From an uncultured delta proteobacterium (GTDB taxonomy: Bacteria > Desulfobacterota > RBG-13-43-22): a DNA stretch of 38,047 nucleotides. A model generated the notes under the pieces. That model did not search any database. It was given only the letters and a program-made list of their open reading frames with translations, and was not told the DNA's origin. Shown here one piece after another: positions 1 through 38,047 of the stretch. The position numbers and the translations under genes were made by a program. The DNA lies in contig CAWDKY010000037.1 in the NCBI GenBank assembly GCA_963802945.1, forward strand, positions 1 through 38,047, in the 5' to 3' direction. Within the stretch, counting starts at the first letter, position 1. Every line of letters begins with the position of its first letter.

Positions 1-2
1 CG

Positions 3-53
3 GCCCTTGTGGTTGCCGTTCTCGTTCTAAATTATGTTGAAATTTCAAAATGA
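3..53 (+). CDS. 3' end of an upstream gene, probably a membrane protein (partial)
   Basis: Open frame ALVVAVLVLNYVEISK* from the window edge; hydrophobic; too short to identify. Confidence 0.3.
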   Translation, partial: ALVVAVLVLNYVEISK

Positions 54-245
54 ATTTAGTATGGTTGCCAATATTAAATAGAATTTAAAATCACATTATT
101 GAGAAGTGACCCTTTTCACCAACATAACACTTTTCCCCTTTAGGACAATTTCCCCTTCTCATCCTCGGAGGGGTAGGCCAACCTTTCCCGGAGATGCCAC
201 CCTTATTTTATAGACATTATAATCCCAAAACAAATAAGGCAAATC

Positions 246-2772
246 ATGAATAAAACCTCCTCCGCTTTTTGGAGTATACCTCCTGAACAAATCCTTCAGG
301 AAATGGAGACTTCCCCCCAGGGATTAACCGGGATCGAGGCGCAGAAGCGGCTTAAGCAGTATGGGCTTAATCTTCTCAAGCCGCCCTAAAAAATCGGATG
401 CCTTGACCCTACTGCTCGGTCAATTCAAAAGTCCTATTATCCTCATCCTGATCTTTGCCGCCGGTTTATCTCTATTTCTTCAGGATCCGGTCGATGCCCT
501 GATCATCCTGACCATTGTCCTGGTCAGCGGTCTTTTGGGATATTGGCAGGAACGGGGGGCGGCCGGTGCGGTTAAAAAATTATTGGAAATAGTACAGATC
601 AAGTCGACGGTGTTGCGGGATGGGACACCCAAGGAAATCCCGGTCGAAGAGATCGTTCCCGGAGATATCATCCAACTGAATGCCGGAGATGTCATCCCCG
701 GAGATGGGCTGATTCTGAATTCCAAAGATCTCTTTGTGGATGAGGCCTCTTTGACCGGGGAAACCTATCCGGTTGAAAAGATGGCCGCTGTGCTGGCCGC
801 GGAAACCCCCTTGGCCCGCCGGACCAACACCCTTTTCATGGGAACCCATGTAGTCAGCGGCACCGCCCAGGCCCTGGTGGTCCAAACCGGAATCGAAACC
901 GAATTCGGCCGGGTTTCCGAACGGCTGAAACTCAGACCCCCGGAAACCGAGTTTGAACATGGGGTCCGGCGGTTCGGCTATCTTCTGATGGAGGTCACCT
1001 TAATCCTGGTCATCGCCATCTTTGCCATCAATGTCTATCTGGTCCGGCCGGTTCTGGAGTCCTTCCTCTTTTCCCTGGCCCTGGCCGTGGGCTTAACCCC
1101 CCAGCTTTTACCGGCCATTATCAGCATCAACCTGGCCCATGGGGCCAAAAAAATGGCCCGGGAAAAGGTGATTGTCAAACGTTTAACCTCCATTGAAAAC
1201 TTCGGCAGCATGAATGTCCTGTGTTCCGATAAGACCGGCACCTTGACCGAGGGTTTGGTCAAAGTCCACTCGGCCCTGGATTGGGAAGGCCGGGAAAACG
1301 AAAAGGTTTTGCTCTATGCCTATCTGAATGCCTATTACGAGACCGGCTTTACCAACCCCATCGACCAGGCCATCCGCACCTTTCACCCCTTTGATCTTTC
1401 CGGCTTTCAGAAACTCGACGAAGTGCCTTATGATTTTATCCGCAAACGATTGAGCATCCTGGTCTCCCAAGGGGACAAGCATCTGTTGGTCACCAAAGGG
1501 GCCTTATCCAATGTCCTGGCGGTCTGTTCCCGGGCTGAAAAGGCCGATGGAACCCAAATGGACCTGAGCCAGGCCCAGGAGCAGATCCAGACCCATTTCC
1601 AGGAATTCAGCGCCCAAGGTTTTCGCGTGCTCGGGGTGGCTTACCGGGAAATGGAACCCAAGGTCGTTCTGACCAAAGACCTTGAAAAGGATTTGATCTT
1701 TTTAGGCTTCCTGGTCCTCTTTGACCCGCCCAAGGAAGGGATTGTGGAGACGATTAATCAACTCAAGGGTATGGGGGTGTCCCTGAAGATCATCACCGGA
1801 GATAACCATTTGGTGGCGGCTACCATCGGCCGGCAGATGGGTCTTTCCGATCTCAAAATAATCACCGGCCCTGAACTCCAAAAAACCGGCAACCGGGCCT
1901 TGTCTCAATTGGTCATGGAGGCGGATATCTTTGCCGAGGTCGAACCTAATCAGAAAGAGCGTATTATTCTGGCCTTAAGAAAGGCCGGCCATGTCGTCGG
2001 TTATATGGGAGACGGCATTAATGATGTCTCGGCCCTCCATGCCGCCGACGTGGCCATTTCGGTGGATCAGGCCGTGGATGTGGCCAAAGAGGCGGCCGAT
2101 ATCGTTCTTGTTGGAAAAGGATTTAAAGGTCCTGGCCCAAGGCATCAGCTGAAGGCCGGACCACCTTTGCCAATACCCTGAAGTATGTCTTTATGGCCAC
2201 CAGCGCCAATTTCGGCAACATGTTCAGCATGGCCGGGGCCTCCCTCTTTCTGTCCTTTCTGCCCCTGCTGCCCAAACAGATCCTGTTGACCAATCTGCTG
2301 ACCGATTTCCCGGAGCTGACCATTGCCGCCGATCGGGTGGATCAGGAACTGGTGGAAAAACCAAGGCGCTGGGACATCCGTTTTATTCGAAATTTTATGA
2401 TTACCTTCGGTCTGATCAGTTCCATCTTCGATTACCTGACCTTCGGCATCCTTCTTGTTTCTCCTCAAGGCCCAACCGGCGCAATTCCGAACCGGCTGGT
2501 TTATCGAGTCGGTCATTTCAGCGGCCTTGATCGTGCTGGTCATCCGCACCCGCCGGCCTTTTTTCCAGAGCAAACCCGGCCGGGCTTTAACCCTGGCCAC
2601 CGTCTTGGTGACCGGCGTAACCCTGCTTTTTCCCTATACCCCTTTGGGAGCCATGTTTGGGTTCCAGGCCTTGCCCTTTTATTTTTTCCCTTTACTGGCC
2701 GTCATCGTGGGGATGTATATTTTTACCGCCGAAGCGGCTAAAAAGATTTTTTATCGGAGGATTACTTTTTGA
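246..2772 (+). pseudogene. mgtA: Magnesium-translocating P-type ATPase (MgtA-like), split by about 4 frameshifts (real pseudogene or sequencing errors)
   Basis: ATG at 246 gives MNKTSSAFWS...GLTGIEAQKRLKQYGLN; later frames carry TGET, CSDKTGTLT, DPPK, ITGDN, GDGINDVSAL and ATSANFGNMFS, plus C-terminal GWFIES; frame breaks near 385, 2110, 2148 and 2455. Confidence 0.88.
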
Positions 2773-2906
2773 AATTTACTGCAAACCTATTTCCTGTTTC
2801 GCAAAGGGCCAGGGAATAATCTTGCATTTCCAGAAAGAACTATTCATACTTGTTCTGACATTACAAATGTCTCCACGGAGAAACCTAATACAAAGGAGGG
2901 TTAACA

Positions 2907-3110
2907 ATGCCCGAAGGAAAAGTTAAATGGTTTAATGATTCAAAGGGATATGGTTTTATCGAGCAGGACGATGGTGGCAAGGACCTATTCGTACATCATT
3001 CCGCGATACAGGGAGAAGGTTTTAAATCGCTGGCCGAGGGTGATCGTGTCAGTTTCGATGTTGTCCAAGGTGCTAAGGGTCCTGCTGCTGAGAATGTTCG
3101 TAAGCTGTAA
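2907..3110 (+). CDS. cspA: Cold-shock protein (CSD)
   Basis: [15 protein letters not shown] and DLFVHHS RNP motifs; RBS AAGGAGG upstream. Confidence 0.95.
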
Positions 3111-3174
3111 AACGGATTATAGGGGCTTTAATATTTTAGGCACCGCATTTGACATCAGTGGTGATCATCATTTG

Positions 3175-3333
3175 TTAGTTCTCATCCGGAAATCTAAAAT
3201 TTCCGGATTAAGCTTTTAGCAGTCAGCGATCAGGGTTTAGCTCAATCATTGATGGAAAAGGTTTTTGCTGAAAGCTAAAAACTGATGGCTGACCGTTCCA
3301 TCTGGAAAGTAACAGTTTCCGGATGGACACTAA
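3175..3333. mobile_element. MITE-like element with 18-bp imperfect terminal inverted repeats
   Basis: TTAGTTCTCATCCGGAAA (3175-3192) matches the reverse complement of TTTCCGGATGGACACTAA (3316-3333) at 15/18; internal inverted GCTGA-type short repeats; no convincing gene. Confidence 0.6.
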
Positions 3334-3854
3334 TTATAATCGTCGAGAACCTGCGACGCACGGGGTCTATTCTGCTGGACGTTAATGTAGAAAGAAAACA
3401 CAAGGTCTTCCTGCTGATCGTCACTCTTAATAGGCCAACTGTTCAATGAAGGACTCCAGTTAAAAGACCAGACGGCGTGGGCGGATCTCGTCTTTTTATT
3501 TTTTGTGAAAATGGCAAAATTTAGGTACGGTTCGTAGGGGAGCGTTGTGCCGTATAACTTCCTGAAATGTTGTTTTTGAATTTTGTTTCTTGATACTACA
3601 TTACAAACGTAATCAATTTGTAAAGGACAATCCTGCCTAGTCCCATTTTCTTCAGAGGACCTCTTTTGCCTCCGTATCTTCCGCCCAGTTTTTTCCTTGA
3701 CCGTTCCTTTTTCTCATTTTATACTTTTTAAAAAAAAGCAATTTTTATCAATAAAAGTCAGTATAAGAACTGGGATACCTAACAAACAATTATAACGGTG
3801 TCTAAAACCAGCATATAAAATAAGATATTCTTAACCCTTTTGGGGGAGGTTATC

Positions 3855-4337
3855 ATGATTGAAACGATCGATTTAAAGATCAATCATAAACCAGTCCGAC
3901 TGAAGGTAGACGGCAATCGAATCCTCCTCTGGGTCCTCCGAACGGATCTGGGCCTCACAGGCACCAAGTACGGCTGCGGCGAAAGCTACTGTGGAGCTTG
4001 TACAGTGCTCATCAACGATAAGGCCGTCCGATCATGCCAGACCTTCATCAAAGATGTGAAAGGTAAAGCAGTAGTCACCATCGAGGGCCTGACCGTAAAC
4101 GGGGTGCTCCACCCCCTTCAAAAAGCCTTTGTGGAGCACGACGCTCTTCAATGCGGCTTCTGCACGCCGGGAATGATCCTCACTGCTTACTCCTTCCTGA
4201 AAGAGCACCCCAGGCCAAGCGAGGCCGACATCATAGCAGGCATGAATGACAACCTCTGTCGGTGTTCATCCTATGTCCGCATCGTCAAGGCTGTTCAGAG
4301 TGCAGCCCGGGTCATGGCGACAGGGAGGGCAAAATGA
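3855..4337 (+). CDS. (2Fe-2S)-binding small subunit of a xanthine dehydrogenase-family oxidoreductase (IorA/CoxS-like)
   Basis: GTKYGCGESYCGACTV, QCGFCTPG and NLCRC motifs; GGAGG RBS before ATG 3855. Confidence 0.93.
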   Translation: MIETIDLKINHKPVRLKVDGNRILLWVLRTDLGLTGTKYGCGESYCGACTVLINDKAVRSCQTFIKDVKGKAVVTIEGLTVNGVLHPLQKAFVEHDALQCGFCTPGMILTAYSFLKEHPRPSEADIIAGMNDNLCRCSSYVRIVKAVQSAARVMATGRAK

Positions 4338-6538
4338 AAATGAATAGGCATTCCCCAACGGTGGTCGACGATCAAGCACAGGGTTTTTCCATCAACCGTC
4401 GCGATTTTCTCAAGGTCGTGGGTGGCGGCATCATGATCTTCTTCTCGGCGGATGTGCTTCTCGCGCAGGTGGGAAGCCAACGTTTTCCCGGCATGCAGTC
4501 CTTGCCTACCGACTTTAACGCCTTTTTGAGGATCGGTGCGAATGGCCGCGTATCCTGTTTCACCGGTAAGATCGAAATGGGCCAGGGTATTGTAACATCC
4601 CTCGCCCAGATGCTGGCCGATGAGTTGGACGTACCCGTCAAGCACATAGACATGGTCATGGGCGACACGGATCAATGCCCTTGGGATATGGGCACCTGGG
4701 GATCTCTCAGCACCCGCGTTTTCGGCCCAGCTCTCCGTCAGGCCGGAGCTGAGGCGCGATCCGTTCTGCTGGCCCTGGCCTCCGAGCACCTCAAGGTACC
4801 GGTGGACCGGTTAATCGTAAAGGACGGTATGGTCACAGTCCGGCAGGATAAGACAAAACAGGTTACCTATGCCAAACTCTGTGAGGGTAAGGTTATCCAG
4901 AAGCACCTTCAGACTAAGGCGCAACGGAAGCAACCAACGGAATTCAAGCTCATGGGCACCTCCCTCACTCGCTTAGATAGCCTCAAGAAGGTGACCGGGG
5001 AAGCCCTATTCACGGGGGACATCCGGGTACCCGGTATGCTATATGCGAAGATCCTCCGGCCACCAGCTCACGGTGCCGCCTTGAAACAGGTCGATATTTC
5101 CGCCCTCAAGGGAAATAAGGAAATCATCGTGGTTCAGGATCAGGACCTGGTGGCGGTCCTCCATCCCCTGCCGGACGTGGCTGAAAATGCCCTCTCTCTC
5201 ATTAAGGCAGAGTTCGAGGTGCCTCCTAACACGATCGACAACAACACTATCTTCCCTCATCTCCTCAAAACGGCGCCCCAAGAAGGTCAGGTCTTCGGAG
5301 GGGAGGGCAGTCTGAAGGAAGGCGAGGCCCTGGCAGCCACAACCTTTGAACATACCTACTATGATCACTACGTGGCCCATTCGGCCATGGAAACCCATAC
5401 CGCCCTGGCAAAGATTGAAGGCGACCAGCTCACCCTGTGGGCCTCCACGCAGAACCCCTTTGGGCTCAAGGAAGAGATGGCGCGGACCCTCGACATGCCT
5501 CCTCAAAAGGTACGCGTCATTACGCCCTTTGTGGGCGGTGGGTTCGGTGGTAAGGCCTTCAATCAGCAAGCCGTCGAGGCCGGTCGTCTCGCCAAGCTAA
5601 CCGGAAAACCTGTCCAAGTCATGTGGAGCAGAAAGGAAGAGTTCTTTAATGATACCTTCCGTCCCGCGGCCATCATCAAGATAAGGTCAGGATTGACGGA
5701 TGCGGGCAGGATCTCCTTTTGGAAGTACGATACGTACTATGCGGGAACGCGGGGTGCAGAGCAACTATTATATGCCGTGGCCCATCATAAGGAAACGGCC
5801 TATGGCGGCTGGATGACCCCCAATGCGGGAGGCCAACTATTCAGGACCGGAGCCTGGCGTGCACCAGGGAACAGCACAAACACCTTTGCCAGAGAATCAC
5901 AGATCGATATCATGGCAGCAAAAATCGGCGCGGATCCACTCGAATTTCGCCTGAAGAACCTCACCAATCAACGAATGCTGGCCACTCTCGGGGCTGCGGC
6001 AGACCTCTTCGGGTGGAAGAAGGGCGCAAGCCCAAGCAGACGGGGTCATGGTCTCGCCTGCGCCCCCGATGCAGGGGCCTATGTGGCGACCATGGCCGCG
6101 GTCGAGGTCGATCGGACAAGCGGAAAGGTGTGGGTCAGGCGGTTGATCTGCGCCCAGGACATGGGTTTTGTGATCAATCCCGAAGGAGCACGCTTACAGA
6201 TGGAAGGTGCCCTTACCATGGGTTTGGGCTATGCCCTCTCCGAGCAGGTAGAATTCAAAGGCAAGCAGGTCCTCACTCAGAATTTTGATACCTATGAGAT
6301 TCCCCGCTTTTCCACGCTGCCGAAGATCGAGACCGTTTTGGTGGAAAACCGTGAACTTCAGCCCCAAGGTGGAGGAGAGCCGGCCATTACCTGCGTGGGA
6401 GCGGCAATTGCAAATGCCATTTTTGATGCTACCGGCGCTCGTCTCTTTACGATGGCCATGACCCCCGAGCGTGTCAAAGAGGCCTTAAAGACGGTAGGTG
6501 AATCATGGGATCGGGCGAGAAACAACATTTCACCCTGA
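4334..6538 (+). CDS. Molybdopterin-binding large subunit (IorB-like) with Tat signal
   Basis: INRRDFLK twin-arginine motif, KIEMGQG, GGGFGGK, AWRAPG, GGGEP; ATGA overlap with the upstream gene. Confidence 0.92.
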   Translation: MKMNRHSPTVVDDQAQGFSINRRDFLKVVGGGIMIFFSADVLLAQVGSQRFPGMQSLPTDFNAFLRIGANGRVSCFTGKIEMGQGIVTSLAQMLADELDVPVKHIDMVMGDTDQCPWDMGTWGSLSTRVFGPALRQAGAEARSVLLALASEHLKVPVDRLIVKDGMVTVRQDKTKQVTYAKLCEGKVIQKHLQTKAQRKQPTEFKLMGTSLTRLDSLKKVTGEALFTGDIRVPGMLYAKILRPPAHGAALKQVDISALKGNKEIIVVQDQDLVAVLHPLPDVAENALSLIKAEFEVPPNTIDNNTIFPHLLKTAPQEGQVFGGEGSLKEGEALAATTFEHTYYDHYVAHSAMETHTALAKIEGDQLTLWASTQNPFGLKEEMARTLDMPPQKVRVITPFVGGGFGGKAFNQQAVEAGRLAKLTGKPVQVMWSRKEEFFNDTFRPAAIIKIRSGLTDAGRISFWKYDTYYAGTRGAEQLLYAVAHHKETAYGGWMTPNAGGQLFRTGAWRAPGNSTNTFARESQIDIMAAKIGADPLEFRLKNLTNQRMLATLGAAADLFGWKKGASPSRRGHGLACAPDAGAYVATMAAVEVDRTSGKVWVRRLICAQDMGFVINPEGARLQMEGALTMGLGYALSEQVEFKGKQVLTQNFDTYEIPRFSTLPKIETVLVENRELQPQGGGEPAITCVGAAIANAIFDATGARLFTMAMTPERVKEALKTVGESWDRARNNISP

Positions 6539-6615
6539 GCTTTTTGGGTCTTCCCTCAAGGCTGCCCGGCGGACGCTCCTCAAGTACAGCGCTTCTTTTA
6601 TCCTCACCTAAGGAT

Positions 6616-6715
6616 CAATGAAACCTCAAGTTTAAAGCCGGGGTAGTCCTGATTTTTCTCCCATATTTCCATCCGTAATCGTTAGTTTTTGGAACGACCT
6701 ATTTAGAATAGTAGG
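6616..6715 (+). repeat. 100-bp direct repeat, copy 1 (copy 2 at 10795-10894)
   Basis: Ungapped alignment 83/100; the last 25 nt (GGAACGACCTATTTAGAATAGTAGG) are identical. Confidence 0.9.
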
Positions 6716-6789
6716 TGTAATCCTCAAATAGGAAAGGGTCTGCCAGTTCTTTTCATGCCTCTTGCAAATAGAACCTATGTAGTAAATTA

Positions 6790-7688
6790 GGGACGCCCTT
6801 TATATATTTATATTTACGAAACGGAATCGTTATGATAAGAAACAATCATGCCGAGGCAAGCCAGAATAGATGCTCCCGATGCCCGGCACCATATTATTGC
6901 CAGGGGAATAGAACGGAGGAAGATATTCCGAGACAATGCAGACCGTGAAGAATTTCTTCGACGACTAGGTCAGGTGGTTAATCAAACTAAAACCAAGTAC
7001 TTTGTCTGGGCCCTGATCCCCAATTACTTCCATTTATTACTGAAAACCGGGACGGTACCGATTGCCACTTTTATGCGAAGGTTATTGACTGGCTATGCCG
7101 CCTGGTATAATCGTCGTCATCATCGAAGCGGCCATGTTTTCCAGAATCGTTATAAATCCGTTTTAGGCCAAGAAGATGTTTATCTGAAAGAATTGGTGCG
7201 ATATATTCATTTGAATTCTTTACGGGCAGGTCTGGTTGAAAATCTCAAGATACCGGATCGATATCCTTATACTGGTCATAGTGTTTTGATGGGGAAGGAG
7301 CAAAAGGATTGGCAATCCACAGAAGCCGTCCTATCATTTTTTTGATGATCAGGTCCATATGGAGAGGGAGAGATATCATACTTATGTCATGGAAGGTATG
7401 AGTCAAGGCCGACAAAAGGATTTAGTGGGAGGTGGATTGATTCGTAGTGGGGGAGGTTGGGCTGCGGTACGGATGCTCTGTAAAGCAGAGAAATTTCATA
7501 AAAGTGATGAACGTATCTTGGGGGATGGTGATTTTGTAGAATTGGGTTTTTCAATGATTGAAATATCGAAACGATTGGAAATATCCTTACCCACCGTGAG
7601 CGTTTCCGTCCAAAAGGTGAGAAGCTTATCCGTGACGAGGGCTGGAGCCTTGAAAAGGTTTTAAATGTAAATATATAAAGGGCGTCCC
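6790..7688 (+). mobile_element. RAYT/Y1-transposase element bounded by 27-bp terminal inverted repeats
   Basis: GGGACGCCCTTTATATATTTATATTTA (6790-6816) matches the reverse complement of 7662-7688 at 26/27. Confidence 0.85.
6848..7678 (+). pseudogene. REP-associated tyrosine transposase (Y1_Tnp/HUH) with C-terminal HTH, degenerate
   Basis: MPRQARIDAP..HHIIARGIERRKIF, GHVFQNRYKS, LVRYIHLN; HUH motif reads NYFHLL (first His lost); frameshift at the T7 run 7337-7343 and another near 7612; apparent internal deletion between ILGDGDFVE and LGFSMIEIS. Confidence 0.88.
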
Positions 7689-7878
7689 CCTTTACCACTG
7701 CTGATTGAAATTAGATAACATGTACCTTTCAATCAGAGATACAACTGATTAGCCTTTTCCGTGTTTATTAATTTGCTGGAAACCATGGAGATAATCAAGA
7801 AATTTCACTAGGCCTCTAAGGTCTTTGACTTTCTGTTCTGTTTCAGGGTGGGTTAGCACATAATTAGGAATTGTTGGG

Positions 7879-9408
7879 GTGAAAGACATGTTGATGCTGG
7901 ATTATAAAACTTATGAAGAAGCAAAAGAAAAATTTACCATTAACCAGATCTGGGAATTGTTCGATGGAACTCCGGAGCATTTCAATCTCGGTCATGAATG
8001 CATAGACCGACACCGGGGAAAAGGAGTAGCCGTCCGGATCCAGTTCGATGACGGACATCGGGAAGAATACTCCTTTGCCGACCTTTCGCGGCTGACATCA
8101 CAATTCGCCTATGCACTGGAATCGTTCGGCGTTGCCAAGGGAGACCGCGTAGCCGTGATGCTCGACCCTTCGCTGGACTTCTACGTCTGCCTTTTCGGTG
8201 TCATCAAGCGGGGGGCTATCTTTGTGCCCTGCTTTACCGCCTTCGGGCCAGAGGCCTTGGACCATCGGATGAAGGATTCCGCAACGAAACTACTCGTCAC
8301 CACACCTAAGCTTGCCGGGACTATCGATCCCAAGGGCACATACCGCATCGTTCCCACAGGCGAGGCCTTTCAACATCTATTGGCGGCTCAGAAAGACACC
8401 TACATTCCGGACACGGCAGCCAGCGATATAGCTGTGCTCCAGTATACCAGCGGTGCGACGCGCAAGTTTCCCCAGGCTATTCCTCATTACCATAGAAGCG
8501 TCCCGCTGTTGATGCCGGCGGCCATCTTTGGTCGGGGATACAGACTAGGAGACCGCTTCTTTTGTCCTTCATCGCCGGCCTGGGGTCACGGCATGTGGCA
8601 CGCAACCATGTCGCCTTTGGCCCTGGGCGTAGCCACAGGTTCGTATTCGGGTAAGTTCGATGTCCGCACCCTCCTCGAAGGTTTGGAGGCCTTCGAGATC
8701 GACAACTTTGGCGCTGCGCCGACGGTATACAGGATGATCAAGAATTCCGGCTTGATTGATCATTACAAACTCAAGATCCGAAAGATGCACTACACTGGAG
8801 AGCCCATGGACACCGACACCTTCGAATTTTTCAAAGCGAGATTCGGGGTGCCTCCCCACAGCGGCTATGGTTCCACGGAGGTGGGCGCTGTGATCTACCA
8901 GTACGCCGGTTTCCCCGACTGGGTAGTGAAGCCGGGGTCCCTCGGGAAGCCCATGCCAGGTCTGGAAGTCAAACTGATCGACGGCGATGGGAACGAAGTA
9001 CCTCAGGGACAGATCGGAGAGATTGCGATCTGGCGAAGGGGGAAATGGCTCCGCGCCCGCGATGCCGCCGTCATCGATGAGGACGGCATCTTCTGGCACA
9101 AAGGCCGCGTGGACGACATCATCATTTCAGCGGGCTGGACCATCAGTCCTACCGAGATCGAAGACGTCCTGAAGAAGCATCCGGCGGTCCAGGAGGCAGC
9201 GGTGATCGGAGCGCCGGACGCCGAGCGGGGACAGATCATCAAGGCCTTCATTGTGGCTAACCGACCGACCACGCCGGAACTTGACCGGGAATTAAAGGAA
9301 TTTATCAGAACCCGCCTCAGCCGGCATGAATATCCACGAGTTATCGAGTTCGTCGATAGCCTTCCCAAAAATGAGGCGGGAAAGGTGATGAAACGGGGAC
9401 TCAAATAA
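7879..9408 (+). CDS. Acyl-CoA synthetase / AMP-binding protein
   Basis: YTSGATRKFP, GYGSTE, GRVDDII and LPKNEAGKV adenylate-forming motifs. Confidence 0.92.
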   Translation: MKDMLMLDYKTYEEAKEKFTINQIWELFDGTPEHFNLGHECIDRHRGKGVAVRIQFDDGHREEYSFADLSRLTSQFAYALESFGVAKGDRVAVMLDPSLDFYVCLFGVIKRGAIFVPCFTAFGPEALDHRMKDSATKLLVTTPKLAGTIDPKGTYRIVPTGEAFQHLLAAQKDTYIPDTAASDIAVLQYTSGATRKFPQAIPHYHRSVPLLMPAAIFGRGYRLGDRFFCPSSPAWGHGMWHATMSPLALGVATGSYSGKFDVRTLLEGLEAFEIDNFGAAPTVYRMIKNSGLIDHYKLKIRKMHYTGEPMDTDTFEFFKARFGVPPHSGYGSTEVGAVIYQYAGFPDWVVKPGSLGKPMPGLEVKLIDGDGNEVPQGQIGEIAIWRRGKWLRARDAAVIDEDGIFWHKGRVDDIIISAGWTISPTEIEDVLKKHPAVQEAAVIGAPDAERGQIIKAFIVANRPTTPELDRELKEFIRTRLSRHEYPRVIEFVDSLPKNEAGKVMKRGLK

Positions 9409-9454
9409 AAAAAACCAAATAGCCGCTCAAGGCGAAACAGGAGGAGTATAAAGC

Positions 9455-10627
9455 ATGGCAACGCAACAGAAGGATGAGAAGAAAGTTCAGTTGAGTGAAG
9501 GAAAAATTACTGAGGAGGCTCTGGCGGAGTTAAGCCGCCGTGTCGGCGCCAAGTTCCGGATAGATCCTTTCCATACGCAGGTTTGCAGCGATACCATCCG
9601 GCATTTCGTCGATGGAGTTGGAGACGTCAATCCGCTGTACAGGGACCCGCAATATGCCTCAAAGACGCGCTATGGAAAATTGGTGGCTCCGCCTTCCTGG
9701 CTCTACAGCGTTTTCCCAACCTGGCTTCCCCAGGGATTGCAAGGTGTACATGCCTTCCACGCTGGCAACGACTGGACATTTTACAAACCGTTGTTCGATG
9801 GCGACGTAATCACGCCGGAGCTCATTTTCACCCATTTCGACGATAAGAAGAGCCAATTCGCCGGCAGGAGCATCATTGTGCATTATGATGATAACTTCTA
9901 TAATCAGCGCGGTGAACTCGTCGCCAAAGCCAAAGCCTGGAGCGTCCGCGCAGAACGCGCTGCTGCCCAGGAGAAATCAAAATACGGCGGCATCGAACTC
10001 CCGCATCCCTGGACGGAAAAAGAGATTAAAGAGATCGAGGAGCAGGTCCTGGCGGCGGAAATCCGGGGATCTAAAGTTCGTTATTGGGAGAGTGTTAGCG
10101 AAGGAGAAGAATTGAAACCCCTAGTCATCGGGCCTATCGGCCTCACCGATATCATCGCCTGGTGCATTGGTAGTGCCCCGGTCAAGCTGAAGGCTCTGGG
10201 CGCAGCCCTGCGCGACTACCGGCGGCATCCGGCCTGGGCGTTCCGCGACCCCGCTACGAGTGCGCTGGAACCGACCTATGCAGTCCATTACAACATTGAT
10301 GCCGCCAAACAGGCCGGAGTTCCTTATCCTTATGACGTTGGTGCCCAGCGCAATCAATGGGTTATCCAGCATATGACCAACTGGATAGGTGATGAGGGGT
10401 GGCTCAAGACTTGTTACGCCAAGTATACGAAATTCGTCTATCTGTCCGATGTCCTTTGGCTTCGCGGAAAGGTGACGAAAAAATATGTCGACGAGACGGG
10501 TGAACACTGCCTGGATATCGAAACCACCACGACTAATCAGCGCGACGAGGAGGTCATGCCCGGCCATTCGACGGTGATACTGCCGAGCCGGGAGAAAAAT
10601 ATTTGGCCCGTGGCCTTGCGCCTGTAG
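9455..10627 (+). CDS. Double hot-dog MaoC/FAS1-like dehydratase domain protein
   Basis: IRHFVDGVGDVNPLYRDPQYA..LVAPP and a second domain VHYNIDAAKQAGVPYPYDVGAQR; AGGAG RBS. Confidence 0.85.
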   Translation: MATQQKDEKKVQLSEGKITEEALAELSRRVGAKFRIDPFHTQVCSDTIRHFVDGVGDVNPLYRDPQYASKTRYGKLVAPPSWLYSVFPTWLPQGLQGVHAFHAGNDWTFYKPLFDGDVITPELIFTHFDDKKSQFAGRSIIVHYDDNFYNQRGELVAKAKAWSVRAERAAAQEKSKYGGIELPHPWTEKEIKEIEEQVLAAEIRGSKVRYWESVSEGEELKPLVIGPIGLTDIIAWCIGSAPVKLKALGAALRDYRRHPAWAFRDPATSALEPTYAVHYNIDAAKQAGVPYPYDVGAQRNQWVIQHMTNWIGDEGWLKTCYAKYTKFVYLSDVLWLRGKVTKKYVDETGEHCLDIETTTTNQRDEEVMPGHSTVILPSREKNIWPVALRL

Positions 10628-10794
10628 GAAGCTGCCAATACATCCCGTCGACCTCTCGACGGCTTGATGGTTTCAAAATCGTAGCTATTTCGATTTTGGC
10701 GATGGAGTAGGATGAGGTGGTCCCCCAAAATTAGACAATGTGAATAAGCTCAGAGTTAGCCCAAAGGAAGAAAGTGGCTATGGCCAAAAATGAG

Positions 10795-10894
10795 CAATGA
10801 CACCTCAAGTTAAAGGACTGGTCAGTCCAACCATTTCTTCCATATTTCAATTCGTAATCGTTAATTTTCGGAACGACCTATTTAGAATAGTAGG
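10795..10894 (+). repeat. 100-bp direct repeat, copy 2
   Basis: 83/100 identical to 6616-6715. Confidence 0.9.
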
Positions 10895-11009
10895 GGAAGC
10901 CACCAAGCAAGTGGGGCCAGATCTATGAAAAAGTTCTTATCGAACAATTATTGGCTTTAAGCAAGTTGAGGGGGATAATAACACGTAAGTTTTAAATCCG
11001 GAGGTTAAG

Positions 11010-11794
11010 ATGGACTTAAAGAAAATCAACGATGCCTATACAAAATATCTACGCCCGCAGACCTTTCCAGTGGCGGTGCGGATGTGTTCCTCGGAAAAGG
11101 AATTGCCGGAAAAAGTACGCCTGCCCCAGCGGGATATGGGTTTGAACATCTCCCTCTGTCACGCCATCGCCATGGCCCGGCGTTACGGCTGGGTGATAGC
11201 CGTGGACAAAACCGTTTCATGCTATGTGCCGGCCATTAGCCTCGGGTTTGTGAACCCCCCCCGGATGTCGTTGACGGCTCATTTCAGGCTTCGCAGGGAC
11301 TGTGGGGTATGACCAAGGAAGCCGCCGCTGCTTTAATTGAAAATATGCATAAATTCGAATACGGGTTATACACCCATGCGCTGATCGCGCCGCTGGACCG
11401 CGCCGGTTTTGAGCCGCATGTCGTTATCCAGTATGCCAGCCCGGCACAGCTCTGGGTGCTTCTTGTCGGTTATCTCAACGGCAATAAAAAGGGCGGCCTG
11501 GATGTCCGTCTGACAGCAGGCAGTGGTTGCACCAGCTACATTACCAAGACGATGCTTACCGATGAAGCCCAGTTTGTGTTGGTGGGGACGGGAGAACGGC
11601 TGGTACCGCATCCGCAGGACAGTGAATGCGCCTTATCCATACCCGCTTCAAAGCTGGAAAACACGGTCAAGGGGCTGGAAGACAATTATAAGACCGGGGT
11701 GTTCCGGTATCCGATTCCAACCTTTATGCGCTATAACTCGCAGCATCCGCCCGGCTATAAAGAAATGCGCAGCCATATACTGGGCGAGGATTAG
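11010..11794 (+). pseudogene. DUF169 family protein, frameshifted at a C8 run
   Basis: YLRPQTFPVAVRM..SLCHAIAMARRYGW continues as PDVVDGSFQ..MTKEAA..APLDRAGFEPHVV if one C is added at 11255-11262. Confidence 0.8.
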
Positions 11795-11943
11795 TAGTCG
11801 AGATCGGGGGGCAAAATTTTCGAAAAGAGAGGCAAAGCTTTTTTCTGACTTTTGTCTAACGTGCACTCCTCATAGAAGCCCTCTTTTTTAAAAGAATCGC
11901 CATGAATTGTAAAGATAAAAGACCTGACCCCAGTGGCCACTCT

Positions 11944-12429
11944 TCAGAATATCCATGGAATCATACGCCATCGTACCTGTTGTTTATATTTTGCATAGTC
12001 AACTGGAAATTGTTTCATTAATGCCTCTTCTTCTTTTAATTCGGTTAAAACCCAATGAATAATCGTCAGCAATGCTAAACCAAAAGTTACCATAACCCCA
12101 AAGATAAGAGCGATTCCAATGTTCATTGTAAGGAGACTGAGATATAAAGGGTGACGAATTTTTGCAAATAACCCCGCAGTTACAATAGTCTCTATTTTAT
12201 GTGATTCTTCATGGGCCTGTTTATGCTTTTTATGTGCCCACCAATGAAACCCAAAACCCAAAATAATAAGAACACCACCCAACATATGTGAAAATGGGAA
12301 AATAGGGAATGTTTTCCAAGAAAAAACCAACCCGCATATTCCTGTTACAATTAAAATAATCTTCTCAATGATGCCTCGATAAAGAGGATTGGACAGGAAA
12401 AAAGCATTAAGGATATTACAACTATTCAT
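11944..12429 (-). CDS. Isoprenylcysteine carboxylmethyltransferase/PEMT-family membrane methyltransferase
   Basis: IVTAGLFAKIRHPLY..EEEALMKQF..YAKYKQQV..MIP. Confidence 0.85.
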   Translation of the reverse strand: MNSCNILNAFFLSNPLYRGIIEKIILIVTGICGLVFSWKTFPIFPFSHMLGGVLIILGFGFHWWAHKKHKQAHEESHKIETIVTAGLFAKIRHPLYLSLLTMNIGIALIFGVMVTFGLALLTIIHWVLTELKEEEALMKQFPVDYAKYKQQVRWRMIPWIF

Positions 12430-12485
12430 TTTTTCTTTCTCCTACGGGAGCAAAATTAGTATCTTTCCATTTACCCGTCCGCCGC

Positions 12486-12512
12486 ATTGGCGACGCCGCA
12501 GGCGGCGCCAAC
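12486..12512. repeat. 27-bp palindromic mini-unit (empty-cassette-like)
   Basis: ATTGGCGACGCCGCAGGCGGCGCCAAC; near-inverted copy at 13780-13807; shares the core box of the adjacent attC. Confidence 0.65.
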
Positions 12513-12568
12513 GTGGGCATCAGCGGGAGCCCGCAGTATGGGCGATCCGCTGCATGCCGTGGTTAGGC
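12506..12568 (-). other. Integron attC site (63 bp)
   Basis: Minus strand GCCTAAC-cacggcatgcagcgga...cccgctgatgcccac-GTTGGCG; 15 bp after the stop of the hydrolase gene. Confidence 0.88.
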
Positions 12569-12583
12569 AATGCATTAGTCAAT

Positions 12584-13681
12584 TCAACGTGCTTGATCAG
12601 TAACGTCCACGATGATTTCGGATGTTCCGAACATTGGAATCCGCTTCACCGTCTCTCCTGAGAAATCAAGCCTGTTCAAATCGATTTTCCGGAGATTCTG
12701 GTTGTCGTACGTTTTGAAGTAAACAATACGTTTTGTGAGATCCCGAAACGTGACCCACTGCGTGGATTCCTTTAGAACGGTCTTTTTATCCGGCATGGTA
12801 TCGGTTACCAAACCGAAAGGGATATCGAACGTATTAATAATATGCTGGGCAAGATTAAGCGTTCTTTCGGCGTCCGGCTGCATATCGGAGAACCTGGTCA
12901 ACACGGCGAGGCGAACAAATCTGCTCGGTGGTGTGAGGTCGCCGGGAAGACCGAACATTCCCGACCCGTGGCCTGTTGCTGAAAATGTCAAACCGGACAT
13001 CTGGTAGGGTTCCGGTTTTTCACTCGTCATGCCGACATACTGGCGTAAGTTCGTCAACTGCCAGGGAAATCTGGGAGCATTGGTCATGATGCCGAGAGGA
13101 TTGTCATAGATGTTGCAAATTCCATCTTCATATTCGATAACGATGCAACCTCCATTTGCATCATAAACGATAAAATGTACGGTCGGGGATATTTTTGTCT
13201 TGGGGTCCGTATAGTTGAACACCTTCACGTTCCGGATTTCCCGCTTCACATCCTCCACGCTTGTAAAGTTACCCAGAATCCAATCTCCGACCATACCTTG
13301 GGCAAGGGCGTGTTTCGTCTCACCGGGAGCAACATCCTGCCATTTCATATCGGATTCAAACCAAAGCAGCCCGACTGCAAGCCCTTTTTCATTCATCCCG
13401 TCAGATAAGCCATACTCCATTCCGAAAGATCCAATCCCGACGTAGCCGTAGCGTGTTTTCCAGGATAAACCTTCCTTTCCGTCAGGGGCGAAGCTTACAT
13501 ATGCTTTATTTCTTGGAACAACGATGGCATCATATTTCAGATCAACAGCGAACTCCATTGAGCGCCCGACAATGATCGATCCGTCGTTGGCTTTTAGTCG
13601 AAACACAGTGCAAGAGTCCGCGGAGGACGCGGACAATGCAAACAAGCATGCAACAAAGACAACAATCATAATTTTTTTCAT
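12584..13681 (-). CDS. Secreted choloylglycine hydrolase / penicillin V acylase family Ntn hydrolase (cassette gene)
   Basis: Signal peptide MKKIMIVVFVACLFALSASSADS, then catalytic C-TVFRL, GRSMEF, DGMNEKGL, MTNAP, GLPGDLTPPSRFVR; AAGGAGG RBS before ATG 13681. Confidence 0.93.
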   Translation of the reverse strand: MKKIMIVVFVACLFALSASSADSCTVFRLKANDGSIIVGRSMEFAVDLKYDAIVVPRNKAYVSFAPDGKEGLSWKTRYGYVGIGSFGMEYGLSDGMNEKGLAVGLLWFESDMKWQDVAPGETKHALAQGMVGDWILGNFTSVEDVKREIRNVKVFNYTDPKTKISPTVHFIVYDANGGCIVIEYEDGICNIYDNPLGIMTNAPRFPWQLTNLRQYVGMTSEKPEPYQMSGLTFSATGHGSGMFGLPGDLTPPSRFVRLAVLTRFSDMQPDAERTLNLAQHIINTFDIPFGLVTDTMPDKKTVLKESTQWVTFRDLTKRIVYFKTYDNQNLRKIDLNRLDFSGETVKRIPMFGTSEIIVDVTDQAR

Positions 13682-13695
13682 AGTGACCTCCTTTC

Positions 13696-13786
13696 GCCTA
13701 ATGCGGCGTTGACCCGTGGCCCGCCGCTTGCGGGGCCGAAGGCCCAGGCAAGCAAGTGACATCGGTGTCCAATGGCCTGGTTGGCG
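13696..13786 (-). other. Integron attC site (91 bp), R' core reads ATT instead of GTT
   Basis: Minus strand CGCCAAC...long imperfect hairpin...ATTAGGC; ATTAGGC is complementary to GCCTAAC at the other end of the hydrolase cassette except at the first base. Confidence 0.72.
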
Positions 13787-13807
13787 ACCGCCTGCGGCAG
13801 CGCCAAC
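13780..13807. repeat. 28-bp palindromic mini-cassette
   Basis: GTTGGCG-ACCGCCTGCGGCAG-CGCCAAC with perfect 7-bp inverted ends, between an attI-like site and an attC. Confidence 0.7.
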
Positions 13808-13835
13808 AAAGTATTAAACTGTTTTATGGATAATA
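13801..13835 (-). other. attI-like site C (divergent)
   Basis: Minus strand TATTATCCATAAAACAGTTTAATACTTT-GTTGGCG; same pattern as the sites at 15779 and 35310; heads a cassette array. Confidence 0.55.
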
Positions 13836-13858
13836 TCAGGAAGTTTCAGTATAGTCAA
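13830..13858 (-). promoter_or_regulatory. Sigma70-type promoter pointing into the cassette array (Pc-like)
   Basis: TTGACT-17 bp-TATTAT with extended -10 TG. Confidence 0.65.
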
Positions 13859-13934
13859 AAAAATAAAAAAGAATTTATGACGTAACTATTTAAGATTATT
13901 CATATTGGCAGATGGAAAATATTCCTTGCTTCTC

Positions 13935-15050
13935 TTAACCTGCTTTTTCTAAAACCCCTTGCTTTCGATAGACTTCAAACAATTGTCCCCATTCGGATTC
14001 CTGAAGCCAGGTTTGATAAATTCTTTTTTCCTGAAAAGGCCAATGCAGGACGTCATGGTAGAAAAAAGAATAAAAATTTCCGAGATACAATAGAGGAGGT
14101 TTAGTAAAAAGATCCTGTAAGAATTTCGTCGGCCCGAACCAGGTCACCCATCCGGCAAATTTATGAAAACTGTATCCGACCTTGAATCCCCAGTTTTCAT
14201 GGATGATTTCCGGATCTCCGACAATATCAATATCGTTTATGTTTGCAGTCCCTAAACCTCTTTCCTGCGCTAATCGAAGATATTTGATTTGCAGGGGATC
14301 AAAGCCCATGATTTTGGCGGCCACGGCATCTATGGCCACCTGATCGGCGCTGGCCAGCATAATGTCCTTTTTGAAGGGTTTCATGATTCGAGGCCCCGGC
14401 CCATTCCCGGCCGTTGTCCCATCCGTGATACAAAAGATGCCGGGATGAATTTCCTTTTGAATGGCCAGCAGATCAACCAGGGTTTCATGAATAACCGAAT
14501 GGGTTTGATGGCGCTTGTGGTCCAATAAGCCCCCAAAAGCATTTTTCATGGCCCCGGTAGTCTCGGTGTAAATATGGCATTTCATAGTCGGCAGGTGAAG
14601 GATATTCTTCCCGATGAAGTAATCTGGAATTTGGATCCCCTCAGGATAGATTGCGTTCAGGGCCAACATGGACGCCTTGGGTTGATAGGGTATCCATTGC
14701 ATATCCTGCGGTTTGAAATTGAAAAGCACCGGGATGTCATAGGCAGAAAAGATCGGGGTATAGAGGTTAAGGCGTTCGCCTTTATGGGCCTTAGTCACCT
14801 CGGTCTTGTTCTGCACACAGGAGATATCCTTGAAGCCGTTTTTCTTTAAGGCCAGAATAGTCCCTTCGAGCTGCCAGGGGGTGGTGTTGGCCGAAGGGAA
14901 GGGATAATGCCAACTGATATTATCTTTCAGGATGGTGGGGATTTGGAGTTGAAGGCATTGGGGACCTTCCGCCAGTTCAAAGAGTCTTCCAATATCAGTC
15001 AAAACATTTTTTGGGTTTGTTCTGAGTATGGCTACCTTGGATTTTGTCAT
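13935..15050 (-). CDS. DUF362 family (Fe-S cluster-associated) protein
   Basis: LKDNISWHYPFPSANTTPWQLEG, LPTMKCH, TGAMKNAFGG, DQVAIDAVAAKIMG. Confidence 0.88.
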   Translation of the reverse strand: MTKSKVAILRTNPKNVLTDIGRLFELAEGPQCLQLQIPTILKDNISWHYPFPSANTTPWQLEGTILALKKNGFKDISCVQNKTEVTKAHKGERLNLYTPIFSAYDIPVLFNFKPQDMQWIPYQPKASMLALNAIYPEGIQIPDYFIGKNILHLPTMKCHIYTETTGAMKNAFGGLLDHKRHQTHSVIHETLVDLLAIQKEIHPGIFCITDGTTAGNGPGPRIMKPFKKDIMLASADQVAIDAVAAKIMGFDPLQIKYLRLAQERGLGTANINDIDIVGDPEIIHENWGFKVGYSFHKFAGWVTWFGPTKFLQDLFTKPPLLYLGNFYSFFYHDVLHWPFQEKRIYQTWLQESEWGQLFEVYRKQGVLEKAG

Positions 15051-15088
15051 ATACTTTTTTCTTTCTCCGGTCCGATAAAATGGCCTGT

Positions 15089-15145
15089 TCTGAACGGAAG
15101 GGTGAGCGGCGCGTATTTCGCGTCCGCTCCACCCGCTTGTTGTGC
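15089..15145 (-). other. Integron attC site (57 bp)
   Basis: Minus strand GCACAAC-aagcgggtggagcggacgcgaaatacgcgccgctcacccttcc-GTTCAGA; 8 bp after the flavin reductase stop. Confidence 0.88.
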
Positions 15146-15153
15146 GTCTTTTC

Positions 15154-15747
15154 TTATTTCTTTACCCAAACATGGGTGATTTCCCCAAATACCATTTTTC
15201 GATAATTGTTTGATTCTTTGTAAGCTTTGTTTACAAAGTCTTTAGCTTCTTGTGTATAAAAATCATTGGGATTGGCGGTAGTAATTTGCGTTAATTTACA
15301 TTCAATAATTAGTCTGGCTTCTTTGAAAGACATATCTCCGGAAGGGGTTTGAACACTTGTCAATTCAACTTCTTTCATTTTCTCACTATCTCTTCCTGAT
15401 TTACTTCCCAAAAAGAGTATTTGTTTCTTATATTCATTCGGGAAGTAAGACAGCGTATATGTTTGCTCTTTTTTAATCATTTTAAGCGTATAACGGTCTT
15501 CTCGAAAAAAACACCAAGTGGTGGGTTTCTTGAAAAGAAACGCCAAACCAGTCACACTGCCTGTCATTGAATTATAATGATCTTCCTTGCCCGCAGTAAT
15601 AACCGTATCTTTTCCTACCAATTTTCCTAGCAACGTAAATACATTGTCACATATCTCTTCCGGAGAAATTTGTTTAAACAATTGATCAAAATTCATCTCT
15701 TTGACATTTACATGATTTGTTTTTTTCATTTTCTGCTGTACTTTCAT
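15154..15747 (-). CDS. Flavin reductase family protein (cassette gene)
   Basis: VITAGKEDHYNSMT, REDRYT, LGSKSGRDSEK, FKEARLIIECK, MVFGEI; AT-rich; AGGAG RBS before ATG 15747. Confidence 0.87.
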   Translation of the reverse strand: MKVQQKMKKTNHVNVKEMNFDQLFKQISPEEICDNVFTLLGKLVGKDTVITAGKEDHYNSMTGSVTGLAFLFKKPTTWCFFREDRYTLKMIKKEQTYTLSYFPNEYKKQILFLGSKSGRDSEKMKEVELTSVQTPSGDMSFKEARLIIECKLTQITTANPNDFYTQEAKDFVNKAYKESNNYRKMVFGEITHVWVKK

Positions 15748-15778
15748 TTTTTCTCCTTGCATGCCTGGTCTATTTGGC

Positions 15779-15820
15779 GCACAATAAGTTATTCTAATGT
15801 TTTTCTGGATAACACTACAA
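15779..15820 (-). other. attI-like site A (core reads ATT instead of GTT)
   Basis: 15783-15820 is 33/38 identical to 35314-35351; ATTGTGC is complementary to GCACAAC of the cassette's attC except at the first base. Confidence 0.7.
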
Positions 15821-15904
15821 TCTACGATTTAGATCGGGGAAAGCACCCCTGATCATTATTCTATTTTAGATAACTTATGATTTGCCAATCCCCCCAAACA
15901 TTTT

Positions 15905-15943
15905 GTAACCTATTATAAATTATAAATATTATCTTGACAAATT
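15905..15943 (+). repeat. Conserved 39-bp AT-rich block with TTGACA, 120 bp from attI-like site A
   Basis: GTAACCTATTATAAATTATAAATATTATCTTGACAAATT, 36/39 identical to 35435-35473. Confidence 0.85.
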
Positions 15944-16015
15944 CTTTTTATTCCCAAAATTCTGGGAAAAGTATTTTCTTCAAATTGACATGATATACAG
16001 AAATAGGAAGATTCT

Positions 16016-16074
16016 TCAGGTTTTTCCTAAAACCACCTGCTTTCGGTAGGCTTCAAACAACCTGCCCCATTCGG
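16016..16074 (-). pseudogene. Diverged copy of the 3' end of the DUF362 gene
   Basis: Encodes EWGRLFEAYRKQVVLGKT* versus EWGQLFEVYRKQGVLEKAG*; 45/56 nt identical to 13941-13996. Confidence 0.85.
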
Positions 16075-16185
16075 GACCTTTTAAGATTGCTCATAAAGGT
16101 CCTGTCGCCCTCCATTGGAGGCCTCTTCTGTAAGTCGGCATAGCCGACCAGCTACAAGGTGCCCGGTTTCAACAACCTGTTAAAA

Positions 16186-16911
16186 TTATATTTTCTCTTT
16201 CAAATATCTCTGCCTCAGATTTTCCGGAAATTTCTCAATCGCATAGCGGAGCATGGTTCGCGGCATGGTTTTGTAGTGGACTTTCAGAAACGATTCTTCG
16301 GTCTTTTGATCCCGTTTGCCTATTTCCCGAAGCATCCAGCCGACGGCTTTATGGATGAGGTCTTCCGGATCCTGAAGGAGCATTTCAGCAACGATCAGAG
16401 TGTCCGAGAATTCACCTTTCTTGATAAAGTGAAAAGTGGCCATGATAGCGATCCGGCGGTCCCAGATCAGGTTTGAGGCGGCCAGAAATTGAAGTTGCTG
16501 GCGGTCAAAATCTCCCAAATGAGCACCGATAATATGTTCGGCCGAAAGATCCACCAGATCCCAGTTGTTAATAAAACGGGTATGTTTTAGATAAGTTTTG
16601 TAAATCTGTTCTTTGATCGGTGCATTCCCTTGCCTGTAGGACCAAACCATGACGAGCAGGGCTAATAGTCGGGCTTCATGGATGGGAGAATGGATTAATT
16701 GGATAACAGCCTGGAGAGGGAGTGCCTGATATTCTTTGGCCAGCTTTCTGATTTCCGGAATCTGGAGACCTAAAAAGACATCACCTTCTCCATATTCGCC
16801 GGGACCGGTTTTAAAAAACCTTTGCAGTCCCTTGGCCCGTTGAGGATCTCCCAGGATTTGTATTTTTGAAAGGATCTCTTGTAGGTTTGGTTTGGATAGG
16901 GGAGTTTTCAT
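16186..16911 (-). CDS. DNA alkylation repair protein (AlkD-like HEAT-repeat glycosylase)
   Basis: FFKTGPGEYGEGDVFLG, NNWDLVD, DLIHKAVGWMLREIGK, MPRTMLRYAIEKF. Confidence 0.93.
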   Translation of the reverse strand: MKTPLSKPNLQEILSKIQILGDPQRAKGLQRFFKTGPGEYGEGDVFLGLQIPEIRKLAKEYQALPLQAVIQLIHSPIHEARLLALLVMVWSYRQGNAPIKEQIYKTYLKHTRFINNWDLVDLSAEHIIGAHLGDFDRQQLQFLAASNLIWDRRIAIMATFHFIKKGEFSDTLIVAEMLLQDPEDLIHKAVGWMLREIGKRDQKTEESFLKVHYKTMPRTMLRYAIEKFPENLRQRYLKEKI

Positions 16912-16968
16912 GATTAATGACACTGTCAAAAAGATTAAAAACCTATTGTATAGTAACCGGATTTACTT

Positions 16969-17081
16969 TGTCATTCCGGACCCCGTATCAGGTACGGGGC
17001 AGGCCCGTTCCGGAATCCAGCATTTTCAACCTGGATTCCTGCTGGAGTCTATTCCGCACTTGATGCGGGACAGGAATGACA
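16969..17081. repeat. REP-like palindromic element (GTCATTCC...GGAATGAC family) with nested hairpins
   Basis: TGTCATTCCGGA...TCCGGAATCCAG / CTGGATTCCTG...CAGGAATGACA; inserts CCCCGTATCAGGTACGGGG and TCCGCACTTGATGCGGG. Confidence 0.8.
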
Positions 17082-17143
17082 GATCAGGAAGATTGTAAAC
17101 CTGTTATTGAGACAATGAACTGGACTTGGTCTCCTTATTAAAT

Positions 17144-17947
17144 CTAGAGCTTAAAGGCCGGTTCTGATGCGACCGACTTCAAGATTTTCTCTGCCGACTT
17201 TATTTGTTCCGAAGTACCGCTGACGGCCAGCCAGATACTGCCTTCGGCCCCGCCTACACCGCCACCGGCAACCAGAGTCGCTGTGGCCCCGGAGAGCAAA
17301 TGGATAGCCTCGATCTCGGTAAAGATTTCTCCTGGAACGGGCATATAACGGGGACCGGACGCACCGGGTGCATTCATCAGGGCGGCAATGGTATCGAGGT
17401 CTTCAAAGACCCTTTTCTCAAGGCCAACCGGCAATATCAGACGAACACGACGGCCCACTACTGCCTGCAAAGCCCTAAGAATCGTTCCTCCCTTGGGGTC
17501 TCCGATCAGGATGGCGGCCCTTTTCCGGACAGGATCTACGGCATTGGCGCCTTTCAGAATTACATCCCCTTCTTTCAGATCATCAACAACATCGAAAATC
17601 GTTTTACCTTTTTGCCAGGCTCCCTTGAACAAAACCACATCGCCTGGAAAGTGATCGTGATCAGGCAGACGGCCTTCTTGGGTCGTCGGTCGTGAAGGCG
17701 GGATGGTGATCCCTCGAAAGAACCGGCGCCGGGAAAAGGGTTCTTTGCAGCCAATGGCGGCCAGTACCTCTTCGGCCACATATCCATTGGTCGTTCCGGC
17801 AATGATCACGACTGTTCCCGAATTGAGTGCCAGACGAAGATCCGGATGTACGGCCATAGCCTTTCCGATCAATCGTTTCCCGGCTGCTGTTGTAATGCTG
17901 AATTGTTTCATTTCAATCCTTTCATCTTCTGATTTGGTATTTTTCAC
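17144..17947 (-). CDS. Conserved hypothetical protein
   Basis: 267-aa ORF with [37 protein letters not shown]; start may be ATG 17911. Confidence 0.8.
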
Positions 17948-17978
17948 TTCTCACCATAGTTCAAGGGCTGCTCCATTT

Positions 17979-18656
17979 TTACTGCGATCTTGCTGACATA
18001 CAGGCCCGAACCTGTTCCCAGTCCACTTCAGCCTTCCGACAGTTCATTTTTTTCAGCAACACGCCCTGAATAACGGATTTGGTGCCTCTTGAATCGATGG
18101 AATAACCGCTACTGCCAATGGTGTATTTAGCCAGCAGACGGTGGCGGAAATACCAAGGGCAAATCACTCCCAGGACTGCGGAGGGAGCATGTTCCTTGAT
18201 TTTCGCCAGCATGAATTGATCACTGGGAATAATTCCTTCCTTTTTTATCATTCGGGAACTGGGCACTATATATACCGCTTTATAGCCAAGTTCAAGAGCC
18301 TCTTGGCGTATTTGTCCCAGCTCGCAGCCTGGGCAAATCTCCTGACACAAATAACCAAGGCTGGGGTCTAAATGGGCGGGACAATTGAGCGGACGAAGGC
18401 AGAGGGGCAGGAAAAACAACCGATTTTGATAAGAAGTGGCGGCAAAGGCTTTCCGAAAATATTTGTTACCAGCCCTTACTAGACTGAGATCCAAGACAGG
18501 GCCGGTTTTTATTAAAAGACGTCCCATAAGCCTGTATAAAGCCCGAATAATGTTTAGGCTGACCTTGGGCAAATAAAGCCGGCCGAATAAAAACGGCCCT
18601 GACAGAAGCATTATTACCGCCAAGCAACCGATCAGTAATCCGTATATCCAAGACAT
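17979..18656 (-). CDS. DUF116 family protein
   Basis: N-terminal TM segment; FLPLCLRPLNCPA..YLCQEICPGCELG..LGYKAVYIVP..LGVIC. Confidence 0.8.
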   Translation of the reverse strand: MSWIYGLLIGCLAVIMLLSGPFLFGRLYLPKVSLNIIRALYRLMGRLLIKTGPVLDLSLVRAGNKYFRKAFAATSYQNRLFFLPLCLRPLNCPAHLDPSLGYLCQEICPGCELGQIRQEALELGYKAVYIVPSSRMIKKEGIIPSDQFMLAKIKEHAPSAVLGVICPWYFRHRLLAKYTIGSSGYSIDSRGTKSVIQGVLLKKMNCRKAEVDWEQVRACMSARSQ

Positions 18657-18914
18657 AATAATTTATAGTAGCGGATGCTTTCAGGTTAATGGATGTTTTG
18701 GGTCTGGGCCATGACAATGAATTCCTGGATTGTCTCTGTATCGGGACGTAAAGGAAACTGACATTCTAATTCAAAGTCTTCAATTAATCTTTTTTATTAT
18801 TTATAACAAACATCTCGCTTAGAAGCAACGGGGTTTTAATTTTAGGTTAAATCCCAGTGAATCAATAATTATTTTTATTGACTCTAATGTGCCGTTTGAG
18901 ATAACATCAAAATT

Positions 18915-19077
18915 GTAAAGGAACCGATTGCCGGTTTAAAAGGGAAGACGGTTGAAGGCCGTCACGGTCCCGCCGCTGTATCCGGGGACGAAAGCCACTT
19001 CGGCCACTGCCCGCCTTAAGGCGAGCGGGAAGGCGTGGAAAGTAGAAGGATCCGGGAGTCAGAAGACCTGCCTTTAC
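18915..19077 (+). ncRNA. Cobalamin riboswitch
   Basis: AAAAGGGAAG, CCCGCCGCTGT, GCCACTG, GGGAAGG, AGTCAGAAGACCTGCC; P1 GTAAAGG/CCTTTAC; upstream of cobU. Confidence 0.95.
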
Positions 19078-19144
19078 CTAAGGAATCCCCAAAAGCGTTG
19101 GACACGAAGGGATTCGACTTAACGGATCAAGTAAGCTGGGTGCC

Positions 19145-19181
19145 ATCCTTAAGTTCAGCAAGTGGACTTAAGGATTTTTTA
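19145..19181 (+). terminator. Intrinsic terminator (riboswitch expression platform)
   Basis: ATCCTTAAGTTCA-GCAAG-TGGACTTAAGGAT followed by a T run just before the cobU start. Confidence 0.75.
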
Positions 19182-19183
19182 TT

Positions 19184-19738
19184 TTGGACCCAAAAATAAA
19201 TCAACAAGCCCGTTTAACCCTCATCACCGGACCGGTCCGCAGCGGTAAAACCCGATTGGCCCTTCAATGGGCTGCCGCCTTTCCCAAACCTCGGGCCTAT
19301 CTGGCCACAGCTCAGGGACTGGACCCTGAGATGTTGGAACGAATCCGACGCCACCAGGAGGAAAGAAGTTCCACTTTTCAAACCTTCGAAGAACCCTTAA
19401 ATTTAAGTTCCCGGCTTGAACAAATAGAGGCCGATTTTTCTATCGTGGTTGTGGATTGTCTAACCCTTTGGATAAGTAATTTATTGGGAGCCCTGGGGGA
19501 GGAAGGGCAGGGGACTCGGGAACGATTGGATGAATTTTTATCGGTCCTGAGGCGCATCAAAACGCCGCTGATTCTCATAAGCAATGAAGTGGGCTGGGGT
19601 ATCGTTCCTGAAAATGCTTTGGCCCGAACCTTCCGTGATCTGAGCGGACGACTGCATCAGGAAATTGCCCAGATAGCCGATCAAGTGATTTTAATGGTGG
19701 CCGGCATTCCCATGTTTGTCAAAAGGGAAAGAGAATGA
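19184..19738 (+). CDS. cobU: Adenosylcobinamide kinase / phosphate guanylyltransferase
   Basis: ITGPVRSGKT, YLATAQ, VDCLTLWISN, SNEVGWGIVP. Confidence 0.95.
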   Translation: MDPKINQQARLTLITGPVRSGKTRLALQWAAAFPKPRAYLATAQGLDPEMLERIRRHQEERSSTFQTFEEPLNLSSRLEQIEADFSIVVVDCLTLWISNLLGALGEEGQGTRERLDEFLSVLRRIKTPLILISNEVGWGIVPENALARTFRDLSGRLHQEIAQIADQVILMVAGIPMFVKRERE

Positions 19739-20484
19739 GTTCTTTTCTCATGGCTCTTCGTTTTTTAACCATTATCCCTTTGGGAAAGCCAAAGGAGATC
19801 ACTGCCGATGCCGTGGGGGCCGCTGGAAAATTCTATCCTTTGGTAGGTTTGGTTATTGGAGGTCTGCTCTGGATTTTCTTTTATGGGGTTAATCTGCTTT
19901 TCCCTATTTCGGTTTCTATCGGGCTGCTTCTGATTTTTTGGGTTGTTCTGACCGGTGCCCTGCACCTGGATGGTCTGGCCGACTGCCTGGATGGTCTTTA
20001 CGCCGGGACCGATCCTGAAGAACGCCTTCGCATTATGAAGGATGTTCATCTGGGAGCCATGGGGATCGTTGGGTTGATCCTGATATTGGGGATGAAATAT
20101 CTGATCTTGCGGGAGGTCATGTCTTTTCCTTCCCTTTGGATATGGATCATTCTTATACCGGTAATCAGCCGTTGGACCCCGATTGTGTTGGCCTTCATAT
20201 TTCCTTATGCCCGGCAGGGAGATGGGCTGGGACAGGCTCTGGTAACAGGAACGGGGAAGAAAGAACTCTTCTGGGCTACCTTATTGTCTTGGATTCCGAT
20301 ATTGATTTTGGGTCGGTTTTGGGGACTGGGATTGATCCTGATGACTTTGTTTTGGAGTTTGATATGCGGTTGGTATTTTCATAAAAAATTAGGAGGGATC
20401 ACCGGGGATGTTATGGGAGCGATCATAGAATCCAGCGAAGTCTGGGGACTTCTTTATGTGTTGGGGGTGTCTCCTCATGTCTGA
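19735..20484 (+). CDS. cobS: Adenosylcobinamide-GDP ribazoletransferase
   Basis: FLTIIP, TGALHLDGLADCLDG, IMKD, GGITGDVMGA. Confidence 0.95.
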   Translation: MSSFLMALRFLTIIPLGKPKEITADAVGAAGKFYPLVGLVIGGLLWIFFYGVNLLFPISVSIGLLLIFWVVLTGALHLDGLADCLDGLYAGTDPEERLRIMKDVHLGAMGIVGLILILGMKYLILREVMSFPSLWIWIILIPVISRWTPIVLAFIFPYARQGDGLGQALVTGTGKKELFWATLLSWIPILILGRFWGLGLILMTLFWSLICGWYFHKKLGGITGDVMGAIIESSEVWGLLYVLGVSPHV

Positions 20485-21106
20485 TTCAAAGAAAACGACG
20501 CGTCTTTATTTGGTTCGTCATGGAGAAGTGGTCCGACAAGGTCAAGGGAAGTTTTTAGGCTTTACTGATCTGGGGCTGAGTCTTCGCGGGAAAAAACAGA
20601 TCAGGGCATTGGCCGAATATCTTAAAAATGTATCTTTGGATCAGGCATACACCAGCAATCTGATAAGGACCAGGGAATCAGCCAAGATTATCTGCCAAGA
20701 CCGGGGAATCCGGCCAAACCCTTGGCCGGCCTTTCGGGAAATGAATATGGGCGACTGGGACGGAAAATCATGGGAGGAAATCAAGAAGAAATATCCTAAA
20801 GCTGACCCTCTGTTTTTTTCTGAGTTAAAAACATTTCATTTCCCGGGAGGGGAACACTGGCCTCAATTTCGAAATCGGGTTTTAAAAGGAATGAAAAGCC
20901 TGCTCAAGGAAGACCAGGGGAAGGACATCCTGCTGGTGGCCCATGCCGGTGTCAACCGTATTATCCTGGCCCAGGCCCTGGGATTGCAATTTAAGAATAT
21001 GTTCTTGATGGAACAGAGTTATGCCTGTTTGAATATCATTGAATATTACGGGACTGTTTCCAGGGTCGTTTTGGTGAACGGGATTTTTTATAAACCAACG
21101 GTCTAA
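20477..21106 (+). CDS. cobC: Alpha-ribazole phosphatase (histidine phosphatase)
   Basis: LYLVRHGE, REMNMGDWDG, LVAHAGVNR; operon context. Confidence 0.85.
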   Translation: MSDSKKTTRLYLVRHGEVVRQGQGKFLGFTDLGLSLRGKKQIRALAEYLKNVSLDQAYTSNLIRTRESAKIICQDRGIRPNPWPAFREMNMGDWDGKSWEEIKKKYPKADPLFFSELKTFHFPGGEHWPQFRNRVLKGMKSLLKEDQGKDILLVAHAGVNRIILAQALGLQFKNMFLMEQSYACLNIIEYYGTVSRVVLVNGIFYKPTV

Positions 21107-21180
21107 GGTTCAGGGTATAGGGTACATGGTAACCTTAAAGCTTTATACATCAAATATTTTGAACCTTAAACCTTGAACCG
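21105..21180. repeat. Inverted heptamer-repeat tract
   Basis: AAGGTTC AGGGTAT AGGGTAC ATGGTAA ... TGAACCT TAAACCT TGAACCG. Confidence 0.55.
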
Positions 21181-21183
21181 GAA

Positions 21184-21337
21184 TTTATTGTCGTGTCCCA
21201 GGAAGTCTGGATAAACCAGCACTGCCCCGCAACTGTGGACGGAACGAAATCCCAGCAGGCCACTGTCCTGAATAGTGCAGGACGGGAAGGCGAGGAAATT
21301 AGGGTGCCGTCAGTCAGGATACTGGGCCGACAAATAA
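21184..21337 (+). ncRNA. Cobalamin riboswitch (atypical 5' part)
   Basis: CTGCCCCGCAACTGT, GCCACTG, GGGAAGG, AGTCAGGATACT; closing stem TTATTGTCG/CGACAAATAA; upstream of btuB. Confidence 0.85.
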
Positions 21338-21367
21338 TCAAACCTCTTTCGAGGGAAAGGAGAAACA

Positions 21368-23365
21368 ATGAAGCGCAGTTGTTTTTGGTTGTTTGTGGCT
21401 GGAATTTTATTGGTCAGCTTAACTTTTAGCTGGGCCGATGAGCCTCTGATTCAAATGGAAGAAGTGGTGGTCACCGGTACTCGAACCAAAGAAGAAATCA
21501 AAAATATTCCCAATGCCGTGACGGTTATTGGTGCCCAGGAGATTGCGGCCTCTTCAGCCAGGAATGTGGGGGAATTGCTTAAAGAGTATACAGTGCTCGA
21601 TGTCACCGATTACGGCTCCTTGGGTTCAGCTCAGTCGGTCAGTATCCGGGGGTCCAGTGCCGCCCAGGTCCTGGTAATGATTGACGGCCGGCCGATCAAT
21701 TCCATTACCTATGGCTCGGCGGACTTGAGCGAAATTCCCCTTGACTATGTTGAACGAATAGAAATTGTCGAGGGACCCACCTCCCATCTTTACGGAGCCA
21801 ATGCTATGGGAGGGGTCATTAATGTCATCACCAAAAACCCACCGGCTCAACCCTCTTTTAATGCGGGTGTTTCTTACGGCAGTTTCAATACCCAAACGGT
21901 TCAGGCCGAACACGGCCAAACCCTGGGTCGTTTTGGATACTTGGTGACGGCCGGATACAAGTCTTCTGATGGACCTCGGGACAACTCTAAGTATGAAGGC
22001 ACGGATTTTTCTTCCAAGCTGACCTATCAACTCCTGGACCGATTATCCTTAAGTCTGCTGACCACGTTCCACCAGGACGGCTTGGGAGTTCCAGGGCCGA
22101 AACCGGCTGCCGGGACCCCTCCGACCTTCGGGAACAGCCAGGTGACCAGTCTCTTCGACCATCAGGATGACACCCTGTTTAATAATACCTTGCAATTAAA
22201 TTGGGACCCTTTGGATAGTCTTCAGGTCCACTGGAAGGCCTACCAGGATTATAGCGAACTCCTCTATCGACAGCGTTACATGGGGGTTTCCTCGGCCATA
22301 GAAGAGAATGATGCCTATCGGGCCAATATTTACGGCAGTACCCTGGATGTCCTCTGGGCTTTCAATAAAGACAATAAATTGACCCTGGGAACCGATTTTC
22401 GCCAAGAAAATCTGGAAGGGGAACAGATGCCAAGAGACTTGACGACCTCTCAGATTACCCCTACTAGCTGGTCACCGGATAACACGATCTGGGGCCTGTT
22501 TGCCCAGGAACACTGGCAGGTCCTTCCCTGGTTGCGGTTGATCGGCGGACTCCGTTATGATGATACATCCCGGTACGGCTCAGCCTTGAGCCCGGACCTT
22601 GGGCTGATTTTTTCACCTCTGGAACGGACCCATATCAAATTGCATTACGGCCAGGCTTTTCGACCGCCGACCTTCAACGACCTGTTCTATCCCGGTTCGG
22701 GAAATGTCCGGCTTTCTCCGGAAAAAGGCACCAGTTATGAAGTCAATTTCGATCAGGCCCTGATAGATAAAAAACTGGTTTTTTCTGTCGGGGTTTTTCG
22801 CTGGGAGGTTAAGGATGAAATCCAATGGGTTCCGAATGCCAATGGGAATTGGCAGCCTCAGAATGTGAATGAGCAAGATACCTGGGGCGGGGAAGTGGGA
22901 ATTCAGTGGAATCCGATGAAAGAACTCTCATTCTCCCTGGGGTATACCTACTTAGACGCAACACAGAAGAATCAGGAATTACAGAATGCGCTGTTGAATA
23001 CGACAGCATTAGTCGAACGGAGGGCCGCTTCCGTCCCTCAGCATCAAGCCAGACTTTCTATCAGTTATCTGTCCTGCTGGAAAACCCGTTTCAACCTTAT
23101 GGGAAGGTATGTAGGGGATCGGATGTTCTATTATGATGATTACAGCGCCTATCCAACAGTGAATGAATTGGCAAAAAAGTTCGATGCCTTTTATACCCTG
23201 GATCTGAAAGTAATCCATCCTTTCGGAAAGCATTGGGAGGTATCTCTATCCCTGTTGAACCTGACCGATCAGAATTATGTGGAGCAAGTCGGGACCAGTT
23301 ATACGGATCAAGGTTATCCGGCCCCAGGCCGGTCGATTGCGGTGGGGGTAAATTATAAGTATTAG
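21368..23365 (+). CDS. btuB: TonB-dependent cobalamin receptor
   Basis: Signal peptide, EEVVVTGTR TonB box, plug SIRG..VLVMIDG, IERIEIVEGPTSHLYG-type motif, FRPPTFNDL; riboswitch context. Confidence 0.9.
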   Translation: MKRSCFWLFVAGILLVSLTFSWADEPLIQMEEVVVTGTRTKEEIKNIPNAVTVIGAQEIAASSARNVGELLKEYTVLDVTDYGSLGSAQSVSIRGSSAAQVLVMIDGRPINSITYGSADLSEIPLDYVERIEIVEGPTSHLYGANAMGGVINVITKNPPAQPSFNAGVSYGSFNTQTVQAEHGQTLGRFGYLVTAGYKSSDGPRDNSKYEGTDFSSKLTYQLLDRLSLSLLTTFHQDGLGVPGPKPAAGTPPTFGNSQVTSLFDHQDDTLFNNTLQLNWDPLDSLQVHWKAYQDYSELLYRQRYMGVSSAIEENDAYRANIYGSTLDVLWAFNKDNKLTLGTDFRQENLEGEQMPRDLTTSQITPTSWSPDNTIWGLFAQEHWQVLPWLRLIGGLRYDDTSRYGSALSPDLGLIFSPLERTHIKLHYGQAFRPPTFNDLFYPGSGNVRLSPEKGTSYEVNFDQALIDKKLVFSVGVFRWEVKDEIQWVPNANGNWQPQNVNEQDTWGGEVGIQWNPMKELSFSLGYTYLDATQKNQELQNALLNTTALVERRAASVPQHQARLSISYLSCWKTRFNLMGRYVGDRMFYYDDYSAYPTVNELAKKFDAFYTLDLKVIHPFGKHWEVSLSLLNLTDQNYVEQVGTSYTDQGYPAPGRSIAVGVNYKY

Positions 23366-23403
23366 AAGTGAAAAAATAGAAGTCAAGGGTTGGATTAAGA
23401 TCT

Positions 23404-23602
23404 TTGACGCGCTTTTGACATTGCAATTAAGGGAACGGCGAAGCAATCGCATCGTTGGTGGATTGCTTCGCTTTCCTCGCTAAGGTCGTCACCCCGGCGA
23501 AAGCCAGGGTCCAGAAAAAGAATAAATCTTTACAATACTGGATTCCGGCTTTCGCTGGAATGACCTAACTCGGTTTTCGGCGACTTTTCACAAATCCGTC
23601 AA
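23404..23602. repeat. Composite REP/MITE-like element
   Basis: Ends TTGACG/CGTCAA; inner GCGAAGCAATC/GATTGCTTCGC and GTCACCCCGGCGAAAGCCAGGGTCCAG...CTGGATTCCGGCTTTCGCTGGAATGAC (23488-23564). Confidence 0.75.
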
Positions 23603-23609
23603 GAAAAAA

Positions 23610-24518
23610 ATGATTAAGAAACTCTCCATTTTTATATCTGTTATTTTATTCTGGGGATTTTTGCTGCCCTCCTGTTTATGGGCAGAAATGGATCTGGATC
23701 ATTTTAATCAAGGAGTGAGGCCGCAAGAATACAAGCGGATCATTTCTCTGGCTCCAAATATCACCGAGATTCTTTTTGCCTTGGGATTGGGTGAACGGGT
23801 GATCGGTGTGACTCAACACTGCAATTATCCTGCTGAGGCCTTGGCTAAACCCCGTGTCGGAACCTATATTGATCTGAATATTGAAAAGATTTTATCTCTA
23901 AAACCGGACCTGGTAGTTGCCACCGCAGACGGCAATGAAAAAGGATCGGTTGAGCGCTTGGCGGCTTTCAAGATACCGGTCCTGGTTATCAATCCAAAAA
24001 ATTTGAATGAAGTTTTTGAAGCCGTCAAAACCATCGGGCAGGTCACCCTAAAGGAGAATCGGGCTGAAAAATTGATCCGATCTCTAAAGAAGCGGGCCGA
24101 TCGGGTCATCCGGGCTTGTTTGCCTTTGTCCCATCCCCGGGTGTTTTTGCAGATAAACGAGTACCCTTTAATGACGGTGGGAAGAGACACCTTTCATAAT
24201 AATTTGATTAAACAGGCCGGGGGGATCAATATCAGCGGAGAAGAGGCCATTAAATATCCGAAATACAGTCTGGAGCAGGTGCTGCGTTCCAACCCCGAGG
24301 TCATCCTGATCACGACGATGGAACGGGGGAGCCTGGCTGAACAAAAAAAAAATCGCTGGAGACAGTGGAATCAAATTTTTGCTGTCAAACAGGGGAGGAT
24401 TCACTTGCTCGATTCTGACTTACTGGACAGACCTTCCCCCAGACTGGTCGATGGGCTGGAAGCCTTGGCCAGGGCCATTCATCCGGAATTGAGGATGAAA
24501 GTACAGGAGTCTAATTAA
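23610..24518 (+). CDS. btuF: Cobalamin ABC transporter substrate-binding protein
   Basis: RIISLAPNITEILFALG, NIEKILSLKPDLV, RPSPRLVDGLE. Confidence 0.92.
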   Translation: MIKKLSIFISVILFWGFLLPSCLWAEMDLDHFNQGVRPQEYKRIISLAPNITEILFALGLGERVIGVTQHCNYPAEALAKPRVGTYIDLNIEKILSLKPDLVVATADGNEKGSVERLAAFKIPVLVINPKNLNEVFEAVKTIGQVTLKENRAEKLIRSLKKRADRVIRACLPLSHPRVFLQINEYPLMTVGRDTFHNNLIKQAGGINISGEEAIKYPKYSLEQVLRSNPEVILITTMERGSLAEQKKNRWRQWNQIFAVKQGRIHLLDSDLLDRPSPRLVDGLEALARAIHPELRMKVQESN

Positions 24519-24519
24519 T

Positions 24520-25516
24520 TTGGTAACCTATAAAAAACTTCTTTCCATTCTCGGTCTGCTTAGCCTCCTCCTTTTGGGGGCTGTTTTTTTAGGTCTTGGA
24601 TTAGGCTCAGTTCAGCGTTCCCGTCTTTAAGGCGCTGACCGGATCCGGATTGGACTCCACCTCCCGGGCAATCCTTTGGGAGCTTCGTTTGCCTCGGGTT
24701 ATCCTGGCCGGTATCGTCGGCTGGTCATTATCCATTGGCGGAGTGGTTTTTCAAGCCTTGATGCGCAATCCTTTAGCCGAACCGTTTCTCTTGGGTATCT
24801 CCAGCGGGGCGGCAATTGGGGCCGTGGCCGGCATCATCTTCGGGATAGTTTTTTGGGGCGGCATTCCTTTCATGGCCTTTTTGGGGGCCTTGATGACCAT
24901 TGCTTTGGTGTTGCTCATAGCTCAGAGGGCCAGGGCTATTGATCCCAACACTTTGATTTTGACCGGCGTCATCATTAACGCCTTTTTCGCCGCCCTGATC
25001 ATGTTCGCCATGGCGGTCACCTCTGGGGAAAAACTTCATTCTCTGCTCTTTTGGCTATACGGGGATCTGAGCCGTGGCCGATTTTTCGATCTTTGGATCA
25101 TGGTGCCGGTTATTTTCATCGGGTCGTTTATCCTTTATGGAATGGCCAGGTCCTTTAACCTGATCGCCTCCGGCGAAGAAGTGGCCGCCCAACTGGGAGT
25201 GGATGTGGAATGGGCAAAGTGGATCGCTTTGGTGATCGTCTCCCTGATGTGCGGCACTACCGTAGCCTTCAGCGGGATTATCGGATTTGTCGGCTTGATC
25301 GTTCCTCATCTGGTTCGTATGGCCTTCGGCCCTGATCATCGGATCCTCCTGCCGGCTTCGGGTCTTTTTGGGGCCTCGTTTATGATTGGGGCCGATTTGC
25401 TGGCCCGGACCGTTATTTCCCCCAGTGAGCTTCCCGTGGGGGTGATAACGGCCTTTCTCGGGGCGCCTTTTTTTCTCTACCTGCTGTATTTGAAGAGGCG
25501 GCCGTGGACCCTTTAA
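24520..25516 (+). CDS. btuC: Cobalamin/iron-siderophore ABC permease, one frameshift near 24616
   Basis: N-terminal TM LVTYKKLLSILG.. is in a different frame from LRLPRVIL..RNPLAEP..GIIGFVGLIVPH..ELPVGVIT. Confidence 0.85.
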
Positions 25517-26301
25517 TTCAGGTGAAAAATGTCGGCTATCGCTATAACCACCAATGGGTGATCAAAGAGATCTCCTTTCAAATGGACCAGGGGGAACTTA
25601 TTGGACTGATCGGCCCTAATGGATCAGGTAAAACAACTTTATTGAAATGTTTGGACCGGCTTCTGGTTCCTCAGGAAGGAAAAGTTTTATATGAAGGGGA
25701 ACCTTTAGTCCATTTCTCTCAAAATAGGATCGCCAGAAATATAGCCCTGGTTTCTCAGGAATCCCCATTGATCTTTTCTTCCACGGTTTTGGAAACGATT
25801 CTCATGGGCCGCTATCCGTATTTAAAACGGTTTCAACTCGAAGGCCCTAAGGATTTCCGTCTGGCCGAGGAAGTTATGGAGCAGACCCAAACAAAACATT
25901 TTCAGCAACGATCATTATCAGAACTTTCCAGCGGAGAAAGACAGCGGGTTTACTTGGCACGCGCCCTTTGTCAAGAACCCAGGCTGCTTCTTTTAGATGA
26001 ACCGATGGCCTTTCTGGATATCCAGCATCAGGTTGGCCTATTGGATCTGATACAAAAGCTGAATCACGAAAAAGGGCTGACTATTCTATTAACTTCCCAT
26101 GACATCAATTTGACCGCTCAATACTGTCATAAACTGATATTAATTCATGAAGGCCGTATTGAGACCATAGGAACACCAGCCCAAGTGATTAAGGAAGAAA
26201 ATATTGAGAAGGTTTTTGAGACCCAAGTGTTGGTGGATCAAAATCCATTTACCCAAACCCCCCGAATCACCTTGATGGGCGGGCATAAGCGCAATACCTA
26301 A
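25504..26301 (+). CDS. btuD: Cobalamin ABC transporter ATP-binding protein
   Basis: GPNGSGKT, LSSGERQR, LLLLDEP, TSHD. Confidence 0.9.
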   Translation: MDPLIQVKNVGYRYNHQWVIKEISFQMDQGELIGLIGPNGSGKTTLLKCLDRLLVPQEGKVLYEGEPLVHFSQNRIARNIALVSQESPLIFSSTVLETILMGRYPYLKRFQLEGPKDFRLAEEVMEQTQTKHFQQRSLSELSSGERQRVYLARALCQEPRLLLLDEPMAFLDIQHQVGLLDLIQKLNHEKGLTILLTSHDINLTAQYCHKLILIHEGRIETIGTPAQVIKEENIEKVFETQVLVDQNPFTQTPRITLMGGHKRNT

Positions 26302-26312
26302 GGAATTCATTA

Positions 26313-26461
26313 AATCCCTTTTTTGGTTCATGGCGTTGCCCTGGGGATATTAATTTTTACCTGGCACGGTGGGGTCTCTTGAAGTCCTGCGTTCTTCCGG
26401 ATTTTCCATCCTCGATCAATCGGCTTTGAAGGGGGTAAAAGAGTGGAAGTTTATACCCGCC
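26313..26461 (+). pseudogene. tonB: Energy transducer TonB remnant (internally deleted, interrupted at WKFIPA)
   Basis: LVHGVALGILIF anchor, then in another frame GTVGSLEVLRSSGFSILDQSALKGVKEWKFIPA (TonB C-terminal pattern). Confidence 0.8.
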
Positions 26462-26498
26462 GTTGTCAACAAATAATTAGTATGGATGTCCCCCGATT
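26460..26498 (+). repeat. 39-bp end motif, copy 1 of 3
   Basis: CCGTTGTCAACAAATAATTAGTATGGATGTCCCCCGATT; also at 30812-30847 and 32086-32124. Confidence 0.9.
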
Positions 26499-26674
26499 GT
26501 CTTTACCTCATGAAAGATACGCCCCCCGGGTTTTCGATCCCATGATTTTTTGACTTACTCTTTTGATGATAGGAGGATTAAAATTTAATTGATGAAAAAA
26601 AGGATTTTTGAAGATAAAATCGGGACCAGCGATTGATCAGGTAAATCGCAAACTTGATAAATGGAGGATTCGTA

Positions 26675-28285
26675 ATGAAGAAAGATGATGAATTCAGGAA
26701 AATCACCACCTGGAAGCCGGGTATGGGATGGGAGGCGGCGATTGAGGAGTTGGAAAAGCGCCGAGAAGTTACCAAACGAATGGGGGGAAAGGAACGCATT
26801 GCCCGCCATCACAGCCAGGGGAAACTGACCATACGGGAACGCATTGAAAAGCTGGTGGACAAGGGCACTTTTATGGAGGTCGGGTCCCTGATGGGCAAAG
26901 GACAATACGACGGGGAGGGAAATATGATCGGCTTCACTCCTGCCGCTTTTGTTTTAGGGCTGGCCGAAATCGGCGGGCGGTTGGTTACCGTGGGAGGTGA
27001 AGACTTCACGATCAGCGGTGGCAGCCCTGCAGGAATCCATAAGGATGCGCGTTTTTTTACCCAACCTATGTCCCAGCAGTACGGCATCCCGCTGATCCAG
27101 CTTTGTGACGGCGCTGGGGCCAGCGCTGCAAGCTACGAAGACAGGGGGCGGATGTTTCTGCCTCCGGGAACGACTTTATGGTGGGGAGATGTGCAACTGC
27201 TGCAAAAAGTGCCGATGATATCGGCTGTCATGGGCTCTTGCGCCGGTCACGTGGCGGCCCGGGCTGTCCTTTCACATTTTTCTATCATGGTCAAAGGGAG
27301 TGGACAGATATTTCCCGCCGGCCCTCCGGTTGTTTCCAGGGCTCTGAGCAAAGATATAGAGAAAGACGACTTGGGCGGCACCAGGATTCACACCCGGGAA
27401 TCCGGCGTCATTGATAACGAAGCCGCGAATGAAGAGGACTGCTTTCGCCAGATCCGTGAGTTCCTCAGTTATATGCCTAATAATGTCTATGAGGTACCGG
27501 CCCGGAAAGAGACAGGGGATGATCCGAACCGCCGGGCGGAAGAACTGCTGCGGATCGTGCCCATGGACCGCAAAAAAGCTTATGACATGTATAAGGTCAT
27601 AAGCCTACTTGTTGACCGGGGTGAATTTTTCGAGTTGCGCAAACATTATGGTTCTTCCCTCATAACAGTCCTGGCTCGGATGGACGGTTATGTCGTGGGA
27701 ATTCTGGCCAGCAACCCGATGAAATTGGCCGGAGCCCTGGAAGGAAAGTCTTCTCAAAAAATGGAACGTTTCATTGATATCTGCAACTGTTTCAACATTC
27801 CAGTGGTACTTCTGGTGGATGTGCCTGGTTTTATGATCGGGGAAGAGTCGGAAAGGGGAGGTACTTTGCGATATGGTATGGCTGCCGTCATGGCTGCGCA
27901 GGAGGCGACCGTTCCTAAGGTCCATATTGCCGTGCGGAAATCCTACGGCATGGGGGGAGACGCCTTCTCCAGCGTCGGGGGCATGATGTCCCTTAATCTG
28001 CGTTTTGGCTGGCCCAGTGGAGAATGGGGAGCGATTCCGGTGGAGGGAGGGGTTGCCGCCGCCTACCGCAGGGAAATTGAATCCTCACCCGATCCCGAAG
28101 CCAAGCGCCGGGAATTGGAGGAAAGGTTAATCGGGGTTCGCTCCCCATTTCGGGCTGCCGAAGCCGGCGATGTCATTGATATCATCGACCCGCGGGATAC
28201 CAGATCGATAATCTGTAAATTTATCAAGACTGCCCAGCCATACCTGAAGAGAAATGCGGGCCCGAAGCGGAGCGTCCGGCCATAA
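26675..28285 (+). CDS. Acyl-CoA carboxylase carboxyltransferase subunit
   Basis: MGGKERIARHHSQGKLTIRERI, EDFTISGGS, DLGGTRIH, VDVPGFMIG, IIDPRDTR; GGAGG RBS. Confidence 0.93.
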   Translation: MKKDDEFRKITTWKPGMGWEAAIEELEKRREVTKRMGGKERIARHHSQGKLTIRERIEKLVDKGTFMEVGSLMGKGQYDGEGNMIGFTPAAFVLGLAEIGGRLVTVGGEDFTISGGSPAGIHKDARFFTQPMSQQYGIPLIQLCDGAGASAASYEDRGRMFLPPGTTLWWGDVQLLQKVPMISAVMGSCAGHVAARAVLSHFSIMVKGSGQIFPAGPPVVSRALSKDIEKDDLGGTRIHTRESGVIDNEAANEEDCFRQIREFLSYMPNNVYEVPARKETGDDPNRRAEELLRIVPMDRKKAYDMYKVISLLVDRGEFFELRKHYGSSLITVLARMDGYVVGILASNPMKLAGALEGKSSQKMERFIDICNCFNIPVVLLVDVPGFMIGEESERGGTLRYGMAAVMAAQEATVPKVHIAVRKSYGMGGDAFSSVGGMMSLNLRFGWPSGEWGAIPVEGGVAAAYRREIESSPDPEAKRRELEERLIGVRSPFRAAEAGDVIDIIDPRDTRSIICKFIKTAQPYLKRNAGPKRSVRP

Positions 28286-28422
28286 CCTATTCCACCTTTG
28301 CCTCGATAGGTGATAATTGTTAATATGAAAGATGCGACCCCATGCTTTGTGTTTTAAATGTAGCATCGTTTAACGTTTTAACAATTAAAGAGAACCGGCC
28401 CCTTTATTTTATTGGTGGCCGG

Positions 28423-28502
28423 AAAGAGTGGAAGTTTACCGCTCAAAAGACGGCAGCCTGTTGAGATGTTGTCCAGATACCGGACACCTTATGCTGGAGT
28501 AA
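28423..28502 (+). pseudogene. Degenerate copy of the tonB 3' end
   Basis: AAAGAGTGGAAGTTTA matches 26438-26453; the remainder aligns with 30688-30769 with about 6 small deletions. Confidence 0.8.
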
Positions 28503-28587
28503 AACAGGAAATAGGCAATAGGGAAGAGGCAAGAGGGAATAAGAGACTAATAAAAGTATAGTCATTGGCCTAAAATTTATGACCTGC

Positions 28588-28651
28588 TTATAACGCAAAG
28601 TTTACCGGGAAGCCCGATTTTCAGGCGATCCGCTGGAACGTCTTGTTAGGC
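28588..28651 (-). other. Integron attC site (64 bp) overlapping the antitoxin 3' end
   Basis: Minus strand GCCTAAC-aagacgttccagcggatcg...cccggtaaactttgc-GTTATAA; the ORF reads through as RLTRRSS. Confidence 0.75.
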
Positions 28652-28868
28652 GCTTGGTGCACCGGGTGATCTCTAAGAGAGATCTCAGTGCTTCATTCAC
28701 CGAGGCAGAATCATGGAAGGCCTTAGCAACATCGGAGTCAAGAATAACAACGTTCGAACCTTCTTCAAGAAGACGTTTGTAATATTTTCCTCGGACTGCC
28801 CTTGTATAATCAAAGTTATACTCCGGACGTAATTCGTCACTCTCTTTTTTTGTCTTTTTATCCTTCAT
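28602..28868 (-). CDS. BrnA-like antitoxin
   Basis: DELRPEYNFDY..VRGKY..LDSDVAKAFHDSASVNEALRSL; overlaps the toxin gene. Confidence 0.85.
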   Translation of the reverse strand: MKDKKTKKESDELRPEYNFDYTRAVRGKYYKRLLEEGSNVVILDSDVAKAFHDSASVNEALRSLLEITRCTKRLTRRSSGSPENRASR

Positions 28869-29127
28869 GTCTTTTCCTCTCTTGGCTGGACGCTGGTCTG
28901 GCGCTAATGATGCGAGTATTTTCTCCTCTGTCTGTATGCGCAACAACGATAAGACGATTTTTTGAGGAAAAACCAATTGTGATGTATCGTTGTTCCTCTT
29001 TCGAATGATCGGGATCGTCAAAAGTTGCTGATAGTGGGTCATAAAGCGTTGTTACTGCTTCATCAAAAGAGACGCCGTGTTTCTTTAAATTTTGTTTGGC
29101 TTTTTGGGAGTCCCATTCAAATCGCAT
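28858..29127 (-). CDS. brnT: BrnT family toxin
   Basis: MRFEWDSQKAKQNLKKHGVSFDEA..DPDHS..RIISAR. Confidence 0.93.
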   Translation of the reverse strand: MRFEWDSQKAKQNLKKHGVSFDEAVTTLYDPLSATFDDPDHSKEEQRYITIGFSSKNRLIVVAHTDRGENTRIISARPASSQERKRHEG

Positions 29128-29187
29128 ACTGATATTCTATCGCATTTTAGATTATTAATCCAGGCATAAAATTGAATTGAATCCAAC

Positions 29188-29319
29188 CTACCTTTTAAGA
29201 TTACTTTCCCCCTGTCTCTGGCGATCCTTGGCAAATCCGAAAAGGAATTCTCTCTTGTGGCCTCGGTGGGTAATATGCCAGATACAGCCTGGAATATAAT
29301 GTCGCTTTGCTCTTGCCAT
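29188..29319 (-). pseudogene. N-terminal fragment of a second RAYT/Y1 transposase (not in the ORF track)
   Basis: MARAKRHYIPGCIWHITHRGHKREFLFGFAKDRQR.. then stop after 43 aa. Confidence 0.8.
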
Positions 29320-29353
29320 TTGTTTTTCGAATAAAGCCCTTAAAGTAGTTTAG

Positions 29354-29374
29354 GAACTCAGTAAACAACGTCCC
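29354..29374 (+). repeat. 21-bp RAYT-end-like motif, direct copy at 30662-30682
   Basis: GAACTCAGTAAACAACGTCCC versus GAACTTAGTGGTCAACGTCCC (17/21), both followed by T runs. Confidence 0.7.
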
Positions 29375-29408
29375 TTTTTTTGGCTGAAGAAGTAGGCGAT
29401 GGAGTGGT

Positions 29409-30488
29409 TCAGGGTTGTTCTCCTCTTACCTTGGGGGTGGGGCCGGTGAGCCGCATGGCGCCCTTGGCAAGCACAGGGCCGAGCAGCAAGACGGCGAGAA
29501 AACGGCCGATCTGGACCGCCATCACCAGGGATGCGTCGACGTGCGTACCGGCAGCGATGATCGCGATCGAGTCCGCGCCGCCAGGGCTGGTGGCGAGGTA
29601 GGCGGTGAGTGCGTCGAGGTGCGATACGTGCGCCAGCACCCAGCCGATTGCGGCACAGGTCCCTATCAGCGTCACGATCGAGGTGAACACACGCGGCAGT
29701 GCGCGGGCCGCCTGACGGAAGATGTCGCGGGTGAAGCGTAGGCCAATGGCCCAACCGATGATCAGGTAGCTTGCCGCAAGGAGTGGCTGCGGCAGTTCGA
29801 CTCGAAGATAGCCCAGGTCCTGAAGTGCGGTCATAGCCACCAGGGGTAGGAGCAAAGGGGCGGCAGGGAGGCGCAGCCTCGGCCCGATGAGGCCGGAGAT
29901 GAGGATGACCACGAGCACGATCGCGAAAGATGGCCAGGCGACTGGCACGAGCCAGGCCGTATGATGCACGGCTGCGCCGGCGAGGCCCCAGAGCCGGCCC
30001 ACGAGCGAGGCCGTCAAAACGACGAGGACGACGCGCAGGTACTGCATCAAAGCGACCAGGGGCATGTCGCCGCCGAAGGAGTCGGCGAGCAGCACCATCA
30101 CCGTCGCCGCGCCGGGGAAGGAGCCCCACAAGGCCGTGTTCCCGGGCAAGACGTGCAGGCGGGTGAGCACCATACCGAGCGCTGTGGCGACAAGCAGAAC
30201 AGAAAGCGTCGCGCCGATAAAGAGGACGAGGTGCTGGCCGATGGTCTGGAACAGGGCAGGCGTAAAATTGCGGGCGATGAGGCAACCAACGACCGCCTGG
30301 GCGAGGGGGAAGAGCCAGCCAGGCATCTGCAGTGTTGCGCCGCCGCCGACAAGGATCATGGTCGCGCCCATTGCGCCGAGAAGGAAGGCCGCTGGCAGGC
30401 CGATCAATTGGAGGAGGGCGACAAGAACGGCGGTGGTTATCAGGAGGAGCGGAATCGTGAAAAAGAGGAGGTGATCCGTTTGATTCAT
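29409..30488 (-). CDS. AbrB-family membrane protein (AidB regulator / ammonia monooxygenase-like annotation)
   Basis: Duplicated LPAAFLLGAM / LPAAPLLLPL, FPGAATVM / SPGGADSI, ALMQYLRV / MAVQIGRF; visibly higher GC than flanks. Confidence 0.9.
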   Translation of the reverse strand: MNQTDHLLFFTIPLLLITTAVLVALLQLIGLPAAFLLGAMGATMILVGGGATLQMPGWLFPLAQAVVGCLIARNFTPALFQTIGQHLVLFIGATLSVLLVATALGMVLTRLHVLPGNTALWGSFPGAATVMVLLADSFGGDMPLVALMQYLRVVLVVLTASLVGRLWGLAGAAVHHTAWLVPVAWPSFAIVLVVILISGLIGPRLRLPAAPLLLPLVAMTALQDLGYLRVELPQPLLAASYLIIGWAIGLRFTRDIFRQAARALPRVFTSIVTLIGTCAAIGWVLAHVSHLDALTAYLATSPGGADSIAIIAAGTHVDASLVMAVQIGRFLAVLLLGPVLAKGAMRLTGPTPKVRGEQP

Positions 30489-30630
30489 TTTTGACAATCT
30501 GGCTCTCTTTTTATCCCCCTGTCCACACCTTTGTTGTCAACTCTCAATTCCAAGACGACTTCAGACATGGACACTCCTAATTTCTGGTTTAAATAGGGGC
30601 AGATTTCTTCCCTTTACTCCGATGCGGCCA
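30485..30630 (-). pseudogene. Possible degenerate C-terminal HTH fragment of a RAYT transposase
   Basis: REEICPYLNQKLGVSMSEVVLELRV..GIKR resembles LGFSMIEISKRLEI of the 6848 element; lies inside the 30662-30682 end motif. Confidence 0.4.
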
Positions 30631-30687
30631 TTCAACGACTAAATCCAGTATAGCATTTTGTGAACTTAGTGGTCAACGTCCCCTTTT

Positions 30688-30769
30688 AGTGAAGTTTATA
30701 CCTGCTCAAAAAGACGGGCAGCCTGCTGAGATGTTGGTCCAGATACCGGTCACCTTTAAGCTGGAATAA
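30688..30769 (+). pseudogene. In-frame copy of the tonB 3' end
   Basis: Encodes KFIPAQKDGQPAEMLVQIPVTFKLE*, the continuation of the TonB sequence broken at 26461. Confidence 0.85.
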
Positions 30770-30811
30770 AAAAGATGAAATGAGATAATGAGAAATTGAG
30801 ATTACAGATAT

Positions 30812-30847
30812 CCGTTGTCAACAAATAATTAGTATGGTCCCCCGATT
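30812..30847 (+). repeat. 39-bp end motif, copy 2 (3-nt deletion)
   Basis: CCGTTGTCAACAAATAATTAGTATGG-TCCCCCGATT, preceded by CAGATAT. Confidence 0.9.
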
Positions 30848-30886
30848 TCGTAGCCCTATCTCCTTTCTGTCAGAATGATATTGAGG

Positions 30887-32014
30887 CTATATGCGTCTCA
30901 GCCCGGGGATCGCCGGATAAAGGAACCAGAGATAGCGCTGATGAAAATGCGCTCTGGATTTAATAATCGGCTTATAGATTAGATGTGTGCTGTAAGGGTG
31001 GGTAGCGTTAAGAAATATTTTGGCAAGATAGCATAGCCGCCACCAGCGATTCATGCGCCGGAATTCCTGTAAGGCCTTATCCCTGTCTTTTACCGCGATC
31101 GCGGCAATTTTCCCGGATACGAGAGCGCCATGAACGCCTAACACCCAAGAGGGGTCCTGAACGCCCGCCAGCGTTCCCGTGAGAATGAACCGATCATGAA
31201 AAAGCCGCGGATTGAATAATGAATGTGTAGGCGTACCCACATAATCCTCGATTATTCTCCAATCGTCAAAATCCAATCCCTCATCTTCTTTTAGCCGCCT
31301 TGGAAACCACTCCTGGGCCGCTGCGGAAATGCTCGCCCCCCGCTGAAAGAGAATGGCGGCCCCTATGCCGTTTATAATGGTAAAATAGCCGTAGTCTTTC
31401 GTAAATCTATCAAGATATACTATTGTTTCAGGCCCTTGGTGTTTCTTGAATTCTTGAATGGCAAAATACGCATACGCCGGTACGAACGGCACATCAAGAG
31501 CGATAAAGGACTTTCGGAACATGCCGGTCGCTATAATGCTTCCCGATGGGAGTTCGGAAAAATCATTCTTGGACTCCACGACCGCATTGAAGCGGAATTT
31601 TACGCCCGCATTGCGGGCGGTATGATACAGGTGGGAATCAAGCGAGGATGGCCGCGGACCGCGCTCGATGAGTTTCACGTGCAAATTCTCTGGAAAATAC
31701 ATTTCGCATTTTGTACCCGATATATAAAAGCGCGCAGAGGGCAGCGGGGTAAAATAGTCGATGTGATTGCATTTTTCTTTATCGGGCATGAGATCAAAAC
31801 CAAGATAGTGCGAGAGTCGCTCGATATCGAATGGCGTCATGTCGGCAATCGCAAATGGTCTTTTCATTTTTACTTCCTGGTCTAGGGCGACCCCGCCGAT
31901 AGCATTCCCCCTCTCCCAGATTTCAACTTCATAGCCGTCGCGGGCCAAACAGATCCCCGCAGTCAACCCCGAAAGACCAGCGCCGACGATAAGTATTTTA
32001 CCCAGACGTGCCAT
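30887..32014 (-). CDS. FAD-dependent oxidoreductase (geranylgeranyl reductase-like)
   Basis: KILIVGAGLSGLTAG..EIWERG, IIATG, LTGTLAGVQDP..GVHGALVSGKIAA. Confidence 0.85.
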   Translation of the reverse strand: MARLGKILIVGAGLSGLTAGICLARDGYEVEIWERGNAIGGVALDQEVKMKRPFAIADMTPFDIERLSHYLGFDLMPDKEKCNHIDYFTPLPSARFYISGTKCEMYFPENLHVKLIERGPRPSSLDSHLYHTARNAGVKFRFNAVVESKNDFSELPSGSIIATGMFRKSFIALDVPFVPAYAYFAIQEFKKHQGPETIVYLDRFTKDYGYFTIINGIGAAILFQRGASISAAAQEWFPRRLKEDEGLDFDDWRIIEDYVGTPTHSLFNPRLFHDRFILTGTLAGVQDPSWVLGVHGALVSGKIAAIAVKDRDKALQEFRRMNRWWRLCYLAKIFLNATHPYSTHLIYKPIIKSRAHFHQRYLWFLYPAIPGLRRI

Positions 32015-32085
32015 GAGTATCCTATATCATTACTACATCTTCAATGTCAAGAAAATAGACCTGACCCCTATTTCCCCTCAGACAT

Positions 32086-32124
32086 CCGTTGTCAATAAAT
32101 AATTAGTATGGATGTCCCCCGATT
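32086..32124 (+). repeat. 39-bp end motif, copy 3
   Basis: 38/39 identical to 26460-26498, preceded by CAGACAT. Confidence 0.9.
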
Positions 32125-32245
32125 CTAAAATTCATACATATAATTAAAACCTAACGCTGAGGCTCTTTGACAGTGATTAGTTGCAAATGGGGTAAGCTAA
32201 TATCGTCTCTTTGAACCCCGATGGGCCCGTTCTCAAAGGTAGAAT

Positions 32246-32277
32246 TGTAAAATAGGGAGGGCTGTCCCTATTTTACA
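32246..32277. terminator. Perfect 13-bp hairpin abutting the Mrr-like gene stop (terminator or element end)
   Basis: TGTAAAATAGGGA-GGGCTG-TCCCTATTTTACA. Confidence 0.55.
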
Positions 32278-33330
32278 CTAGCTCTTTGTTTTCAAAAAAC
32301 TGGACAGCATTTTTCTCAAGCGCTCTACCCGTTTCCTGTCAGTTATTTCAACATAGTGAGCAGAATACTTTGTTTCAAGAACCAATCTCGCCTGAAGGAG
32401 CATGCCGAACTGGTAAGATTCAATCAGGATGAAGTGGGCAAGGCTGTTCTCGATCTTTTCACAGTAGTAGTAGTTATGAAGGTTAGGAGTGAAATAGAAC
32501 TTCCCCGGCTCTAGTTTTGTGTCGAATCCAAGGTTTACTTCCTGTGCTGATAGCTTGCGGACAACATTTCCAGCTTCGTCCGTCAGTTCATAGAATGTTC
32601 CAATTCCCTCCAACACATGGGTATCTACAGTCGGGGCCTTTGGGATGAAAGCCTTGGTAAGTTTATAAAAGAACTTGATTTTCTCTGGTCTGACATTACC
32701 TTCGTATGGTACGACCGCTACTGTTCCCGTTGGAAATTCAAGAACCTCTTCATATTCTTTCTCTGGCTGGAGACCAGAGATACTGATTCTCCACGAGTTC
32801 AGAAAAGCGTTGGGTGTGGTTTGACGGTCTGAAATATATAGCTGGATGTTATTCATCAGGTATGCCAATTTGCCCCCGATGTCCTCAAGAAAGAACTCCT
32901 TTTTATCCTGGAGGATGAACCTGACATTGAAGATGTTCAAAGCCGGTATTATTTTTGCGGCTATCTCATCCAAGTTAACATCGATTTTCTTTTCAAGAGT
33001 CAACAATTTAACCCCATGTCTAGCCGCTACCTCGAAGCAGCCTGATTGATAGCCACTTGAAGATACAAAGACGGCATTGCTGGCGTTGACATCCCTCGCT
33101 TTAGTTATGAAAGCATCAATTTTCGTAACTGGAACTTTGTCCTTGTAGTTCTTGCACTCGATTACAGTCAAATAGTCATATAAACCGGCCTTGAAACGCA
33201 ACGTAACATCGAATTGGCGGCCGTTTATATTATCATCCCAAGTAACAGAAGCACCTTGCGCTTCCGCGTGATGAATAGCCGCCACCAGTCTTTCAAATTC
33301 TTTCCAATTCGGGTTATTCATTGTCACCAT
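32278..33330 (-). CDS. Mrr-like restriction endonuclease (Mrr_cat N-terminal, unknown C-terminal domain), cassette gene
   Basis: WKEFERLVAAI..RQFDV..VIECKNY..VFVSSSGYQSG; starts 4 bp after the attC core. Confidence 0.85.
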   Translation of the reverse strand: MVTMNNPNWKEFERLVAAIHHAEAQGASVTWDDNINGRQFDVTLRFKAGLYDYLTVIECKNYKDKVPVTKIDAFITKARDVNASNAVFVSSSGYQSGCFEVAARHGVKLLTLEKKIDVNLDEIAAKIIPALNIFNVRFILQDKKEFFLEDIGGKLAYLMNNIQLYISDRQTTPNAFLNSWRISISGLQPEKEYEEVLEFPTGTVAVVPYEGNVRPEKIKFFYKLTKAFIPKAPTVDTHVLEGIGTFYELTDEAGNVVRKLSAQEVNLGFDTKLEPGKFYFTPNLHNYYYCEKIENSLAHFILIESYQFGMLLQARLVLETKYSAHYVEITDRKRVERLRKMLSSFLKTKS

Positions 33331-33334
33331 CTGG

Positions 33335-33384
33335 AACTAACATTGCGCTCAGCGGCGCGCGTCCGCTGAAGCGTTTGGTTGGGC
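33335..33384 (-). other. Integron attC site (50 bp, very short)
   Basis: Minus strand GCCCAAC-caaacgcttcagcggacgcgcgccgctgagcgcaat-GTTAGTT, between two co-oriented genes. Confidence 0.85.
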
Positions 33385-33390
33385 GCGCTC

Positions 33391-34449
33391 CTACGAACTT
33401 TTTCCTCCGTTTACATAAACAACGCTTCCGCCAGACAGATATGCCAAATCAAATCCACAATGATCGACCACATACTCTAAGAGATGATCCGACGGTTCCA
33501 CTTGAAGCGCAAGGCACTTTTGAGCGGCGTGAAGTTTTTTCTTATAAAGATAAGAGTAGTACCACAATTGGGCGACGCCAAGGCGCACCTGTGCGTCAAT
33601 GTTTGTGGGCCTGCAGGACTTCACCTCAACGATAATGGATTTGCGTGACTTCCTTGCGCAAAGGTCTAGATGTTTGTCATGTAGCAGGTCATAGCCCTTT
33701 GCCGAAAGGTATGCCGCAACCTTCTGCTTGACGCGTTCATGATTTATGAAAGACTCACGAAGCTTGGCGTTGTTCTTGATCAGACGGATTATCTCTTGGT
33801 TTGTGTGCGCATCATACTCCTTCTTCAAATAGTCCTGCAGATCACCCGATTTTGATTTATGGGCGGCACCGACGCCCCGGAGACGAGCTGGTGTGATGTC
33901 AGGGAAATACCTGCGCGCAATCTCCAGCAAAGTTGTGCCGGAAGGGGATCGCTCTAAGCCCAGATTCCTCAAAAGGCCGAGCATGTCAGAGAAGATATTT
34001 CGCGCTTCCCGACCTGAAAGATAGAGGAAGTACCGGCTAAATTGCTTGCCTGCTGGTACGTGCCGCTTATCATTGAACTCGAGATATTCTGGTAGCCTCA
34101 GGCAGAAGCGCTTAGGGGCTTTCACGCTGTAAAAGCGATCACGAATCTGGCGCGCCGGAAAGACCTGCGCATTGGCAAAGAGGCCGACGATGAATTGTCT
34201 GCTTTCGGAGATGTTTCTGGAGACGAAGAATACTACGCCTCCGTCGTCGAAGTGCCTGACGTCACGGCCTAGATTCTCAAAAAAGCCATACTGCCATTTG
34301 CCTGGACTTTGCCTGAAGTTCCAAGACTCACCTGGGATGTGTTTCGGATTGCTGGCGACCCATTTGAACCCAGAGCGGTCCGGGCTATGGGCTTCCCAGC
34401 CTTTACTATTCCATGTGAGATTGGCCAAAATAAAAGTGTTCTCGTTCAT
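33391..34449 (-). CDS. Putative two-domain nuclease with C-terminal PD-(D/E)XK motif, cassette gene
   Basis: HERVK..LDLCARK..IVEVKS..QVRLGVAQLWYY; N-terminal ANLTWNSKGW..ESWNF domain unassigned. Confidence 0.7.
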   Translation of the reverse strand: MNENTFILANLTWNSKGWEAHSPDRSGFKWVASNPKHIPGESWNFRQSPGKWQYGFFENLGRDVRHFDDGGVVFFVSRNISESRQFIVGLFANAQVFPARQIRDRFYSVKAPKRFCLRLPEYLEFNDKRHVPAGKQFSRYFLYLSGREARNIFSDMLGLLRNLGLERSPSGTTLLEIARRYFPDITPARLRGVGAAHKSKSGDLQDYLKKEYDAHTNQEIIRLIKNNAKLRESFINHERVKQKVAAYLSAKGYDLLHDKHLDLCARKSRKSIIVEVKSCRPTNIDAQVRLGVAQLWYYSYLYKKKLHAAQKCLALQVEPSDHLLEYVVDHCGFDLAYLSGGSVVYVNGGKSS

Positions 34450-34538
34450 TGTGCCTCTACGCGTTATCCTGCCCTATTTCGCTTGCTCTTCGTCCCTTCT
34501 CGTTTCCATAAGCGGCCAACGAGGGCGCGAAGCGTCCT

Positions 34539-34591
34539 CGACAACAATGGATTGAAACGACCTTTCAGGATCATCTCAATCCTTATTGGTT
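34539..34591 (-). other. Degenerate attC-like hairpin
   Basis: Minus strand AACCAAT-AAGGATTGAGATGA..TCGTTTCAATCCATT-GTTGTCG immediately at the stop of the upstream gene; followed by a small hairpin and GTTGGCC at 34520. Confidence 0.5.
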
Positions 34592-35294
34592 AACTCTTGT
34601 TTGCAAGCTGTGTCCCACCTTGGAATAGTTGTTCAAGGCTTCCCGAAAGCCAGTAGAGCAATTCATCAAATGCAGCCTCATCTCCACACAATGCTTTGCT
34701 ACTCCAAGCAGCTGCAAACTCAAGCGGATTGGACGGAGGCAATGGACCGCCTATGGCTGCATGTATTATACGAGGCAGGTTCGATCGATGTGTCATAGTG
34801 TTGCGAAAATCCTTCCATAGCTTCCACTGGTCGGAAGCAAGAAGCTGATGCAAGGTCGAAACTAGCCGGAGAGATTCATTGATGGACTTAAGTTGGTCCA
34901 ACAGGTGGCGTGCACCACTTTTGTATCTACGAGTTTCTTCACCAAACTCCAGACCAAACACACTTGGGGCGCTGGCAAGAGCATAACAGGCGTATATCGT
35001 TGCCTCAACACAGGATACTCCCGAGACAAAGGTTCCAAAGAGCAGTCGTTCCCGAAGGTAAATAGCGTCAAAGGAAACGTCCGGCCCATACTGCCGCCAA
35101 GACGCCATATAGCCTTCCTTGTCCTCCACACAGGCACGAAAACGCCACCCGATAATGTTTGATGCGCCACCAAATTCACGTCTTGCTTGAGAATTATCCG
35201 CTGACACGGCTCGGACGCTTTTGGCGAACTCTTCAAAGGCTTCGAGAGGAAATAAGGATGGCACATATAGTTGCAATATTTCAGAGAAAGGCAC
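34590..35294 (-). CDS. Putative HEPN-domain RNase, first cassette
   Basis: Helical-looking protein with RNTMTH (R-x4-H) motif; AGGAG RBS before GTG 35294. Confidence 0.65.
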   Translation of the reverse strand: MPFSEILQLYVPSLFPLEAFEEFAKSVRAVSADNSQARREFGGASNIIGWRFRACVEDKEGYMASWRQYGPDVSFDAIYLRERLLFGTFVSGVSCVEATIYACYALASAPSVFGLEFGEETRRYKSGARHLLDQLKSINESLRLVSTLHQLLASDQWKLWKDFRNTMTHRSNLPRIIHAAIGGPLPPSNPLEFAAAWSSKALCGDEAAFDELLYWLSGSLEQLFQGGTQLANKS

Positions 35295-35309
35295 GGCAAC
35301 TCTCCTTTG

Positions 35310-35351
35310 GGGCAACAAGTTATTCTAAAGTTTTTCTGTATAACTCCACAA
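35310..35351 (-). other. attI-like site B (intact GTT core)
   Basis: Minus strand TTGTGGAGTTATACAGAAAAACTTTAGAATAACTT-GTTGCCC; 33/38 identical to site A; similarity stops at the GTT. Confidence 0.72.
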
Positions 35352-35434
35352 AACAACGTATCCCGTCAGGGATCAATAGTGGTCATTGGCTGCTGTGAAA
35401 CTGTCAATTGACCACCAACCCGTTTTTAATTCGG

Positions 35435-35473
35435 GTAACCTATTATAAATGGTAAATATTGTCTTGACAAATT
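35435..35473 (+). repeat. Conserved 39-bp block with TTGACA, 119 bp from attI-like site B
   Basis: 36/39 identical to 15905-15943. Confidence 0.85.
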
Positions 35474-35643
35474 AATTTTGAATCATCTCCAAAAGTTGGC
35501 GATGAGCTGAGGATCATGGGGTCATTTTTTAATATTGACAATTGTCAATATCGGGGGGCATGGTAAGGAGGGCAGGGCCGAGTTTGATTCCCTGCCGCTC
35601 TGTTCACCAAGAGGCTTGGCATTTAACCTCAAAGAAAGAAACT

Positions 35644-36717
35644 ATGGAACGTATCATCCGCAAGAAGTCTCTGGAAGAATTGGTTGGACAGTTGTTTATG
35701 GTCGGGTTCGAAGGGACCAAATTCAACAGCGACCTGGACTATTTTCTGAAAAAATTGCATATCGGCGGTGTGATCCTTTTCCAAAGAAATGTCCAGGAAC
35801 CTTTTCAACTTGCAGACCTTTGCCAAGACCTGCAGAAAAAGGCTGAGGAGAGTTCTTCCATTCCTCTATTCATTTCCATTGATCAGGAAGGGGGCTCCGT
35901 TGCCCGATTGGGTCCCCCTTTTACTCAATTTGAATCCCAGGCGGTCATGGCCTCTTCCAAAGATCCGGAAGAGAGCATTCGTCAGTTCGCTCGGATTCAA
36001 ACCCAGGAGTTGAAGCTGATAGGGATCAATATGAATTTATGCCCGGTCCTGGATGTCAATTCCCGGGGGACTGAGGGATTCATGGCCTCCCGTTCTTACG
36101 GCTCCGATCCTTGGCAGGTGGCCCGATTGGGGGCCTTATGCATCCAAGAGTTTCAGCAGGCCGGAATCATGGCCTGCGCCAAACATTTCCCCGGAATCGG
36201 CGATACCGACTTGGATTCTCACCAAGACCTGCCCATTCAATTGAAAGAAAAATCAGAATTGGAACAGGTGGAATTGATTCCCTTTAAAGAGGCCATCAAG
36301 ATTCCTTCAGGGGCCGTCATGATCTCCCATGTCCGTTACCCGGCGTATGACCGGCAATATCCGGCCGGCCTTTCCCAAGCGATCATCACCGGACTACTGC
36401 GCAAAAGCTTGGGGTTTGAAGGGCTGGTCATGACTGACGACCTGGAAATGGGGGCGATTGAAAGACATTATGAGATTGAAGAAGCCCTTCTTTTGGCCTT
36501 TAAGGCCGGCGTTGATTGCTTGTTAATCTGCCATACCCCAGAAAAAATTGAAAAGGCCTATTTTTACCTATTGAATAAAATCAAAAAAGGTGACGTTTCC
36601 GAGGAATGGTTTAAAAAAAGCCTGATGCGCATCCTGCATTTGAAACGAAGATATCTTCAATCTTTTTTACCTGCCTCCGGAAAACAAATTAAGGAATATT
36701 TTTTGGCCAGAGGATAA
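35644..36717 (+). CDS. nagZ: Beta-N-acetylhexosaminidase (GH3)
   Basis: GGVILFQRN, ISIDQEGG, KHFPGIGDTDLDSH, MTDDLEMGAI. Confidence 0.93.
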   Translation: MERIIRKKSLEELVGQLFMVGFEGTKFNSDLDYFLKKLHIGGVILFQRNVQEPFQLADLCQDLQKKAEESSSIPLFISIDQEGGSVARLGPPFTQFESQAVMASSKDPEESIRQFARIQTQELKLIGINMNLCPVLDVNSRGTEGFMASRSYGSDPWQVARLGALCIQEFQQAGIMACAKHFPGIGDTDLDSHQDLPIQLKEKSELEQVELIPFKEAIKIPSGAVMISHVRYPAYDRQYPAGLSQAIITGLLRKSLGFEGLVMTDDLEMGAIERHYEIEEALLLAFKAGVDCLLICHTPEKIEKAYFYLLNKIKKGDVSEEWFKKSLMRILHLKRRYLQSFLPASGKQIKEYFLARG

Positions 36718-36719
36718 AA

Positions 36720-38047
36720 ATGAAAGCTTCTCGATCATCACCAAAGAAGGACCAGAAGGATTTGGTCCTGCTAAAAGAACAGATCAAAGCCCTGGGAAAG
36801 GCCCTAAAGGCCTCTCAAAAAAAATTCAATCAATACTTTAACTTAATTGAAAATGCCCATGATATTATTTACGAAACAGACAATAATGGCCACTTGTCTT
36901 TTGTCAATCAGGTCACGGAGATGATCACCGGATATTCCAAGGAGAAACTTATTGGAGAGCATTACCTGGAATTAATTTCACCGGATTTTCAGAATGAAGC
37001 CGCCCGGTTCTATGGGAAGCAATTTGTTAATAAGATACGAAATACTTATTTTGAGCTCCCTCTCATCTCTAAGACCGGTGAAAGAATCTGGGTAGGTCAA
37101 CATGTCCAATTGTTGATACGTGGGGTCAAGGTGAATGGATTTCAGGCAATGGCCAGGGATATCACCAAGCAAAAACAAGTCGAAGAGGCCGTTAAAGGTT
37201 ATCAGGAACATCTGGAGGCGATGGTCGAAAGCCGGACTCTGGACCTGAAAAATCAAAATCAAGTATTGGAACAGGAAATTGCCGAAAGGAAGCAGGCAGA
37301 AGCAGCCCTTAAAGAGAGCGAAGAAAAATATCGAACTATTCTCGAAACCATTGAAGACGGCTATTATGAAGTGGATTTGGCCGGGAACCTGACGTTTTTT
37401 AATGATGCCATGGCCCGGATTAATGGGTATTCCAGGGATGAAATGGAAGGGATGAATCATAGACAATATACCGATCCTGAGAATGCCAAAGTATTATTTC
37501 GTGAATTTAATCGAATTTATCGCACCGGAAATTCCTCCAAAGGTATTTATTATGAAGTGATCACCAAGAATGGAGAAAAGAGGAGCGTAGAGACCTCCGT
37601 TTCTTTAATAAGGGATTCATCTGGAAAACCTTGTGGATTTAGGGGCATTTCCCGGGATATCACTGAACTGAAAAGGGCTCAGGAAGCCCTGCATACGGCC
37701 CATGCCAGAATGTCCCTGTTAATCAATTCCATTTCTTCCATTCTCATTGCCGTTTCTGAAGATAATCGGATCCTTTTTTGGAACACCGAGGCCGAGAAAC
37801 AATTTGGAATCCCGGAAAAAGATGTCCTCGGCAAACCTTTGGGCAACTTAGACATTCAGTGGGATTGGAATCAGGTCGCTAAAGGCATTGCCCTTTGCCG
37901 AAATAAAAAAAGTACTGTGGGTCTGGATAATGTTAAGTTTTTACAGCTCAATGGGAAAGAAGGTATTTTAGGCCTTAAGATTGCCCCTATTTTTGGAGAA
38001 AAATATCTGGAGATGGTGACCCTGATTCAAGGGGCCAATATCACCCA
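36720..38047 (+). CDS. Multi-PAS-domain sensor protein (probably histidine kinase), truncated by the window end
   Basis: LIENAHDIIYETDNNG..FVNQ..TGYSKE; EEKYRTILETIEDGYYEVDLAGNLTFFND; RDIT motifs; absent from the ORF track because there is no stop. Confidence 0.88.
   Translation, partial: MKASRSSPKKDQKDLVLLKEQIKALGKALKASQKKFNQYFNLIENAHDIIYETDNNGHLSFVNQVTEMITGYSKEKLIGEHYLELISPDFQNEAARFYGKQFVNKIRNTYFELPLISKTGERIWVGQHVQLLIRGVKVNGFQAMARDITKQKQVEEAVKGYQEHLEAMVESRTLDLKNQNQVLEQEIAERKQAEAALKESEEKYRTILETIEDGYYEVDLAGNLTFFNDAMARINGYSRDEMEGMNHRQYTDPENAKVLFREFNRIYRTGNSSKGIYYEVITKNGEKRSVETSVSLIRDSSGKPCGFRGISRDITELKRAQEALHTAHARMSLLINSISSILIAVSEDNRILFWNTEAEKQFGIPEKDVLGKPLGNLDIQWDWNQVAKGIALCRNKKSTVGLDNVKFLQLNGKEGILGLKIAPIFGEKYLEMVTLIQGANIT

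Follow-up and report, generated by a model that had tools for sequence, protein, structure and literature searches.

Outer tips of small RAYT-type elements and unrelated small repeats at accessory-gene junctions in the genome of an uncultured delta proteobacterium

Introduction

REPIN-RAYT systems were reportedly described by Bertels and Rainey in 2011. Elements of the IS200/IS605 type end in subterminal hairpins rather than inverted repeats, and short repeats are found between one- or two-gene modules at hotspots in integron cassette arrays and CALINs, in the pdif modules of Acinetobacter and in the minimal mobile elements of Neisseria. As outlined by Bertels et al. (2017, PMC5581495), a classical RAYT is present in one copy, passes on vertically and is accompanied by hundreds of palindromic REPs, and the account of Di Nocera et al. 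(2013, PMC3733652) outlines RAYT genes lying between long inverted repeats of moderately abundant families, the ‘REPtrons’.

Within a contig of an uncultured delta proteobacterium, an initial annotation noted short end motifs of CCCC type at most accessory-gene junctions and read them as a RAYT-driven system of gene capture. Here the observation is partly confirmed and the interpretation partly supported. At the real core of the motif set are small RAYT-type elements, whose terminal inverted repeats contribute their outer tips. Taken as a whole, the CCCC motifs are probably for the most part such tips together with other, unrelated repeats, located at sites of accessory-gene reshuffling where the cargo arrived by other recombination. 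The locus provides a well-documented case in uncultured anaerobes of a shuffled accessory region whose seams are marked by inverted-repeat-bounded RAYTs and by other small repeats. It is of use for annotation because such ends, remnants and pseudogenes would otherwise be mistaken for regulatory motifs or for a new system.

Materials and methods

The window, the whole stretch of DNA analysed (38,047 nt), comprises positions 1–38,047 of contig CAWDKY010000037.1 of assembly GCA_963802945.1 (G000), a draft in 72 contigs with an estimated contamination of 6.7%. Junctions were compared with the sister genome G005. Pfam, NCBIfam, nhmmer, tblastn and BLAST were used; folding energies are given as z scores against shuffles, and k-mers were assessed with an order-2 Markov model. 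No metagenome run contains more than 13% of the words of 26000–33000; four runs were compared as contigs, which come from related strains.

Results and discussion

The motif strings belong to at least six sequence classes

Every string that had been listed was found at its coordinate, and the ORF map together with Pfam bore out the placement at gene junctions, with the CCCC forms between 7680 and 32268 all lying on the plus strand. The proposal of a single motif family was rejected, since k-mer counts are near chance, the contexts are unrelated and at least six unrelated sequence classes are present. GTCCCCC occurs eight times in the window against 7.80 ± 2.60 expected from 100 shuffles, and a single local repeat supplies three of its five intergenic matches. 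Across the crude intergenic fraction of the whole genome, GGGGTC/GACCCC is the sole raised form (1.40×, rank 61 of 2080), with GGGGAC/GTCCCC at 1.07×, GTCCCT at 0.83× and GGCCCC at 0.71×. One PWM-like family was rejected on the same grounds. Several of the strings do, however, belong to genuine repeats with sharp ends.

An AT-rich tract had been said to follow the motif. This holds in part, but in the RAYT ends the AT-rich part precedes the CCCC, within the element. Of the inverted versions, 6790 is a RAYT lineage-1 tip and 10913 a degenerate lineage-2-type end, but 3362 is a chance match: the look-alike GGGGTCTATTC (3362–3372, plus strand) falls within a stretch that is colinear with G005 and has a duplicate at C31, and it does not mark a junction. 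The string GGCTGTCCC (site 32260) belongs to a terminator-type hairpin just after an Mrr-like gene (32241–32275, minus strand; −18.3 kcal/mol, z −4.45, then a U run).

RAYT-type elements and their ends

The RAYT-type elements encode a Y1/HUH transposase that is IS200-like and carries a helix-turn-helix at its C terminus, and are ~930–1100 bp overall, and the same tips are also present on gene-less derivatives and as solo ends. At least three lineages are represented, with GGGG(A/T)C at the tip and, next to it, an AT-rich interior that bears a promoter. The tip is common to the ends of the three lineages, and the proposed link of some motifs to RAYT ends was borne out. Inverted-repeat tips of three RAYT-type (Y1/HUH) elements account for 6790 and 7680 and for 11920 and 32057, and 29366 adjoins a remnant. 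The claim that three motifs are ends of RAYT remnants held at 6848–7664, 29218–29319 and 32005–32076. The window contains no intact RAYT; three intact genes are located elsewhere in G000, at C33, C16 and C32. Pfam Y1_Tnp matches the lineage-1 window copy at 3.4e-10 and the C33, C16 and C32 copies at 1e-11 to 1e-12. The C33 copy scores 84.9 bits against NCBIfam REP_Tyr_transpos (cut-off 80), the others 54–72 bits, under the cut-off, as is the lineage-1 window copy (1.7e-14). The transposases combine a RAYT-model match with an IS200-like Y1 (HUH) domain, and in lineages 1 and 2 the gene lies between two inverted copies of a repeat.

The lineage-1 element (6790–7690, plus strand) is bounded by 27-nt inverted repeats at 6790–6816 and 7662–7688, 96% complementary, with tips GGGACGCCC and GGGCGTCCC. 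Its gene is broken into 6848–7345 and an out-of-frame C-terminal part at 7359–7664. Compared to an intact 340-aa copy in G001, which has the same repeats at either end, the window copy has NYFH in place of NHFH and is missing ~190 nt. Just two further sites of the lineage-1 repeat are found in G000, and an 86-bp gene-less doublet is located at C28:78488–78572 (−44 kcal/mol, z −8.4).

The string AGACCTGACCCC is the end of a ~928-bp lineage-2 element and is present in 15 exact copies in the genome, against an arithmetic estimate of ~0.5. At one mismatch or fewer GGGGTCAGGTCTWT gives 40 matches in G000 versus 3 for the reversed control, and nhmmer gives 22 matches to the tip at E ≤ 0.01; this flanking repeat is over-represented outside genes. 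Over 14 congeners the copy number of the tip varies from the 40 versus 3 of G000 down to a background of 10 versus 10 in G009. The ends of the RAYT-type elements are 25–27-nt inverted repeats, no direct target duplication was seen at lineage-2 elements, and the lineage-2 left end folds no better than shuffles (z −0.57), hairpins being formed by doublets alone. In G000 the lineage is represented by two full, near-identical copies, by a third that is broken and by a 5’ remnant. The exact 21-mer end was found on 34 contigs from Thermodesulfobacteriota, Nitrospirota, Nitrospinota, Atribacterota and others, and its letter identity across several phyla implies either recent horizontal spread or a very strong constraint on the end; this cross-phylum end goes a little beyond the ordinary. 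At ~15 of 36 end sites a RAYT-type (MARPLRI-like) ORF starts ~30–55 nt downstream. Among 20 inward-facing pairs of ends in other genomes, 11 span 927–935 bp with a RAYT as sole content, seven are gene-less derivatives (four doublets of 55–64 bp and three internal deletions, one of the seven overlapping a larger pair) and three contain other genes, two of these using a 2-mismatch end and the third using a third copy beside a doublet.

A lineage-2 left end with tip GGGGTCAGGTCT and a TTGACA promoter (32005–32068, minus strand) is fused to a FAD-oxidoreductase gene in the window. It is 96–98% identical to RAYT 5’ ends at C16:246621, C33:36275 and C30:107872, and the FAD-oxidoreductase gene (30887–32014) is joined to the first 10 nt of the lineage-2 RAYT gene. 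The match to a homologue in metagenome run X3 is confined to 30886–32001.

The third lineage is represented by an N-terminal remnant of 34 codons (29218–29319, minus strand; tblastn best E 8.9e-6); its relatives, most of them in a decayed state, were found in 16 of the 20 genomes of the family. Site 29366 was considered as the tip of this lineage and rejected: the conserved upstream region of the relatives starts with GGGGTCGGGCCAC ~120 nt before the ATG, and 29366 is not a lineage-3 element end because similarity in the window begins merely ~15–22 nt before the ATG. The site instead lies in the left copy of a promoter-like direct repeat (29354–29374, minus strand, with CAACGTCCC), which by eye resembles 30661–30684 and G005 L021:10730–10765, although BLAST leaves them unpaired. 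A promoter-like site, TTGACC-18-TATACT (30647–30684, minus strand), is located upstream of the AbrB gene (29409–30497, minus strand), and its −35 end holds CAACGTCCCC at 30674. With 10 of 12 matches plus TG it ranks top of eight promoter-like sites in 26300–32300, a number not above chance (6.3 in shuffles). The AbrB unit has short direct repeats ending in CCCC on both sides. As a conserved repeat-bounded cassette it was rejected, given that a homologue with 82% identity in G004 is flanked by none of these repeats.

Relationship to described RAYT and IS200/IS605 elements

The elements share with those outlined in PMC3733652 a Y1/HUH RAYT-like gene between inverted repeats, and a scatter of these repeats numbering in the tens, some of them paired as hairpin-forming doublets. 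As far as that account describes its elements, the present ones differ in a GGGG(A/T)C tip without a GTAG tag, in a left end with promoter-like TTGACA, and in one lineage whose 21-nt end is identical across several phyla and whose length hardly varies (927–935 bp). Likeness to REPIN-RAYT systems extends to inverted doublets of the flanking repeat (55–139 bp) and to the NCBIfam REP_Tyr_transpos match, whereas two near-identical full copies plus remnants, tens of repeats, a copy number variable within the genus and presence in many phyla set the elements apart. The flanking repeats are not classical REPs, which are short palindromes with a GTAG tag, the tag being absent, and the lineage-2 transposase is not single-copy and vertically inherited. 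On the outline in PMC5581495, the elements appear closer to ‘Group 1’, which is low in repeats and moves horizontally, than to classical RAYTs. The Y1 HUH transposase fold (Pfam Y1_Tnp) and the absence of direct target duplication are common to IS200/IS605, however scores of 19.1 and 16.1 bits fall far short of the NCBIfam transpos_IS200 cut-off (55), an extra C-terminal helix-turn-helix is present, and the ends are inverted repeats; neither the transposase model nor the ends are those of IS200/IS605.

Repeats unrelated to RAYT ends

Site 10716–10726 is contained in famB, a dispersed repeat of ~190 nt (10713–10896, plus strand) with the 5’ tip TGAGGTGGTCCCCC and a partial copy at 6610–6735. 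The genome yields 43 nhmmer matches to famB and 24 tips at five mismatches or fewer, and an alignment of 13 copies has a sharp 5’ edge. The CCCC of famB points into the element, the reverse of RAYT ends, and no connection between famB and RAYTs was found. The tip presumably resembles an IS3 inverted repeat; an IS3-type end was considered and set aside, a right-hand partner not having been found. In G005 the start of a 20-codon ORF follows a famB copy at a contig end, and two inverted copies at C33:122693–125141 surround ordinary genes.

Sites 26484, 30835 and 32110 are copies of R, a 40-nt repeat present three times in the window, at 26460–26498 (copy 1, plus strand, holding GGATGTCCCCC), 30805–30850 and 32079–32124. 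R has no fold. It was absent from the 13 congeners searched and without an exact match in a 185,579-species collection; its 21-nt core has two further copies in G000, at C15:407595 and C27:60738. R was accordingly dismissed as a widespread recombination site. Metagenome run X1 contains an odd R-to-R joint, 32119>30827. The third repeat, P, is a 63-nt hairpin, half of which (28387–28406) holds AGAACCGGCCCC (site 28391); a 20-mer spanning this string gives 11 matches against none in the control. R and a P hairpin lie 17 nt apart at C15:407595–407688, and the same two flank the carboxyltransferase unit of the window, a coincidence that is not well explained by chance. At C15:400.5–410.5 kb, P hairpins lie between variable single-gene segments.

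The tonB hotspot

The insertion hotspot occupies the final 85 nt of tonB and follows a B12-uptake operon. A remnant of the tonB C-terminal region (26362–26459, plus strand), cut at ...GAAGTTTATACCCGC, is 94% identical to G005 L021:9282–9380 within an intact 249-aa tonB (TonB_C 2.8e-21). It is followed, after R copy 1, by a translocated carboxyltransferase unit (26500–28408, plus strand; gene 26654–28285) with direct repeats TGAAAGATRCG.CCCC at 26511 and 28326. In G005:C23, G008:C13 and G011:C60 this gene retains its native context, as it does in metagenome run X1, where one contig extends to 28408. A second partial tonB 3’ end (28420–28504, plus strand) starts by repeating ~20 nt found at the 26440–26459 break, and a third is located at 30686–30771 (plus strand); partial 3’ ends are threefold in both G000 and G005. 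The carboxyltransferase in tonB, the sole insertion with an empty site for comparison, shows a ~20-nt target duplication and filler DNA of 40 + 12 nt, and on that account is unlike Y1 ‘peel and paste’ movement.

Three independent joints fall within one 23-nt stretch of tonB, which looks site-specific rather than random. A site-specific cassette system independent of RAYTs, in which a recombinase acts on the tonB core AAAGAGTGGAAGTTTATACC and possibly on R and P sites as well, would account for these joints, for the threefold partial 3’ ends in both genomes, for the single-gene segments separated by P hairpins and for R and P adjoining at one locus while flanking a cassette at another. We consider it unlikely, as none of the Pfam matches to ORFs scanned from the window and the G005 hotspot was to a recombinase-type domain, R is absent from the congeners searched, and unequal crossing-over among tonB fragments could yield some of the joints. 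As in integron cassette arrays, CALINs, pdif modules and minimal mobile elements, short repeats here lie between one- or two-gene modules at a hotspot; the bracketing repeats differ from one another, though, gene orientations are mixed, and no IntI or integrase domain was detected among the ORFs scanned by Pfam. Three joints in 23 nt and replacement 3’ ends in repeated form, with no recombinase found in the scanned ORFs, take the hotspot a little beyond the ordinary.

Proposed gene capture by RAYT transposases

The initial annotation held that Y1 transposases accumulate cargo at these motifs and that the motifs bracket one- or two-gene units. The cassette system was not supported, the cassettes being bracketed by two differing repeat types: a RAYT-1 tip and a famB tip for ligase–dehydratase, R and half of P for the carboxyltransferase, and R and a RAYT-2 end for the FAD-oxidoreductase. 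Most cassettes thus have unmatched flanks, and in the window only DUF169 has lineage-2-type ends on both sides, one in degenerate form. Two units lie between inward-facing lineage-2-type ends, namely DUF169 (10913–11931) and a four-gene unit at C27:71732–75685. The DUF169 gene is frameshifted (11010–11312, 11309–11794) and lies between a degenerate end at 10913–10926 (2 mismatches) and a good end at 11906–11931 in inverted orientation; in G004 and G011 it is in a different context without RAYT-2-type ends. The ends of both units are absent from the corresponding places examined in G005, where part of the four-gene unit is found elsewhere without a convincing flanking end.

Movement of intervening genes by these repeat ends is possible. 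Among the contigs of the four metagenome runs, examined for circles, the joints 26445>30691, 30759>28493 and 30688>29383 simply match the G005-like arrangement with an intact tonB. That RAYT transposases act in trans on DNA between GGGGWC-tipped ends and so accumulate one- or two-gene cassettes would agree with the tip common to three lineages, the three intact RAYT genes, the two end-bounded cargo units and a FAD-oxidoreductase gene driven from a RAYT left end. It would also agree with four other 20-kb regions, in which none of 16 ends lies within a conserved block, a weak test because the regions were picked for having these ends, which by their nature lie between genes. The two cargo pairs are not in excess: with 85 matches at two mismatches or fewer, an arithmetic estimate puts the inward-facing pairs expected by chance within 6 kb at ~2.4. 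Further, 18 of the 20 end pairs in other genomes are without cargo (RAYT alone or a deletion derivative), the window cassettes have unmatched flanks, the tonB insertion carries a duplication and filler, and the FAD-oxidoreductase fusion has no second end, with deletion the simpler explanation. Such capture is therefore doubtful, although if true it would represent a new route of gene mobility. A broader version, in which a helix-turn-helix-bearing RAYT clade across anaerobic phyla recognizes GGGG(A/T)C ends, mobilizes the intervening DNA in trans and builds single-gene cassettes at hotspots such as the tonB 3’ end, is slightly more doubtful still; in that case a single-strand HUH enzyme would underlie gene shuffling of an integron-like kind.

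Mosaic structure of the window

Relative to G005 the window is a mosaic, with many junctions at these repeats. This structure relative to sister genomes, the repeat classes, the element boundaries and the tonB hotspot are established. Two plastic zones were identified, at roughly 3.6–16.2 kb and 26.3–35.4 kb, the second being the tonB hotspot, and the repeat ends cluster in the window because it has these two zones. Such repeats are present at 9 of 16 junctions that vary relative to G005 and at none of three clearly conserved ones, numbers too small for a test.

Chimeric joins at repeats could produce such a mosaic in a draft or metagenome-derived assembly, and G000 is repeat-rich, in 72 contigs and with some estimated contamination. 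The joint of tonB with R copy 1 is bridged by no contig of the four runs compared. However, a contig of the independent run X2 crosses the joint of R copy 1 and the carboxyltransferase, a 179-nt piece in that run is identical to the window, the AbrB junctions are common to G000, G005 and run X1, and R outside this contig is not a dispersed repeat able to mislead an assembler. An assembly artefact is thus highly improbable.

In the favoured reading of RAYT tips and unrelated repeats at reshuffling sites, RAYT elements and other small repeats would insert, decay and recombine preferentially in plastic zones, and for this reason repeat ends would mark the junctions; the cargo genes would have come via other recombination events and not by RAYT transposition. 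Counting against this reading are the two cargo units between inward-facing lineage-2-type ends, the CCCC-ending direct repeats around the carboxyltransferase and AbrB units, the pairing of R with P at two places and the three tonB joints within 23 nt. Other repeat families are also located in conserved junctions, for example at 16968–17114 within a block shared with G005.

Repeat classes underlying the CCCC-tipped sites

The initial annotation described a single family of CCCC-tipped motifs at gene junctions and attributed it to gene capture by RAYTs (Y1 transposases). All 14 of its strings were present at their positions; the single family itself was not borne out, as the sites belong to RAYT tips plus several other repeats. 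The window contains GTCCCCC 8 times, close to the expected 7.8. Across ~0.88 Mb of crudely defined intergenic DNA of the genome, the six-mers GGGGAC, GGCCCC and GTCCCT lie at 1.07, 0.71 and 0.83 times expectation, and GGGGTC is the sole raised six-mer of this type (1.40 times; rank 61 of 2080). Comparison of the window with its own genome showed that nearly all spacers of at least 100 nt contain a dispersed repeat, drawn from at least 10 families, and each site must therefore be assigned to its repeat. The original observation is partly real. Its sites mark the ends of RAYT elements and of further repeats of several kinds, gathered in a shuffled region. At 3362, GGGGTCTATTC is part of a conserved segment, and GGCTGTCCC at 32260 is the loop side of a hairpin of the terminator type.

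The draft genome (4.37 Mb, 72 contigs, 47% G+C) includes the window as the entire contig C37, the gene order of which was taken from an ORF map and Pfam. A P-type ATPase (361–2741) split into two ORFs (361–2181 and 2193–2741) has a paralogous region, 90% identical, at C16:35082–37642. It is followed by a cold-shock protein gene copy (2810–3170; 98% identical to C31:4989–5349) and a ~160-nt repeat (3175–3336) with many copies across the genus. Next come a 2Fe-2S/molybdopterin oxidoreductase pair, a Y1_Tnp gene, an acyl ligase with a dehydratase, a frameshifted DUF169 gene and several single accessory genes. The B12 block holds cobU/S/C, a TonB-dependent receptor and btuFCD, with cobalamin riboswitches at 18902–19089 and 21175–21345 (106 and 64 bits) preceding the cobU/S/C and receptor/btuFCD genes. 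Beyond it lie a carboxyltransferase, BrnT/BrnA, an AbrB-family membrane protein, an FAD oxidoreductase, an Mrr-like nuclease, two unknown genes and, last, a GH3 hydrolase.

RAYT elements of three lineages

The sites at 6790 and 7680 bound a lineage-1 element (6790–7690), which carries 27-nt inverted repeats at both bounds and a Y1_Tnp gene inside. In the related genome G001, an intact 340-aa copy sits between the same repeats in different flanks, so that the ends of the element can be given as (G)GGGACGCCC... The window copy is dead: the C-terminal part of its gene is out of frame, ~190 nt are missing, and NYFH stands in place of the NHFH found in G001. A gene-less 86-bp doublet of both repeats, with a long hairpin fold, is found at C28:78488–78572.

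The string AGACCTGACCCC, at 11920 and 32057, is the outer tip of AATGTCAAGAAAATAGACCTGACCC(C), a repeat of ~25 nt; similarity does not extend past it. This repeat occurs in inverted orientation at both ends of two near-identical 935–936-bp lineage-2 elements (C16:245749–246684 and C33:35402–36338) containing RAYT genes (238 and 284 aa). The genome also holds a third, broken copy and gene-less versions of 139 and 257 bp. Lineage-2 proteins match the NCBIfam model REP_Tyr_transpos, the C33 copy scoring 84.9 bits with a cut-off of 80, and possess a C-terminal HTH, which is DnaA_C-like in two other lineages. No direct target duplication was visible at the lineage-2 elements, and some of their flanks are inverted complements.

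An exact 21-mer of the lineage-2 end was found in 34 public MAG contigs (loci L050–L083) from several phyla, labelled Thermodesulfobacteriota/Deltaproteobacteria, Smithella, Thermodesulfovibrionales/Nitrospirae, Nitrospinae, Atribacterota and Pseudomonadota. About 15 of its 36 sites stand ~30–55 nt ahead of a RAYT-type ORF, mostly starting MARPLRI. Among 20 inward-facing pairs of the 13-mer core at these loci, 11 span 927–935 bp and enclose a RAYT only, four are doublets of 55–64 bp, and three (310, 348 and 503 bp) have lost internal DNA, with the 310-bp pair overlapping a larger one. Three longer pairs (1356, 2422 and 2785 bp) hold other genes; two of these rely on an end with 2 mismatches and the third on a third copy beside a doublet.

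Within the window, 32005–32076 comprises a lineage-2 left end with the promoter and the initial 10 nt of a RAYT gene, fused to the FAD-oxidoreductase gene, and a related gene in metagenome run X3 matches 30886–32001 only. This arrangement is most simply explained by a deletion, with the RAYT start becoming joined to a gene downstream of the RAYT.

Lineage 3 is represented by a 34-codon N-terminal remnant on the minus strand (29218–29319), with relatives, mostly decayed, in 16 of 20 family genomes. The conserved upstream region of these relatives begins GGGGTCGGGCCAC ~120 nt ahead of the ATG. The string CAACGTCCC at 29366 was rejected as a lineage-3 end, being part of a promoter-like sequence that recurs ahead of AbrB at 30647–30684, where TTGACC-18-TATACT forms the best promoter-like site of the region, and left of AbrB in the closest sister genome, G005. 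Another promoter-like repeat, GTAACCTATTATAAAT...TCTTGACAAATT, with ~10 copies, is located at 15776–16018 and 35313–35479, both junctions lacking CCCC motifs.

Other repeats at the sites

At 10716, GGTGGTCCCCC forms the sharply defined 5' tip of famB, a repeat of ~190 nt present in 24–43 copies (in the window at 10713–10896 and, in part, at 6610–6735), and 82% identical in another genus. It may be an RNA, an IS end or a MITE; no link of famB to RAYTs was found. The strings GGATGTCCCCC and TGGTCCCCC (26484, 32110 and 30835) lie inside the 40–46-nt direct repeat R, known from this genome alone as three window copies and two core copies elsewhere. Judged by eye on the opposite strand, R appears similar to the DNA upstream of a broken RAYT at C17:145992. 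The string AGAACCGGCCCC (28391) is one arm of the 63-nt hairpin repeat P (11 matches against 0 in the control; fold z −4.8), which punctuates a variable array at C15:400.5–410.5 kb. An R core lies 17 nt from a full P hairpin at C15:407595–407688 (locus L094, 7095–7191), and R and P also stand on either side of the window carboxyltransferase unit.

Repeats of the GTCATTCC...GGAATGAC type, rich in hairpins and numbering dozens in the genome, occur at 16968–17114, inside a conserved block, and at 23481–23602; this type is also found at junctions conserved in G005.

Rearrangement at tonB and elsewhere

Window content is scattered over seven contigs in G005, at 88–96% identity over the main shared blocks and 82–85% over two short pieces. 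The ancestral order btuD-tonB-GH3 is kept in the related genomes G006 and G007, with 0.7–0.9 kb between flanking matches. In G005, tonB is intact (TonB_C) and 7.7 kb of accessory DNA comes after it; the window has tonB remnants only and 9 kb of accessory DNA. Three partial tonB 3' ends are present in each of these two genomes. All three independent window joints (26440–26459, 28420–28441 and 30686–30700; in G005 contig C42, locus L021, 9358–9380, 10480–10502 and 12086–12100) fall within AAAGAGTGGAAGTTTATACCCGC, a stretch of ~23 nt near the tonB 3' end which looks like an attachment core. No recombinase was found near the joints among the ORFs scanned with Pfam. Movement of the cassettes by a site-specific enzyme other than a RAYT is improbable.

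Compared with G005, the tonB core holds an inserted carboxyltransferase unit: R (40 nt) comes first, then the unit, ~12 nt of filler DNA and, last, ~20 nt repeated from the target. The native place of the gene adjoins a divergent hydratase-like gene and is kept in G005, G008, G011 and metagenome run X1. The P half-site belongs to the native downstream region of the gene, as the X1 contig shows, and a short contig of run X2 spans the joint between R and the unit, speaking against a chimera at that point. Direct repeats TGAAAGATRCG.CCCC bracket the gene both translocated (window 26511–26529 and 28326–28341) and native (G005 contig C23, locus L022, about 3105–3135 and 4915–4945), with three more look-alikes in the genome.

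A RAYT-type end, R, P or promoter-like repeat is carried by 9 of 16 window junctions whose neighbours differ from G005 and by 0 of 3 clearly conserved ones, numbers too small for a test. In four further 20-kb regions of the same genome, picked for lineage-2-type ends and compared with G005, 8 of 16 ends lie within 100 nt of a block boundary, one at 123 nt and seven in DNA without a G005 match; none of the 16 falls inside a conserved block. This distribution fits an association of lineage-2-type ends with plastic DNA, the evidence for which is weak since the ends are inherently intergenic and guided the choice of regions. Segment C30:272001–292000 (locus L098) is highly mosaic, with ~15 blocks of 0.3–1.6 kb each matching a different small G005 contig.

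Cargo units and relation to known RAYT systems

Two units with cargo lie between inward-facing lineage-2-type ends. The DUF169 unit (10913–11931) has a left end with 2 mismatches, and DUF169 is found in G004 and G011 at another place without these ends. The other, a metabolic unit (C27:71732–75685; locus L096, 13733–17684), encodes four proteins, named from reading translations as crotonase-like, two CoA-transferase-like and a small Smr-like; in G005 its 2.7-kb core occurs at another place, where no flanking end is convincing. Arithmetic on 85 matches at up to 2 mismatches predicts ~2.4 inward-facing pairs within 6 kb by chance, so that the two cargo pairs represent no excess. The proposed capture mechanism is not supported. 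That RAYTs move cassettes is rated unlikely.

PMC3733652 describes RAYTs in long inverted repeats instead of GTAG REPs, with moderately abundant families of these repeats, and also 'REPtrons'. Bertels et al. 2017 reports that RAYT Group 1 is widely distributed, has few repeats at its flanks and shows signs of horizontal transfer. The present elements fit this kind. Unlike classical REPIN-RAYT systems, they have no GTAG palindrome and are neither single-copy nor vertically inherited.

Follow-up and report, generated by a model that had tools for sequence, protein, structure and literature searches.

The superintegron of Vibrio cholerae (IntIA/IntI4, PDB 2a3v) has a divergent intI gene, followed by the promoter Pc, the attI site and same-strand cassettes with attC, among them toxin-antitoxin-type cassettes. 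The attC sites are imperfect palindromes of the form R''(..AAC)-L''...L'-R'(GTT...), which have extrahelical bases and one strand orientation within arrays, and attI1 of class 1 integrons, a site of simple structure, combines L and R boxes with direct repeats upstream. Xanthomonas chromosomal integrons are locus-fixed and ancestral, with one locus per genome; their integrase is often inactivated and the arrays persist. Clusters of attC without a nearby integrase gene (CALINs) occur about as often as complete integrons; how they arise and whether they are active is debated, chiefly since attI has been defined in only a few classes. A 2016 study (PMC4889954) proposes intI loss as one origin of CALINs, counts 15 of 279 CALINs with an intI pseudogene nearby, describes a genome with several integrons losing intI from one of them as a possible scenario, and states that in most integrons attI is not known and that it cannot be searched for.

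The DNA analysed here (the window, 38,047 nucleotides) belongs to a genome, G000, from one uncultured, sulfate-reducer-related genus of the Thermodesulfobacteriota (72 contigs, contamination 6.7%). The window carries two copies, A and B, of a module of ~170 bp, in which a distal block (the predicted promoter) and a proximal block (a conserved 38-nt site) are separated by a variable spacer of ~84 nt. Each copy is very probably the head of a chromosomal integron (Pc and attI) that has lost its neighbouring integrase gene by deletion, and each locus would then be a CALIN still bearing attI and Pc. A caret marks the putative crossover throughout. The features are the following.

11944-12511, minus strand: last gene of array 1, a PEMT/ICMT-type methyltransferase (11944-12429), opening with a hairpin leader, TTGGCGCC...
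12512-15094, minus strand: array 1 stretch with DUF362 (13935-15050) and choloylglycine-hydrolase-family (12584-13762) genes, ending in attC 12504-12570
15095-15784, minus strand: cassette 1 of array 1, flavin-reductase-like ORF (15154-15762) and attC 15087-15147
15783-15820, minus strand: attI-type site, copy A, reading ...GTTATCCAGAAAAACATTAGAATAACTTA^TT (from repeat, pattern and copy alignment)
15821-15904, minus strand: variable Pc-attI spacer, copy A, subfamily 1, with a GGGG..CCCC hairpin (15832-15854) and a short ORF
15905-15949, minus strand: predicted Pc block, copy A, -35 TTGTCA 15940-15935, 17-nt spacer, -10 TATAAT 15917-15912, facing into array 1
15950-16017, minus strand: remnant of the intI leader (the intI-Pc intergenic region), running to the base beside the relatives' intI start codon
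16016-16074, minus strand: DUF362 3' remnant with its own stop codon at the end (53 nt, 16022-16074, by the repeat finder)
16186-16929, minus strand: AlkD-type DNA alkylation repair gene (PF08713, 215 bits), a conserved flank outside the integron, syntenic in G004
28586-30781, minus strand: conserved distal part of array 2, AbrB-family membrane protein (29409-30497), BrnT toxin ORF (28858-29127) and attC 28586-28653
30782-33340, minus strand: remaining strain-variable stretch of array 2, Mrr_cat-type (32278-33330) and FAD-oxidoreductase-type (30887-32014) genes
33341-34544, minus strand: cassette 2 of array 2, ORF without family match (33391-34449) and attC 33333-33386
34545-35315, minus strand: cassette 1 of array 2, ORF without family match (34590-35294) and attC 34537-34597
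35314-35351, minus strand: attI-type site, copy B, reading ...GTTATACAGAAAAACTTTAGAATAACTTG^TT (from repeat, pattern and copy alignment)
35352-35434, minus strand: variable Pc-attI spacer, copy B, subfamily 2, with a terminator-like hairpin (35373 to 35360)
35435-35479, minus strand: predicted Pc block, copy B, TTGTCA 35470-35465, 17-nt spacer, TATAAT 35447-35442
35542-36717, plus strand: GH3/NagZ-type gene, a conserved flank 62 nt from the Pc block; G013 has intI directly upstream of it

The repeat finder recovered the two blocks twice each, at 15782-15820 and 35313-35351 (39 nt, 87%) and at 15905-15949 and 35435-35479 (45 nt, 89%). A 31-nt proximal and a 37-nt distal pattern, with up to three mismatches each, matched exactly these two copies in the window and nothing in 100 dinucleotide-preserving shuffles of it, so the repeated blocks described by the first-pass annotation are real. 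Its identity of 36/39 for the distal block was reproduced by blastn, its flanks (a gene remnant plus alkD, and nagZ) are borne out by the PF08713, DUF362-remnant and GH3/NagZ matches, and its distances of 120 and 119 bp between the blocks were measured as 122 and 121 bp from start to start. The similarity between the copies ends where that annotation had placed it, at (G/A)TT on the minus strand (ATT 15785-15783 in copy A, GTT 35316-35314 in copy B), and the crossovers would fall between 15785 and 15784 and between 35316 and 35315, respectively. Copy A reads ATT, not GTT, at this point, which counts against its reading as an integron head. The proximal block sits in the 5' UTR, ~20 nt ahead of the first start codon, and the intI leader holds an inverted copy of its motif TTTCTG(G/T)ATA.

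The window genome contains about nine to sixteen such heads: the genome pattern search gave nine strong and seven weaker proximal blocks and fourteen distal blocks, with distal blocks lacking a proximal partner at about five places and some heads lying in tandem inside arrays on contig C41. Several further dispersed intergenic repeat families are present in this genome. Mean pairwise identity among nine copies is 87% in the distal block, 59% in the spacer, 87% in the proximal block and 30% over the 38 nt past GTT. The break at (G/A)^TT is exact in all nine of these copies. Of the 21 instances of the pattern in the genome set, 20 show it too, and the one exception (L009) is an AT-rich match unrelated to the module. 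Nine of the fourteen genomes of the genus possess the pattern, compared with none of seven from other genera of the family, and a reversed-pattern control over the genome set yielded no matches. In G001, about ten module copies lie on a single 2.0-Mb contig, its heads being found on contigs of 1.6-2.0 Mb. An integron type with this Pc-attI module would thus be specific to one uncultured genus, a conclusion that we hold with the same good confidence as the integron-head reading as a whole.

Both distal blocks contain TTGTCA-17-TATAAT, matching 11 of 12 positions of the sigma-70 consensus on the array strand (15940 to 15912; 35470 to 35442). The TTGACA previously described as pointing away from the array does lie on the plus strand, but the 11/12 promoter is on the minus strand and faces into the arrays; the promoter scan found no plus-strand promoter built on TTGACA in either copy, and an orientation away from the array is the weaker reading. 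Position, homology and consensus together support the Pc assignment as a likely one within the integron-head reading. Similar to attI1, the proximal site has a putative ...TAAC box that precedes a G^TTRRRY box by a few bases, and a GTTAT-type repeat further upstream, whereas it shares no sequence similarity with attI1.

The question of the first-pass annotation, whether any copy adjoins intI, is answered by two relatives. Contig C47 of G017 carries, in order, an intact 485-aa IntI gene, the leader, the Pc block, the spacer, attI, and G^TTATGC with an ORF; contig C14 of G003 has the same layout, and both proteins score 386 bits on TIGR02249 (cut-off 265). In alignment A3, copy A corresponds to both relatives starting with the base that follows the intI ATG, their intI-adjacent attI-type sites included. 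Since two other genomes of the genus have the module beside an intact integrase, it can be read as Pc plus attI. The best solved relative of the G017 IntI is IntI4 (2a3v, 256 bits), to which the relatives' IntI aligns without a break over residues 11-306; the IntI of the genus has about 170 additional residues at its N-terminus. IntI of this type occurs in six of the fourteen genomes of the genus. An IntI gene (for a tyrosine recombinase with an additional IntI-specific domain) adjacent to an array, as in G017 and G003, is missing from the window genome, and the integrase that had been postulated elsewhere in it was not found either: a TIGR02249 search of all 72 contigs returned nothing above the cut-off (best 79.6 bits), a PF00589 search gave four other tyrosine recombinases, none near a head, and the sole tblastn trace of intI was a 26-aa C-terminal remnant (81%) by a Pc block on C41. 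Similarly, no IntI was found in G004 or G001, and the two genomes richest in pattern matches have none.

Traces of intI loss are found in this genome and in its relatives. At copy A, intI itself is missing past the retained leader. The orthologous nagZ site shows intI in any of four states, from present through a 3' stub or a 5' stub to absent: residues 247-485 precede nagZ in G013, only 420-485 are left in G003, only 3-72 in G001, and none in G000 and G004. Copy B, as judged from sequence comparison, is at the ancestral nagZ-linked integron site of the genus. The three deletion states point to repeated intI loss rather than design, and together with the leader of copy A and the 3' remnant on C41 they are the reason for reading the heads as decayed full integrons; the same three observations rule against a purpose-built distributed system.

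The attC sites were searched with a covariance model of our own, not that of IntegronFinder, built from ten sites chosen by eye downstream of heads. Hand alignment A1 (15 pairs and a bulged base) agrees with the imperfect palindrome of attC, as does the strand-specific orientation. The window yielded five sites, each on the minus strand, after five of about ten genes in the two arrays, and the earlier description of attC-delimited genes is thus borne out for about half of them. The model found no attC after the DUF362, PEMT (the end of array 1), Mrr-type, FAD-oxidoreductase or AbrB genes, and some of the content of each array may therefore be other than cassettes; an unrecognised cassette boundary is possible at GTT 13807-13805. 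With 150 of 1268 first-look candidates scored, the genome has at least 30 matches at E<=1, ten of them seeds; among the 20 non-seed matches, nine are on the strand of a head and no more than 10 kb downstream of it (2.3% expected) and eleven away from any head, an enrichment test that is partly circular because the seeds were picked downstream of heads, the matches being clustered as well. All 22 matches in eight loci are on the array strand. CALINs are delimited by at least two clustered attC within about 4 kb (Cury et al.), and by our model each array has such a pair (15087-15147 with 12504-12570; 34537-34597 with 33333-33386), while the AlkD-type and NagZ-type genes stand where a nearby integrase would be.

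Several units recur in other contexts. An 872-nt unit, 89.5% identical, is found in two arrays (C41 and C53) with (A/G)^TT at both ends; the first 27 nt of cassette 2 of array 2 recur at C53 behind another cassette, and the 26-nt leader start of the PEMT/ICMT-type unit also stands after attI at C53. Cassette 1 of array 1 has a 94% identical copy in a different context (L037) in the sister genome G004. The first-pass annotation had asked for cassette variation between relatives, and both orthologous heads differ wholly in content between G000 and G004: the alkD head of G004 bears three other ORFs, and five other ORFs with four attC take the place of 30782-35434, with flanks 85-94% identical. 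The stretch 30782-33340, which contains 39-nt direct repeats (32086-32124 and 30812-30850), is missing from the G004 locus, whereas the distal part 28586-30781 is retained at 85-94% identity; there, a 146-aa ORF without family match (28602-29042) overlaps the BrnT ORF and is at most a candidate antitoxin. The Pc-nagZ junction is common to both genomes (96.6% over 35435-35523), and the DUF362-remnant-leader-Pc junction recurs in G004. The DUF362 remnant and the 3' end of the complete DUF362 gene in array 1 share 83% identity, and at the orthologous place in G004 the gene is full-length. The array differences from G004 could instead reflect homologous replacement or mis-joins at repeated heads.

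The first-pass annotation had proposed that a single integrase, resident in the genome but encoded away from the heads (and in this case missing from the assembly), serves all heads in trans as a distributed integron. The dispersed attI platforms of this proposal are present, but the 72 contigs hold no resident trans integrase, and we regard it as rather doubtful. The attI blocks equal the promoter blocks in conservation and exceed the spacer, which hints at constraint on attI; cassettes were exchanged at two heads from which intI was missing before G000 and G004 diverged, and IntI of this type is not rare in the genus. Moreover, the intI-bearing copies tend toward contig ends (the G003 contig stops inside attI, that of G017 is only 7.4 kb), and an intI of G000 could therefore be lost in assembly or binning. 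Against this stand the lack of IntI in G004 and in G001 with its megabase-scale contigs, its lack in the two genomes with most pattern matches, and the repeated losses at the nagZ site.

Three further explanations are less likely still. A MITE-like mobile promoter element, or an intergenic repeat family ending in GTT by chance, would agree with the other repeat families of the genome and with the unpartnered distal blocks; it is very unlikely given the canonical place of the module beside intI in two genomes and the same-strand attC arrays downstream, with cassettes bounded by GTT, and no terminal inverted repeats common to the two window copies were found at the module ends. A purely regulatory role, with the module as operator or leader for paralogous operons under common control, is comparably improbable: the 5' UTR position and the inverted motif in the intI leader would fit, yet the first genes are unrelated over nine heads, the Pfam assignments of the window genes differ, and in relatives this region lies next to intI. 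Mis-joins at a repeat are conceivable in a short-read or metagenome-binned assembly whose relatives' contigs break at the module, but hardly credible for copies only 87-89% alike with different spacers, for two junctions reproduced independently in G004, and for the many copies on one contig of G001.

Compared with the V. cholerae superintegron, which it resembles in IntI, gene order and a toxin-type cassette (BrnT), this system has no intI at the two heads or in the assembly, many heads with short arrays, and the N-terminal extension of its IntI. As in Xanthomonas, locus-fixed ancestral integrons have arrays that outlast the integrase, whereas here the heads are many and the deletions complete rather than point inactivations. 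The loci share attC clusters without nearby intI with the CALINs described in PMC4889954, and differ from these in an identifiable head with attI and Pc homologous to intI-adjacent ones, in about 9-16 heads per genome, and in a deletion series traceable at one orthologous site.

In integron heads that have lost intI, Pc would transcribe the first cassettes, and the heads may stay substrates for an IntI of this type when one is present, either acquired horizontally or encoded by a gene missed by binning; this would explain the cassette differences from the orthologous, likewise intI-less heads of G004. Without IntI, the arrays would be frozen and the heads would last mainly as promoters. A more tentative and rather unlikely possibility is that selection of some kind maintains the Pc-attI head as a semi-autonomous unit, the genome keeping at least ten integrase-less heads as docking and expression sites reloaded by a passing IntI, which would arrive on a mobile element or in part of the population only; if so, what is inherited of the integron would be its heads, and the integrase would be a dispensable part that is lost and regained time and again. 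For integron heads decayed by intI deletion, the genus supplies a sequence-defined attI-Pc head together with genomes that have many heads and no integrase, and makes testable the origin of CALINs by intI deletion, cassette exchange at integrase-less heads, and whether promoter function alone conserves the heads.

The first-pass annotation had described two repeated blocks in the window, which is the complete 38,047-bp contig C37, one of 72 contigs of the 4.37-Mb assembly. Both pairs were recovered by a repeat finder (39 nt with 87% identity for the proximal pair, 45 nt with 89% identity for the distal pair), as well as by block patterns with three mismatches allowed, whose only matches in the window are these two places (0 of 100 shuffles gave a match). 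The module was read on the minus strand, the direction of the adjoining genes, and each copy comprises, in this order, the distal block, a spacer, the proximal block, ~20 nt and the first start codon. Copy A heads array 1 on the alkD side, and copy B heads array 2 on the nagZ side.

Components of the two modules in the window
15905-15949 (-), distal block, copy A
15940 to 15912 (-), TTGTCA-17 nt-TATAAT inside the distal block, copy A
15782-15820 (-), proximal block, copy A
35435-35479 (-), distal block, copy B
35470 to 35442 (-), TTGTCA-17 nt-TATAAT inside the distal block, copy B
35313-35351 (-), proximal block, copy B

The predicted promoter within the distal block (Pc) matches the sigma-70 consensus at 11 of 12 positions. 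A TTGACA on the plus strand had been taken to point away from the array; it occupies the same hexamer region as the minus-strand -35, on the opposite strand. For this candidate integrase promoter (PintI), a promoter scan gave no qualifying -10 element in either copy. The promoter therefore points into the arrays, opposite to the direction originally proposed. The proximal block, an attI-type site, reads ...GTTAT(C/A)CAGAAAAAC(A/T)TTAGAATAACTT(A/G)TT, and the spacer is 83-84 nt long and falls into two sequence subfamilies. The spacers (15832-15870 and 35360-35400 on the minus strand, as well as those of loci L030 and L035) contain a small hairpin and a short ORF from a conserved AATGA, the subfamily 1 peptides having ..(V/G)AFP... 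in common by eye; together, ORF and hairpin might form an attenuator or specify a leader peptide.

In the window genome (G000), blastn and profile searches identified 14 distal blocks (E<1e-4), nine strong proximal blocks (E<1e-8) and seven weaker ones (E<0.01), which bears out the earlier proposal of multiple dispersed heads. Both blocks occur in module order at seven loci, five of them with ~120 bp from start to start. On contigs C30 and C26b the two blocks have ~390-480 bp between them, and C41 has an additional distal and proximal block ~2 kb apart. In an alignment of nine copies, mean pairwise identity is 87% in the distal block, 59% in the spacer and 87% in the proximal block, falling to 30% both over the 38 nt after GTT and over the 46 nt before the distal block. 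The similarity ends at the identical base in all nine copies, followed by diverse bases (GTT-GCCC, GTT-ATGT, GTT-AGGC, GTT-CCTC, GTT-GGGG and GTT-GGCG twice each, and ATT-GTGC in copy A). The core consensus of integron sites is GTTRRRY, to which these junctions are close. Locus L032 (G000:C41:17000-32000) has a tandem series of three same-strand heads within a 7-kb stretch (2295-9000). In the first, an intI 3' stub precedes Pc, the spacer and a proximal block truncated at its inner GTT, after which come two methyltransferase-like ORFs and an attC; the second has a partial spacer, a full proximal block and cassettes; and the third is complete. Heads can therefore occur within arrays.

The exact proximal-block pattern was found at 12 loci of a species-level genome collection, 11 of which belong to Thermodesulfobacteriota or 'delta proteobacterium' MAGs; the remaining locus, in a Pseudomonadales MAG, was discarded as an AT-rich chance match that lacks the flanking conservation. 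Within the window's family, the pattern with at most one mismatch is present in 9 of 14 genomes of its own genus and in none of seven genomes of three other genera, and a reversed-pattern control gave no match in any of these genomes (14 + 7). The integron integrase IntI scores above the TIGR02249 cut-off (265 bits) in six of the 14 genus genomes. Module and IntI are both present in four genomes (G013, G016, G017 and G020), the module without IntI in five (G000, G014, G015, G018 and G021, with a partial IntI of 247 bits in G014), IntI without the module in two (G019 and G025), and neither in three; by identical match coordinates, G018, G020, G021 and G014 are the same as G004, G003, G001 and G005, respectively.

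The first-pass annotation had proposed a search for the motif next to intI, and two such loci were found. On G017:C47 lies an intact, oppositely oriented intI of 485 aa; from it the sequence runs through a leader of 60-80 nt, Pc block, spacer and proximal block to G-TTATGC and an ORF. The same order is seen on G003:C14, where the contig end falls inside the proximal block. The best solved relative of the G017 IntI is the Vibrio integron integrase IntI4 (2a3v, 256 bits), with an unbroken alignment over chain residues 11-306 that includes the stretch where Xer-type recombinases are shorter; in the G003 IntI, the stretch matching the tyrosine recombinase profile PF00589 has 199 residues for 166 profile positions. 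The adjacency to intact intI in both genomes, together with the IntI4-type alignment, identifies the module as the predicted Pc-attI region of a real integron class.

Several features of the integrase side were also observed. The IntI proteins of the genus are 485-491 aa long (L030 2906-4378 and L035 1750-3204, both on the minus strand) and have an N-terminal extension of ~170 aa, which weakly matches the beginning of the IntI model a second time (21 bits) and includes a second stretch matching PF13495. No E. coli-type LexA box was seen by eye in the intI leader. The attI motif TTTCTGGATAAC (15802-15821) has an inverted, 75% complementary partner in the intI leader, TTTCTGTATATC (15984-16003), which is kept in G017, G003, C26 and C27; the two flank Pc, and the leader motif might be bound by IntI or by a regulator. 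In G003, a 294-aa Xer-like recombinase gene (G003:C38:66684-67833) lies in the first-cassette position directly downstream of a head, its product matching the IntI model on either side of the IntI-specific domain, without that domain.

The G000 assembly has no TIGR02249 match above the cut-off, the best scoring 79.6 bits. Its four other tyrosine-recombinase frames (315, 302, 388 and 174 aa) are all away from heads, and tblastn with the G003 IntI returned only those recombinases and one 26-residue C-terminal remnant (C41:19294-19371, 81% identity), 30 nt from a Pc block. Copy A is alignable with the intI-bearing loci starting at the base after the intI start codon (window CTGAAGAATCTTCCTATTTCTGTATATCATG vs G003 CATGAAGAATCCTCCTATTTCTGTATATCTTG); the expected intI start is occupied by the stop codon of a DUF362 remnant of 53 nt, with an AlkD-type gene beyond it. 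Copy B is 62 nt from a NagZ-type gene, and nagZ is present in all 14 genus genomes. The flanks in place of intI are those originally noted (a gene remnant plus alkD, or nagZ).

State of intI at the nagZ site
G013, residues 247-485, 90% identical to those of G017, directly upstream of nagZ; the contig starts there
G003, only residues 420-485, between the Pc block and nagZ
G001, only residues 3-72, adjoining the head
G000 and G004, no intI remains

The nagZ site forms a decay series, with at least three different intI deletions at one ancestral site. Further intI stubs lie beside heads on G005:C34 (residues 1-129) as well as on G003:C16 (residues 1-47, including a stop). Upstream of its alkD head, G004 has a complete DUF362 gene (L036 7868-8980), where the window has the last 53 nt (16016-16074); the full window DUF362 (13935-15050) is the second gene inside array 1 and is 89% identical to the G004 copy, which amounts to a rearrangement between the two genomes.

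Directly after stop codons downstream of several heads, inspection by eye revealed imperfect palindromes laid out as ..YAAC-spacer-stem (with a bulged base)-loop-stem-spacer-GTT.... A home-made attC covariance model, R1 (15 pairs), was constructed from an alignment of ten hand-picked sites (A1), a second seed alignment (A2) with a misaligned R'' being left out. A simple search for AAC...GTT hairpins on the basis of DNA folding energies was dropped as uninformative, giving no sites at the strict threshold and, at the loose one, long palindromes ranked equally on both strands while hand-found sites were missed; blastn with four attC sites yielded almost no relatives, as expected for attC. R1 gave at least 30 matches at E<=1 in the whole of G000, including the ten seeds (150 of 1268 first-look candidates were scored). 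Among the 20 new matches listed, nine have a head block on their own strand no more than 10 kb upstream, against 2.3% expected (binomial P ~3e-10). This enrichment is overstated, since the matches cluster and the seeds were themselves taken from such positions; a single cluster on C28, following a weak proximal block, accounts for four of the nine. All 22 matches in the window and seven other loci fall on the array strand.

attC sites identified by R1 in the window
15087-15147 (-), array 1
12504-12570 (-), array 1
34537-34597 (-), array 2
33333-33386 (-), array 2
28586-28653 (-), array 2

Array 1 carries flavin-reductase-like, DUF362, choloylglycine-hydrolase-family and PEMT/ICMT-type genes, and array 2 two ORFs of no family, Mrr_cat, FAD-oxidoreductase-type, AbrB-family membrane protein and BrnT genes; PADLOC gave no match for four unassigned proteins. 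The earlier description of each site as followed by attC-delimited genes holds in that attC sites lie downstream of both heads, and fails for the DUF362, PEMT-type, Mrr-type, FAD-oxidoreductase-type and AbrB-family genes, after which R1 found no attC in the window. The arrays therefore consist only partly of recognizable cassettes.

Other repeats and elements are present in the window. A GC-rich leader of ~110 nt (13698-13809, minus strand) immediately precedes the ribosome-binding site of the choloylglycine-hydrolase-family gene. Its first element, located at a cassette-type boundary, is a GTTGGCG...CGCCAAC hairpin. The leader has no Rfam family match and recurs at eight other places in G000 (79-95%), including directly after attI on C53, and in the G004 nagZ array. 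A 72-nt promoter-like stretch (32005-32076) just before the FAD-oxidoreductase-type gene is 95% identical on C33, C30, C16 and C17, on the last three of which the 110-nt leader also has a copy, adjoining the stretch or no more than ~1 kb away. Three copies of a 39-nt direct repeat, CCGTTGTCAA...CCCCCGATT, are located at 26460-26498, 30812-30850 and 32086-32124; two of them bracket the attC-less FAD-oxidoreductase-type gene, and the repeat could be a boundary or promoter element of a different type. The repeat 28431-28512 vs 30691-30781 (83.5%) is also found in G004; its second copy lies where the strain-variable part of array 2 ends distally. Two cobalamin riboswitches (18902-19089 and 21175-21345, plus strand; 106 and 64.5 bits) precede plus-strand operons, the second of which starts with a 665-aa ORF. 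Two long complex intergenic palindromes of 150-160 nt (16951-17109 and 23430-23579) have DNA folds of -31 to -36 kcal/mol, and a 106-nt direct repeat (6610-6715 and 10789-10894, 82%) lies outside the integron-head regions.

Cassettes are shared between arrays. An 872-nt unit (a 254-aa ORF with attC) is 89.5% identical in the C41 and C53 arrays, with different neighbours on both sides and homology limits of (A/G)-TTG.. at the start and ..CTCG-TT at the end. The C53 cassette that follows it has the same first 27 nt as cassette 2 of array 2, and a 26-nt leader, TTGGCGCC...CGCCAAT, lies after attI on C53 and after attC at window position 12511. A 94% identical copy of the flavin-reductase cassette is located beside a carboxyltransferase gene in G004. 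These shared units indicate that cassettes move between arrays.

Cassette content also differs from that of G004 at both the nagZ and alkD heads, as a comparison suggested at the outset has now revealed. Contig G004:C42 matches window 28423-30781 (85-94%) and 35435-37125 (91%), including the Pc-nagZ junction; in place of 30782-35434 it carries five other ORFs with four attC matches, and an additional 94-aa ORF is inserted between Pc and attI. The G004 alkD head comprises alkD, the full DUF362 gene and a matching leader remnant, then the module with three small ORFs that differ from those of the window. Since both orthologous heads are intI-less in the window genome and in G004, intI was already gone in their common ancestor, and the contents differ now. 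Such turnover needs either past IntI activity in trans, wholesale replacement by homologous recombination, or mis-joined contigs.

Taken together, the sequence comparisons make it highly probable that the heads are those of chromosomal integrons that lost intI by deletion, i.e., CALINs (attC clusters without a nearby integrase) that keep attI and Pc. A resident integrase serving the heads in trans, the distributed integron of the first-pass annotation, appears unlikely: among the genomes compared, all of them metagenome bins, none was found in the G000 assembly, in G004, or in G001, whose heads sit on 1.6-2.0 Mb contigs. It keeps some plausibility because the intI-bearing copies of the relatives lie at contig ends or on short contigs. 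Far less probable still are a MITE-like element, a pure operator, i.e., a regulatory region, and an assembly artefact.

The loss of intI was proposed as one origin of CALINs by Cury et al. 2016 (PMC4889954), where the term is defined, and the three origins given there also appear in a 2021 review (PMC8618304); this kind of system is therefore known. The former source reports intI pseudogenes near 15 of 279 CALINs, more than one integrase in 20% of integron-bearing genomes, and attI as unknown for most integrons. No description of multiple integrase-less heads retaining attI was found in the portions of text covered by a full-text literature search. New here are a sequence-defined head that an integrase-free genome carries in 9-16 copies, independent deletions of intI at a single site among sister genomes, and cassette content that changed after intI loss. 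Most likely, Pc would drive the first cassettes of these arrays, and the heads could in all likelihood still take cassettes given an IntI of the genus.
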